The position numbers and the translations under genes are program-made. A stretch of DNA of 64,000 bases, from assembly GCA_951406725.2 (NCBI GenBank), contig OX597836.1:38068001-38132000 (forward strand), given 5' to 3'. Shown in pieces: positions 1-64,000 of this stretch. How positions within the stretch are numbered: the stretch's first letter is position 1; every line of letters begins with the position of its first letter. This stretch comes from Octopus vulgaris (Eukaryota). The notes beneath the pieces are model-generated. The model saw only the letters and a program-made list of their open reading frames with translations. It had not been told where the DNA came from and ran no database searches.

Positions 1-918
1 TGAACGTCTTGAGGTTGTAGCGTTTTCAGTTGTAAATGTTTGCTGTTTTGCACCTCATCTGTTTCCTTAGTGATCTGTTTACACAGCTGTGCAAGCTGCG
101 ATTCTTGTTTACCTGGTTGATATTTTTGTAAATTCTTTATTGTGTGTTTGAATTTCTCTAGTGTTTAATATCAATGCTCTTTGTTTTCTGTACATTTGAT
201 TTGATATCTGCTGATGCAGTGAAATGGAGTATGAGTTGTTTTGGTGTTATTCATTGAATCTAACAGAGCGATAATTGACTTTAAACAATAATTTTCATCG
301 CCATGATTGTGATGTCACGTGTGTGTATATGCAGCAATGAATGCATGTAGAAACAATTGCGTAGTTCTGAAGTATTCCTGTTTGTCGTTTACATGGACAC
401 AGTGTGTGAATTGTCTGAAAGGACAGAAAAAGTGTGAAAATATGGTGAGTTAATTCACAAGAAACATGATGGAGAAAAAGAAATACTTATGAATAAATGC
501 TGGTTTAATGAGCCATCTGATATATGCTCCACGTGAGACAATTTAAATGATAAGTATGTCGTGAAAGTTATTGAAATTTAAGCATTGTGCTGTGTTTTAA
601 CAAGCGGCATTACTTTTTGCGCTTGGATATTTACAGTTTTTCGTGTATTTGAAAGATTATGCTTGATTACGACATTGTAAAAGAATAATGAAAGTTGTTT
701 CTGGTGTTTTCGATATTGTCGATGTTACGTAGGTTTGGTTTTTTATAAATCTGTTGTGTTTTTTGCTGAAATTTCTATGGAATATTGTTTTAGTGAAATT
801 AAGTTGTTTTATATAGAAAATTGATTGTCACTATGTATGTAAGAGCAGAATAATAATTATCGGAATGTAGGAACTGACGATTAATTTGAAATTCCTCTTG
901 CCATTTTGCACTTTTCAG

Positions 919-957
919 TAAAGTCCACAGAAACGATTGTCGATCGAAAGCCACCCG
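919..957 (+). CDS. 39-nt linker micro-exon of unit A, (V)KSTETIVDRKPP(G); first of 16 copies
   Basis: cttttcAG|taaagtcc...ccacccg|GTaaga, phase 1-1. Other copies start at 2764, 4610, 6456, 8302, 10148, 11994, 13840, 15686, 17540, 19386, 21240, 23087, 24932, 26779, 28625. Confidence 0.88.
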
Positions 958-3900
958 GTAAGACATTTCGAACGTATTGATTTTGGTTTTGTTACCTAGT
1001 GTAAAAGAAGGCAGGGCCCGTGTAGAAATGTAATTACAATTACTAAAGGGAATGAGACCTAATTAAAGGAATGTATTTGTTAGTGGTCTTTAGCTTGTGC
1101 GATTAATGTTTATAGGTGTATAGGTGTTGATGTTCAATGAACCACTATATTGAATTATTATGTATGCGTCAGTGTTAATTGATGGCTGCCTCCTTTTTGT
1201 TTAGGTCGTTGCAATACTGCTGAATCAGACATTGTGTTCGTTCTGGATTCTTCAACTAGCGTTACTGATGCAAACTTCAAGAAAATATTAGCTTTCATGA
1301 AAGATTTTCTGTCGGATGCTAGTATTGACTCGGGTAATGTTCGAGTGGGGGCAGTGATTTATAGCACTGATGTAGAGGTGCAGTTTCATTTGAATCGCTA
1401 CAGTTCCAAGCGTGATATCCTCGATGCTGTTGACAACATTGCCTATGTGTATGGAAGCACAAATACATATGGAGGTCTGCACACAGCCAGAACACAGATG
1501 TTCACTGCAGAAAATGGTGACAGAGCCGGTGTTCCTAACATCATTTTCCTCATAACTGATGGCGTTTCCAACGTCAATGCTTTGCAAACGATACCAGAAG
1601 CGGAGGCTATTCGTGCAGAAAACATCCATATTTACGCTATAGGTATAGGCCTTGCAGAAACTACAGAACTCGACAAAATTGCATCATCTCCAGCAAGCGC
1701 TAACAGTTTCACTGTGGAAGATTTTAATGAGCTTCAAGGCTTAAAACACACGATATTTGAATCTTACTGTCCCGGTACGTATATCTCGAAGAATATTACA
1801 CCTGTCATCGTCCTCGTCGAAGTTGTCGTCGTTCCTTTGAATGGGGTGAACGTCTTGAGGTTGTAGCGTTTTCAGTTGTAAATGTTTGCTGTTTTGCACC
1901 TCATCTGTTTCCTTAGTGATCTGTTTACACAGCTGTGCAAGCTGCGATTCTTGTTTACCTGGTTGATATTTTTGTAAATTCTTTATTGTGTGTTTGAATT
2001 TCTCTAGTGTTTAATATCAATGCTCTTTGTTTTCTGTACATTTGATTTGATATCTGCTGATGCAGTGAAATGGAGTATGAGTTGTTTTGGTGTTATTCAT
2101 TGAATCTAACAGAGCGATAATTGACTTTAAACAATAATTTTCATCGCCATGATTGTGATGTCACGTGTGTGTATATGCAGCAATGAATGCATGTAGAAAC
2201 AATTGCGTAGTTCTGAAGTATTCCTGTTTGTCGTTTACATGGACACAGTGTGTGAATTGTCTGAAAGGACAGAAAAAGTGTGAAAATATGGTGAGTTAAT
2301 TCACAAGAAACATGATGGAAAAAGAAATACTTATGAATAAATGCTGGTTTAATGAGCCATCTGATATATGCTCCACGTGAGACAATTTAAATGATAAGTA
2401 TGTCGTGAAAGTTATTGAAATTTAAGCATTGTGCTGTGTTTTGACAAGCGGCATTACTTTTTGCGCTTGGATATTTATAGTTTTTCGTGTATTTGAAAGA
2501 TTATGCTTGATTACGACATTGTAAAAGAATAATGAAAGTTGTTTCTGGTGTTTTCGATATTGTCGATGTTACGTAGGTTTGGTTTTTTATAAATCTGTTG
2601 TGTTTTTTTGCTGAAATTTCTATGGAATATTGTTTTAGTGAAATTAAGTTGTTTTATATAGAAAATTGATTGTCACTATGTATGTATGAGCAGAATAATA
2701 ATTATCGGAATGTAGGAACTGACGATTAATTTGAAATTCCTCTTGCCATTTTGCACTTTTCAGTAAAGTCCACAGAAACGATTGTCGATCGAAAGCCACC
2801 CGGTAAGACATTTCGAACGTATTGATTTTGGTTTTGTTACCTAGTGTAAAAGAAGGCAGGGCCCGTGTAGAAATGTAATTACAATTACTAAAGGGAATGA
2901 GACCTAATTAAAGGAATGTATTTGTTAGTGGTCTTTAGCTTGTGCGATTAATGTTTATAGGTGTATAGGTGTTGATGTTCAATGAACCACTATATTGAAT
3001 TATTATGTATGCGTCAGTGTTAATTGATGGCTGCCTCCTTTTTGTTTAGGTCGTTGCAATACTGCTGAATCAGACATTGTGTTCGTTCTGGATTCTTCAA
3101 CTAGCGTTACTGATGCAAACTTCAAGAAAATATTAGCTTTCATGAAAGATTTTCTGTCGGATGCTAGTATTGACTCGGGTAATGTTCGAGTGGGGGCAGT
3201 GATTTATAGCACTGATGTAGAGGTGCAGTTTCATTTGAATCGCTACAGTTCCAAGCGTGATATCCTCGATGCTGTTGACAACATTGCCTATGTGTATGGA
3301 AGCACAAATACATATGGAGGTCTGCACACAGCCAGAACACAGATGTTCACTGCAGAAAATGGTGACAGAGCCGGTGTTCCTAACATCATTTTCCTCATAA
3401 CTGATGGCGTTTCCAACGTCAATGCTTTGCAAACGATACCAGAAGCGGAGGCTATTCGTGCAGAAAACATCCATATTTACGCTATAGGTATAGGCCTTGC
3501 AGAAACTACAGAACTCGACAAAATTGCATCATCTCCAGCAAGCGCTAACAGTTTCACTGTGGAAGATTTTAATGAGCTTCAAGGCTTAAAACACACGATA
3601 TTTGAATCTTACTGTCCCGGTACGTATATCTCGAAGAATATTACACCTGTCATCGTCCTCGTCGAAGTTGTCGTCGTTCCTTTGAATGGGGTGAACGTCT
3701 TGAGGTTGTAGCGTTTTCAGTTGTAAATGTTTGCTGTTTTGCACCTCATCTGTTTCCTTAGTGATCTGTTTACACAGCTGTGCAAGCTGCGATTCTTGTT
3801 TACCTGGTTGATATTTTTGTAAATTCTTTATTGTGTGTTTGAATTTCTCTAGTGTTTAATATCAATGCTCTTTGTTTTCTGTACATTTGATTTGATATCT

Positions 3901-6900
3901 GCTGATGCAGTGAAATGGAGTATGAGTTGTTTTGGTGTTATTCATTGAATCTAACAGAGCGATAATTGACTTTAAACAATAATTTTCATCGCCATGATTG
4001 TGATGTCACGTGTGTGTATATGCAGCAATGAATGCATGTAGAAACAATTGCGTAGTTCTGAAGTATTCCTGTTTGTCGTTTACATGGACACAGTGTGTGA
4101 ATTGTCTGAAAGGACAGAAAAAGTGTGAAAATATGGTGAGTTAATTCACAAGAAACATGATGGGAAAAAGAAATACTTATGAATAAATGCTGGTTTAATG
4201 AGCAATCTGATATATGCTCCACGTGAGACAATTTAAATGATAAGTATGTCGTGAAAGTTATTGAAATTTAAGCATTGTGCTGTGTTTTGACAAGCGGCAT
4301 TACTTTTTGCGCTTGGATATTTATAGTTTTTCGTGTATTTGAAAGATTATGCTTGATTACGACATTGTAAAAGAATAATGAAAGTTGTTTCTGGTGTTTT
4401 CGATATTGTCGATGTTACGTAGGTTTGGTTTTTTATAAATCTGTTGTGTTTTTTTGCTGAAATTTCTATGGAATATTGTTTTAGTGAAATTAAGTTGTTT
4501 TATATAGAAAATTGATTGTCACTATGTATGTATGAGCAGAATAATAATTATCGGAATGTAGGAACTGACGATTAATTTGAAATTCCTCTTGCCATTTTGC
4601 ACTTTTCAGTAAAGTCCACAGAAACGATTGTCGATCGAAAGCCACCCGGTAAGACATTTCGAACGTATTGATTTTGGTTTTGTTACCTAGTGTAAAAGAA
4701 GGCAGGGCCCGTGTAGAAATGTAATTACAATTACTAAAGGGAATGAGACCTAATTAAAGGAATGTATTTGTTAGTGGTCTTTAGCTTGTGCGATTAATGT
4801 TTATAGGTGTATAGGTGTTGATGTTCAATGAACCACTATATTGAATTATTATGTATGCGTCAGTGTTAATTGATGGCTGCCTCCTTTTTGTTTAGGTCGT
4901 TGCAATACTGCTGAATCAGACATTGTGTTCGTTCTGGATTCTTCAACTAGCGTTACTGATGCAAACTTCAAGAAAATATTAGCTTTCATGAAAGATTTTC
5001 TGTCGGATGCTAGTATTGACTCGGGTAATGTTCGAGTGGGGGCAGTGATTTATAGCACTGATGTAGAGGTGCAGTTTCATTTGAATCGCTACAGTTCCAA
5101 GCGTGATATCCTCGATGCTGTTGACAACATTGCCTATGTGTATGGAAGCACAAATACATATGGAGGTCTGCACACAGCCAGAACACAGATGTTCACTGCA
5201 GAAAATGGTGACAGAGCCGGTGTTCCTAACATCATTTTCCTCATAACTGATGGCGTTTCCAACGTCAATGCTTTGCAAACGATACCAGAAGCGGAGGCTA
5301 TTCGTGCAGAAAACATCCATATTTACGCTATAGGTATAGGCCTTGCAGAAACTACAGAACTCGACAAAATTGCATCATCTCCAGCAAGCGCTAACAGTTT
5401 CACTGTGGAAGATTTTAATGAGCTTCAAGGCTTAAAACACACGATATTTGAATCTTACTGTCCCGGTACGTATATCTCGAAGAATATTACACCTGTCATC
5501 GTCCTCGTCGAAGTTGTCGTCGTTCCTTTGAATGGGGTGAACGTCTTGAGGTTGTAGCGTTTTCAGTTGTAAATGTTTGCTGTTTTGCACCTCATCTGTT
5601 TCCTTAGTGATCTGTTTACACAGCTGTGCAAGCTGCGATTCTTGTTTACCTGGTTGATATTTTTGTAAATTCTTTATTGTGTGTTTGAATTTCTCTAGTG
5701 TTTAATATCAATGCTCTTTGTTTTCTGTACATTTGATTTGATATCTGCTGATGCAGTGAAATGGAGTATGAGTTGTTTTGGTGTTATTCATTGAATCTAA
5801 CAGAGCGATAATTGACTTTAAACAATAATTTTCATCGCCATGATTGTGATGTCACGTGTGTGTATATGCAGCAATGAATGCATGTAGAAACAATTGCGTA
5901 GTTCTGAAGTATTCCTGTTTGTCGTTTACATGGACACAGTGTGTGAATTGTCTGAAAGGACAGAAAAAGTGTGAAAATATGGTGAGTTAATTCACAAGAA
6001 ACATGATGGGAAAAAGAAATACTTATGAATAAATGCTGGTTTAATGAGCAATCTGATATATGCTCCACGTGAGACAATTTAAATGATAAGTATGTCGTGA
6101 AAGTTATTGAAATTTAAGCATTGTGCTGTGTTTTGACAAGCGGCATTACTTTTTGCGCTTGGATATTTACAGTTTTTCGTGTATTTGAAAGATTATGCTT
6201 GATTACGACATTGTAAAAGAATAATGAAAGTTGTTTCTGGTGTTTTCGATATTGTCGATGTTACGTAGGTTTGGTTTTTTATAAATCTGTTGTGTTTTTT
6301 TGCTGAAATTTCTATGGAATATTGTTTTAGTGAAATTAAGTTGTTTTATATAGAAAATTGATTGTCACTATGTATGTATGAGCAGAATAATAATTATCGG
6401 AATGTAGGAACTGACGATTAATTTGAAATTCCTCTTGCCATTTTGCACTTTTCAGTAAAGTCCACAGAAACGATTGTCGATCGAAAGCCACCCGGTAAGA
6501 CATTTCGAACGTATTGATTTTGGTTTTGTTACCTAGTGTAAAAGAAGGCAGGGCCCGTGTAGAAATGTAATTACAATTACTAAAGGGAATGAGACCTAAT
6601 TAAAGGAATGTATTTGTTAGTGGTCTTTAGCTTGTGCGATTAATGTTTATAGGTGTATAGGTGTTGATGTTCAATGAACCACTATATTGAATTATTATGT
6701 ATGCGTCAGTGTTAATTGATGGCTGCCTCCTTTTTGTTTAGGTCGTTGCAATACTGCTGAATCAGACATTGTGTTCGTTCTGGATTCTTCAACTAGCGTT
6801 ACTGATGCAAACTTCAAGAAAATATTAGCTTTCATGAAAGATTTTCTGTCGGATGCTAGTATTGACTCGGGTAATGTTCGAGTGGGGGCAGTGATTTATA

Positions 6901-9900
6901 GCACTGATGTAGAGGTGCAGTTTCATTTGAATCGCTACAGTTCCAAGCGTGATATCCTCGATGCTGTTGACAACATTGCCTATGTGTATGGAAGCACAAA
7001 TACATATGGAGGTCTGCACACAGCCAGAACACAGATGTTCACTGCAGAAAATGGTGACAGAGCCGGTGTTCCTAACATCATTTTCCTCATAACTGATGGC
7101 GTTTCCAACGTCAATGCTTTGCAAACGATACCAGAAGCGGAGGCTATTCGTGCAGAAAACATCCATATTTACGCTATAGGTATAGGCCTTGCAGAAACTA
7201 CAGAACTCGACAAAATTGCATCATCTCCAGCAAGCGCTAACAGTTTCACTGTGGAAGATTTTAATGAGCTTCAAGGCTTAAAACACACGATATTTGAATC
7301 TTACTGTCCCGGTACGTATATCTCGAAGAATATTACACCTGTCATCGTCCTCGTCGAAGTTGTCGTCGTTCCTTTGAATGGGGTGAACGTCTTGAGGTTG
7401 TAGCGTTTTCAGTTGTAAATGTTTGCTGTTTTGCACCTCATCTGTTTCCTTAGTGATCTGTTTACACAGCTGTGCAAGCTGCGATTCTTGTTTACCTGGT
7501 TGATATTTTTGTAAATTCTTTATTGTGTGTTTGAATTTCTCTAGTGTTTAATATCAATGCTCTTTGTTTTCTGTACATTTGATTTGATATCTGCTGATGC
7601 AGTGAAATGGAGTATGAGTTGTTTTGGTGTTATTCATTGAATCTAACAGAGCGATAATTGACTTTAAACAATAATTTTCATCGCCATGATTGTGATGTCA
7701 CGTGTGTGTATATGCAGCAATGAATGCATGTAGAAACAATTGCGTAGTTCTGAAGTATTCCTGTTTGTCGTTTACATGGACACAGTGTGTGAATTGTCTG
7801 AAAGGACAGAAAAAGTGTGAAAATATGGTGAGTTAATTCACAAGAAACATGATGGGAAAAAGAAATACTTATGAATAAATGCTGGTTTAATGAGCAATCT
7901 GATATATGCTCCACGTGAGACAATTTAAATGATAAGTATGTCGTGAAAGTTATTGAAATTTAAGCATTGTGCTGTGTTTTAACAAGCGGCATTACTTTTT
8001 GCGCTTGGATATTTACAGTTTTTCGTGTATTTGAAAGATTATGCTTGATTACGACATTGTAAAAGAATAATGAAAGTTGTTTCTGGTGTTTTCGATATTG
8101 TCGATGTTACGTAGGTTTGGTTTTTTATAAATCTGTTGTGTTTTTTTGCTGAAATTTCTATGGAATATTGTTTTAGTGAAATTAAGTTGTTTTATATAGA
8201 AAATTGATTGTCACTATGTATGTATGAGCAGAATAATAATTATCGGAATGTAGGAACTGACGATTAATTTGAAATTCCTCTTGCCATTTTGCACTTTTCA
8301 GTAAAGTCCACAGAAACGATTGTCGATCGAAAGCCACCCGGTAAGACATTTCGAACGTATTGATTTTGGTTTTGTTACCTAGTGTAAAAGAAGGCAGGGC
8401 CCGTGTAGAAATGTAATTACAATTACTAAAGGGAATGAGACCTAATTAAAGGAATGTATTTGTTAGTGGTCTTTAGCTTGTGCGATTAATGTTTATAGGT
8501 GTATAGGTGTTGATGTTCAATGAACCACTATATTGAATTATTATGTATGCGTCAGTGTTAATTGATGGCTGCCTCCTTTTTGTTTAGGTCGTTGCAATAC
8601 TGCTGAATCAGACATTGTGTTCGTTCTGGATTCTTCAACTAGCGTTACTGATGCAAACTTCAAGAAAATATTAGCTTTCATGAAAGATTTTCTGTCGGAT
8701 GCTAGTATTGACTCGGGTAATGTTCGAGTGGGGGCAGTGATTTATAGCACTGATGTAGAGGTGCAGTTTCATTTGAATCGCTACAGTTCCAAGCGTGATA
8801 TCCTCGATGCTGTTGACAACATTGCCTATGTGTATGGAAGCACAAATACATATGGAGGTCTGCACACAGCCAGAACACAGATGTTCACTGCAGAAAATGG
8901 TGACAGAGCCGGTGTTCCTAACATCATTTTCCTCATAACTGATGGCGTTTCCAACGTCAATGCTTTGCAAACGATACCAGAAGCGGAGGCTATTCGTGCA
9001 GAAAACATCCATATTTACGCTATAGGTATAGGCCTTGCAGAAACTACAGAACTCGACAAAATTGCATCATCTCCAGCAAGCGCTAACAGTTTCACTGTGG
9101 AAGATTTTAATGAGCTTCAAGGCTTAAAACACACGATATTTGAATCTTACTGTCCCGGTACGTATATCTCGAAGAATATTACACCTGTCATCGTCCTCGT
9201 CGAAGTTGTCGTCGTTCCTTTGAATGGGGTGAACGTCTTGAGGTTGTAGCGTTTTCAGTTGTAAATGTTTGCTGTTTTGCACCTCATCTGTTTCCTTAGT
9301 GATCTGTTTACACAGCTGTGCAAGCTGCGATTCTTGTTTACCTGGTTGATATTTTTGTAAATTCTTTATTGTGTGTTTGAATTTCTCTAGTGTTTAATAT
9401 CAATGCTCTTTGTTTTCTGTACATTTGATTTGATATCTGCTGATGCAGTGAAATGGAGTATGAGTTGTTTTGGTGTTATTCATTGAATCTAACAGAGCGA
9501 TAATTGACTTTAAACAATAATTTTCATCGCCATGATTGTGATGTCACGTGTGTGTATATGCAGCAATGAATGCATGTAGAAACAATTGCGTAGTTCTGAA
9601 GTATTCCTGTTTGTCGTTTACATGGACACAGTGTGTGAATTGTCTGAAAGGACAGAAAAAGTGTGAAAATATGGTGAGTTAATTCACAAGAAACATGATG
9701 GGAAAAAGAAATACTTATGAATAAATGCTGGTTTAATGAGCAATCTGATATATGCTCCACGTGAGACAATTTAAATGATAAGTATGTCGTGAAAGTTATT
9801 GAAATTTAAGCATTGTGCTGTGTTTTGACAAGCGGCATTACTTTTTGCGCTTGGATATTTATAGTTTTTCGTGTATTTGAAAGATTATGCTTGATTACGA

Positions 9901-12900
9901 CATTGTAAAAGAATAATGAAAGTTGTTTCTGGTGTTTTCGATATTGTCGATGTTACGTAGGTTTGGTTTTTTATAAATCTGTTGTGTTTTTTTGCTGAAA
10001 TTTCTATGGAATATTGTTTTAGTGAAATTAAGTTGTTTTATATAGAAAATTGATTGTCACTATGTATGTATGAGCAGAATAATAATTATCGGAATGTAGG
10101 AACTGACGATTAATTTGAAATTCCTCTTGCCATTTTGCACTTTTCAGTAAAGTCCACAGAAACGATTGTCGATCGAAAGCCACCCGGTAAGACATTTCGA
10201 ACGTATTGATTTTGGTTTTGTTACCTAGTGTAAAAGAAGGCAGGGCCCGTGTAGAAATGTAATTACAATTACTAAAGGGAATGAGACCTAATTAAAGGAA
10301 TGTATTTGTTAGTGGTCTTTAGCTTGTGCGATTAATGTTTATAGGTGTATAGGTGTTGATGTTCAATGAACCACTATATTGAATTATTATGTATGCGTCA
10401 GTGTTAATTGATGGCTGCCTCCTTTTTGTTTAGGTCGTTGCAATACTGCTGAATCAGACATTGTGTTCGTTCTGGATTCTTCAACTAGCGTTACTGATGC
10501 AAACTTCAAGAAAATATTAGCTTTCATGAAAGATTTTCTGTCGGATGCTAGTATTGACTCGGGTAATGTTCGAGTGGGGGCAGTGATTTATAGCACTGAT
10601 GTAGAGGTGCAGTTTCATTTGAATCGCTACAGTTCCAAGCGTGATATCCTCGATGCTGTTGACAACATTGCCTATGTGTATGGAAGCACAAATACATATG
10701 GAGGTCTGCACACAGCCAGAACACAGATGTTCACTGCAGAAAATGGTGACAGAGCCGGTGTTCCTAACATCATTTTCCTCATAACTGATGGCGTTTCCAA
10801 CGTCAATGCTTTGCAAACGATACCAGAAGCGGAGGCTATTCGTGCAGAAAACATCCATATTTACGCTATAGGTATAGGCCTTGCAGAAACTACAGAACTC
10901 GACAAAATTGCATCATCTCCAGCAAGCGCTAACAGTTTCACTGTGGAAGATTTTAATGAGCTTCAAGGCTTAAAACACACGATATTTGAATCTTACTGTC
11001 CCGGTACGTATATCTCGAAGAATATTACACCTGTCATCGTCCTCGTCGAAGTTGTCGTCGTTCCTTTGAATGGGGTGAACGTCTTGAGGTTGTAGCGTTT
11101 TCAGTTGTAAATGTTTGCTGTTTTGCACCTCATCTGTTTCCTTAGTGATCTGTTTACACAGCTGTGCAAGCTGCGATTCTTGTTTACCTGGTTGATATTT
11201 TTGTAAATTCTTTATTGTGTGTTTGAATTTCTCTAGTGTTTAATATCAATGCTCTTTGTTTTCTGTACATTTGATTTGATATCTGCTGATGCAGTGAAAT
11301 GGAGTATGAGTTGTTTTGGTGTTATTCATTGAATCTAACAGAGCGATAATTGACTTTAAACAATAATTTTCATCGCCATGATTGTGATGTCACGTGTGTG
11401 TATATGCAGCAATGAATGCATGTAGAAACAATTGCGTAGTTCTGAAGTATTCCTGTTTGTCGTTTACATGGACACAGTGTGTGAATTGTCTGAAAGGACA
11501 GAAAAAGTGTGAAAATATGGTGAGTTAATTCACAAGAAACATGATGGGAAAAAGAAATACTTATGAATAAATGCTGGTTTAATGAGCAATCTGATATATG
11601 CTCCACGTGAGACAATTTAAATGATAAGTATGTCGTGAAAGTTATTGAAATTTAAGCATTGTGCTGTGTTTTGACAAGCGGCATTACTTTTTGCGCTTGG
11701 ATATTTACAGTTTTTCGTGTATTTGAAAGATTATGCTTGATTACGACATTGTAAAAGAATAATGAAAGTTGTTTCTGGTGTTTTCGATATTGTCGATGTT
11801 ACGTAGGTTTGGTTTTTTATAAATCTGTTGTGTTTTTTTGCTGAAATTTCTATGGAATATTGTTTTAGTGAAATTAAGTTGTTTTATATAGAAAATTGAT
11901 TGTCACTATGTATGTATGAGCAGAATAATAATTATCGGAATGTAGGAACTGACGATTAATTTGAAATTCCTCTTGCCATTTTGCACTTTTCAGTAAAGTC
12001 CACAGAAACGATTGTCGATCGAAAGCCACCCGGTAAGACATTTCGAACGTATTGATTTTGGTTTTGTTACCTAGTGTAAAAGAAGGCAGGGCCCGTGTAG
12101 AAATGTAATTACAATTACTAAAGGGAATGAGACCTAATTAAAGGAATGTATTTGTTAGTGGTCTTTAGCTTGTGCGATTAATGTTTATAGGTGTATAGGT
12201 GTTGATGTTCAATGAACCACTATATTGAATTATTATGTATGCGTCAGTGTTAATTGATGGCTGCCTCCTTTTTGTTTAGGTCGTTGCAATACTGCTGAAT
12301 CAGACATTGTGTTCGTTCTGGATTCTTCAACTAGCGTTACTGATGCAAACTTCAAGAAAATATTAGCTTTCATGAAAGATTTTCTGTCGGATGCTAGTAT
12401 TGACTCGGGTAATGTTCGAGTGGGGGCAGTGATTTATAGCACTGATGTAGAGGTGCAGTTTCATTTGAATCGCTACAGTTCCAAGCGTGATATCCTCGAT
12501 GCTGTTGACAACATTGCCTATGTGTATGGAAGCACAAATACATATGGAGGTCTGCACACAGCCAGAACACAGATGTTCACTGCAGAAAATGGTGACAGAG
12601 CCGGTGTTCCTAACATCATTTTCCTCATAACTGATGGCGTTTCCAACGTCAATGCTTTGCAAACGATACCAGAAGCGGAGGCTATTCGTGCAGAAAACAT
12701 CCATATTTACGCTATAGGTATAGGCCTTGCAGAAACTACAGAACTCGACAAAATTGCATCATCTCCAGCAAGCGCTAACAGTTTCACTGTGGAAGATTTT
12801 AATGAGCTTCAAGGCTTAAAACACACGATATTTGAATCTTACTGTCCCGGTACGTATATCTCGAAGAATATTACACCTGTCATCGTCCTCGTCGAAGTTG

Positions 12901-15900
12901 TCGTCGTTCCTTTGAATGGGGTGAACGTCTTGAGGTTGTAGCGTTTTCAGTTGTAAATGTTTGCTGTTTTGCACCTCATCTGTTTCCTTAGTGATCTGTT
13001 TACACAGCTGTGCAAGCTGCGATTCTTGTTTACCTGGTTGATATTTTTGTAAATTCTTTATTGTGTGTTTGAATTTCTCTAGTGTTTAATATCAATGCTC
13101 TTTGTTTTCTGTACATTTGATTTGATATCTGCTGATGCAGTGAAATGGAGTATGAGTTGTTTTGGTGTTATTCATTGAATCTAACAGAGCGATAATTGAC
13201 TTTAAACAATAATTTTCATCGCCATGATTGTGATGTCACGTGTGTGTATATGCAGCAATGAATGCATGTAGAAACAATTGCGTAGTTCTGAAGTATTCCT
13301 GTTTGTCGTTTACATGGACACAGTGTGTGAATTGTCTGAAAGGACAGAAAAAGTGTGAAAATATGGTGAGTTAATTCACAAGAAACATGATGGGAAAAAG
13401 AAATACTTATGAATAAATGCTGGTTTAATGAGCAATCTGATATATGCTCCACGTGAGACAATTTAAATGATAAGTATGTCGTGAAAGTTATTGAAATTTA
13501 AGCATTGTGCTGTGTTTTGACAAGCGGCATTACTTTTTGCGCTTGGATATTTATAGTTTTTCGTGTATTTGAAAGATTATGCTTGATTACGACATTGTAA
13601 AAGAATAATGAAAGTTGTTTCTGGTGTTTTCGATATTGTCGATGTTACGTAGGTTTGGTTTTTTATAAATCTGTTGTGTTTTTTTGCTGAAATTTCTATG
13701 GAATATTGTTTTAGTGAAATTAAGTTGTTTTATATAGAAAATTGATTGTCACTATGTATGTATGAGCAGAATAATAATTATCGGAATGTAGGAACTGACG
13801 ATTAATTTGAAATTCCTCTTGCCATTTTGCACTTTTCAGTAAAGTCCACAGAAACGATTGTCGATCGAAAGCCACCCGGTAAGACATTTCGAACGTATTG
13901 ATTTTGGTTTTGTTACCTAGTGTAAAAGAAGGCAGGGCCCGTGTAGAAATGTAATTACAATTACTAAAGGGAATGAGACCTAATTAAAGGAATGTATTTG
14001 TTAGTGGTCTTTAGCTTGTGCGATTAATGTTTATAGGTGTATAGGTGTTGATGTTCAATGAACCACTATATTGAATTATTATGTATGCGTCAGTGTTAAT
14101 TGATGGCTGCCTCCTTTTTGTTTAGGTCGTTGCAATACTGCTGAATCAGACATTGTGTTCGTTCTGGATTCTTCAACTAGCGTTACTGATGCAAACTTCA
14201 AGAAAATATTAGCTTTCATGAAAGATTTTCTGTCGGATGCTAGTATTGACTCGGGTAATGTTCGAGTGGGGGCAGTGATTTATAGCACTGATGTAGAGGT
14301 GCAGTTTCATTTGAATCGCTACAGTTCCAAGCGTGATATCCTCGATGCTGTTGACAACATTGCCTATGTGTATGGAAGCACAAATACATATGGAGGTCTG
14401 CACACAGCCAGAACACAGATGTTCACTGCAGAAAATGGTGACAGAGCCGGTGTTCCTAACATCATTTTCCTCATAACTGATGGCGTTTCCAACGTCAATG
14501 CTTTGCAAACGATACCAGAAGCGGAGGCTATTCGTGCAGAAAACATCCATATTTACGCTATAGGTATAGGCCTTGCAGAAACTACAGAACTCGACAAAAT
14601 TGCATCATCTCCAGCAAGCGCTAACAGTTTCACTGTGGAAGATTTTAATGAGCTTCAAGGCTTAAAACACACGATATTTGAATCTTACTGTCCCGGTACG
14701 TATATCTCGAAGAATATTACACCTGTCATCGTCCTCGTTGAAGTTGTCGTCGTTCCTTTGAATGGGGTGAACGTCTTGAGGTTGTAGCGTTTTCAGTTGT
14801 AAATGTTTGCTGTTTTGCACCTCATCTGTTTCCTTAGTGATCTGTTTACACAGCTGTGCAAGCTGCGATTCTTGTTTACCTGGTTGATATTTTTGTAAAT
14901 TCTTTATTGTGTGTTTGAATTTCTCTAGTGTTTAATATCAATGCTCTTTGTTTTCTGTACATTTGATTTGATATCTGCTGATGCAGTGAAATGGAGTATG
15001 AGTTGTTTTGGTGTTATTCATTGAATCTAACAGAGCGATAATTGACTTTAAACAATAATTTTCATCGCCATGATTGTGATGTCACGTGTGTGTATATGCA
15101 GCAATGAATGCATGTAGAAACAATTGCGTAGTTCTGAAGTATTCCTGTTTGTCGTTTACATGGACACAGTGTGTGAATTGTCTGAAAGGACAGAAAAAGT
15201 GTGAAAATATGGTGAGTTAATTCACAAGAAACATGATGGGAAAAAGAAATACTTATGAATAAATGCTGGTTTAATGAGCAATCTGATATATGCTCCACGT
15301 GAGACAATTTAAATGATAAGTATGTCGTGAAAGTTATTGAAATTTAAGCATTGTGCTGTGTTTTGACAAGCGGCATTACTTTTTGCGCTTGGATATTTAT
15401 AGTTTTTCGTGTATTTGAAAGATTATGCTTGATTACGACATTGTAAAAGAATAATGAAAGTTGTTTCTGGTGTTTTCGATATTGTCGATGTTACGTAGGT
15501 TTGGTTTTTTATAAATCTGTTGTGTTTTTTTGCTGAAATTTCTATGGAATATTGTTTTAGTGAAATTAAGTTGTTTTATATAGAAAATTGATTGTCACTA
15601 TGTATGTATGAGCAGAATAATAATTATCGGAATGTAGGAACTGACGATTAATTTGAAATTCCTCTTGCCATTTTGCACTTTTCAGTAAAGTCCACAGAAA
15701 CGATTGTCGATCGAAAGCCACCCGGTAAGACATTTCGAACGTATTGATTTTGGTTTTGTTACCTAGTGTAAAAGAAGGCAGGGCCCGTGTAGAAATGTAA
15801 TTACAATTACTAAAGGGAATGAGACCTAATTAAAGGAATGTATTTGTTAGTGGTCTTTAGCTTGTGCGATTAATGTTTATAGGTGTATAGGTGTTGATGT

Positions 15901-18900
15901 TCAATGAACCACTATATTGAATTATTATGTATGCGTCAGTGTTAATTGATGGCTGCCTCCTTTTTGTTTAGGTCGTTGCAATACTGCTGAATCAGACATT
16001 GTGTTCGTTCTGGATTCTTCAACTAGCGTTACTGATGCAAACTTCAAGAAAATATTAGCTTTCATGAAAGATTTTCTGTCGGATGCTAGTATTGACTCGG
16101 GTAATGTTCGAGTGGGGGCAGTGATTTATAGCACTGATGTAGAGGTGCAGTTTCATTTGAATCGCTACAGTTCCAAGCGTGATATCCTCGATGCTGTTGA
16201 CAACATTGCCTATGTGTATGGAAGCACAAATACATATGGAGGTCTGCACACAGCCAGAACACAGATGTTCACTGCAGAAAATGGTGACAGAGCCGGTGTT
16301 CCTAACATCATTTTCCTCATAACTGATGGCGTTTCCAACGTCAATGCTTTGCAAACGATACCAGAAGCGGAGGCTATTCGTGCAGAAAACATCCATATTT
16401 ACGCTATAGGTATAGGCCTTGCAGAAACTACAGAACTCGACAAAATTGCATCATCTCCAGCAAGCGCTAACAGTTTCACTGTGGAAGATTTTAATGAGCT
16501 TCAAGGCTTAAAACACACGATATTTGAATCTTACTGTCCCGGTACGTATATCTCGAAGAATATTACACCTGTCATCGTCCTCGTCGAAGTTGTCGTCGTT
16601 CCTTTGAATGGGGTGAACGTCTTGAGGTTGTAGCGTTTTCAGTTGTAAATGTTTGCTGTTTTGCACCTCATCTGTTTCCTTAGTGATCTGTTTACACAGC
16701 TGTGCAAGCTGCGATTCTTGTTTACCTGGTTGATATTTTTGTAAATTCTTTATTGTGTGTTTGAATTTCTCTAGTGTTTAATATCAATGCTCTTTGTTTT
16801 CTGTACATTTGATTTGATATCTGCTGATGCAGTGAAATGGAGTATGAGTTGTTTTGGTGTTATTCATTGAATCTAACAGAGCGATAATTGACTTTAAACA
16901 ATAATTTTCATCGCCATGATTGTGATGTCACGTGTGTGTATATGCAGCAATGAATGCATGTAGAAACAATTGCGTAGTTCTGAAGTATTCCTGTTTGTCG
17001 TTTACATGGACACAGTGTGTGAATTGTCTGAAAGGACAGAAAAAGTGTGAAAATATGGTGAGTTAATTCACAAGAAACATGATGAGAAAAAGAAATACTT
17101 ATGAATAAATGCTGGTTTAATGAGCAATCTGATATATGCTCCACGTGAGACAATTTAAATGATAAGTATGTCGTGAAAGTTATTGAAATTTAAGCATTGT
17201 GCTGTGTTTTGACAAGCGGCATTACTTTTTGCGCTTGGATATTTATAGTTTTTCGTGTATTTGAAAGATTATGCTTGATTACGACATTGTAAAAGAATAA
17301 TGAAAGTTGTTTCTGGTGTTTTCGATATTGTCGATGTTACGTAGGTTTGGTTTTTTATAAATCTGTTGTGTTTTTTTGCTGAAATTTCTATGGAATATTG
17401 TTTTAGTGAAATTAAGTTGTTTTATATAGAAAATTGATTGTCACTATGTATGTATGTATGTAAGAGCAGAATAATAATTATCGGAATGTAGGAACTGACG
17501 ATTAATTTGAAATTCCTCTTGCCATTTTGCACTTTTCAGTAAAGTCCACAGAAACGATTGTCGATCGAAAGCCACCCGGTAAGACATTTCGAACGTATTG
17601 ATTTTGGTTTTGTTACCTAGTGTAAAAGAAGGCAGGGCCCGTGTAGAAATGTAATTACAATTACTAAAGGGAATGAGACCTAATTAAAGGAATGTATTTG
17701 TTAGTGGTCTTTAGCTTGTGCGATTAATGTTTATAGGTGTATAGGTGTTGATGTTCAATGAACCACTATATTGAATTATTATGTATGCGTCAGTGTTAAT
17801 TGATGGCTGCCTCCTTTTTGTTTAGGTCGTTGCAATACTGCTGAATCAGACATTGTGTTCGTTCTGGATTCTTCAACTAGCGTTACTGATGCAAACTTCA
17901 AGAAAATATTAGCTTTCATGAAAGATTTTCTGTCGGATGCTAGTATTGACTCGGGTAATGTTCGAGTGGGGGCAGTGATTTATAGCACTGATGTAGAGGT
18001 GCAGTTTCATTTGAATCGCTACAGTTCCAAGCGTGATATCCTCGATGCTGTTGACAACATTGCCTATGTGTATGGAAGCACAAATACATATGGAGGTCTG
18101 CACACAGCCAGAACACAGATGTTCACTGCAGAAAATGGTGACAGAGCCGGTGTTCCTAACATCATTTTCCTCATAACTGATGGCGTTTCCAACGTCAATG
18201 CTTTGCAAACGATACCAGAAGCGGAGGCTATTCGTGCAGAAAACATCCATATTTACGCTATAGGTATAGGCCTTGCAGAAACTACAGAACTCGACAAAAT
18301 TGCATCATCTCCAGCAAGCGCTAACAGTTTCACTGTGGAAGATTTTAATGAGCTTCAAGGCTTAAAACACACGATATTTGAATCTTACTGTCCCGGTACG
18401 TATATCTCGAAGAATATTACACCTGTCATCGTCCTCGTCGAAGTTGTCGTCGTTCCTTTGAATGGGGTGAACGTCTTGAGGTTGTAGCGTTTTCAGTTGT
18501 AAATGTTTGCTGTTTTGCACCTCATCTGTTTCCTTAGTGATCTGTTTACACAGCTGTGCAAGCTGCGATTCTTGTTTACCTGGTTGATATTTTTGTAAAT
18601 TCTTTATTGTGTGTTTGAATTTCTCTAGTGTTTAATATCAATGCTCTTTGTTTTCTGTACATTTGATTTGATATCTGCTGATGCAGTGAAATGGAGTATG
18701 AGTTGTTTTGGTGTTATTCATTGAATCTAACAGAGCGATAATTGACTTTAAACAATAATTTTCATCGCCATGATTGTGATGTCACGTGTGTGTATATGCA
18801 GCAATGAATGCATGTAGAAACAATTGCGTAGTTCTGAAGTATTCCTGTTTGTCGTTTACATGGACACAGTGTGTGAATTGTCTGAAAGGACAGAAAAAGT

Positions 18901-21900
18901 GTGAAAATATGGTGAGTTAATTCACAAGAAACATGATGAGAAAAAGAAATACTTATGAATAAATGCTGGTTTAATGAGCCATCTGATATATGCTCCACGT
19001 GAGACAATTTAAATGATAAGTATGTCGTGAAAGTTATTGAAATTTAAGCATTGTGCTGTGTTTTAACAAGCGGCATTACTTTTTGCGCTTGGATATTTAC
19101 AGTTTTTCGTGTATTTGAAAGATTATGCTTGATTACGACATTGTAAAAGAATAATGAAAGTTGTTTCTGGTGTTTTCGATATTGTCGATGTTACGTAGGT
19201 TTGGTTTTTTATAAATCTGTTGTGTTTTTTTGCTGAAATTTCTATGGAATATTGTTTTAGTGAAATTAAGTTGTTTTATATAGAAAATTGATTGTCACTA
19301 TGTATGTATGAGCAGAATAATAATTATCGGAATGTAGGAACTGACGATTAATTTGAAATTCCTCTTGCCATTTTGCACTTTTCAGTAAAGTCCACAGAAA
19401 CGATTGTCGATCGAAAGCCACCCGGTAAGACATTTCGAACGTATTGATTTTGGTTTTGTTACCTAGTGTAAAAGAAGGCAGGGCCCGTGTAGAAATGTAA
19501 TTACAATTACTAAAGGGAATGAGACCTAATTAAAGGAATGTATTTGTTAGTGGTCTTTAGCTTGTGCGATTAATGTTTATAGGTGTATAGGTGTTGATGT
19601 TCAATGAACCACTATATTGAATTATTATGTATGCGTCAGTGTTAATTGATGGCTGCCTCCTTTTTGTTTAGGTCGTTGCAATACTGCTGAATCAGACATT
19701 GTGTTCGTTCTGGATTCTTCAACTAGCGTTACTGATGCAAACTTCAAGAAAATATTAGCTTTCATGAAAGATTTTCTGTCGGATGCTAGTATTGACTCGG
19801 GTAATGTTCGAGTGGGGGCAGTGATTTATAGCACTGATGTAGAGGTGCAGTTTCATTTGAATCGCTACAGTTCCAAGCGTGATATCCTCGATGCTGTTGA
19901 CAACATTGCCTATGTGTATGGAAGCACAAATACATATGGAGGTCTGCACACAGCCAGAACACAGATGTTCACTGCAGAAAATGGTGACAGAGCCGGTGTT
20001 CCTAACATCATTTTCCTCATAACTGATGGCGTTTCCAACGTCAATGCTTTGCAAACGATACCAGAAGCGGAGGCTATTCGTGCAGAAAACATCCATATTT
20101 ACGCTATAGGTATAGGCCTTGCAGAAACTACAGAACTCGACAAAATTGCATCATCTCCAGCAAGCGCTAACAGTTTCACTGTGGAAGATTTTAATGAGCT
20201 TCAAGGCTTAAAACACACGATATTTGAATCTTACTGTCCCGGTACGTATATCTCGAAGAATATTACACCTGTCATCGTCCTCGTCGAAGTTGTCGTCGTT
20301 CCTTTGAATGGGGTGAACGTCTTGAGGTTGTAGCGTTTTCAGTTGTAAATGTTTGCTGTTTTGCACCTCATCTGTTTCCTTAGTGATCTGTTTACACAGC
20401 TGTGCAAGCTGCGATTCTTGTTTACCTGGTTGATATTTTTGTAAATTCTTTATTGTGTGTTTGAATTTCTCTAGTGTTTAATATCAATGCTCTTTGTTTT
20501 CTGTACATTTGATTTGATATCTGCTGATGCAGTGAAATGGAGTATGAGTTGTTTTGGTGTTATTCATTGAATCTAACAGAGCGATAATTGACTTTAAACA
20601 ATAATTTTCATCGCCATGATTGTGATGTCACGTGTGTGTATATGCAGCAATGAATGCATGTAGAAACAATTGCGTAGTTCTGAAGTATTCCTGTTTGTCG
20701 TTTACATGGACACAGTGTGTGAATTGTCTGAAAGGACAGAAAAAGTGTGAAAATATGGTGAGTTAATTCACAAGAAACATGATGGGAAAAAGAAATACTT
20801 ATGAATAAATGCTGGTTTAATGAGCAATCTGATATATGCTCCACGTGAGACAATTTAAATGATAAGTATGTCGTGAAAGTTATTGAAATTTAAGCATTGT
20901 GCTGTGTTTTGACAAGCGGCATTACTTTTTGCGCTTGGATATTTATAGTTTTTCGTGTATTTGAAAGATTATGCTTGATTACGACATTGTAAAAGAATAA
21001 TGAAAGTTGTTTCTGGTGTTTTCGATATTGTCGATGTTACGTAGGTTTGGTTTTTTATAAATCTGTTGTGTTTTTTTGCTGAAATTTCTATGGAATATTG
21101 TTTTAGTGAAATTAAGTTGTTTTATATAGAAAATTGATTGTCACTATGTATGTATGTATGTAAGAGCAGAATAATAATTATCGGAATGTAGGAACTGACG
21201 ATTAATTTGAAATTCCTCTTGCCATTTTGCACTTTTCAGTAAAGTCCACAGAAACGATTGTCGATCGAAAGCCACCCGGTAAGACATTTCGAACGTATTG
21301 ATTTTGGTTTTGTTACCTAGTGTAAAAGAAGGCAGGGCCCGTGTAGAAATGTAATTACAATTACTAAAGGGAATGAGACCTAATTAAAGGAATGTATTTG
21401 TTAGTGGTCTTTAGCTTGTGCGATTAATGTTTATAGGTGTATAGGTGTTGATGTTCAATGAACCACTATATTGAATTATTATGTATGCGTCAGTGTTAAT
21501 TGATGGCTGCCTCCTTTTTGTTTAGGTCGTTGCAATACTGCTGAATCAGACATTGTGTTCGTTCTGGATTCTTCAACTAGCGTTACTGATGCAAACTTCA
21601 AGAAAATATTAGCTTTCATGAAAGATTTTCTGTCGGATGCTAGTATTGACTCGGGTAATGTTCGAGTGGGGGCAGTGATTTATAGCACTGATGTAGAGGT
21701 GCAGTTTCATTTGAATCGCTACAGTTCCAAGCGTGATATCCTCGATGCTGTTGACAACATTGCCTATGTGTATGGAAGCACAAATACATATGGAGGTCTG
21801 CACACAGCCAGAACACAGATGTTCACTGCAGAAAATGGTGACAGAGCCGGTGTTCCTAACATCATTTTCCTCATAACTGATGGCGTTTCCAACGTCAATG

Positions 21901-24900
21901 CTTTGCAAACGATACCAGAAGCGGAGGCTATTCGTGCAGAAAACATCCATATTTACGCTATAGGTATAGGCCTTGCAGAAACTACAGAACTCGACAAGAT
22001 TGCATCATCTCCAGCAAGCGCTAACAGTTTCACTGTGGAAGATTTTAATGAGCTTCAAGGCTTAAAACACACGATATTTGAATCTTACTGTCCCGGTACG
22101 TATATCTCGAAGAATATTACACCTGTCATCGTCCTCGTCGAAGTTGTCGTCGTTCCTTTGAATGGGGTGAACGTCTTGAGGTTGTAGCGTTTTCAGTTGT
22201 AAATGTTTGCTGTTTTGCACCTCATCTGTTTCCTTAGTGATCTGTTTACACAGCTGTGCAAGCTGCGATTCTTGTTTACCTGGTTGATATTTTTGTAAAT
22301 TCTTTATTGTGTGTTTGAATTTCTCTAGTGTTTAATATCAATGCTCTTTGTTTTCTGTACATTTGATTTGATATCTGCTGATGCAGTGAAATGGAGTATG
22401 AGTTGTTTTGGTGTTATTCATTGAATCTAACAGAGCGATAATTGACTTTAAACAATAATTTTCATTGCCATGATTGTGATGTCACGTGTGTGTATATGCA
22501 GCAATGAATGCATGTAGAAACAATTGCGTAGTTCTGAAGTATTCCTGTTTGTCGTTTACATGGACACAGTGTGTGAATTGTCTGAAAGGACAGAAAAAGT
22601 GTGAAAATATGGTGAGTTAATTCACAAGAAACATGATGGGAAAAAGAAATACTTATGAATAAATGCTGGTTTAATGAGCAATCTGATATATGCTCCACGT
22701 GAGACAATTTAAATGATAAGTATGTCGGTGAAAGTTATTGAAATTTAAGCATTGTGCTGTGTTTTGACAAGCGGCATTACTTTTTGCGCTTGGATATTTA
22801 TAGTTTTTCGTGTATTTGAAAGATTATGCTTGATTACGACATTGTAAAAGAATAATGAAAGTTGTTTCTGGTGTTTTCGATATTGTCGATGTTACGTAGG
22901 TTTGGTTTTTTATAAATCTGTTGTGTTTTTTTGCTGAAATTTCTATGGAATATTGTTTTAGTGAAATTAAGTTGTTTTATATAGAAAATTGATTGTCACT
23001 ATGTATGTATGAGCAGAATAATAATTATCGGAATGTAGGAACTGACGATTAATTTGAAATTCCTCTTGCCATTTTGCACTTTTCAGTAAAGTCCACAGAA
23101 ACGATTGTCGATCGAAAGCCACCCGGTAAGACATTTCGAACGTATTGATTTTGGTTTTGTTACCTAGTGTAAAAGAAGGCAGGGCCCGTGTAGAAATGTA
23201 ATTACAATTACTAAAGGGAATGAGACCTAATTAAAGGAATGTATTTGTTAGTGGTCTTTAGCTTGTGCGATTAATGTTTATAGGTGTATAGGTGTTGATG
23301 TTCAATGAACCACTATATTGAATTATTATGTATGCGTCAGTGTTAATTGATGGCTGCCTCCTTTTTGTTTAGGTCGTTGCAATACTGCTGAATCAGACAT
23401 TGTGTTCGTTCTGGATTCTTCAACTAGCGTTACTGATGCAAACTTCAAGAAAATATTAGCTTTCATGAAAGATTTTCTGTCGGATGCTAGTATTGACTCG
23501 GGTAATGTTCGAGTGGGGGCAGTGATTTATAGCACTGATGTAGAGGTGCAGTTTCATTTGAATCGCTACAGTTCCAAGCGTGATATCCTCGATGCTGTTG
23601 ACAACATTGCCTATGTGTATGGAAGCACAAATACATATGGAGGTCTGCACACAGCCAGAACACAGATGTTCACTGCAGAAAATGGTGACAGAGCCGGTGT
23701 TCCTAACATCATTTTCCTCATAACTGATGGCGTTTCCAACGTCAATGCTTTGCAAACGATACCAGAAGCGGAGGCTATTCGTGCAGAAAACATCCATATT
23801 TACGCTATAGGTATAGGCCTTGCAGAAACTACAGAACTCGACAAAATTGCATCATCTCCAGCAAGCGCTAACAGTTTCACTGTGGAAGATTTTAATGAGC
23901 TTCAAGGCTTAAAACACACGATATTTGAATCTTACTGTCCCGGTACGTATATCTCGAAGAATATTACACCTGTCATCGTCCTCGTCGAAGTTGTCGTCGT
24001 TCCTTTGAATGGGGTGAACGTCTTGAGGTTGTAGCGTTTTCAGTTGTAAATGTTTGCTGTTTTGCACCTCATCTGTTTCCTTAGTGATCTGTTTACACAG
24101 CTGTGCAAGCTGCGATTCTTGTTTACCTGGTTGATATTTTTGTAAATTCTTTATTGTGTGTTTGAATTTCTCTAGTGTTTAATATCAATGCTCTTTGTTT
24201 TCTGTACATTTGATTTGATATCTGCTGATGCAGTGAAATGGAGTATGAGTTGTTTTGGTGTTATTCATTGAATCTAACAGAGCGATAATTGACTTTAAAC
24301 AATAATTTTCATCGCCATGATTGTGATGTCACGTGTGTGTATATGCAGCAATGAATGCATGTAGAAACAATTGCGTAGTTCTGAAGTATTCCTGTTTGTC
24401 GTTTACATGGACACAGTGTGTGAATTGTCTGAAAGGACAGAAAAAGTGTGAAAATATGGTGAGTTAATTCACAAGAAACATGATGGAAAAAAGAAATACT
24501 TATGAATAAATGCTGGTTTAATGAGCAATCTGATATATGCTCCACGTGAGACAATTTAAATGATAAGTATGTCGTGAAAGTTATTGAAATTTAAGCATTG
24601 TGCTGTGTTTTGACAAGCGGCATTACTTTTTGCGCTTGGATATTTACAGTTTTTCGTGTATTTGAAAGATTATGCTTGATTACGACATTGTAAAAGAATA
24701 ATGAAAGTTGTTTCTGGTGTTTTGATATTGTCGATGTTACGTAGGTTTGGTTTTTTATAAATCTGTTGTGTTTTTTTGCTGAAATTTCTATGGAATATTG
24801 TTTTAGTGAAATTAAGTTGTTTTATATAGAAAATTGATTGTCACTATGTATGTATGAGCAGAATAATAATTATCGGAATGTAGGAACTGACGATTAATTT

Positions 24901-27900
24901 GAAATTCCTCTTGCCATTTTGCACTTTTCAGTAAAGTCCACAGAAACGATTGTCGATCGAAAGCCACCCGGTAAGACATTTCGAACGTATTGATTTTGGT
25001 TTTGTTACCTAGTGTAAAAGAAGGCAGGGCCCGTGTAGAAATGTAATTACAATTACTAAAGGGAATGAGACCTAATTAAAGGAATGTATTTGTTAGTGGT
25101 CTTTAGCTTGTGCGATTAATGTTTATAGGTGTATAGGTGTTGATGTTCAATGAACCACTATATTGAATTATTATGTATGCGTCAGTGTTAATTGATGGCT
25201 GCCTCCTTTTTGTTTAGGTCGTTGCAATACTGCTGAATCAGACATTGTGTTCGTTCTGGATTCTTCAACTAGCGTTACTGATGCAAACTTCAAGAAAATA
25301 TTAGCTTTCATGAAAGATTTTCTGTCGGATGCTAGTATTGACTCGGGTAATGTTCGAGTGGGGGCAGTGATTTATAGCACTGATGTAGAGGTGCAGTTTC
25401 ATTTGAATCGCTACAGTTCCAAGCGTGATATCCTCGATGCTGTTGACAACATTGCCTATGTGTATGGAAGCACAAATACATATGGAGGTCTGCACACAGC
25501 CAGAACACAGATGTTCACTGCAGAAAATGGTGACAGAGCCGGTGTTCCTAACATCATTTTCCTCATAACTGATGGCGTTTCCAACGTCAATGCTTTGCAA
25601 ACGATACCAGAAGCGGAGGCTATTCGTGCAGAAAACATCCATATTTACGCTATAGGTATAGGCCTTGCAGAAACTACAGAACTCGACAAGATTGCATCAT
25701 CTCCAGCAAGCGCTAACAGTTTCACTGTGGAAGATTTTAATGAGCTTCAAGGCTTAAAACACACGATATTTGAATCTTACTGTCCCGGTACGTATATCTC
25801 GAAGAATATTACACCTGTCATCGTCCTCGTCGAAGTTGTCGTCGTTCCTTTGAATGGGGTGAACGTCTTGAGGTTGTAGCGTTTTCAGTTGTAAATGTTT
25901 GCTGTTTTGCACCTCATCTGTTTCCTTAGTGATCTGTTTACACAGCTGTGCAAGCTGCGATTCTTGTTTACCTGGTTGATATTTTTGTAAATTCTTTATT
26001 GTGTGTTTGAATTTCTCTAGTGTTTAATATCAATGCTCTTTGTTTTCTGTACATTTGATTTGATATCTGCTGATGCAGTGAAATGGAGTATGAGTTGTTT
26101 TGGTGTTATTCATTGAATCTAACAGAGCGATAATTGACTTTAAACAATAATTTTCATCGCCATGATTGTGATGTCACGTGTGTGTATATGCAGCAATGAA
26201 TGCATGTAGAAACAATTGCGTAGTTCTGAAGTATTCCTGTTTGTCGTTTACATGGACACAGTGTGTGAATTGTCTGAAAGGACAGAAAAAGTGTGAAAAT
26301 ATGGTGAGTTAATTCACAAGAAACATGATGGGAAAAAGAAATACTTATGAATAAATGCTGGTTTAATGAGCAATCTGATATATGCTCCACGTGAGACAAT
26401 TTAAATGATAAGTATGTCGGTGAAAGTTATTGAAATTTAAGCATTGTGCTGTGTTTTAACAAGCGGCATTACTTTTTGCGCTTGGATATTTACAGTTTTT
26501 CGTGTATTTGAAAGATTATGCTTGATTACGACATTGTAAAAGAATAATGAAAGTTGTTTCTGGTGTTTTCGATATTGTCGATGTTACGTAGGTTTGGTTT
26601 TTTATAAATCTGTTGTGTTTTTTTGCTGAAATTTCTATGGAATATTGTTTTAGTGAAATTAAGTTGTTTTATATAGAAAATTGATTGTCACTATGTATGT
26701 ATGAGCAGAATAATAATTATCGGAATGTAGGAACTGACGATTAATTTGAAATTCCTCTTGCCATTTTGCACTTTTCAGTAAAGTCCACAGAAACGATTGT
26801 CGATCGAAAGCCACCCGGTAAGACATTTCGAACGTATTGATTTTGGTTTTGTTACCTAGTGTAAAAGAAGGCAGGGCCCGTGTAGAAATATAATTACAAT
26901 TACTAAAGGGAATGAGACCTAATTAAAGGAATGTATTTGTTAGTGGTCTTTAGCTTGTGCGATTAATGTTTATAGGTGTATAGGTGTTGATGTTCAATGA
27001 ACCACTATATTGAATTATTATGTATGCGTCAGTGTTAATTGATGGCTGCCTCCTTTTTGTTTAGGTCGTTGCAATACTGCTGAATCAGACATTGTGTTCG
27101 TTCTGGATTCTTCAACTAGCGTTACTGATGCAAACTTCAAGAAAATATTAGCTTTCATGAAAGATTTTCTGTCGGATGCTAGTATTGACTCGGGTAATGT
27201 TCGAGTGGGGGCAGTGATTTATAGCACTGATGTAGAGGTGCAGTTTCATTTGAATCGCTACAGTTCCAAGCGTGATATCCTCGATGCTGTTGACAACATT
27301 GCCTATGTGTATGGAAGCACAAATACATATGGAGGTCTGCACACAGCCAGAACACAGATGTTCACTGCAGAAAATGGTGACAGAGCCGGTGTTCCTAACA
27401 TCATTTTCCTCATAACTGATGGCGTTTCCAACGTCAATGCTTTGCAAACGATACCAGAAGCGGAGGCTATTCGTGCAGAAAACATCCATATTTACGCTAT
27501 AGGTATAGGCCTTGCAGAAACTACAGAACTCGACAAGATTGCATCATCTCCAGCAAGCGCTAACAGTTTCACTGTGGAAGATTTTAATGAGCTTCAAGGC
27601 TTAAAACACACGATATTTGAATCTTACTGTCCCGGTACGTATATCTCGAAGAATATTACACCTGTCATCGTCCTCGTCGAAGTTGTCGTCGTTCCTTTGA
27701 ATGGGGTGAACGTCTTGAGGTTGTAGCGTTTTCAGTTGTAAATGTTTGCTGTTTTGCACCTCATCTGTTTCCTTAGTGATCTGTTTACACAGCTGTGCAA
27801 GCTGCGATTCTTGTTTACCTGGTTGATATTTTTGTAAATTCTTTATTGTGTGTTTGAATTTCTCTAGTGTTTAATATCAATGCTCTTTGTTTTCTGTACA

Positions 27901-30900
27901 TTTGATTTGATATCTGCTGATGCAGTGAAATGGAGTATGAGTTGTTTTGGTGTTATTCATTGAATCTAACAGAGCGATAATTGACTTTAAACAATAATTT
28001 TCATCGCCATGATTGTGATGTCACGTGTGTGTATATGCAGCAATGAATGCATGTAGAAACAATTGCGTAGTTCTGAAGTATTCCTGTTTGTCGTTTACAT
28101 GGACACAGTGTGTGAATTGTCTGAAAGGACAGAAAAAGTGTGAAAATATGGTGAGTTAATTCACAAGAAACATGATGGGAAAAAGAAATACTTATGAATA
28201 AATGCTGGTTTAATGAGCAATCTGATATATGCTCCACGTGAGACAATTTAAATGATAAGTATGTCGGTGAAAGTTATTGAAATTTAAGCATTGTGCTGTG
28301 TTTTAACAAGCGGCATTACTTTTGCGCTTGGATATTTACAGTTTTTCGTGTATTTGAAAGATTATGCTTGATTACGACATTGTAAAAGAATAATGAAAGT
28401 TGTTTCTGGTGTTTTCGATATTGTCGATGTTACGTAGGTTTGGTTTTTTATAAATCTGTTGTGTTTTTTTGCTGAAATTTCTATGGAATATTGTTTTAGT
28501 GAAATTAAGTTGTTTTATATAGAAAATTGATTGTCACTATGTATGTATGAGCAGAATAATAATTATCGGAATGTAGGAACTGACGATTAATTTGAAATTC
28601 CTCTTGCCATTTTGCACTTTTCAGTAAAGTCCACAGAAACGATTGTCGATCGAAAGCCACCCGGTAAGACATTTCGAACGTATTGATTTTGGTTTTGTTA
28701 CCTAGTGTAAAAGAAGGCAGGGCCCGTGTAGAAATGTAATTACAATTACTAAAGGGAATGAGACCTAATTAAAGGAATGTATTTGTTAGTGGTCTTTAGC
28801 TTGTGCGATTAATGTTTATAGGTGTATAGGTGTTGATGTTCAATGAACCACTATATTGAATTATTATGTATGCGTCAGTGTTAATTGATGGCTGCCTCCT
28901 TTTTGTTTAGGTCGTTGCAATACTGCTGAATCAGACATTGTGTTCGTTCTGGATTCTTCAACTAGCGTTACTGATGCAAACTTCAAGAAAATATTAGCTT
29001 TCATGAAAGATTTTCTGTCGGATGCTAGTATTGACTCGGGTAATGTTCGAGTGGGGGCAGTGATTTATAGCACTGATGTAGAGGTGCAGTTTCATTTGAA
29101 TCGCTACAGTTCCAAGCGTGATATCCTCGATGCTGTTGACAACATTGCCTATGTGTATGGAAGCACAAATACATATGGAGGTCTGCACACAGCCAGAACA
29201 CAGATGTTCACTGCAGAAAATGGTGACAGAGCCGGTGTTCCTAACATCATTTTCCTCATAACTGATGGCGTTTCCAACGTCAATGCTTTGCAAACGATAC
29301 CAGAAGCGGAGGCTATTCGTGCAGAAAACATCCATATTTACGCTATAGGTATAGGCCTTGCAGAAACTACAGAACTCGACAAAATTGCATCATCTCCAGC
29401 AAGCGCTAACAGTTTCACTGTGGAAGATTTTAATGAGCTTCAAGGCTTAAAACACACGATATTTGAATCTTACTGTCCCGGTACGTATATCTCGAAGAAT
29501 ATTACACCTGTCATCGTCCTCGTCGAAGTTGTCGTCGTTCCTTTGAATGGGGTGAACGTCTTGAGGTTGTAGCGTTTTCAGTTGTAAATGTTTGCTGTTT
29601 TGCACCTCATCTGTTTCCTTAGTGATCTGTTTACACAGCTGTGCAAGCTGCGATTCTTGTTTACCTGGTTGATATTTTTGTAAATTCTTTATTGTGTGTT
29701 TGAATTTCTCTAGTGTTTAATATCAATGCTCTTTGTTTTCTGTACATTTGATTTGATATCTGCTGATGCAGTGAAATGGAGTATGAGTTGTTTTGGTGTT
29801 ATTCATTGAATCTAACAGAGCGATAATTGACTTTAAACAATAATTTTCATCGCCATGATTGTGAATTCACGTGTGTGTATATGCAGCAATGAATGCATGT
29901 AGAAACAATTGCGTATTTCTGAAGTATTCCTGTTTGTCGTTTACATGGACACAGTGTGTGAATTGTCTGAAAGGACAGAAAAAGTGTGAAAATATGGTGA
30001 GTTAATTCACAAGAAACATGATGAGAAAAAGAAATACTTATGAATAAATGCTGGTTTAATGAGCAATCTGATATATGCTCCACGTGAGACAATTTAAATG
30101 ATAAGTATGTCGGTGAAAGTTATTGAAATTTAAGTATTGTGCTGTGTTTTAAGAAGCGGCATTACTTTTTGAACCTGGATATTTAAAGTTTTTCGTGTAT
30201 TTGAAAGATTATGCTTGATTACAACATTGTAAAAGAATAATGAATGTTGTTTCTGGTGTTTTCGACATCGTTGATGTTACGTAGGTTCGGTTTTTTTTAT
30301 AAATATCTGTTCGTTGACAGAGCGGCCAACCGGCTTACGCGCCAATGGCACATAAAAGGCATTATTCGAGTGTGATCGTTATCAGCGTTGCCTTCCTGGC
30401 CCTTGTGCCACCTCTTAGTATGGTGCTTAGAGCACCATCCGAGCCTGATTGTTGCCGGAGTAGCTAACTGGTTTCCGTGTTGGTGGCATATAAATGGCAC
30501 CATTTGAGATTGATTGTTACCAGCATCACCTTACTGGCACCTCTGCCGGTTGCATTTATAAAATGCTTTTTGCAAGGTCGTTGCCAGTACCGTTTGACTG
30601 GCACATAAAAGCACCTACTATATTCATGGAGTGGTTGGCGTTAGGAAGGGCATCAAGCTGTAGAAACTCTGCCAGATCAAGATTGGTGCCTGGTGCAGCC
30701 CTCCGGTTCGCCAGCCCTCAGTCAAATCGTCCAACCTATGCTAGCATGGAAAGCGGATGTTAAATGATGATGATGATGATCCATCGTTTTGTCAATGGTC
30801 CCGGAATATGTTGTTCATGAACAGCGGCAGTAATTTTCTTCTGCTGGATACACATAATTGATTGGTTAAAATTACCCAAATACGACGACTTTAATTTCTA

Positions 30901-33900
30901 AAATACAAAATTTTGTCCAAAATGTTAAGAGTAAACCCTGTTCTATGTGATATATTCTACTACTATCTGAAGTTTCAGTGTTTAGTTAAAAAAATATTAA
31001 TTGAAAAAAATCTGTGTATGAGATGGAATATATCCTAGATGGATATATATATAAATATATATATATATATGAGGTTTTGTAAAGAAATAGATGCTTCTTC
31101 TAGGGATGTCTTACATCAAAGCTTCCACCAGTTTGTCCATATCTCTGTGAATTTTGTGGAATCTGTTTCTCCATGTTAGTATTTATTTGACACTAGTACT
31201 ATACACATAATGAAGTTCGAGTAGTCCATATAGATGTTTTCATCTGATTTGATATACGTGAACATAATTGCAGTTGTATGATATAAAGAAAATGGTGCGC
31301 TTGAATACAGCAAAATCAATTTATTTACATAACTGTTGATTACGTAAGGCCTGTAATTGTTCCAGTGTCTACCTTCATTCATTTTACAATTAATAATTGC
31401 ATTATGAACCTAAAAGGTAAATATCTCTTGAGGGCAAAAATCAACATATTCTCTATTACTTCCTAATAAATAGAATGTTCATTTTAGACTAAGATAGCAG
31501 CTTGCATCTTTTTTGTGTGTAAGTGTGTGTTAGTATTGAAGCTAAATTGTCCTTGTGTCTTTCTATGTATGTGTGTGCATCAGTTTGTCTTTGGAATTCA
31601 GTTCTAAAAATAGCAAAAGTTAAAGTTTCACCACCAGCAGGACAGTGGCTAGTGTTGTCCCATAGAATTTAGGTCAAATACTACCATTCACCTAAAAGAA
31701 TTTATGTTTTTTTTTTTATAGTCTATATTCTTTGTTTTACTCCCTACCTACTTGCCAGTTGAATGGAAAAAAACTATACAATATATATATATATATAATC
31801 TTTTCAGTATCCAAATCTACCTACTTCATTTCTATTTATGATTAAATTATGAGAATTTCAATTCATGGCACAATTCATTATTTCTTTTATTTTCGAGGTG
31901 TATTAGTTTTATTTCCAGTTAATATGTATTTTTAGTAAATTAATTGTATCTATTTAATGGGGGTATGATTCTCTATGTATCACATGTAGAGGGCTAGATT
32001 TTAATCAGTGGTTTCCTTCATTTGGTGAGTGTACATTTAACTTTAAAGTTGATTCATACATTTACTTTAATTTATTTAATTTCATCATAGTGTGTTTATG
32101 TATATGTAATTTATTTAAAATTATTCAAATTATTAAATGTACATATCCCTACATACCTTCACATATCTTTATATCCATACATATCTGTCTGTCTGTCTAT
32201 CTATCTATTGATCCAGCCAGCCAGCCAGCCACACACACACACACACCCCATACATTCATGCATGCATGAATCTACATCAGCCTGATGAAGGTGCTCACTA
32301 GAATAAAAAATAATTTTTGGCTCATTGTTTTCACTGTGTGAAGTCATACTGAACACAGCCTTCTTTTCTCTCATACCCAGTATTCTTTTCCTAGTTTTAT
32401 ATTGGTTGAATGAAAATTGTAGATGTAATTATTTTCATCAACTACTTTTCTTTTGTTTTTGCTCAATGCTATGGATTTTGTCATTTTGGGATGGGTAAAT
32501 TAAAAATGTGTACACTAAATTTGCAGCACTCTCTATATACAGCACCATATTTAAGAGAGAGAAGGAAAAAGAGAAAGTAAAACTGTTAACAGAGAAGGAA
32601 AAAGAATGATAATAACAATCCTATAATGAAGCTTGTTATAGTTTTGTGAATATATCATTAGAGATATTTTACCTATTTAAAATTGAACAAAATATCATTG
32701 GGCAAAAAAATCATCGGACAAAAAGACATCAGACCAAAAGATGTGGATGAAAAGATATTTGACAAAGTGATGTTGGACGAAAAGACATTTGACAAAGTAA
32801 TGTTGGACGAAAAGACATTTGACAAAGTAATGTTGGACGAAAAGACATAGCGCCATATGCATATATAATAATAATAATGATAGAAAATTTTAATGGATGA
32901 GGATCCATTTGATTTATTTACATTATATGCATTGAAATAATTTTGGATTCTATTGTTATCTGCATACACTGCTAATGACATTCATTAAAGTTAAAGATGA
33001 AATTTTACCAATTTCCACTTATCTAATGTATGCTATTCCTTGCATACTTTTGAAAAGAAGCTAACATTTCATTCAAAGAATTTTGATTAAAGAACATTAT
33101 ACTGAATTTTACAAGAATCTTCTCTATTTAACTAAAAATTACACATGTGTATATTGTACTCAGTCTCTATGTTATTGTGAAAAGCTTCATGCGTTATTTG
33201 ATCTGATGCATAGAAAACTATGACTTGAAGTATTATTTTCCTATAGAGATAATTAATTCTCTACCTATGTAGTTATATATGTATGTTTTCTTTTATGTAT
33301 ACATAAATACATATGAAACATACATCTATATAGATATTCATGTATTTCTGTGTATGTATGATTGTGTCTATGTATGTATTGGCTTGTGGTGTAATTCATG
33401 AGCGTTTTTTTCAGATTTATTCAAAAAACGAAAATACAACAAATTAATAATATATACTCTGATGTTTATGACTTCCTCCCATCATTCAATGAGTTTTTTG
33501 ATGCCTTGGCAATAGAAATCTCCCAGTCTTGACTCAAAGAATTTGTCCAGCCAACCCTCAATTCCACATTGTTATTGAACAATACATCATGCAAAGCTTT
33601 TGAAAGCGGTCATAAGAGAGTATAGAGAGTATGGAGGATGAGGAAGCATTTCCCATTCAAGTTCTTGAAATGTGGCTTTGGTCATATTGGTGATGTGAGG
33701 ACGGGTGTTGTTGTGTTGCAGAAGAACGCCATTTTACCTTTTCAGTTTCTTTTGCTGAATTATTTTGTTGAGTCAGTGTAGCTGTTGAAAGTAGAGTTGC
33801 TTATTGAGTGTTTACTTTCGTTGAAACAGTTTGTAATGAATTGTACCTTCCCAGTTCTACTATACACACAACATGGTTTTTCAAGGACGAAGATCTTGTT

Positions 33901-36329
33901 TGCTCACAGAGTTGCTTGTTTGTCAGGGCTGAGCTATTCTTTCCATTGCTTCATAATGTTGTAAAGGCACCATTTTTCATTGCCTGTGACAATGCAATAA
34001 AGAAAACACTGTTTGTGACCATGTGTTGAGCAATGTCTAGTGAGCAAGCTAGTAGTGATTATGGAGCATTGACTTTTGTTGTTTTTGCTCAAAGTGTGTG
34101 GCACCCATGCGCTGAGTTTCTGAACTTTGCCCATTAAGTGAAGGTGGTTCTGCTATTCCAATTCTCTAGTTGTTTGACATGGATTTGTGTGAAGAATTTG
34201 ATTAAATTATGCTTCATCAAACTCAATTGGTTGACTGGTGTGTGATTTGTCCTTGAGGTCAAAATTCCCATTTTTGAAGCATGAAAACCAATGGCAGGCA
34301 GTACTTTGCTCCTTCTCCATACACAAGAAAAATCTTATGTGCGGCTTTGGTGCATGAACACCTTGATTAATTGCAGAAAGCAAATGGTGTGGAAAATGCT
34401 CAGTTTTGTCCACTTAACATTCCATTTTCATGATCTGAAAATACACAATCAATAAAATGAAAAAATTAGAACACACTGTCTTGTAGAGGAATAAAACCTC
34501 CCTTTTAAATAACATGAAACATTTTGCCAATGCATTTTCTTTCTGCATTCATTTTAAAATTTGAAATAAAATGCTCATGAATTATTCCTCAACTAAATAT
34601 ATATATTGGCAATATAAATGCATATTTATGTATAATTATATTTAGATGTGTAAGTACATGTTTTCACATGTGCATATATGCATTGATATATAGACCTATA
34701 TATATATTTATCTATCTAGATTGATAGATGTCTAGTTATATAGAGATATATGTAAAGTGATAGTTAGATAGGTAAACAAATGTGCATGAATGTATTTATA
34801 TATTAACAGTGTGAAAGAGCACTACAATTGTGTTCAAAAACTATATGGAGCTTGACTTTAATGAATTTTGGAATTAACATTCTTCTGAAGGAGGGCAACC
34901 AGAACAAACTAGTAGAACGAGAGTTGAAATGTGAACATAATATATATTCTATCTTAGTTGTGTTACATCCATCTTATTTCTATCACATTCATTTTCAATA
35001 TTAAGGAAAAATTTTCAGTTGGGTATCAATCTTTGGTTATTAATATTAACTTGCTACACAATCAAATTAGGTATTAATTCATGCAGAGATGTTCACAATG
35101 TATTTGCTAAGAGATTTGTTAAAAACCAGTAATTCTTGCTACTGGTTGGTATAAAAACTAAAGGAGAATAAAGTGTATTGCTCATGGGTGTGCATAGAAA
35201 GTAAACCTGACATACCATATTTGCACATGGAAAAGTAAACATTACTATAATTTTTCGCAGTTCTGGAGAAAACTCCAGCACCTGCCATTATATTACCAAC
35301 AAAGGGTAAGGCTCTTGTACTCCTCAACATGTTCTTTGTTGATACAATGATGTAGAAATATATGAGTGCAAGTTGTTGAAGGGTGTACACATTTACATAC
35401 AAGAGGGTTTCATCATCAAAGTGAATTATCTTGATTATCAGCAAAATTCATTGCTGTTGTCTATATTACTCTTTTACTTGTTTCAGTCATTTGACTGCGG
35501 CCATGCTGGAGCACCGCCTTTAATCGAGCAACTCGACCCTGGGACTTATTCTTTTGTAAGCCCAGTACTTATTCTATCGGTCTCTTTTGCCGAACCGCTA
35601 AGTAACGGGGACATAAACACACCAGCATCGGTTGTCAAGCAATGGTAGGGGGACAAACACAGACACACAAACACACATATATATATATACGACGGGCTTC
35701 TTTCAGATTCCGTCTACCAAATCCACTCACAAGGCTTTGGTTGGCCCGAGGCTATAGTAGAAGACACTTGCCAAGGTGCCACACAGAGGGACTGAATCCG
35801 GAACCATGTGGTTTGGTAAACAAGCTACTTACCACACAGCCACTCCTGCGCCTATATATGCATAAATTTTTATTGTTTTGCCTTTGCTGAGAATGGTGAC
35901 AGGGCATCCGTTCCCAATATTGCCATACTGCTCACTGACGGCGTATCTCATATTTTCTTTGCATTTCACGCAAGTTGTTTGCTTTGGACATTTCAAATGA
36001 ACATTGGAAAGTTTTTTGGAGTGAATATTATTCCTGCTCAATGTTAAATCCTTGCGAATTCTTCATATATGTTGTGTGATTTGACTGTTTTTTGGTCAAT
36101 ATGGAATATGATTTTCCATGGAATTGTTGCTACTGGATTGAAGGTAATGTTTTCAGAAGTGAATAAAGTAAAAGTACTGTGTTGATCTTCACGTAAAAGA
36201 CTTTCCCAACGTTTCTTCATCTTTTATTTTTCTGTAAATTTCAATTATATATGCATATACATATTGGCAGTAAAAATGCATATGTAGAGTATAAATATCT
36301 TTAAATGTGTAAATACATAAGTTTTCACT

Positions 36330-36365
<36 letters not shown>

Positions 36366-39300
36366 CATTAATATATTGGCGTATATACATGCAGATAGAT
36401 GGATGTCTACTTGGATAAAGGTATGGGCAGAGTGAGAGCTTGTTAGAGAGATAAACAGATGTATATACTTAGAGTGTATGAGAGCAATGAAATTGCTTTC
36501 AATAAGCATATGATAGTTGACCTTACTAAACTTTGGGATTATTTTTCATTGGGAGGAGGTCAACCAGAATGAAGTAGAAGAACACCTATAAGTGAGACTA
36601 TAAGAAACAGAGGTGAGATGTTAACATAAACTATATTGTATTTTAGTACCTCTGTGTGCTAAAATCAGTCTTATTTCTGTTATTTTGATATCATTATTTA
36701 CTGATGCTTTTCAATTGTGCATCAACTAGGAGTTAGCAAACATTAACTCTATGTTAAGATATAATATTTCTTAAATGGTATACAAATTATGAGAATGTTT
36801 TTATTCAGTGATTTATTACAATCATCAATTCTCACTATTTATTGGTAGTGAAGCATATTGTTTTCATGTGCGCATTTAAGCTAAACCTAACACGTTTGTA
36901 CATGCAAATGTAAATATTACTTTTATTTCTCACAGTTGTCGAGAAAACTCCAGCACCTGCCATTACACTACCAACAAAGGGTAAGGCACTTGTACTGCTC
37001 CACATCTTGTTCGTTAATAGAGTGTTGTAGATGTATATGAACGCATGATTTTGTTGTGTGTCCACATTTTCGTGTGAGAGATGTCTTCTGTTCATTATCA
37101 GCAAAATTCGATGCTGCTGTTGTCTAAATATGTATAGATTGTTAACCTTTTGTCTTTGCCGTATAGTTTTTTCGTGTTTCGTGTATTTTGTTTGCGTTTT
37201 GTGCCAGTTGACTAGTTTGGACTTTCGAAGTGAACGTTTGCAAGTTTCTTGCTGTAAAAAGTATTTGTGTCGAAATTCTTAATACATATTGTGTGTATTT
37301 TGTTTTGTCATCATGGAATATTATTTACCTGGAGCTGTTGCTGGTGGGTTAAATGTCGTGTTTTCTGAAGTGAATCAAGTGCAAGTACTTTGTTGTTGTT
37401 CTGCTCGTTTCTGTCACGTATTGCTTGAAATTCTCGATACTTCGTCGCATACAAGTTTTCAGATAGGTGTGAGGCAGGCAAGAGTTTGCTTTGTTTAATG
37501 TTTTCCAATGTTTGTTTTTGCGCATATATTCATATGACATACATGTTGTGTAAAGTTGTGGTGGTTCTTCGTTGAGATATTTTCGGAATAGAAATGTAGA
37601 TTTATGTGGTAGCAGTGGATTATTCGATAAGTGATAAGTTATCCTAATGTTCTCCAGGTGATTGTGGCGGTACAGAATCTGACATCATCTTCATTTTGGA
37701 CTCATCAACTAGTGTCCAAGAAGAAAACTTCAAGAAAATGCTAAATTTCATTGTTGATTTTGTGTCTGCTGCTTCCATTGACAATGGCAATGTTCGAATC
37801 GGTGCAGTCCTTTACAGTTCAGACGTGAAAATCCAATTCCATTTGAATGTTTTCCAAACAAAGCAAGAAGTAATCGATGCAGTCCTCCAAATTCCATATG
37901 TTTACGGCAGTACAAACACTTACGGCGGGCTTAACACCATGCGGACTGTAATGTTCAGCACAGAGAATGGTGACAGGGCATCCGTTCCCAATATTGCCAT
38001 ACTGCTCACTGACGGCGTATCGAACGTCAATGCTTACGACACTATTCCAGAAGCAGTGAAAGCCAGAGAGGAAGGCATCCACATATATGCCATTGGTATT
38101 GGTCTAAGTGACACTACAGAATTGAGCCAGATTTCCTCATTACCTGTTGACGAAAACATGTTTATTGTGACTGACTTCAACGAACTGTCGAATCTGAAAG
38201 AAAGAATATTTGAGCAGTATTGCCCAGGTATAGCAATTAGCATGTTATTACAAAGCGGTGTTTTATTTTAAAGCGTTACTAATCAAAGCTATAATCACAG
38301 ATATTCAACAAAGATATCTTTAACAAAATCTGTTATTGCGTTACTTTCAGTCAATGTTCCATGCAAGTATTTACAATTAACGCTGCTCAAAGCCCTAACA
38401 ACTTCACTCGATGCCCGTTTTATGTAAATTCATACATTTTGCTGCTTTTCTCTTCTATATGCTCATTCACAACGTTTGACATCGTTAGAAGTAAAACTGT
38501 TCTACGTCTGATGTTGCTGTGTTAAGCAGATTGAAGTAGCAACAAGTAAATAACATCTTTTGTAGGTTGTGATAAGTTTCCTGTAGAATCTGCCCTACTA
38601 ATATCAGTATGAATTACAAGAGAATTTGGAATTCACTGTCTTCCTTAAAATAATGCAGTTAACATACTAATGCTGTCAACTGGCTATCCATTTGATACTC
38701 CTTCTTTCAATCACCTTATTCTTTATCCATTTGATATTCAGTCTATGATCTTGTTTCATCTAAACCACATGATATGCAAAACATTGCTGTTTATTGTCCC
38801 CTAATATGTACTTGCTACACTTGCAGTAATTATAATTGTTTCAATAATATTTTAAATTGCGCTTTGGAATCTAACATATTTTACTGGATAAAATCGTCTA
38901 GAACCGCCAGATATTATAGAAAGTTATTTGCAAGGATGTGTAGTAATTTGCCCCTTACTGAAGAACTATCTACATTTGTATATGTTTCAGTATGTATATA
39001 TAAGGAAAAACGAAAGCTTTCTGGATGAGGTTGCGCTTCAGTTGTCATACATTGCTTATCTAATACACATTATTCCTTGCATAATTTTGAAGGGAAACTA
39101 ACATTAAATTCATAGAATTTCGATTAATGGATATGATGTGGAATTTTCTCAATTTACCTAAAACCTAGAGAAATGCATATGTTATTGAGTGCCGGTTCAT
39201 ACATGTATTGATTTGTGAATTGATTAACACTGAGAAAACTGTGATCTAATGCACTATTTCCTACCGCCAAATTTCATTCTACAGCTATGAACTTATATAC

Positions 39301-42300
39301 GCGTGTTGTCTATATGAATAGATGAATACATATAAAACATGCGTATATAACGATATATGTGTATATTTGTGTGTGTATGCATGTTTATGCCTATATATAT
39401 AAATTGTTGGCCAGTATTAATGAACATGTAGCGTATAAATATATTGAAATATGTAAGTAGATGTTTTCACTTTTATATAGGTATATATTTATATATTGGG
39501 GCATTTATATATTGGCGTAGATGTATGCCTACTTGGTAAAGATGTGGTCAGAATGATAGCAAGTGAGATAGATAAACAGATGTAGATAAGTGCATTTAAA
39601 TATTAAGAGAGTGCAAGTGCATAAAATTGTATTCCATATCTATACGAGATTGGAGCTGACTAAATTCTGGGATTATTTTTCGTTGGAAGGAGGTCAACCA
39701 GAACCAACTAGAAGGACACCTATAATTGAGACGACAAGAAAGAGCGGTGAGAAATTAACGCAAACTATTTTCTATTTTAGTGGCGGTGTGTGCTGACATC
39801 AATCTTATTGCTATCACATATGATATCATTATTTAGCGAAAGTTATCAATTTGGCATCGATGCACAGGTAGAAATGATTTATTCTGTGCATAGATGAAAT
39901 AGTTATTAAATGGTGTACATACTTTTAGAACGCATTCTTCAGTGATTTGTTAGAATCCTTAATTCTCGCTATATATTGGAAGAGAAGTGTAATGTAGGGT
40001 AAAGTGTATTGTTCATTTGTGTGCGTTGAAATTAGACCTGATAACACATCTATGCACATGCAAATGTAAATATTACTTTTATTTCTCGCAGTTGTGGAGA
40101 AAACTCCAGCACCTGCCATTACACTACCAAAAAAGGGTAAGGCACTTGTACTGCTCCACATCTTGTTCGTTAATAGAGTGTTGTAGATGTATATGAGCGC
40201 ATGATTTTGTTGTGTGTCCACGTTTTCGTGTGAGAGATGTCTTCTGTTGATTATCAGCAAAATTCGATGCTGCTGTTGTCTAAATATGTATAGATTCTTA
40301 ACCTTTTGTCTTTGCCGTATAGTTTTTTCGTGTTTCGTGTATTTTGTTTGCGTTTTGTGCCAGTTGACTAGTTTGGACTTTCGAAGTGAACGTTTGCAAG
40401 TTTCTTGCTGTAAAAAGTATTTGTGTCGAAATTCTTAATACATATTGTGTGTATTTTGTTTTGTCATCATGGAATATTATTTACCTGTAGCTGTTGCTGG
40501 TGGGTTGAATGTCGTGTTTTCTGAAATGAATCAAGTGCAAGTACTTTGTTGTCGTTCTGCTCGTTTCTGTCACGTATTGTTTGAAATTCTCGACACTTCG
40601 TCGCGTACGAGTTTTCAGATAGGTGTGAGGCAGGCAAGAGTTTGCTTTGATTAATGTTTTCCAATGTTTGTTTTTGCGCATATATTCATATGACATACAT
40701 GTTGTGTAAAGTTGTGGTGGTGCTTCGTTGAGATATTTTCGGAATAGAAATGTAGATTTATGTGGTAGCAGTGGATTATTCGATAAGTGATAAGTTATCC
40801 TAATGTTCTCCAGGTGATTGTGGCGGTACAGAATCTGACATCATCTTCATTTTGGACTCATCAACTAGTGTCCAAGAAGAAAACTTCAAGAAAATGCTAA
40901 ATTTCATTGTTGATTTTGTGTCTGCTGCTTCCATTGACAATGGCAATGTTCGAATCGGTGCAGTCCTTTACAGTTCAGACGTGAAAATCCAATTCCATTT
41001 GAATGCTTTCCAAACAAAGCAAGAAGTAATTGATGCAGTCCTCCAAATTCCATATGTTTACGGCAGTACAAACACTTACGGCGGGCTTAACACCATGCGG
41101 ACAGTAATGTTCAGGACAGAGAATGGTGACAGGGCATCCGTTCCCAATATTGCCATACTGCTCACTGACGGCGTATCGAACGTCAATGCTTACGACACTA
41201 TTCCAGAAGCAGTGAAAGCCAGAGAGGAAGGCATCCACATATATGCCATTGGTATTGGTCTAAGTGACACTACAGAATTGAGCCAGATTTCCTCATTACC
41301 TGTTGACGAAAACATGTTTATTGTGACTGACTTCAACGAACTGTCGAATCTGAAAGAAAGAATATTTGAGCGATATTGCCCAGGTATAGCAATTAGCATG
41401 TTATTACAAAGCAGTGTTTTATTTTAAAGCGTTACTAATCAAAGCTATAATCACAGATATTCAACAAAGATATCTTTAACAAGATCTGTTATTGCGTTAC
41501 TTTCAGTCAATGTTCCATGCAAGTATTTACAATTAACGCTGCTCAAAGCCCTAACAACTTCACTCGATGCCCGTTTTATGTAAATTCATACATTTTGCTG
41601 CTTTCTCTTCTATATGCTCATTCACAACGTTTGACATCGTTAGAAGTAAAACTGTTCTACGTCTGATGTTGCTGTTTTAAGCAGATTGAAGTAGCAACAA
41701 GTAAATAACATCTTTTGTAGGTTGTGATAAGTTTCCTGTAGAATCTGCCCTACTAATATCAGTATGAATTACAAGAGAATTTGGAATTCACTGTCTTCCT
41801 TAAAATAATGCAGTTAACATACTAATGCTGTCAACTGGCTATCCATTTGATTCTCCTTCTTTCAATCATCTTATTCTTTATCCATTTGATATTCAGTCTA
41901 TGATCTTGTTTCAACTAAACCACATGATATGCAAAACATTGCTGTTTATTGTCCCCTAATATGTACTTGCTACACTTGCAGTAATTATAATTGTTTCAAT
42001 AATATTTTAAATTGCGCTTTGGAATCTAACATACTTTACTGGATGAAATCGTCTAGAACCGCCAGATATTATAGAAAGTTATTTGCAAGGATGTGTAGTA
42101 ATTTGCTCCTTCCTGAAGAACTATCTACATTTGTATATGTTTCGGTATGTATATATAAGGAAAAATGAAAGCTTTCTGGATGAGGTTGCGCTTCAGTTGT
42201 CTTACATTGCTTATCTAATACACATTATTCCTTGCATAATTTTGAAGGGAAACTAACATTTAATTGATAGAATTTCGATTAATGGATATGATGTGGAATT

Positions 42301-45300
42301 TTCTCAATTTACCTAAAACCTAGAGAAATGCATATGTTATTGAGTGCCGGTTCATACATGTATTGATTTGTGAATTGATTAACACTGAGAAAACTGTGAT
42401 CTAATGCACTATTTCCTACCGCCAAATTTCATTCTACAGCTATGAACTTATATACGCGTGTTGTCTATATGTATAGATGAATACATATAAAACATGCGTA
42501 TATAACGATATATGTGTATATTTGTGTGTGTATGCATGTTTATGCCTATATATGTAAATTGTTGGCCAGTATCAATGAACATGTAGCGTATAAATATATT
42601 GAAATATGTAAGTAGATGTTTTCACTTTTATATAGGTATATATATTTATATATTGGGGCATTTATATATTGGCGTAGATGTATGCCTACTTGGTAAAGAT
42701 GTGGTCAGAATGATAGCTAGTGAGATAGATAAACAGATGTAGATAAGTGCATTTAAATATTAAGAGAGTGCAAGTGGAATAAAATTGTATTCCATATCTA
42801 TACGAGATTGGAGCTGACTAAATTCTGGGATTATTTTTCGTTGGAAGGAGGTCAACCAGAACCAACTAGAAGGACACCTATAATTGAGACGACAAGAAAG
42901 AGAGGTGAGACATTAACGCAAACTATTTTCTATTTTAGTAGCGGTGTGTGCTGACGTCAATCTTATTGCTATCACATATGATATCATTATTTAGCGAAAG
43001 TTATCAATTTGGCATCGATGCGCAGGTAGAAATGATTAATTCTGTGCATAGTTATTAAATGGTGTACATATTTTTAGAACGCATTCTTCAGTGATTTGTT
43101 AGAATCCTTAATTCTCGCTATATATTGGAAGAGAAGTGTAATGTAGGGTAAAGTGTATTGTTCACTTGTGTGCGTTGAAATTAGACCTGATAACACATCT
43201 TTGCACATGCAAATGTAAATATTACTTTTATTTCTCGCAGTTGTGGAGAAAACTCCAGCACCTGCCATTACACTACCAACAAAGGGTAAGGCACTTGTAC
43301 TGCTCCACATCTTGTTCGTTAATAGAGTGTTGTAGATGTATATGAGCGCATGATTTTGTTGTGTGTCCACGTTTTCTGTGAGAGATGTCTTCTGTTGATT
43401 ATCAGCAAAATTCGATGCTGCTGTTGTCTAAATATGTATAGATTCTTAACCTTTTGTCTTTGCCGTATAGTTTTTTCGTGTTTCGTGTATTTTGTTTGCG
43501 TTTTGTGCCAGTTGACTAGTTTGGACTTTCGAAGTGAACGTTTGCAAGTTTCTTGCTGTAAAAAGTATTTGTGTCGAAATTCTTAATACATATTGTGTGT
43601 ATTTTGTTTTGTCATCATGGAATATTATTTACCTGGAGCTGTTGCTGGTGGGTTGAATGTCGTGTTTTCTGAAATGAATCAAGTGCAAGTACTTTGTTGT
43701 CGTTCTGCTCGTTTCTGTCACGTATTGTTTGAAATTCTCGACACTTCGTCGCGTACGAGTTTTCAGATAGGTGTGAGGCAGGCAAGAGTTTGCTTTGTTT
43801 AATGTTTTCCAATGTTTGTTTTTGCGCATATATTCATATGACATACATGTTGTGTAAAGTTGTGGTGGTGCTTCGTTGAGATATTTTCGGAATAGAAATG
43901 TAGATTTATGTGGTAGCAGTGGATTATTCGATAAGTGATAAGTTATCCTAATGTTCTCCAGGTGATTGTGGCGGTACAGAATCTGACATCATCTTCATTT
44001 TGGACTCATCAACTAGTGTCCAAGAAGAAAACTTCAAGAAAATGCTAAATTTCATTGTTGATTTTGTGTCTGCTGCTTCCATTGACAATGGCAATGTTCG
44101 AATCGGTGCAGTCCTTTACAGTTCAGACGTGAAAATCCAATTCCATTTGAATGCTTTCCAAACAAAGCAAGAAGTAATTGATGCAGTCCTCCAAATTCCA
44201 TATGTTTACGGCAGTACAAACACTTACGGCGGGCTTAACACCATGCGGACAGTAATGTTCAAGACAGAGAATGGTGACAGGGCATCCGTTCCCAATATTG
44301 CCATACTGCTCACTGACGGCGTATCGAACGTCAATGCTTACGACACTATTCCAGAAGCAGTGAAAGCCAGAGAGGAAGGCATCCACATATATGCCATTGG
44401 TATTGGTCTAAGTGACACTACAGAATTGAGCCAGATTTCCTCATTACCTGTTGACGAAAACATGTTTATTGTGACTGACTTCAACGAACTGTCGAATCTG
44501 AAAGAAAGAATATTTGAGCAGTATTGCCCAGGTATAGCAATTAGCATGTTATTACAAAGCGGTGTTTTATTTTAAAGCGTTACTAATCAAAGCTATAATC
44601 ACAGATATTCAACAAAGATATCTTTAACAAGATCTGTTATTGCGTTACTTTCAGTCAATGTTCCATGCAAGTATTTACAATTAACGCTGCTCAAAGCCCT
44701 AACAACTTCACTCGATGCCCGTTTTATGTAAATTCATACATTTTGCTGCTTTCTCTTCTATATGCTCATTCACAACGTTTGACATCGTTAGAAGTAAAAC
44801 TGTTCTACGTCTGATGTTGCTGTGTTAAGCAGATTGAAGTAGCAACAAGTAAATAACATCTTTTGTAGGTTGTGATAAGTTTCCTGTAGAATCTGCCCTA
44901 CTAATATCAGTATGAATTACAAGAGAATTTGGAATTCACTGTCTTCCTTAAAATAATGCAGTTAACATACTAATGCTGTCAACTGGCTATCCATTTGATT
45001 CTCCTTCTTTCAATCATCTTATTCTTTATCCATTTGATATTCAGTCTATGATCTTGTTTCATCTAAACCACATGATATGCAAAACATTGCTGTTTATTGT
45101 CCCCTAATATGTACTTGCTACACTTGCAGTAATTATAATTATTTCAATAATATTTTAAATTGCGCTTTGGAATCTAACATACTTTACTGGATGAAATCGT
45201 CTAGAACCGCCAGATATTATAGAAAGTTATTTGCAAGGATGTGTAGTAATTTGCTCCTTCCTGAAGAACTATCTACATTTGTATATGTTTCGGTATGTAT

Positions 45301-48300
45301 ATATAAGGAAAAATGAAAGCTTTCTGGATTAGGTTGCGCTTCAGTTGTCAGTGCCGGTTCATACATGTATTCATTTGTGAATTGATTAACGCTGAGAAAA
45401 CTGTGATCTAATGCACTATTTCCTACCGCCAAATTTCATTCTACAACTATGAACTTATATACGCGTGTTGTCTATATGTATAGATGAATACATATAAAAC
45501 ATGCGTATATAACGATATATGTGTATATTTGTGTGTGTATGCATGTTTATGCCTATATATGTAAATTGTTGGCCAGTATCAATGAACAGAGAGGAAGGCA
45601 TCCACATATATGCCATTGGTGTTGGTCTCAGTGACACTACAGAATTGAGCCAGATTTCCTCATTACCTGTTGACGAAAACATGTTTATTGTGACTGACTT
45701 CAACGAACTGTCGAATCTGAAAGAAAGAATATTTGAGCAATATTGCCTAGGTATAGCAATTAGCATGTGATTACAAAACGAAGTTGTATTGTAAAGCATT
45801 ACTAATTAATAATATAATCTCAGCTATTCTACAAAGATATATTTAACACCATCTCCTACTGTGTTACTTTCAAGTCTGAGCTTTAGTTAACGTTTTGTGC
45901 AAGTATTTACCATTGACGTTTCTAACGACGCTAACAATCTCTCGTAACGTGAATTGTTTTTAGCAACATACCTTTTGTTGCCTTCTGTTGTCTATCTTCA
46001 TTTCCAACGACTCACACCCTTAATGGAAAGTTTGTATGTTTGATATTGCTGTGTTAAGTGGAAGTAATTATGAATAAGTAAATAACATGTTTTATAAATG
46101 GTGATAATCGAGTAGGAAGTTTCCTTCCGAATCTCTCTTACTAATATACCCATATGTTACTAGATAAACAACATTTCTTTGTGTCTTTATGAAAATAATG
46201 CTGTTGGTATTTGCTTCTCCTTCCTCAATATTCTTATTTCTTTCAAATGTGATATACAGTTCATGTTTTTACTACATCTAAATCATATTGCCCTTCCTAA
46301 TATATTTTAACTACACTTGACATAATTACAATGATTTTTCTAATGTTTATAATTGTGTTGTCGAATGTAACATTGATTACTGGATGAAAGCTTGTAGAAC
46401 TTCAGGATGTTATAGAAAATCCACTTGCAATGGTCTACAATAATACGTTTACTCATTATAAGCGTTTAAGTTGATATGTACCAGCTCCTATCTTAATTTA
46501 TATACTTTGAAATTATTTTTGTTTCCACTACTAATGACGTTGATTAAACTTAACGACTGAAATCTTACCAATTTCTTCTTATCTAACATATAATATTCCT
46601 TGTATAGTTTTGAAAAGACTCTAACATTTCATTCATATAATTTGAGATAATGAATATTGTATTGCGTTATTTTCAAGAACCTACTCTACTTTCAAGAGAT
46701 GTGTATTTCGTACATAGTTTATGTATTTGTGAAAAGCTTAATTCAATCTGACAACGCATGTAGTCTGAGAAAGTGTGGCGTAATGCATTATTTCCTATAC
46801 GGCAACTTGTTGTATACCTATCGTGTAATATATATGTTTTCTCTACATTTATACATGAATACAAAGATACATACATCCATATATATATAAATAGCTAGAT
46901 TGATATATAAATAAGTTCCAGTGTAGGTATGCATTTACTCACATGTGAATATATCTTGTCAGTATATTGGCGTATATCTGTATGGATATATGTACATGTG
47001 CATGTGCATAAATATGTTTTCCATTATGCTGAAATGCATTTTTTTACGTGTATTTACGTCTAGATAAGTATACTTCTATTTACGTGCAAATGTGGGGTGA
47101 GTGATTCATTGTCAGATAGATAAACTCATGTACAGGTGTGTGCTTGATAGTTGGAGTGTGAGAGAGCATTACACTTGCATTCAATATAGATATATATGGG
47201 AGTATTACTAAGTTTTGTGATTATTTTTCCTTGGAAGGAGGGCAACCAGAACCTACTAGACAGCCACCTATAATTGAGATGACGACAAAGAGAGGTGAGA
47301 CATTAAGAAACCCTTTATTGCCTTTTAGTAAACGTATATGCTGACATCCATCTTATTCTCATCACGTTTGATATCAATGTGTAGCAAAGATTTTAATAGC
47401 CAATGTACAACCAGTAAGGATTTACTTTCTACATAAAGATAGTAGGTGTGAATTGTTATATAGATTTTCCATATGTTTTCATTCAGAGAATTATTACAAG
47501 CAGTGATTCTCACTATTCATTGAGAGAAGATAGTAATGTGGAGTAAAGTGTATTGTTTGTGTGTGTGTGTACAAAGAAGACTTGACAACAGATGTTAGTA
47601 CATGGAACAATAAATGTTAATTTTGTTTCTCGCAGTTGTGGAGAAAACTCCGGCACCTGCCATTACATTACCAACAAAGGGTAAGGCTCTCGTACTGCTC
47701 AACATATTCTTTGTTAATAGAGTGTTGTAGATTTGTATGTGTTCATGTTGTTGGTGGGCGTACATGGTTACATGTTATAGGGTATTGTTATTGACGAGAA
47801 TTATGTTGGTTATCAGAGAAACTCAGTGCTTTTGTCTATATGTGTATTGATTTTTAGACATTTGTCTTTGCTATATATGTGAGTTTTGTATTTCTCGTTC
47901 AGTGTTTTCGCAAGTTGTCTAATATGGAAATTTGAAACGAATGTTCGGATGCTTCTTCCAGTGAATGTTAGATGTTGAATGCCTGCAATTTCTTCGTATA
48001 TAATTGAGTGTTCTTTTGTTTTCTTTTGTCAATATGGAACGCGATTTTCCATGCAACACTGTCGCTGCAGGATTCCACATCGTTTCGGTTGAAGTGTATG
48101 TGATAACATTTGTTTGTTGTTGTTCTGATAGTTCCTGTCATGTTTCGTCTTCAATTGTTGATACTCTGTTGTGAACCAGTTTTGAGGTAGTTGTGATGAA
48201 ATATCTTGTTTTGTTTTGTGAGTTTTCAGATGTTTGTATTTTCGGAACTGTTTTTGTGCATAAGTACATGTAGTGTAAAATTGTAACTTTGCGTCATTGA

Positions 48301-51300
48301 AATAGTTTTGAAATAGTATTGTAGATATATGTGTTGGCCGTGTATTACTGGATAGGTGATAAGTTATCCTAATGTTCTCCAGGTGATTGTGGTGCTACAG
48401 AATCTGACATCATCTTCATTTTGGACTCATCAACTAGTGTCCAAGAAGAAAACTTCAAGAAAATGCTAAATTTCATTGTTGATTTTGTGTCTGCTGCTTC
48501 CATTGACAATGGCAATGTTCGAATCGGTGCAGTCCTTTACAGTTCAGACGTGAAAATCCAATTCCATTTGAATGCTTTCCAAACAAAGCAAGAAGTAATC
48601 GATGCAGTCCTCCAAATTCCATATGTTTACGGCAGTACAAACACTTACGGCGGGCTTAACACCATGCGGACAGTAATGTTCACGACAGAGAATGGTGACA
48701 GGCCGTCCGTTCCCAATATTGCCATTCTGCTCACCGACGGCGTATCGAACGTCAATGCTTACGACACTATTCCAGAAGCAAAGAAAGTGAGAGAGGATGG
48801 CATCCACATATATGCTATTGGTATTGGTCTCAGTGACACTACAGAATTGAGCCAGATTTCCTCATTACCTGTTGACGAAAACATGTTTATTGTGACTGAC
48901 TTCAACGAACTGTCGAATCTGAAAGAAAAAATATTTGAGCAATATTGCCCAGGTATAGCAATTAGCATGTGATTACAAAACGAAGTTGTATTGTAAAGCA
49001 TTACTAATCAATGATATAATCTCAGCTATTCTACAAAGATATATTTAACACCATCTCCTACTGTGTTACTTTCAAGTCTGAGCTTTAGTTAATGTTTTGT
49101 GCAAGTATTTACCATTGACGTTTCTAACGACGCTAACAATCTCTCGTAACGTGAATTGTTTTTAGCAACATACCTTTTGTTGCCTTCTGTTGTCTATCTT
49201 CATTTCCAATGACTCACACCCTTAATGGAAAGATTGTATGTTTGATATTGCTGTGTTAAGTGGAAGTAATTATGAATAAGTAAATAACATGTTTTATAAA
49301 TGGTGATAAACGAGTAGGAAGTTTCCTTCCGAATCTCTCTTACTAATATACCCATATGTTACTAGATAAACAACATTTCTTTGTGTCTTTATGAAAATAA
49401 TGCTGTTAATGTACTAATGCTGTTGGTATTTGCTTCTCCTTCCTCAATATTCTTATTTCTTTCAAATGTGATATACAGTTCATTTTTTTACTACATCTAA
49501 ATCATATTGCCCTTCCTAATATATTTTAACTACACTTGACATAATTACAATGATTTTTCTAATGTTTATAATTGTGTTGTCGAATGTAACATTGATTACT
49601 GGATGAAAGCTTGTAGAACTTCAGGATATTATAGAAAATCCACTTGCAATGGTCTACAATAATACGTTTACTCATTATAAGCGTTTAAGTTGATATGTAC
49701 CAGCTCCTATCTTAATTTATATACTTTGAAATTATTTTTGTTTCCACTACTAATGACGTTGATTAAACTTAACGACTGAAATCTTACCAATTTCTTCTTA
49801 TCTAACATATAATATTCCTTGTATAGTTTTGAAAAGACTCTAACATTTCATTCATATAATTTGAGATAATGAATATTGTATTGCGTTATTTTCAAGAACC
49901 TACTCTACTTTCAAGAGATGTGTATTTCGTACATAGTTTATGTATTTGTGAAAAGCTTAATTCAATCTGACAACGCATGTAGTCTGAGAAAGTGTGGCGT
50001 AATGCATTATTTCCTATACAGGCAACTTGTTGTATACCTATCGTGTAACATATATGTTTTCTCTACATTTATACATGAATACAAAGATACATACATCCAT
50101 ATATATATGAATAGCTAGCTAGATATATATATAAGTTCCAGTGTAGGTATGCATTTACTCACATGTGTATATATCTTGTCAGTATATTGGCGTATATCTG
50201 TATGGATATATGTACATGTGCATGTGCATAAATATGTTCTCCAATATGCTGAAATGCATTTTTTTACGTGTATTTACGTCTAGATAAGTATGCTTCTATT
50301 TACGTGCAAATGTGGGGTGAGTGATTCATTGTCAGATAGATAAACTCATGTACAGGTGTGTGCTTGATAGTTGGAGTGTGAGAGAGCATTACACTTGCAT
50401 TCAATATAGATATATATGGGAGTATTACTCAGTTTTGTGATTATTTTTCCTTGGAAGGAGGGCAACCAGAACCTACTAGACAGCCACCTATAATTGAGAT
50501 GACGACAAAGAGAGGTGAGACATTAAGAAACTCTTTATTGCCTTTTAGTAAACGTATATGCTGACATCCATCTTATTCTCATCACGTTTGATATCAATGT
50601 GTAGCAAAGATTTTAATAGGCAATGTACAACCAGTAAGGATTTACTTTCTACATAAAGATAGTAGGTGTGAATTGTTATATAGATTTTCCATATGTTTTC
50701 ATACAAAGAATTATTACAAGCAGTGATTCTCACTATTCATTGAGAGAAGATTGTAATGTGGAGTAAAGTGTATTGTTTGTGTGTGTGTGTAGAAAGAAGA
50801 CTTGACAACTGATGTTTGTACATGGAACAGTAAATGTTAATTTTATTTCTCGCAGTTGTGGAGAAAACTCCAGCACCTGCCATTACATTACCAACAAAGG
50901 GTAAGGCTCTCGTACTGCTCAACATATTCTTTGTTAATAGAGTGTTGTAGATTTGTATGTGTTCATGTTGTTGGTGGGCGTACACGTTTACATGTTATAG
51001 GGTATTGTTATTGCCGAGAATTATGTTGGTTATCAGAGAAACTCAGTGCTTTTGTCTATATGTGTATTGATTTTTAGACATTTGTCTTTGCTATATATGT
51101 GAGTTTTGTATTTCTCGTTCAGTGTTTTCGCAAGTTGTCTAATATGGAAATTTCAAACGAATGTTCAGATGCTTCTTCCAGTGAATGTTAGATGTTGAAT
51201 GCCTGCAATTTCTTCGTATATAATTGAGTGTTCTTTTGTTTTCTTTTGTCAATATGGAACGCGATTTTCCATGCAACACTGTCGCTGCAGGATTCCACAT

Positions 51301-54300
51301 CGTTTCGGTTGAAGTGTATGTGATAACATTTGTTTGTTGTTGTTCTGATAGTTCCTGTCATGTTTCGTCTTCAATTGTTGATACTCTGTTGTGAACCAGT
51401 TTTGAGGTAGTTGTGATGAAATATCTTGTTTTGTTTTGTGAGTTTTCAGATGTTTGTATTTTCGGAACTGTTTTTGTGCATAAGTACATGTAGTGTAAAA
51501 TTGTAACTTTGCGTCATTGAAATAGTTTTGAAATAGTATTGTAGATATATGTGTTTGCCGTGTATTACTGGATAGGTGATAAGTTATCCTAATGTTCTCC
51601 AGGTGATTGTGGTGCTACAGAATCTGACATCATCTTCATTTTGGACTCATCAACTAGTGTCCAAGAAGAAAACTTCAAGAAAATGCTAAATTTCATTGTT
51701 GATTTTGTGTCTGCTGCTTCCATTGACAATGGCAATGTTCGAATCGGTGCAGTCCTTTACAGTTCAGACGTGAAAATCCAATTCCATTTGAATGCTTTCC
51801 AAACAAAGCAAGAAGTAATCGATGCAGTCCTCCAAATTCCATATGTTTACGGCAGTACAAACACTTACGGCGGGCTTAACACCATGCGGACAGTAATGTT
51901 CACGACAGAGAATGGTGACAGGCCGTCCGTTCCCAATATTGCCATTCTGCTCACCGACGGCGTATCGAACGTCAATGCTTACGACACTATTCCAGAAGCA
52001 AAGAAAGTGAGAGAGGATGGCATCCACATATATGCTATTGGTATTGGTCTCAGTGACACTACAGAATTGAGCCAGATTTCCTCATTACCTGTTGACGAAA
52101 ACATGTTTATTGTGACTGACTTCAACGAACTGTCGAATCTGAAAGAAAAAATATTTGAGCAATATTGCCCAGGTATAGCAATTAGCATGTGATTACAGAA
52201 CGAAGTTGTATTGTAAAGCATTACTAATCAATGATATAATCTCAGCTATTCTACAAAGATATATTTAACACCATCTCCTACTGTGTTACTTTCAAGTCTG
52301 AGCTTTAGTTAACGTTTTGTGCAAGTATTTACCATTGACGTTTCTAACGACGCTAACAATCTCTCGTAATGTGTATTGTTTTTCGCAACATACCTTTTGT
52401 TGCCTTCTGTTGTCTATCTTCATTTCCAACGACTCACACCCTTAATGGAAAGATTGTATGTTTGATATTGCTGTGTTAAGTGGAAGTAATTATGAATAAG
52501 TAAATAACATGTTTTATAAATGGTGATAATCGAGTAGGAAGTTTCCTTCCGAATCTCTCTTACTAATATACCCATATGTTACTAGATAAACAACATTTCT
52601 TTGTGTCTTTATGAAAATAATGCTGTTAATGTACTAATGCTGTTGGTATTTGATTCTCCTTCCTCAATATTCTTATTTCTTTCAAATGTGATATACAGTT
52701 CATGTTTTTACTACATCTAAATCATATTGCCCTTCCTAATATATTTTAACTACACTTGACATAATTACAATGAATTTTCTAATGTTTATAATTGTGTTGT
52801 CGAATGTAACGTTGATTACTGGATGAAAGCTTGTAGAACTTCAGGATATTATAGAAAATCCACTTGCAATGGTCTACAATAATACGTTTACTAATTATAA
52901 GCGTTTAAGTTGATATGTACCAGCTCCTATCTTAATTTATATACTTTGAAATTATTTTTGTTTCCACTACTAATGACGTTGATTAAACTTAACGACTGAA
53001 ATCTTACCAATTTCTTCTTATCTAACATATAATATTCCTTGTATAGTTTTGAAAAGACTCTAACATTTCATTCATATAATTTGAGATAATGAATATTGTA
53101 TTGCGTTATTTTCAAGAACCTACTCTACTTTCAAGAGATGTGTATTTCGTACATAGTTTATGTATTTGTGAAAAGCTTAATTCAATCTGACAACGCATGT
53201 AGTCTGAGAAAGTGTGGCGTAATGCATTATTTCCTATACAGGCAACTTGTTGTATACCAATCGTGTAACATATATGTTTTCTCTACATTTATACATGAAT
53301 ACAAAGATACATACATCCATATATATTTATATGAATGGCTAGCTAGATATATATATAATTTGCAGTGTAGGTATGCATTTACTCACATGTGTATATATCT
53401 TGTCAGTATATTGGCGTATATCTGTATAGATATATGTACATGTGCATAAATATGTTTTCCAATATGCTGAAATGCATCTTTTTACGTGTATTTACGTCTA
53501 GATAAGTATGCTTCTATTTACGTGCAAATGTGGGGTGAGTGATTCATTGTCAGATAGATAAACTCATGTACAGGTGTGTGCTTGATAGTTGGAGTGTGAG
53601 AGAGCATTACACTTGCATTCAATATAGATATATATGGGAGTATTACTAAGTTTTGTGATTATTTTTCCTTGGAAGGAGGGCAACCAGAACCTACTAGACA
53701 GCCACCTATAATTGAGATGACGACAAAGAGAGGTGAGACATTAAGAAACCCTTTATTGCCTTTTAGTAAACGTATATGCTGACATCCATCTTATTCTCAT
53801 CACGTTTGATATCAATGTGTAGCAAAGATTTTAATAGCCAATGTACAACCAGTAAGGATTTACTTTCTACATAAAGATAGTAGGTGTGAATTGTTGTATA
53901 GATTTTCCATATGTTTTCATTCAGAGAATTATTACAAGCAGTGATTCTCACTATTCATTGAGAGAAGATAGTAATGTGGAGTAAAGTGTATTGTTTGTGT
54001 GTGTGTGTAGAAAGAAGACTTGACAACAGATGTTTGTACATGGAACAGTAAATGTTAATTTTATTTCTCGCAGTTGTGGAGAAAACTCCGGCACCTGCCA
54101 TTACATTACCAACAAAGGGTAAGGCTCTTGTACTGCTCAACATATTCTTTGTTAATAGAGTGTTGTAGATTTGTATGTGTTCATGTTGTTGGTGGGCGTA
54201 CATGTTTACATGTTATAGGGTATTGTTATTGACGAGAATTATGTTGGTTATCAGAGAAACTCAGTGCTTTTGTCTATATGTGTATTGATTTTTAGACATT

Positions 54301-57300
54301 TGTCTTTGCTATATATGTGAGTTGTGTATTTCTCGTTCAATGTTTTCGCAAGTTGTCTAATATGGAAATTTGAAACGAATGTTCGGATGCTTCTTCCAGT
54401 GAATGTTAGATGTTGAATGCCTGCAATTTCTCCGTATATAATTGAGTGTTCTTTTGTTTTCTTTTGTCAATATGGAAAGCGATTTTCCATGCAACACTGT
54501 CGCTGCAGGATTCGACATCATTTCGGTTAAAGTGTATGTGATAACATTTGTTTGTTGTTGTTCTGATAGTTCCTGTCATGTTTCGTCTTCAATTGTTGAT
54601 ACTCTGTTGTGAACCAGTTTTGAGGTAGTTGTGATGAAATATCTTGTTTTGTTTTGTGAGTTTTCAGATGTTTGTATTTTCGGAACTGTTTTTGTGCATA
54701 AGTACATGTAGTGTAAAATTGTAACTTTGCGTCATTGAAATAGTTTTGAAATAGTATTGTAGATATATGTGTTGGCCGTGTATTACTGGATAGGTGATAA
54801 GTTATCCTAATGTTCTCCAGGTGATTGTGGTGCTACAGAATCTGACATCATCTTCATTTTGGACTCATCAACTAGTGTCCAAGAAGAAAACTTCAAGAAA
54901 ATGCTAAATTTCATTGTTGATTTTGTGTCTGCTGCTTCCATTGACAATGGCAATGTTCGAATCGGTGCAGTCCTTTACAGTTCAGACGTGAAAATCCAAT
55001 TCCATTTGAATGCTTTCCAAACAAAGCAAGAAGTAATCGATGCAGTCCTCCAAATTCCATATGTTTACGGCAGTACAAACACTTACGGCGGGCTTAACAC
55101 CATGCGGACTGTAATGTTTACGACAGAGAATGGTGACAGGCCGTCCGTTCCCAATATTGCCATTCTGCTCACCGACGGCGTATCGAACGTCAATGCTTAC
55201 GACACTATTCCAGAAGCAAAGAAAGTGAGAGAGGATGGCATCCACATATATGCTATTGGTATTGGTCTCAGTGACACTACAGAATTGAGCCAGATTTCCT
55301 CATTACCTGTTGACGAAAACATGTTTATTGTGACTGACTTCAACGAACTGTCGAATCTGAAAGAAAGAATATTTGAGCAATATTGCCCAGGTATAGCAAT
55401 TAGCATGTGATTACAAAACGAAGTTGTATTGTAAAGCATTACTAATCAATGATATAATCTCAGCTATTCTACAAAGATATATTTAACACCATCTCCTACT
55501 GTGTTACTTTCAAGTCTGAGCTTCAGTTAACGTTTTGTGCAAGTATTTACCATTGACGTTTCTAATGACGCTAACAATCTCTCGTAATGTGAATTGTTTT
55601 TAGCAACATACCTTTTGTTGCCTTCTGTTGTCTATCTTCATTTCCAACGACTCACACCCTTAATGGAAAGATTGTATGTTTGATATTGCTGTGTTAAGTG
55701 GAAGTAATTATGAATAAGTAAATAACATGTTTTATAAATGGTGATAATCGAGTAGGAAGTTTCCTTCCGAATCTCTCTTACTAATATACCCATATGTTAC
55801 TAGATAAACAACATTTCTTTGTGTCTTTATGAAAATAATGCTGTTAATGTACTAATGCTGTTGGTATTTGCTTCTCCTTCCTCAATATTCTTATTTCTTT
55901 CAAATGTGATATACAGTTCATGTTTTTACTACATCTAAATCATATTGCCCTTCCTAATATATTTTAACTACACTTGACATAATTACAATGATTTTTCTAA
56001 TGTTTATAATTGTGTTGTCGAATGTAACATTGATTACTGGATGAAAGCTTGTAGAACTTCAGGATATTATAGAAAATCCACTTGCAATGGTCTACAATAA
56101 TACGTTTACTAATTATAAGCGTTTAAGTTGATATGTACCAGCTCCTATCTTAATTTATATACTTTGAAATTATTTTTGTTTCCACTACTAATGACGTTGA
56201 TTAAACTTAACGACTGAAATCTTACCAATTTCTTCTTATCTAACATATCATATTCCTTGTATAGTTTTGAAAAGACTCTAACATTTCATTCATATAATTT
56301 GAGATAATGAATATTGTATTGCGTTATTTTCAAGAACCTACTCTACTTTCAAGAGATGTGTATTTCGTACATAGTTTATGTATTTGTGAAAAGCTTAATT
56401 CAATCTGACAACGCATGTCGTCTGAGAAAGTGTGGCGTAATGCATTATTTCCTATACAGGCAACTTGTTGTATACCTATCGTGTAACATATATGTTTTCT
56501 CTACATTTATACATGAATACAAAGATACATACATCCATATATATATGAATAGCTAGCTAGATATATATATAAGTTCCAGTGTAGGTATGCATTTACTCAC
56601 ATGTGTATATATCTTGTCAGTATATTGGCGTATATCTGTATAGATATATGTACATGTGCATAAATATGTTTTCCAATATGCTGAAATGCATTTTTTTACG
56701 TGTATTTACGTCTAGATAAGTATGCTTCTATTTACGTGCAAATGTGGGGTGAGTGATTCATTGTCAGATAGATAAACTCATGTACAGGTGTGTGCTTGAT
56801 AGTTGGAGTGTGAGAGAGCATTACACTTGCATTCAATATAGATATATATGGGAGTATTACTAAGTTTTGTGATTATTTTTCCTTGGAAGGAGGGCAACCA
56901 AAACCTACTAGACAGCCACCTATAATTGAGATGACGACAAAGAGAGGTGAGACATTAAGAAACCCTTTATTGCCTTTTAGTAAACGTATATGCTGACATC
57001 CATCTTATTCTCATCACGTTTGATATCAATGTGTAGCAAAGATTTTAATAGCCAATGTACAACCAGTAAGGATTTACTTTCTACATAAAGATAGTAGGTG
57101 TGAATTGTTGTATAGATTTTCCATATGTTTTCATTCAGAGAATTATTACAAGCAGTGATTCTCACTATTCATTGAGAGAAGATAGTAATGTGGAGTAAAG
57201 TATATTGTTTGTGTGTGTGTGTAGAAAGAAGACTTGACAACAGATGTTTGTACATGGAACAGTAAATGTTAATTTTATTTCTCGCAGTTGTGGAGAAAAC

Positions 57301-60300
57301 TCCGGCACCTGCCATTACATTACCAACAAAGGGTAAGGCTCTCGTACTGCTCAACATATTCTTTGTTAATAGAGTGTTGTAGATTTGTATGTGTTCATGT
57401 TGTTGGTGGGCGTACATGTTTACATGTTAAAGGGTATTGTTATTGACGAGAATTATGTTGGTTATCAGAGAAACTCAGTGCTTTTGTCTATATGTGTATT
57501 GATTTTTAGACATTTGTCTTTGCTATATATGTGAGTTGTGTATTTCTCGTTCAATGTTTTCGCAAGTTGTCTAATATGGAAATTTGAAACGAATGTTCGG
57601 ATGCTTCTTCCAGTGAATGTTAGATGTTGAATGCCTGCAATTTCTCCGTATATAATTGAGTGTTCTTTTGTTTTCTTTTGTCAATATGGAAAGCGATTTT
57701 CCATGCAACACTGTCGCTGCAGGATTCGACATCATTTCGGTTAAAGTGTATGTGATAACATTTGTTTGTTGTTGTTCTGATAGTTCCTGTCATGTTTCGT
57801 CTTCAATTGTTGATACTCTGTTGTGAACCAGTTTTGAGGTAGTTGTGATGAAATATCTTGTTTTGTTTTGTGAGTTTTCAGATGTTTGTATTTTCGGAAC
57901 TGTTTTTGTGCATAAGTACATGTAGTGTAAAATTGTAACTTTGCGTCATTGAAATAGTTTTGAAATAGTATTGTAGATATATGTGTTGGCCGTGTATTAC
58001 TGGATAGGTGATAAGTTATCCTAATGTTCTCCAGGTGATTGTGGTGCTACAGAATCTGACATCATCTTCATTTTGGACTCATCAACTAGTGTCCAAGAAG
58101 AAAACTTCAAGAAAATGCTAAATTTCATTGTTGATTTTGTGTCTGCTGCTTCCATTGACAATGGCAATGTTCGAATCGGTGCAGTCCTTTACAGTTCAGA
58201 CGTGAAAATCCAATTCCATTTGAATGCTTTCCAAACAAAGCAAGAAGTAATCGATGCAGTCCTCCAAATTCCATATGTTTACGGCAGTACAAACACTTAC
58301 GGCGGGCTTAACACCATGCGGACTGTAATGTTTACGACAGAGAATGGTGACAGGCCGTCCGTTCCCAATATTGCCATTCTGCTCACCGACGGCGTATCGA
58401 ACGTCAATGCTTACGACACTATTCCAGAAGCAAAGAAAGTGAGAGAGGATGGCATCCACATATATGCTATTGGTATTGGTCTCAGTGACACTACAGAATT
58501 GAGCCAGATTTCCTCATTACCTGTTGACGAAAACATGTTTATTGTGACTGACTTCAACGAACTGTCGAATCTGAAAGAAAAAATATTTGAGCAATATTGC
58601 CCAGGTATAGCAATTAGCATGTGATTACAAAACGAAGTTGTATTGTAAAGCATTACTAATCAATGATATAATCTCAGCTATTCTACAAAGATATATTTAA
58701 CACCATCTCCTACCTCGTTACTTTCAAGTCTGAGCTTTAGTTAATGTTTTGTGCAAGTATTTACCATTGACGTTTCTAACGACGCTAACAATCTCTCGTA
58801 ATGTGAATTGTTTTTAGCAACATACCTTTTGTTGCCTTCTGTTGTCTATCTTCATTTCCAACGACTCACACCCTTAATGGAAAGATTGTATGTTTGATAT
58901 TGCTGTGTTAAGTGGAAGTAATTATGAATAAGTAAATAACATGTTTTATAAATGGTGATAATCGAGTAGGAAGTTTCCTTCCGAATCTCTCTTACTAATA
59001 TACCCATATGTTACTAGATAAACAACATTTCTTTGTGTCTTTATGAAAATAATGCTGTTAATGTACTAATGCTGTTGGTATTTGCTTCTCCTTCCTCAAT
59101 ATTCTTATTTCTTTCAAATGTGATATACAGTTCATGTTTTTACTACATCTAAATCATATTGCCCTTCCTAATATATTTTAACTACACTTGACATAATTAC
59201 AATGATTTTTCTAATGTTTATAATTGTGTTGTCGAATGTAACATTGATTACTGGATGAAAGCTTGTAGAACTTCAGGATATTATAGAAAATCCACTTGCA
59301 ATGGTCTACAATAATACGTTTACTAATTATAAGCGTTTAAGTTGATATGTACCAGCTCCTATCTTAATTTATATACTTTGAAATTATTTTTGTTTCCACT
59401 ACTAATGACGTTGATTAAACTTAACGACTGAAATCTTACCAATTTCTTCTTATCTAACATATAATATTCCTTGTATAGTTTTGAAAAGACTCTAACATTT
59501 CATTCATATAATTTGAGATAATGAATATTGTATTGCGTTATTTTCAAGAACCTACTCTACTTTCAAGAGATGTGTATTTCGTACATAGTTTATGTATTTG
59601 TGAAAAGCTTAATTCAATCTGACAACGCATGTAGTCTGAGAAAGTGTGGCGTAATGCATTATTTCCTATACAGGCAACTTGTTGTATACCTATCGTGTAA
59701 TATATATGTTTTCTCTACATTTATACATGAATACAAAGATACATACATCCATATATATATATGAATAGCTAGCTAGATATATATATAAGTTCCAGTGTTG
59801 GTATGCATTTACTCACATGTGTATATATCTTGTCAGTATATTGGCGTATATCTGTATAGATATATGTACATGTGCTTGTGCATAAATATGTTTTCCAATA
59901 TGCTGAAATGCATTTTTTAACGTGTATTTACGTCTAGATAAGTATGCTTCTATTTACGTGCAAATGTGGGGTGAGTGATTCATTGTCAGATAGATAAACT
60001 CATGTACAGGTGTGTGCTTGATAGTTGGAGTGTGAGAGAGCATTACACATGCATTCAATATAGATATATATGGGAGTATTACTAAGTTTTGTGATTATTT
60101 TTCCTTGGAAGGAGGGCAACCAGAACCTACTAGACAGCCACCTATAATTGAGATGACGACAAAGAGAGGTGAGACATTAAGAAACCCTTTATTGCCTTTT
60201 AGTAAACGTATATGCTGACATCCATCTTATTCTCATCACGTTTGATATCAATGTGTAGCAAAGATTTTAATAGCCAATGTACAACCAGTAAGGATTTACT

Positions 60301-63300
60301 TTCTACATAAAGATAGTAGGTGTGAATTGTTATATAGATTTTTCCATATGTTTTCATACAAAGAATTATTACAAGCAGTGATTCTCACTATTCATTGAGA
60401 GAAGATAGTAATGTGGAGTAAAGTGTATTGTTTGTGTGTGTGTGTACAAAGAAGACTTGACAACAGATGTTTGTACATGGAACAGTAAATGTTAATTTTG
60501 TTTCTCGCAGTTGTGGAGAAAACTCCGGCACCTGCCATTACATTACCAACAAAGGGTAAGGCTCTCGTACTGCTCAACATATTCTTTGTTAATAGAGTGT
60601 TGTAGATTTGTATGTGTTCATGTTGTTGGTGGGCGTACATGTTTACATGTTATAGGGTATTGTTATTGCCGAGAATTATGTTGGTTATCAGAGAAACTCA
60701 GTGCTTTTGTCTATATGTGTATTGATTTTTAGACATTTGTCTTTGCTATATATGTGAGTTTTGTATTTCTCGTTCAGTGTTTTCGCAAGTTGTCTAATAT
60801 GGAAATTTCAAACGAATGTTCGGATGCTTCTTCCAGTGAATGTTAGATGTTGAATGCCTGCAATTTCTTCGTATATAATTGAGTGTTCTTTTGTTTTCTT
60901 TTGTCAATATGGAACGCGATTTTCCATGCAACACTGTCGCTGCAGGATTCGACATCGTTTCGGTTGAAGTGTATGTGATAACATTTGTTTGTTGTTGTTC
61001 TGATAGTTCCTGTCATGTTTCGTCTTCAATTGTTGATACTCTGTTGTGAACCAGTTTTGAGGTAGTTGTGATGAAATATCTTGTTTTGTTTTGTGAGTTT
61101 TCAGATGTTTGTTTTTTCGGAACTGTTTTTGTGCATAAGTACATGTAGTGTAAAATTGTAACTTTGCGTCATTGAAATAGTTTTGAAATAGTATTGTAGA
61201 TATATGTGTTGGCCGTGTATTACTGGATAGGTGATAAGTTATCCTAATGTTCTCCAGGTGATTGTGGTGCTACAGAATCTGACATCATCTTCATTTTGGA
61301 CTCATCAACTAGTGTCCAAGAAGAAAACTTCAAGAAAATGCTAAATTTCATTGTTGATTTTGTGTCTGCTGCTTCCATTGACAATGGCAATGTTCGAATC
61401 GGTGCAGTCCTTTACAGTTCAGACGTGAAAATCCAATTCCATTTGAATGCTTTCCAAACAAAGCAAGAAGTAATCGATGCAGTCCTCCAAATTCCATATG
61501 TTTACGGCAGTACAAACACTTACGGCGGGCTTAACACCATGCGGACTGTAATGTTCACGACAGAGAATGGTGACAGGCCGTCCGTTCCCAATATTGCCAT
61601 TCTGCTCACCGACGGCGTATCGAACGTCAATGCTTACGACACTATTCCAGAAGCAAAGAAAGTGAGAGAGGATGGCATCCACATATATGCTATTGGTATT
61701 GGTCTCAGTGACACTACAGAATTGAGCCAGATTTCCTCATTACCTGTTGACGAAAACATGTTTATTGTGACTGACTTCAACGAACTGTCGAATCTGAAAG
61801 AAAGAATATTTGAGCAATATTGCCCAGGTATAGCAATTAGCATGTGATTACAAAACGAAGTTGTATTGTAAAGCATTACTAATCAATGATATAATCTCAG
61901 CTATTCTACAAAGATATATTTAACACCATCTCCTACCTCGTTACTTTCAAGTCTGAGCTTCAGTTAACGTTTTGTGCAAGTATTTACCATTGACGTTTCT
62001 AACGACGCTAACAATCTCTCGTAATGTGAATTGTTTTTAGCAACATACCTTTTGTTGCCTTCTGTTGTCTATCTTCATTTCCAACGACTCACACCCTTAA
62101 TGGAAAGATTGTATGTTTGATATTGCTGTGTTAAGTGGAAGTAATTATGAATAAGTAAATAACATGTTTTATAAATGGTGATAATCGAGTAGGAAGTTTC
62201 CTTCCGAATCTCTCTTACTAATATACCCATATGTTACTAGATAAACAACATTTCTTTGTGTCTTTATGAAAATAATGCTGTTAATGTACTAATGCTGTTG
62301 GTATTTGCTTCTCCTTCCTCAATATTCTTATTTCTTTCAAATGTGATATACAGTTCATGTTTTTACTACATCTAAATCATATTGCCCTTCCTAATATATT
62401 TTAACTACACTTGACATAATTACAATGATTTTTCTAATGTTTATAATTGTGTTGTCGAATGTAACATTGATTACTGGATGAAAGCTTGTAGAACTTCAGG
62501 ATATTATAGAAAATCCACTTGCAATGGTCTACAATAATACGTTTACTAATTATAAGCGTTTAAGTTGATATGTACCAGCTCCTATCTTAATTTATATACT
62601 TTGAAATTATTTTTGTTTCCACTACTAATGACGTTGATTAAACTTAACGACTGAAATCTTACCAATTTCTTCTTATCTAACATATAATATTCCTTGTATA
62701 GTTTTGAAAAGGCTCTAACATTTCATTCATATAATTTGAGATAATGAATATTGTATTGCGTTATTTTCAAGAACCTACTCTACTTTCAAGAGATGTGTAT
62801 TTCGTACATAGTTTATGTATTTGTGAAAAGCTTAATTCAATCTGACAACGCATGTAGTCTGAGAAAGTGTGGCGTAATGCATTATTTCCTATACAGGCAA
62901 CTTGTTGTATACCTATCGTGTAATATATATGTTTTCTCTACATTTATACATGAATACAAAGATACATACATCCATATATATATATATGAATAGCTAGCTA
63001 GATATATATATAAGTTCCAGTGTAGGTATGCATTTACTCACATGTGTATATATCTTGTCAGTATATTGGCGTATATCTGTATGGATATATGTACATGTGC
63101 ATGTGCATAAATATGTTTTCCAATATGCTGAAATGCATTTTCTTACGTGTATTTACGTCTAGATAAGTATGCTTCTATTTACGTGCAAATGTGGGGTGAG
63201 TGATTCATTGTCAGATAGATAAACTCATGTACAGGTGTGTGCTTGATAGTTGGAGTGTGAGAGAGCATTACACTTGCATTCAATATAGATATATATGGGA

Positions 63301-63779
63301 GTATTACTAAGTTTTGTGATTATTTTTCCTTGGAAGGAGGGCAACCAGAACCTACTAGACAGCCACCTATAATTGAGATGACGACAAAGAGAGGTGAGAC
63401 ATTAAGAAACCCTTTATTGCCTTTTAGTAAACGTATATGCTGACATCCATCTTATTCTCATCACGTTTGATATCAATGTGTAGCAAAGATTTTAATAGCC
63501 AATTGACAACCAGTAAGGATTTACTTTCTACATAAAGATAGTAGGTGTGAATTGTTGTATAGATTTTCCATATGTTTTCATTCAGAGAATTATTACAAGC
63601 AGTGATTCTCACTATTCATTGAGAGAAGATAGTAATGTGGAGTAAAGTGTATTGTTTGTGTGTGTGTGTACAAAGAAGACTTGACAACTGCTGTTTGAAC
63701 ATGGAACAGTAAATGTTAATTTTGTTTCTCGCAGTTGTGGAGAAAACTCCGGCACCTGCCATTACTTTACCAACAAAGG
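919..63779 (+). CDS. Internal part of a giant multi-exon poly-VWA extracellular protein gene (collagen VI/matrilin-like VWA domains), 24 intact VWA exons plus linker micro-exons
   Basis: All VWA exons are 570 nt, AG/GT-bounded and phase 1-1; micro-exons are 39, 45 or 57 nt and phase 1-1, so they join in frame. VWA motifs: DIVFVLDSSTS (MIDAS DxSxS), GSTNT, ITDG/LTDG, IYAIGIG. No ATG/signal peptide exon or stop-containing terminal exon seen. Confidence 0.88.
1205..1774 (+). CDS. VWA exon A1
   Basis: tttttgtttAG|gtcgttgc...tgtcccg|GTacgt; 570 nt; (G)RCNTAESDIVFVLDSSTS...FESYCP. Confidence 0.93.
3050..3619 (+). CDS. VWA exon A2
   Basis: Same protein and splice sites as A1. Confidence 0.93.
4896..5465 (+). 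CDS. VWA exon A3
   Basis: Same protein and splice sites as A1. Confidence 0.93.
6742..7311 (+). CDS. VWA exon A4
   Basis: Same protein and splice sites as A1. Confidence 0.93.
8588..9157 (+). CDS. VWA exon A5
   Basis: Same protein and splice sites as A1. Confidence 0.93.
10434..11003 (+). CDS. VWA exon A6
   Basis: Same protein and splice sites as A1. Confidence 0.93.
12280..12849 (+). CDS. VWA exon A7
   Basis: Same protein and splice sites as A1. Confidence 0.93.
14126..14695 (+). CDS. VWA exon A8
   Basis: Same protein and splice sites as A1. Confidence 0.93.
15972..16541 (+). CDS. VWA exon A9
   Basis: Same protein and splice sites as A1. Confidence 0.93.
17826..18395 (+). CDS. VWA exon A10
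   Basis: Same protein and splice sites as A1. Confidence 0.93.
19672..20241 (+). CDS. VWA exon A11
   Basis: Same protein and splice sites as A1. Confidence 0.93.
21526..22095 (+). CDS. VWA exon A12
   Basis: Same protein as A1; synonymous AAA>AAG at 21998. Confidence 0.93.
23373..23942 (+). CDS. VWA exon A13
   Basis: Same protein and splice sites as A1. Confidence 0.93.
25218..25787 (+). CDS. VWA exon A14
   Basis: Same protein as A1; synonymous AAA>AAG at 25690. Confidence 0.93.
27065..27634 (+). CDS. VWA exon A15
   Basis: Same protein as A1; synonymous AAA>AAG at 27537. Confidence 0.93.
28911..29480 (+). CDS. VWA exon A16 (last type-A exon)
   Basis: Same protein and splice sites as A1. 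Confidence 0.93.
30310..30780 (+). mobile_element. Non-LTR retroelement fragment (SINE or LINE 3' end) with (GAT)n tail
   Basis: GC-richer island with internal repeats of tggcacataaaa(g)gca and a 3' end ...ttggcgttaggaagggcatc...catggaaagcggatgttaaa(tga)n; resembles an abundant octopus retroelement 3' end from memory. The 5' boundary is approximate. Confidence 0.7.
32700..32850. repeat. 30-bp minisatellite (gacaaagtaatgttggacgaaaagacattt), ~3 good and ~2 degenerate copies
   Basis: Direct repeats start at 32761, 32791 and 32821, with degenerate copies upstream. Confidence 0.85.
33379..34597 (-). mobile_element. Decayed near full-length mariner (Tc1/mariner) DNA transposon, ~1.22 kb
   Basis: Imperfect ~30-bp TIRs (ttggcttgtggtgtaattcatgagcgtttt vs reverse complement of aaaatgctcatgaattattcctcaactaaa), flanked by TA. 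Minus-strand transposase remnants: WVPHTL, IVTGNEKW, LQHNNTRPH, HPPYS, broken by stops and frameshifts. Confidence 0.92.
35261..35305 (+). CDS. 45-nt linker micro-exon in a degenerate unit, (V)LEKTPAPAIILPTK(G)
   Basis: tttttcgcAG|ttctggag...acaaagg|GTaagg; splice sites intact, frame open, phase 1-1. Confidence 0.6.
35467..35852 (-). mobile_element. tRNA-derived SINE
   Basis: Minus strand begins ggcgcaggagtggctgtgtggtaag...ggttccggattcagtccc (Pol III A/B-box-like head) and has an internal (TA)/(TG) tract. It is absent from homologous introns of other units, with a possible TATAT target duplication. Resembles octopus SINEs from memory. Confidence 0.82.
36331..36363. repeat. (TA)n microsatellite
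   Basis: About 15 perfect TA dinucleotides. Confidence 0.9.
36556..36612 (+). pseudogene. Pseudo-exon copy of the 57-nt linker with an in-frame TGA
   Basis: Homologous to 39690..39746, same length and GTgaga donor; TGA at 36570-36572; acceptor GAG instead of AAG. Confidence 0.6.
36936..36980 (+). CDS. 45-nt linker micro-exon of unit B, (V)VEKTPAPAITLPTK(G)
   Basis: tttctcacAG|ttgtcgag...acaaagg|GTaagg, phase 1-1. Other copies: 40092-40136, 43241-43285, 47636-47680, 50856-50900, 54074-54118, 57288-57332, 60511-60555, 63735-63779. Confidence 0.88.
37658..38227 (+). CDS. VWA exon B1-1
   Basis: tgttctccAG|gtgattgt...tgcccag|GTatag; 570 nt; (G)DCGGTESDIIFILDSSTS...FEQYCP. Confidence 0.93.
39690..39746 (+). 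CDS. Probable 57-nt Pro/Thr-rich linker micro-exon of unit B, (G)GQPEPTRRTPIIETTRKS / (G)GQPEPTRQPPIIEMTTKR
   Basis: ttattttttcgttggaAG|gaggtcaacc...aagagcg|GTgaga; 57 nt, phase 1-1, open in 8 copies (also 42848-42904, 47238-47294, 50458-50514, 53676-53732, 56890-56946, 60112-60168, 63337-63393); synonymous changes between B1 and B2. Confidence 0.68.
40814..41383 (+). CDS. VWA exon B1-2
   Basis: 570 nt, same splice sites as B1-1. Confidence 0.93.
43962..44531 (+). CDS. VWA exon B1-3
   Basis: 570 nt, same splice sites as B1-1. Confidence 0.93.
45587..45750 (+). pseudogene. 5'-deleted VWA exon remnant (REEGIHIYAIGVG...EQYCL)
   Basis: Intron sequence is fused directly to the last ~54 codons of a type-B exon; GT donor retained, normal acceptor lost. 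Confidence 0.85.
48383..48952 (+). CDS. VWA exon B2-1
   Basis: 570 nt, AG/GT-bounded, (G)DCGATESDIIFILDSSTS...FEQYCP. Confidence 0.93.
51603..52172 (+). CDS. VWA exon B2-2
   Basis: Same structure as B2-1. Confidence 0.93.
54821..55390 (+). CDS. VWA exon B2-3
   Basis: Same structure as B2-1. Confidence 0.93.
58035..58604 (+). CDS. VWA exon B2-4
   Basis: Same structure as B2-1. Confidence 0.93.
61258..61827 (+). CDS. VWA exon B2-5
   Basis: Same structure as B2-1. Confidence 0.93.
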
Positions 63780-64000
63780 GTAAGGCTCTTGTACTGCTCA
63801 ACATATTCTTTGTTAATAGAGTGTTGTAGATTTGTATGTGTTCATGTTGTTGGTGGGCGTACATGTTTACATGTTATAGGGTATTGTTATTGACGAGAAT
63901 TATGTTGGTTATCAGAGAAACTCAGTGCTTTTGTCTATATGTGTATTGATTTTTAGACATTTGTCTTTGCTATATATGTCAGTTTTGTATTTCTCGTTCA

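Follow-up and report, generated by a model that had tools for sequence, protein, structure and literature searches.

A tandem block of VWA exons in Octopus vulgaris is, with a probability of about 0.6, the spliced central repeat block of one predicted 361-kb gene for a secreted multi-VWA matrix cross-linker. The window analyzed is 64,000 nucleotides of contig OX597836.1, and coordinates are given as contig position minus 38,068,000. Six-frame translation and a splice-site scan placed 58 open exons between 919 and 63779, all on the + strand (24 VWA exons and 34 linker micro-exons). AG/GT ends, phase 1-1, and zero stops were found in 58 of 58, which confirms a preliminary description of 24 intact 570-nt VWA exons interspersed with phase 1-1 linkers. 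Each VWA exon measures 570 nt between its AG acceptor and its GT donor and is in phase 1, and Pfam VWA matches to the beads with E values of 1e-46 and 6e-45 exclude a chance match. The joined exons fill 24% of the window and encode 5,070 aa with no stop. The single continuous frame described earlier therefore stood, but its length of 4,900 to 5,000 aa was too short because eight 57-nt linkers had been overlooked. This linker exon encodes GQPEPTR... and also occurs in the RefSeq model of O. sinensis; in cuttlefish protein P0010, the B-like repeats are followed by a similar one.

The 16 A exons (570 nt) span 1205..29480, and the 8 B exons (570 nt) span 37658..61827. They are accompanied by linkers of three sizes, namely, 16 A linkers of 39 nt (the first at 919), 10 of 45 nt (the last ending at 63779), and 8 of 57 nt. 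All 16 A domains in the window are identical at the amino acid level, as had been noted. The second type had been described as eight domains about 60% identical to the first; the count was right, but A and B share 65 to 66% amino acid identity and the B exons are not uniform, comprising three of subtype B-I and five of subtype B-II. Tandem Repeats Finder, with its period limit of 500, did not report the 1.85-kb and 3.2-kb units. Minus-strand open reading frames in the window were rejected as genes, being antisense of VWA exons or intron noise. The features of the window are as follows.

919..29480, + strand: window share of the A array, 16 x (39-nt linker + 570-nt VWA exon), unit of ~1,846 bp
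29481..30311, + strand: last A intron, broken off at the start of an interspersed repeat; the A linker is absent after A16
34891..34935, + strand: decayed copy of the 57-nt linker exon with an in-frame stop, end approximate
35261..35305, + strand: intact 45-nt linker exon (LEKTPAPAIILPTK), relic of a B unit without its VWA exon
35889..35947, + strand: 59-nt remnant of a B VWA exon, 59/59 nt identical to B-I, flanks 24 to 29% diverged
36556..36612, + strand: broken 57-nt linker exon with an in-frame TGA
36936..36980, + strand: 45-nt linker exon preceding B1
37658..44531, + strand: B-I subarray, VWA exons at 37658, 40814, and 43962
39690 and 42848 (57 nt), 40092 and 43241 (45 nt), + strand: linkers of the B-I subarray
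45588..45750, + strand: 3' third of a B-II VWA exon inside a B-I intron at the subarray junction, likely not a used exon
47238..63779, + strand: window share of the B-II subarray, VWA exons at 48383, 51603, 54821, 58035, and 61258, each with a 57-nt and a 45-nt linker before it, plus one extra linker pair

The flanks were covered for 330 kb upstream and 270 kb downstream, and the 664 kb of assembly around the locus contain no N. The frame had been described as open at both window edges, and the flanking DNA adds 11 A and 5 B-II exons. The order of an A block followed by a B block held, while the copy numbers given for it (at least 16 and at least 8) were understated, since the full arrays hold 27 and 13. 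The search of the flanks for signal-peptide and terminal exons that had been proposed located both, plus a Pro/Thr tract. Locus exons match proteins of O. bimaculoides and O. sinensis at 92 to 100% identity, which marks the host as an Octopus. The predicted gene is laid out as follows.

-89924 to -89850, + strand: signal-peptide-like exon, 25/25 aa identical to XP_052831933.1, phase-1 donor
-73981, -63661, -59940, and -40642, + strand: four divergent upstream VWA exons
-23940, + strand: A0 exon, 84% identity to A
-20921, + strand: decayed A unit with its linker retained
-19141 (first exon), + strand: full A array of 27 A exons, 11 of them upstream of the window
77358 (last exon), + strand: full B array of 13 B exons, 5 B-II exons being downstream of the window
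86621-181265, + strand: Pro/Thr micro-exons, 28 located of ~30, phase 1, 33 to 81 nt
182197-243321, + strand: 11 divergent core VWA exons
251567 to a stop near 271207, + strand: end cassette of six VWA and four EGF domains

The signal-peptide exon, 90 kb upstream of the window, predicts a secreted product, as had been supposed. The 100-kb stretch after B13 is VWA free except for one truncated exon at 177304 and is accounted for by the Pro/Thr micro-exons, whose tract includes a 392-aa Pro/Ala/Thr stretch; a separate gene in this gap was rejected, as tblastn with 78 homologues was empty there and the open reading frames looked repeat derived. In the 330 kb upstream, no counterpart of the first VWA of the bivalve and snail orthologues turned up. 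The predicted gene of ~361 kb would encode, with every exon in use, 60 VWA and 4 EGF domains in 13,055 aa, an exon sum whose N-terminal share follows the O. bimaculoides model and from which some micro-exons may be missing. Inclusion of two exons absent from the O. sinensis model brings the gene model to 13,433 aa, and the VWA count is 60 to 62. At 109 Da per residue, the predicted mass is ~1.4 MDa, so that the earlier estimate of a highly multivalent protein of more than 500 kDa was correct and too modest.

Database models connect the parts of this locus, although the RefSeq models used as evidence for one gene are predictions themselves. XP_036368516.1 (O. sinensis, 4,624 aa) starts inside a B-II exon, covers 4.5 B-II units, and then takes in the Pro/Thr tract and the end cassette; it is colinear with the octopus locus at mostly 93 to 100% identity. 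The full-length bivalve proteins P0069, P0070, and P0076 proceed from a signal peptide through divergent VWA and core VWA domains to a VWA/EGF cassette. The octopus gene is found in databases only as pieces named "collagen VI"; that of O. bimaculoides is spread over at least three models, which, with the O. sinensis model that begins within a B exon, bears out the expectation that annotation would split the gene. The O. bimaculoides N-terminal model XP_052831933.1 ends after three VWA domains by running into an intron and may be a genuine short product.

Splicing was assessed in public sequencing runs. The A unit was present, whole or partial, in 20 of 24 listed runs (9 studies). Contigs of four of the 24 runs, all four taken as RNA by guess only, were aligned to 28481-40200, and three of these runs (X18, X19, and X20, from three studies) yielded exon-bounded contigs. 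X19 record 9 is 639 nt long, with letters 1-127 matching the exon end, letters 167-639 matching the exon start, and 39 unplaced letters between them. Its length equals 570 + 39 + 30, as for a circularized spliced A unit at a word size of 31, which we take to be that used for contigs of these runs. This length, in a run that is RNA by guess, supports the splicing within the A array that had been predicted; tandem A-to-A splicing is a simpler source than circular RNA, which gives the same contig. X20 record 24 extends from 29 letters before the acceptor to exactly the donor at 29480, and X18 record 3 departs from the A exon at the donor (29479). Ahead of the B acceptor, X19 record 15 carries 222 unplaced letters, which fits an exon tail of 121 plus 57 and 45, and X20 record 29 carries 81; linker identity in the X19 and X20 contigs was judged by length alone. 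No contig of the four runs on 28481-40200 spanned more than one unit or joined A16 to B, and the joints among the 15 of 122 rows listed were only interspersed-repeat joints. The A:B contig depth ratio varied by run (about 2:1, 1:1, and 0.4:1). Summed contig depth was very high at 30436-30826, 3' of the last A intron. Contigs of run X2 were unspliced (1,877 = 1,847 + 30), and this run behaves like DNA.

Three other readings of the locus were weighed against a single gene with a long spliced product. An unlikely but serious one is a gene of variable length, in which exon skipping or early termination gives a ladder of shorter products and the full chain is rare. It would fit the phase 1-1 structure of all located window and Pro/Thr exons, the omission from database models of exons that are intact in the octopus locus (204259, 242755, and some 45-nt linkers), the many isoforms annotated for orthologues (X14, X26), and the detection of the Pomacea form at only 286 kDa. 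However, the path assembled in X19 is head-to-tail A-to-A splicing, so the beads are not mutually exclusive, and orthologue models hold up to 19 consecutive core domains. We consider it very improbable that the locus comprises two or more adjacent genes, with a short upstream three-VWA gene and a separate array gene. XP_052831933.1 does terminate after its third VWA, and no junction from the third VWA exon to A0 was observed, but the stop of that model lies past a GTGAGT phase-1 donor, no second signal-peptide exon was seen in an interval covered by the Pro/Thr micro-exon scan only, and bivalve orthologues unite the N-terminal and core parts.

We give the least credence to the reading that a short array was inflated in copy number by the assembly. 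The A units are 99.7 to 99.9% identical to each other, the hardest case for assembly, but sequence differences separate 21 of the 26 complete A units and all 12 B units, the A variants lie in positional blocks, the 664 kb around the locus are free of N, and the O. sinensis model independently carries 4.5 B-II units. Depth in X2 was 42.3 on the A unit versus 0.3 to 2 in four unique bins, as a large A array would give. In the same run, B-I contigs (26 to 33) were deeper than B-II contigs (12 to 17), opposite to the B-I:B-II ratio of 3:10 in the assembly and thus a point in favor of an artefact; no further B-I copies were found elsewhere in the assembly (14 of 14 matches at the locus). The B-I excess hints at copy-number variation or collapse, contig depth being a poor measure.

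The comparison with mollusc proteins that had been suggested identified orthologues of the single predicted gene, sharing its end cassette, in snails and bivalves. The family models are XP_036368516.1, XP_052831933.1 and A0A0L8FLC0 (both O. bimaculoides), XP_025106489.1 (Pomacea), XP_021375367.1 (Mizuhopecten), KAK7502428.1 (Batillaria), and KAK3599021.1 (Potamilus), automatically named "collagen alpha-3(VI)-like." They share the orthologous end cassette and the core VWA type, with ~55 to 64% identity outside cephalopods. They contain 13 to 24 VWA domains in 2,900 to 4,900 aa, versus 60 to 62 with 27 + 13 homogenized copies at the octopus locus; only models of ≤5,000 aa were searched, so equally long orthologue models may exist. 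Haliotis P0068, with seven identical VWA domains, was rejected as an orthologue, as it is without the end cassette.

A quick maximum-likelihood tree was built from 192 domains of 15 proteins plus 7 locus exons (domains of <140 aa dropped, SH-aLRT support only). Cassette domains C2 to C6 grouped by position across octopus, snails, and bivalves (SH-aLRT of 100, 99, 100, 85, and 99, respectively), while C1, on a long branch, fell apart from its positional partners. Five of the six VWA domains of the end cassette are thus positional orthologues, and the four EGF exons of the locus lie at places matching the orthologue cassettes. Octopus N-terminal domains grouped with those of bivalves and snails (support of 94). 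Core domains, in contrast, clustered by species: 17 rows in Batillaria (98), 6 in Pomacea (96), 6 in Physella (100), 5 and 6 in Mizuhopecten (100 and 99), and octopus B with cuttlefish (99). Neighboring core copies are 95 to 100% identical in Batillaria and 91 to 98% in Pomacea. This pattern suggests that the middle likely expanded separately in several mollusc lineages. Long homogenized VWA arrays recur in the family, which makes the window less unique and the finding more general. The VWA domain, parts, and gene fragments are already in databases under automatic names. In the literature searched, mostly non-subscription papers, no description of the octopus gene, its arrays, or its orthogroup was found and no function was assigned to the family models; a search by six family identifiers found no paper.

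The A and B beads contain a complete MIDAS (DSSTS, GSTNT, and ITDG/LTDG), while in the three N-terminal domains H replaces D in the MIDAS motif. Each A or B bead has exactly two Cys, one per domain end, a pI of 4.3 to 4.6, and no N-glycosylation motif. The predicted bead structure (pLDDT of 93) has a Rossmann-type VWA fold, with Foldseek TM scores of 0.88 to 0.91. A comodel of two A beads with Mg scored 0.00, which is evidence neither way. The integrin I domain MIDAS binds an acidic ligand residue via Mg, and VWF A1/A3 are stabilized by N-to-C disulfides. By analogy, collagen or another matrix partner may present an acidic side chain that each bead MIDAS binds through Mg/Ca, and the two Cys per bead may form an N-to-C disulfide that keeps a loaded bead folded. 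Spacing between beads would come from the short Pro/Thr linkers, which are likely O-glycosylated, and the divergent ends would serve assembly or anchoring. A chain a few hundred nanometers in length could then bind strongly yet reversibly through its many weak identical sites. The long beads-on-a-string chain would likely cross-link connective-tissue matrix in a multivalent, metal-dependent manner.

The locus is a new, extreme variant of multi-VWA matrix proteins and is not collagen VI, matrilin, or Pif. Collagen VI alpha3 is alike in its tandem VWA beads, is the best PDB sequence match, and has a similar fold (TM of 0.90 to N2), but the octopus chain has neither a Gly-X-Y helix nor a Kunitz domain. 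There is no run of ≥5 Gly-X-Y triplets in P0171 (20 VWA and 4 EGF by Pfam), none of ≥6 in the three + frames of 464 kb, and no PF01391; Pfam gave no Kunitz match in P0171 or P0067, and 15 of 16 rows of fish collagen VI domains formed a separate clade. Matrilins have one or two MIDAS VWA domains plus EGF, with Cys at domain ends, and multimerize by a coiled coil. They and the slug-glue matrilin-like proteins resemble the octopus chain in these MIDAS VWA and EGF domains and terminal Cys, but the octopus locus places valency within one chain of ~60 VWA domains; the tail is acidic, and Pfam gave no match to a C-terminal coiled-coil oligomerization domain. Mussel byssus PTMP1, with a zinc-occupied MIDAS structure, is likewise a molluscan MIDAS-type VWA protein (TM of 0.91) but has two domains and 28% identity; it reportedly binds collagen, judging by the title of its paper. 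Gel-forming mucins carry VWD and cystine-knot domains, whereas the octopus family has no Pfam match to either and only the Pro/Ala/Thr tract. The apolipoprotein(a) KIV-2 array and spidroin repeats are tandem intragenic exon-intron units with near-identical domains, concerted evolution, and variable copy number; they differ in their domains, and the octopus locus has two successive arrays and a family with separate expansion in several mollusc lineages. Pif/BMSP shell proteins, as outlined in part of PMC11291548, have chitin-binding and laminin G domains after the VWA, neither of which matched P0171 or P0163 in Pfam. Molluscan collagen-related VWAPs (PMC5597905) also have collagen-like VWA and no triple helix; they form a loose descriptive class and not a clade. 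The available text of PMC7333891, PMC11291548, and PMC13394694 deals with other VWD or VWA families.

The only protein-level localization found for the family is the Pomacea ampulla, an internal snail connective tissue. XP_025106551.1, a VWA protein with four EGF domains, without triple helix, and of 286 kDa, is reported with 12 to 28 unique peptides in the proteome of this connective-tissue-rich organ and was ~twofold up after nematode treatment, as given in part of PMC8533556. Its name series and architecture, with no alignment, make it a likely isoform of orthologue P0067. According to passages of PMC5597905, none of three mollusc genomes has a collagen that combines VWA with a helix, and VWAPs are proposed to form networks by cross-linking. 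The adhesive, byssus-like, or shell role raised in the preliminary description is so far unsupported. A product secreted mainly to the outside (skin mucus or sucker or egg-string adhesive), like the slug-glue matrilin-like VWA/EGF proteins, is improbable, even though the predicted chain has a Pro/Thr-rich tract and "matrilin-like" VWA/EGF proteins are named as constituents of semislug adhesive in part of PMC11178922. Octopus skin mucus contains unnamed "VWFA," "collagen alpha-3 and 4," and "cartilage matrix" proteins, but the portion of PMC11431876 that lists them gives no tie to the octopus VWA locus. The lack of VWD and cystine-knot domains among Pfam matches also argues against it, as do vWFD instead of VWA in the limpet adhesive candidates of excerpts from PMC7333891 and family conservation across bivalves, snails, and cephalopods, whose secretions differ greatly.

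With a connective-tissue cross-linker as the preferred reading, a broader proposal can be made, tentatively and at somewhat less than even odds. An octopus 39-kb mRNA would encode a 1.4-MDa secreted chain of 60 VWA domains, the extreme of an unrecognized pan-molluscan family with fixed ends. Its middle would be a genetic length dial set by lineage-wise expansion, individual copy-number variation, and exon-bounded conversion, and the chain would replace collagen VI microfibrils. If so, the 60-bead octopus chain ranks among the largest secreted proteins known and substitutes for these microfibrils in animals without helix-bearing VWA collagens. Several misnamed "collagen VI" fragments become one gene model, ~3 times the length of the longest orthologue model retrieved, and a family of matrix proteins emerges that is conserved in molluscs and whose valency evolves by exon-unit duplication. 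Soft-tissue cross-linking in molluscs, said in part of PMC5597905 to lack VWA-plus-helix collagens, and the tuning of tissue mechanics by bead number become testable. For biomaterials, a natural polymer built from one identical 21-kDa bead, a size suited to recombinant production, also offers a ready scaffold.

Because a single symmetric phase-1 exon encodes each bead of the window, gain, loss, or skipping of units leaves the reading frame intact; array size likely changes by unequal crossing-over. Gene conversion likely homogenizes the array and would last where exons keep units alike. A exons differ on average by 0.12%, and A introns differ by 0.28%. B-I and B-II exons differ at 17 of 570 nt (3%; 9 of 125 synonymous sites), but their flanking introns differ at 337 of 1,148 positions (29%; Fisher P = 9e-9), and the switch in divergence falls within ~30 nt of the exon edges, a clean case of intragenic concerted evolution. 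From this one subtype pair, we infer exon-restricted gene conversion. The likeness of the B-I and B-II exons could also reflect selection on synonymous sites; as a control, 33 of 126 synonymous sites differ between A0 and A, which indicates that such sites are free to change. The dN/dS ratio was ~0.27 for A0 versus A and 0.21 to 0.31 for B-I versus B-II, indicating purifying selection.

Where the VWA exon of a unit has decayed, its linker micro-exon is still intact, as seen at window 35261-36980 and, upstream of the window, in the decayed A unit of stretch L011 (window numbering -20921). Because the linkers of such units are preserved, these orphan micro-exons may be spliced into the transcript, which would make the junctions between blocks longer. 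The following features lie at the same locus.

Window 30300-30780: very abundant interspersed repeats where the A array ends
Window 35470-35860: very abundant interspersed repeats in the A-B spacer
Window numbering 177304-177800 (L025:3304-3800, downstream of the B array): truncated VWA exon with an open frame of about 150 codons

The summed contig depth of the two repeat tracts reaches as much as 3e5. The protein encoded by the truncated exon is 98% identical to that of O. bimaculoides. One database model splices at the exon's internal GTGAGT donor, which another model skips.

VWA sequence is also found elsewhere in the O. vulgaris genome, on contig C3.

C3:144,715,000-144,829,000 (L061-L064), minus strand: second tandem array of VWA exons
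C3:32,788,857-32,789,075 (L065:4857-5075): dispersed partial copy of the A exon (219 nt, 97.7% identity) that lies on a different contig from the window

The second array is built of units of about 7.2 kb with 97 to 99% identity, and five exons were present within the 40 kb read. Its domains are strongly Lys/Arg-rich, opposite in charge to the acidic VWA beads of the window locus. In the genome search 150 of 206 candidates were scored; among these were about 11 full-length matches in this array and numerous other groups of single-exon VWA matches on contigs C3, C4, C9, and C27.

Further VWA arrays occur in other molluscs: the Haliotis protein P0068 carries seven VWA domains, all identical, and the N-terminal-type domain appears to be repeated in the Elysia model P0162.

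Follow-up and report, generated by a model that had tools for sequence, protein, structure and literature searches.

The window, a 64-kb stretch of Octopus DNA, raises the question whether a gene built from near-identical units of symmetric exons produces a protein whose size varies between alleles by unit number and possibly also by exon skipping, as the original prediction suggested. We consider it rather probable that the window covers the central part of a giant gene which evolves in concert and whose alleles probably differ in copy number.

Exon structure and reading frame

Exon models were obtained as blastn matches to five exon templates across the window (Table 1). Of 59 full-length models, 58 were open in phase 1, namely 16 exons of 39 nt and 16 of 570 nt (type A) as well as 10 exons of 45 nt, 8 of 57 nt and 8 of 570 nt (types B and C). 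Each of the 58 has an AG acceptor, a GT donor and a length divisible by three, and is of class 1-1 as predicted. The prediction had, however, referred to every exon at 919-29480. This region holds only the 39- and 570-nt exons (16 each), whereas the 45- and 57-nt exons are found at 35,261-63,779, and the symmetry applies to intact models but not to the damaged copies, i.e., a stop-bearing 57-nt exon and an orphan half VWA exon.

All 58 open exons end in G and every junction codon is GNN, hence, a stop codon at a splice junction is impossible. Spliced in order, the predicted exons encode 5,070 aa (about 553 kDa) without a stop, and none of 2,000 random exon subsets contained one, which confirms that the loss or skipping of any exon keeps the frame. 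Independent support for phase 1 is given by the 57-nt exon, in which phases 0 and 2 are closed; the 39-nt exon excludes phase 0 only and the 45-nt exon no phase at all. The exon models are predicted from DNA, and two joins (57 to 45 and 45 to 570) are matched by the Octopus sinensis RefSeq model P0198, which is identical over 129 residues spanning them.

The A unit consists of a linker exon (39 nt) and a VWA exon (570 nt) and recurs with a period of about 1846 (99.2-99.7% identity for long self-blastn matches). Sixteen A units are complete, a 17th is cut at about 30311 and the array extends past the left end of the window; the C array runs on past the right end. The 16 type-A VWA exons contain a single synonymous variant and encode one protein sequence, with a complete MIDAS motif and a Cys near either end. 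The one candidate for an extra exon in the A-unit intron 5466-6455, which has a pyrimidine-rich acceptor and a strong donor, is closed by stops. ORFs of 131 aa opposite the VWA exons, on the minus strand, were interpreted as mere shadows of the coding sequence. TRF, with a period limit of 500, missed the arrays.

Table 1. Positions of the arrays, exons and exon remnants in the window.
Feature	Position	Strand	Evidence
Sub-array A, tandem 1,845-1,854-bp units	1..30311	+	self-blastn, unit variants
First 39-nt linker exon (13 aa, phase 1-1)	919..957	+	blastn
Other 39-nt exons (starts)	2764, 4610, 6456, 8302, 10148, 11994, 13840, 15686, 17540, 19386, 21240, 23087, 24932, 26779, 28625	+	
First type-A VWA exon (570 nt, phase 1-1)	1205..1774	+	PF00092 and blastn
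Other type-A VWA exons (starts)	3050, 4896, 6742, 8588, 10434, 12280, 14126, 15972, 17826, 19672, 21526, 23373, 25218, 27065, 28911	+	
16th and last type-A VWA exon	28911..29480	+	blastn
Long spacer, probably one intron	29481..35260	+	
Degenerate 57-nt exon remnant, in-frame stops, no donor	34891..34947	+	blastn
Intact 45-nt linker exon, VWA exon of its unit gone	35261..35305	+	blastn
59-nt piece of type-B VWA exon inside intron sequence	35889..35947	+	
Damaged 57-nt exon, in-frame TGA and GAG acceptor	36556..36612	+	blastn
Sub-array B, three units of about 3.15 kb	36936..44531	+	blastn
B 45-nt exons (starts)	36936, 40092, 43241	+	
B 57-nt exons (starts)	39690, 42848	+	
B VWA exons	37658-38227, 40814-41383, 43962-44531	+	
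Orphan 3' part of VWA exon, donor intact	45589..45750	+	
Sub-array C, five complete units of 3.20-3.22 kb	47238..61827	+	blastn; P0198 matches joins
C 57-nt exons (starts)	47238, 50458, 53676, 56890, 60112	+	
C 45-nt exons (starts)	47636, 50856, 54074, 57288, 60511	+	
C VWA exons (starts)	48383, 51603, 54821, 58035, 61258	+	
Sixth C unit, 57-nt (63337-63393) and 45-nt (63735-63779) exons	63337..63779	+	blastn

The coding total per unit is 609 nt for A and 672 nt for B and C. A step of about 22 kDa, as had been proposed, is correct for the A units (203 aa, 22.06 kDa), but B and C units amount to 224 aa and 24.6 kDa. In-register unequal crossover keeps the frame if the coding total of the unit is a multiple of three, whatever the exon phases, and both totals are; exon symmetry, which the prediction had also invoked here, is needed for skipping only. 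As a precondition of in-frame crossover it was rejected, since the exons of LPA kringle IV-2 measure 160 and 182 nt, neither being symmetric (PMC4378929, excerpt).

The phase-1 symmetry is unsurprising in itself. The 32 exons at 919-29480 stem from a single unit present 16 times, so that two intron positions account for the pattern and not many independent events, and with phase-1 frequencies of 0.30-0.36 the joint chance of two phase-1 positions is 0.09-0.13, before any correction for the phase-1 bias at extracellular domain borders. All full VWA exons (24/24) are bounded by phase-1 introns, and VWA is a class 1-1 module elsewhere, too, as in the sponge aggregation factors (PMC5400394, excerpt). 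Extracellular modules are usually of class 1-1, a known signature of them (PMC8001218, in the excerpt of which VWA is not named). Each domain occupies one such exon, an ordinary legacy of exon shuffling which tandem duplication has passed on to every unit.

VWA domains, mollusc homologues and integrity of the gene

Types A, B and C match the profile PF00092 with 154-160 bits (cut-off 23.8; type A, E 1.2e-46). The MIDAS residues are found in all three as DSSTS at 14, GSTNT at 83 and I/LTDG at 116, where T and D were placed by the consensus DxSxS...T...D, which we take to hold here; metal binding is predicted. Single-sequence AlphaFold2 of the type-A domain gave a mean pLDDT of 42 and was uninformative, and the disulfide between the flanking Cys residues is putative. 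No domain other than VWA was recognised in the window, which holds at least 24 VWA domains of a gene whose ends lie beyond it.

The closest solved relatives are the A-domains of collagen VI alpha-3 and the mussel proximal thread matrix protein 1 (PDB 9han, 4cn8). These share tandem VWA domains and the extracellular matrix with the window, but their domains are divergent and the collagen VI triple helix is not present in the window. Membership in collagen VI was rejected, as no Gly-X-Y was found in window ORFs of at least 120 aa (the gene ends lying outside); PF01391 is listed for 0/15 mollusc entries, but is listed for vertebrate collagens. The Cys pair and the family context suggest that this non-collagenous protein is probably secreted. 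By analogy with the domain family, it would most likely act in matrix or mucus as a multivalent, metal-dependent binder or cross-linker. An octopus skin-mucus proteome lists VWFA, ‘collagen alpha-3 and 4’ and cartilage-matrix proteins (PMC11431876, excerpt). The shell matrix proteins Pif/BMSP combine 1-4 VWA domains with chitin-binding and laminin-G domains (PMC11291548, excerpt), compared to at least 24 VWA domains in the window, which shows the middle of the gene only.

Homologous models were found in Batillaria (P0223), Mizuhopecten (P0224), Pomacea (P0226), Mya (P0229-P0233) and Argonauta hians (P0222), publicly labelled ‘collagen alpha-3(VI)-like’ or uncharacterized. They belong to the same VWA subfamily, have Pro/Thr linkers and often a homogenised central block, the domains of which are mostly 50-63% identical to type A (Argonauta, 79-80%). 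Gastropod and bivalve models differ by VWA-EGF tails and some PKD-like modules, none of which was seen in the window; orthology beyond the cephalopods is presumed. The number of domains varies widely among the models. P0222 comprises 25 VWA domains, all of type A, with a period of 190 or 203, the 13-aa linker being missing at 13 of 24 junctions. All 300 of its domain pairs reach at least 90% identity (98-100%), which exceeds the identity to Octopus A, and in a tree of 85 rows the repeats cluster by species, A with Argonauta and B/C with Sepia. Homogenised domains occur in 6/13 long homologues, whereas 7/13 are without any domain pair of at least 90%. Among the 150 phmmer matches listed (50% representatives), no long protein was more than 55% identical to type B. 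Searches on octopus or mollusc VWA arrays and on the homologue locus tags, whose scope excluded most subscription journals, yielded no paper on the locus.

Sub-arrays A and B are separated by a spacer of 5.8 kb with interspersed-repeat DNA, the truncated 17th A unit and, beginning at about 32967, what is left of the intron of a B/C-type unit that has been lost; a transposase remnant scored under the Pfam cut-off. With its deletion scars and stop-bearing exon, this spacer could separate two neighbouring genes, or the array could be partly decaying and pseudogenic, instead of encoding one protein of 5,000 aa. A and B are 66% identical at the protein level and each clusters with domains of different species, and the Argonauta model has A-type domains only. 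Nevertheless, such a division is unlikely: no start or terminal exon was recognised among the 34 spacer ORFs of at least 55 aa, the donor of the last A exon and the acceptor of the next 45-nt exon are intact with strand and phase unchanged, the reading frame is open in each full VWA exon (24/24) and exons are poor in variants. In the favoured reading as one gene, short Pro/Thr-rich linkers would connect the VWA domains, at least 24 in number, within one giant and probably secreted protein. Several damaged copies accompany the intact ones. The 59-nt piece in Table 1 corresponds to exon positions 306-364 and is 100% identical to B1. The exon at 36556-36612, if included, would truncate the protein at residue 3269. 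The orphan VWA part is a B/C mosaic, and an out-of-register deletion, with 2 nt of microhomology, has fused it to type-B intron DNA; one nearby CAG would cause a frameshift (161 nt) and another would be in frame (174 nt). No tRNA genes were found in the window.

Even in one gene, skipping of whole VWA units could create a protein ladder within an individual, the symmetry being kept for that purpose. Every exon subset is in frame, and related mollusc genes carry numerous RefSeq isoform labels (X11, X14, X26). Four Mya isoforms show clean internal deletions of 279-560 aa compared to the longest one. However, the longest and the shortest Mya isoform contain 15 VWA domains each; thus, skipping concerns modules other than VWA. 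All copies of the 57-nt exon (8/8) are preceded by an AAG acceptor, whereas the VWA exons and the 39- and 45-nt exons have consensus YAG acceptors and GT donors (39-nt exon, CAG and GTAAGA in 16/16). Furthermore, 4/5 full-length DMBT1 transcripts match the genomic repeat number (PMC9038570, excerpt), and descent explains the symmetry without selection for skipping. Taken together, a skipping ladder is quite unlikely. In the single-gene reading, most transcripts would carry every VWA exon and at most the weak 57-nt linker exon may be a cassette. The excerpt of PMC3220584 contains nothing on splicing.

Sequence exchange among the units

The A units differ by a mean of 2.36 substitutions per about 1,770 nt, i.e., 0.13%, a value which long-read polishing may have deflated by flattening or mis-counting near-identical units; the heterozygosity reported for O. 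vulgaris is 1.22%. C units diverge by 1.1%. Among the informative site pairs, 4/6 in A and 71/231 in C show all four gametes. Variants are rarer in C exons (5/672 vs 71/2,548 sites, P=0.0009; indels 0 vs 5). In A, exons contain 1/15 events (P=0.02), a depletion which is not significant for substitutions alone (1/9, P=0.15). The introns of B and C are only 75-78% identical, but just 4/75 four-fold sites differ vs 17.6 expected (P=2.5e-5), with 0/39 in the 5' half; synonymous sites between A and B are saturated. The B and C VWA exons thus look gene-converted across diverged introns, and by such conversion confined to exons, domains of different sub-arrays can remain alike while their introns diverge. 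Judged by these signatures, the three sub-arrays are under concerted evolution, where exchange between neighbours would keep each sub-array near-uniform and exon-confined conversion would link B and C.

Exchange of this kind could leave the copy number effectively fixed, either by conversion without length change or by tight selection on length. The conversion-like signals are strong and possibly short-range (A-unit sites 585, 670 and 705 lie within 120 bp; B/C identity is confined to exons), and the count of 25 in Argonauta is close to the 24 found here, a similarity which means little as both counts are truncated. That the length has changed repeatedly is shown by sub-arrays whose units differ in type and size, by the scars of deletions and by a unit that is truncated, and the similarly homogenised VERL array differs in length between individuals (about 20 vs 22 units; PMC2704960, excerpt). 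We regard a fixed number as very unlikely. An assembly or polishing artefact is highly improbable although four A units share one sequence, another two are identical to each other and the short, frameshifted O. sinensis model indicates that assemblies handle the region badly, because the 16 A units comprise 12 distinct sequences, substitutions and an 8-bp insertion are common to non-adjacent units, variants avoid exons, which random error would not, and an independent Argonauta assembly has the same kind of array, even if the exact count may still err.

Copy number and comparable repeat systems

Allelic variation in copy number of the array is likely on these sequence grounds. Unequal crossover would add or remove whole units in frame and alleles would differ by steps of 22 kDa (A) or 24.6 kDa (B/C), as in DMBT1, LPA and VERL; such a coding VNTR is likely closer to DMBT1 or VERL than to LPA, with which the prediction had compared it. 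VERL is a mollusc protein with homogenised repeats like the octopus array, but it is an egg-coat sperm receptor of another repeat type, ZP-N. Most of the 22 repeats of abalone VERL are homogenised to >95% by conversion or unequal crossover (PMC2704960, excerpt). The SRCR array of human DMBT1 (SALSA) likewise consists of tandem extracellular domains, with Ser/Thr-rich spacers; its copy number is multiallelic (7-21 SRCR) and determines how large the protein is and how it binds, whereas splicing plays a minor part (PMC9038570, excerpt). In contrast to the octopus locus, the domain is SRCR instead of VWA and the polymorphism is measured rather than inferred. Human LPA kringle IV-2 also has near-identical, intron-containing units in a single reading frame (1 to >40 copies of 5.5 kb; PMC4378929, excerpt), but with kringles instead of VWA and with asymmetric exons, hence, it gives no precedent for skipping.

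The proposed binding or cross-linking would act through the many identical MIDAS sites, with copy number setting avidity and length. A more far-reaching reading, which we find doubtful, is a so far undescribed, mollusc-wide giant VWA gene, the central block of which many lineages have re-homogenised independently, with Octopus carrying a hypervariable coding macrosatellite, an invertebrate counterpart of DMBT1 under balancing selection. If so, the avidity of the array of identical MIDAS sites in mucus, matrix or microbe recognition would be adjusted through the length of the allele, and perhaps also through skipping of units, and two ancient domain types would be joined by exon-confined gene conversion. 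Public annotation presents the gene as short, broken collagen-like models, and a coding potential of >550 kDa of near-identical adhesion domains is hidden thereby. If copy number varies between octopuses, a model cephalopod would offer a polymorphism in length that can be measured, and the 6/13 homogenised and 7/13 non-homogenised homologues would form a comparative system for why some lineages hold repeat domains identical.

Two further invertebrate systems share parts of this architecture. SmPoMuc of Schistosoma has exon-plus-intron genomic repeats of about 1 kb (up to about 20), which evolve in concert and vary in number between individuals (PMC2576457, excerpt), but these are tiny mucin repeats in a multigene family instead of a folded domain of 190 aa. 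In sponge aggregation factors, 154/155 introns are phase 1 and VWA domains lie in single exons, as in the octopus gene, and frame-safe splicing has already been proposed for them (PMC5400394, excerpt); unlike the window, they contain Calx-beta and Wreath domains, with low inter-domain identity and without a homogenised array.

Array anatomy and reading frame

Self-comparison of the window revealed a 1,846-bp tandem array (A) from the left window edge to ~30,311. Two more arrays (B and C) occupy the part from ~36,250 to the right window edge, with units of ~3.15 and ~3.22 kb. Each unit contains one long open frame encoding a VWA domain (von Willebrand factor A; PF00092, 154-160 bits) with the MIDAS motif DxSxS...T...D and one cysteine near each end. 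A blastn search with five exon templates gave 59 exon models of full length, along with three partial remnants. Open in phase 1 were 58 of the 59, all with a length divisible by three, GT-AG borders and G as the last base, so that junction codons are never stops. For the 57-nt exon, phase 1 is the only open phase. Spliced in order, the 58 predicted exons encode 5,070 aa (~553 kDa) with zero stops. The Octopus sinensis RefSeq model P0198 contains the 57>45>570 joins and matches a type-C unit over 129 identical residues, after which its frame shifts.

The original prediction had every exon as symmetric phase 1. This holds for the 58 models, but not for the TGA-bearing copy, the orphan, the fragment and the degenerate exon (table). 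Exons of 39, 45, 57 and 570 nt had been placed at 919..29480, where those of 39 and 570 nt were recovered and none of 45 or 57 nt. That skipping would preserve the frame was borne out, as 0 of 2,000 random exon subsets contained a stop.

Features of the window (positions in nt)
Feature	Position	Description
Array A exons	1-30311	39 nt (16 exons), 570 nt (16 exons); phase 1, open
Arrays B and C exons	35261-63779	45 nt (10 exons), 57 nt (8 exons), 570 nt (8 exons); phase 1, open
GC-richer interspersed elements	30312-30780, 35485-35835	presumably octopus SINE-like; the first cuts short a 17th A unit
Short tandem repeats	32689-32848	periods 16 and 30; probably part of a mobile element
Degenerate transposase	33600-34420, minus strand	Pfam HTH_48 E=0.021, under cut-off; motifs we take to be similar to mariner
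Degenerate 57-nt exon	near 34,891	
59-nt VWA fragment	35889-35947	exact copy of type-B VWA exon middle, within intron; perhaps a templated insertion during repair
Damaged 57-nt exon	36,556	in-frame TGA
Orphan 3' part of VWA exon	45,589-45,750	from out-of-register deletion

Judging by the damaged, orphan and fragmentary exons, not every past change in length was in register. At the deletion junction (45560-45750), a type-B intron runs into the final 162 nt of a VWA exon, with 2-nt microhomology; the orphan is a B/C mosaic with a Pro-to-Leu change near its end. One CAG near the orphan would give a frameshift and another would keep it in frame.

Phase symmetry and splicing

The 32 exons within 919-29,480 represent a single unit, with two intron positions, present in 16 copies. 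The joint probability of both being phase 1 is 0.09-0.13 at background phase-1 frequencies, and the symmetry does not exceed chance by much. In extracellular proteins of animals, modules are as a rule class 1-1, and glycine-rich linkers favour phase 1 (PMC8001218, excerpt). Sponge aggregation-factor genes, for which frame-safe splicing was proposed earlier, have phase 1 in 154 of 155 introns and single-exon VWA domains (PMC5400394, excerpt). The flagged feature is real, yet ordinary. Nor is exon symmetry needed for in-frame unequal crossover, to which it had been linked: in-register exchange needs only a unit coding total that is a multiple of three. The KIV-2 array of LPA, with exons of 160 and 182 nt, lacks such symmetry (PMC4378929).

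The VWA, 39-nt and 45-nt exons have YAG acceptors; a weak AAG acceptor is confined to the 57-nt exon (8/8 copies), the type that decayed twice. At these acceptors (e.g. 47238), AAG is followed three bases on by GAG, possibly an in-frame tandem acceptor judging by the sequence. Related genes have many RefSeq isoforms; in Mya, isoform deletions of 279-560 aa hit other modules and 15 VWA domains are retained. The best-studied analogue is DMBT1. Its genomic copy number sets size, with a minor role for splicing (PMC9038570, excerpt).

Exchange among units

Units within A and within C have exchanged sequence. The encoded protein is the same in all 16 A units, which on average are 2.36 substitutions apart (~0.13%). 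They comprise 12 distinct sequences with some variants common to non-adjacent units, and all four gametes occur at 4/6 informative site pairs. Non-adjacent units 10 and 12 (16542-18395, 20242-22095) carry an identical 8-bp intronic insertion, usable as a marker of unit order in reads. A-unit divergence is about one tenth of the O. vulgaris heterozygosity of 1.22% (PMC10700109, excerpt), which suggests that turnover outpaces allelic coalescence, provided that differences between units were not smoothed away by polishing. Divergence among the five C units is 1.1%, with four gametes at 71/231 site pairs.

Exons are constrained. Among C units, 5/672 exonic sites vary, compared with 71/2,548 intronic ones (P=0.0009); exons hold 0 indels and introns 5. 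Among A units, 1/15 variant events is exonic (P=0.02), or 1/9 for substitutions alone (P=0.15).

Between B and C, introns are 75-78% identical, whereas VWA exons differ at 4/75 four-fold sites (17.6 expected, P=2.5e-5) and at 0/39 in the 5' half. These sites are able to vary, since A and B are saturated at synonymous sites. The B and C VWA exons match completely over stretches of 204, 82 and 97 nt (40787-41401 versus 51576-52190), and identity reaches ~27 nt into the acceptor side and ~18 nt into the donor side of the introns. B and C exons have one polymorphism in common, besides the mosaic orphan. Exon-confined gene conversion is the likely source of this similarity; constraint tied to splicing, or a higher mutation rate in introns, could contribute.

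Proposed working and molluscan relatives

A, B and C probably share a single transcript. Alleles differing in copy number would produce size steps of 22.06 or 24.6 kDa in a presumably secreted protein, which could bind multivalently through its MIDAS sites in matrix or mucus. The array would work like the coding VNTRs DMBT1 (PMC9038570), LPA (PMC4378929), VERL (PMC2704960) and SmPoMuc (PMC2576457), its precedents, while belonging to none of those families. No paper on the octopus locus was found in the literature searched, which had little subscription-journal content.

According to three protein searches and one phmmer run, the domain falls into a VWA subfamily of molluscs. The closest solved structures are collagen VI alpha-3 and mussel PTMP1. 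The 'collagen' labels on mollusc models mislead, because a triple-helix family is listed in 0/15 mollusc rows. VWA-EGF tails end gastropod and bivalve models. A second octopod has a homogenised array: in the Argonauta hians model P0222, 25 VWA domains show 98-100% identity among themselves and 79-80% identity with type A, and are joined by a 13-aa linker at 11/24 junctions and directly at 13/24.

For comparison, 13 long homologues were used (11 of 35 matches of one protein search and 2 of 150 matches listed by phmmer), leaving out three Mya isoforms, one Dreissena model and non-mollusc rows. Domain pairs at least 90% identical occur in 6/13, including Argonauta, Batillaria, Mizuhopecten and Pomacea, and in none of the other seven (Ruditapes, Potamilus, Pecten, two Mya isoforms, Sinanodonta, Dreissena). 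Identity reaches 96-97% in models from Sepia, Elysia and Mytilus galloprovincialis, but only 60% in an O. bimaculoides paralogue. In a midpoint-rooted tree of 85 domains, all distinct and sharing 45% or more identity with type A, repeats group by species. Type A joins Argonauta (100/97) and B/C join Sepia (100/99), so the two domain types are old.

The related protein P0025 (2044 aa) resembles DMBT1 in layout: it has Thr-rich linkers, an SRCR domain at the C-terminus and eight VWA domains, six of them 95-98% identical to their neighbours. In the Mizuhopecten model P0224, the homogenised unit is a pair of unlike VWA domains that recurs in tandem with a period of ~430 aa.
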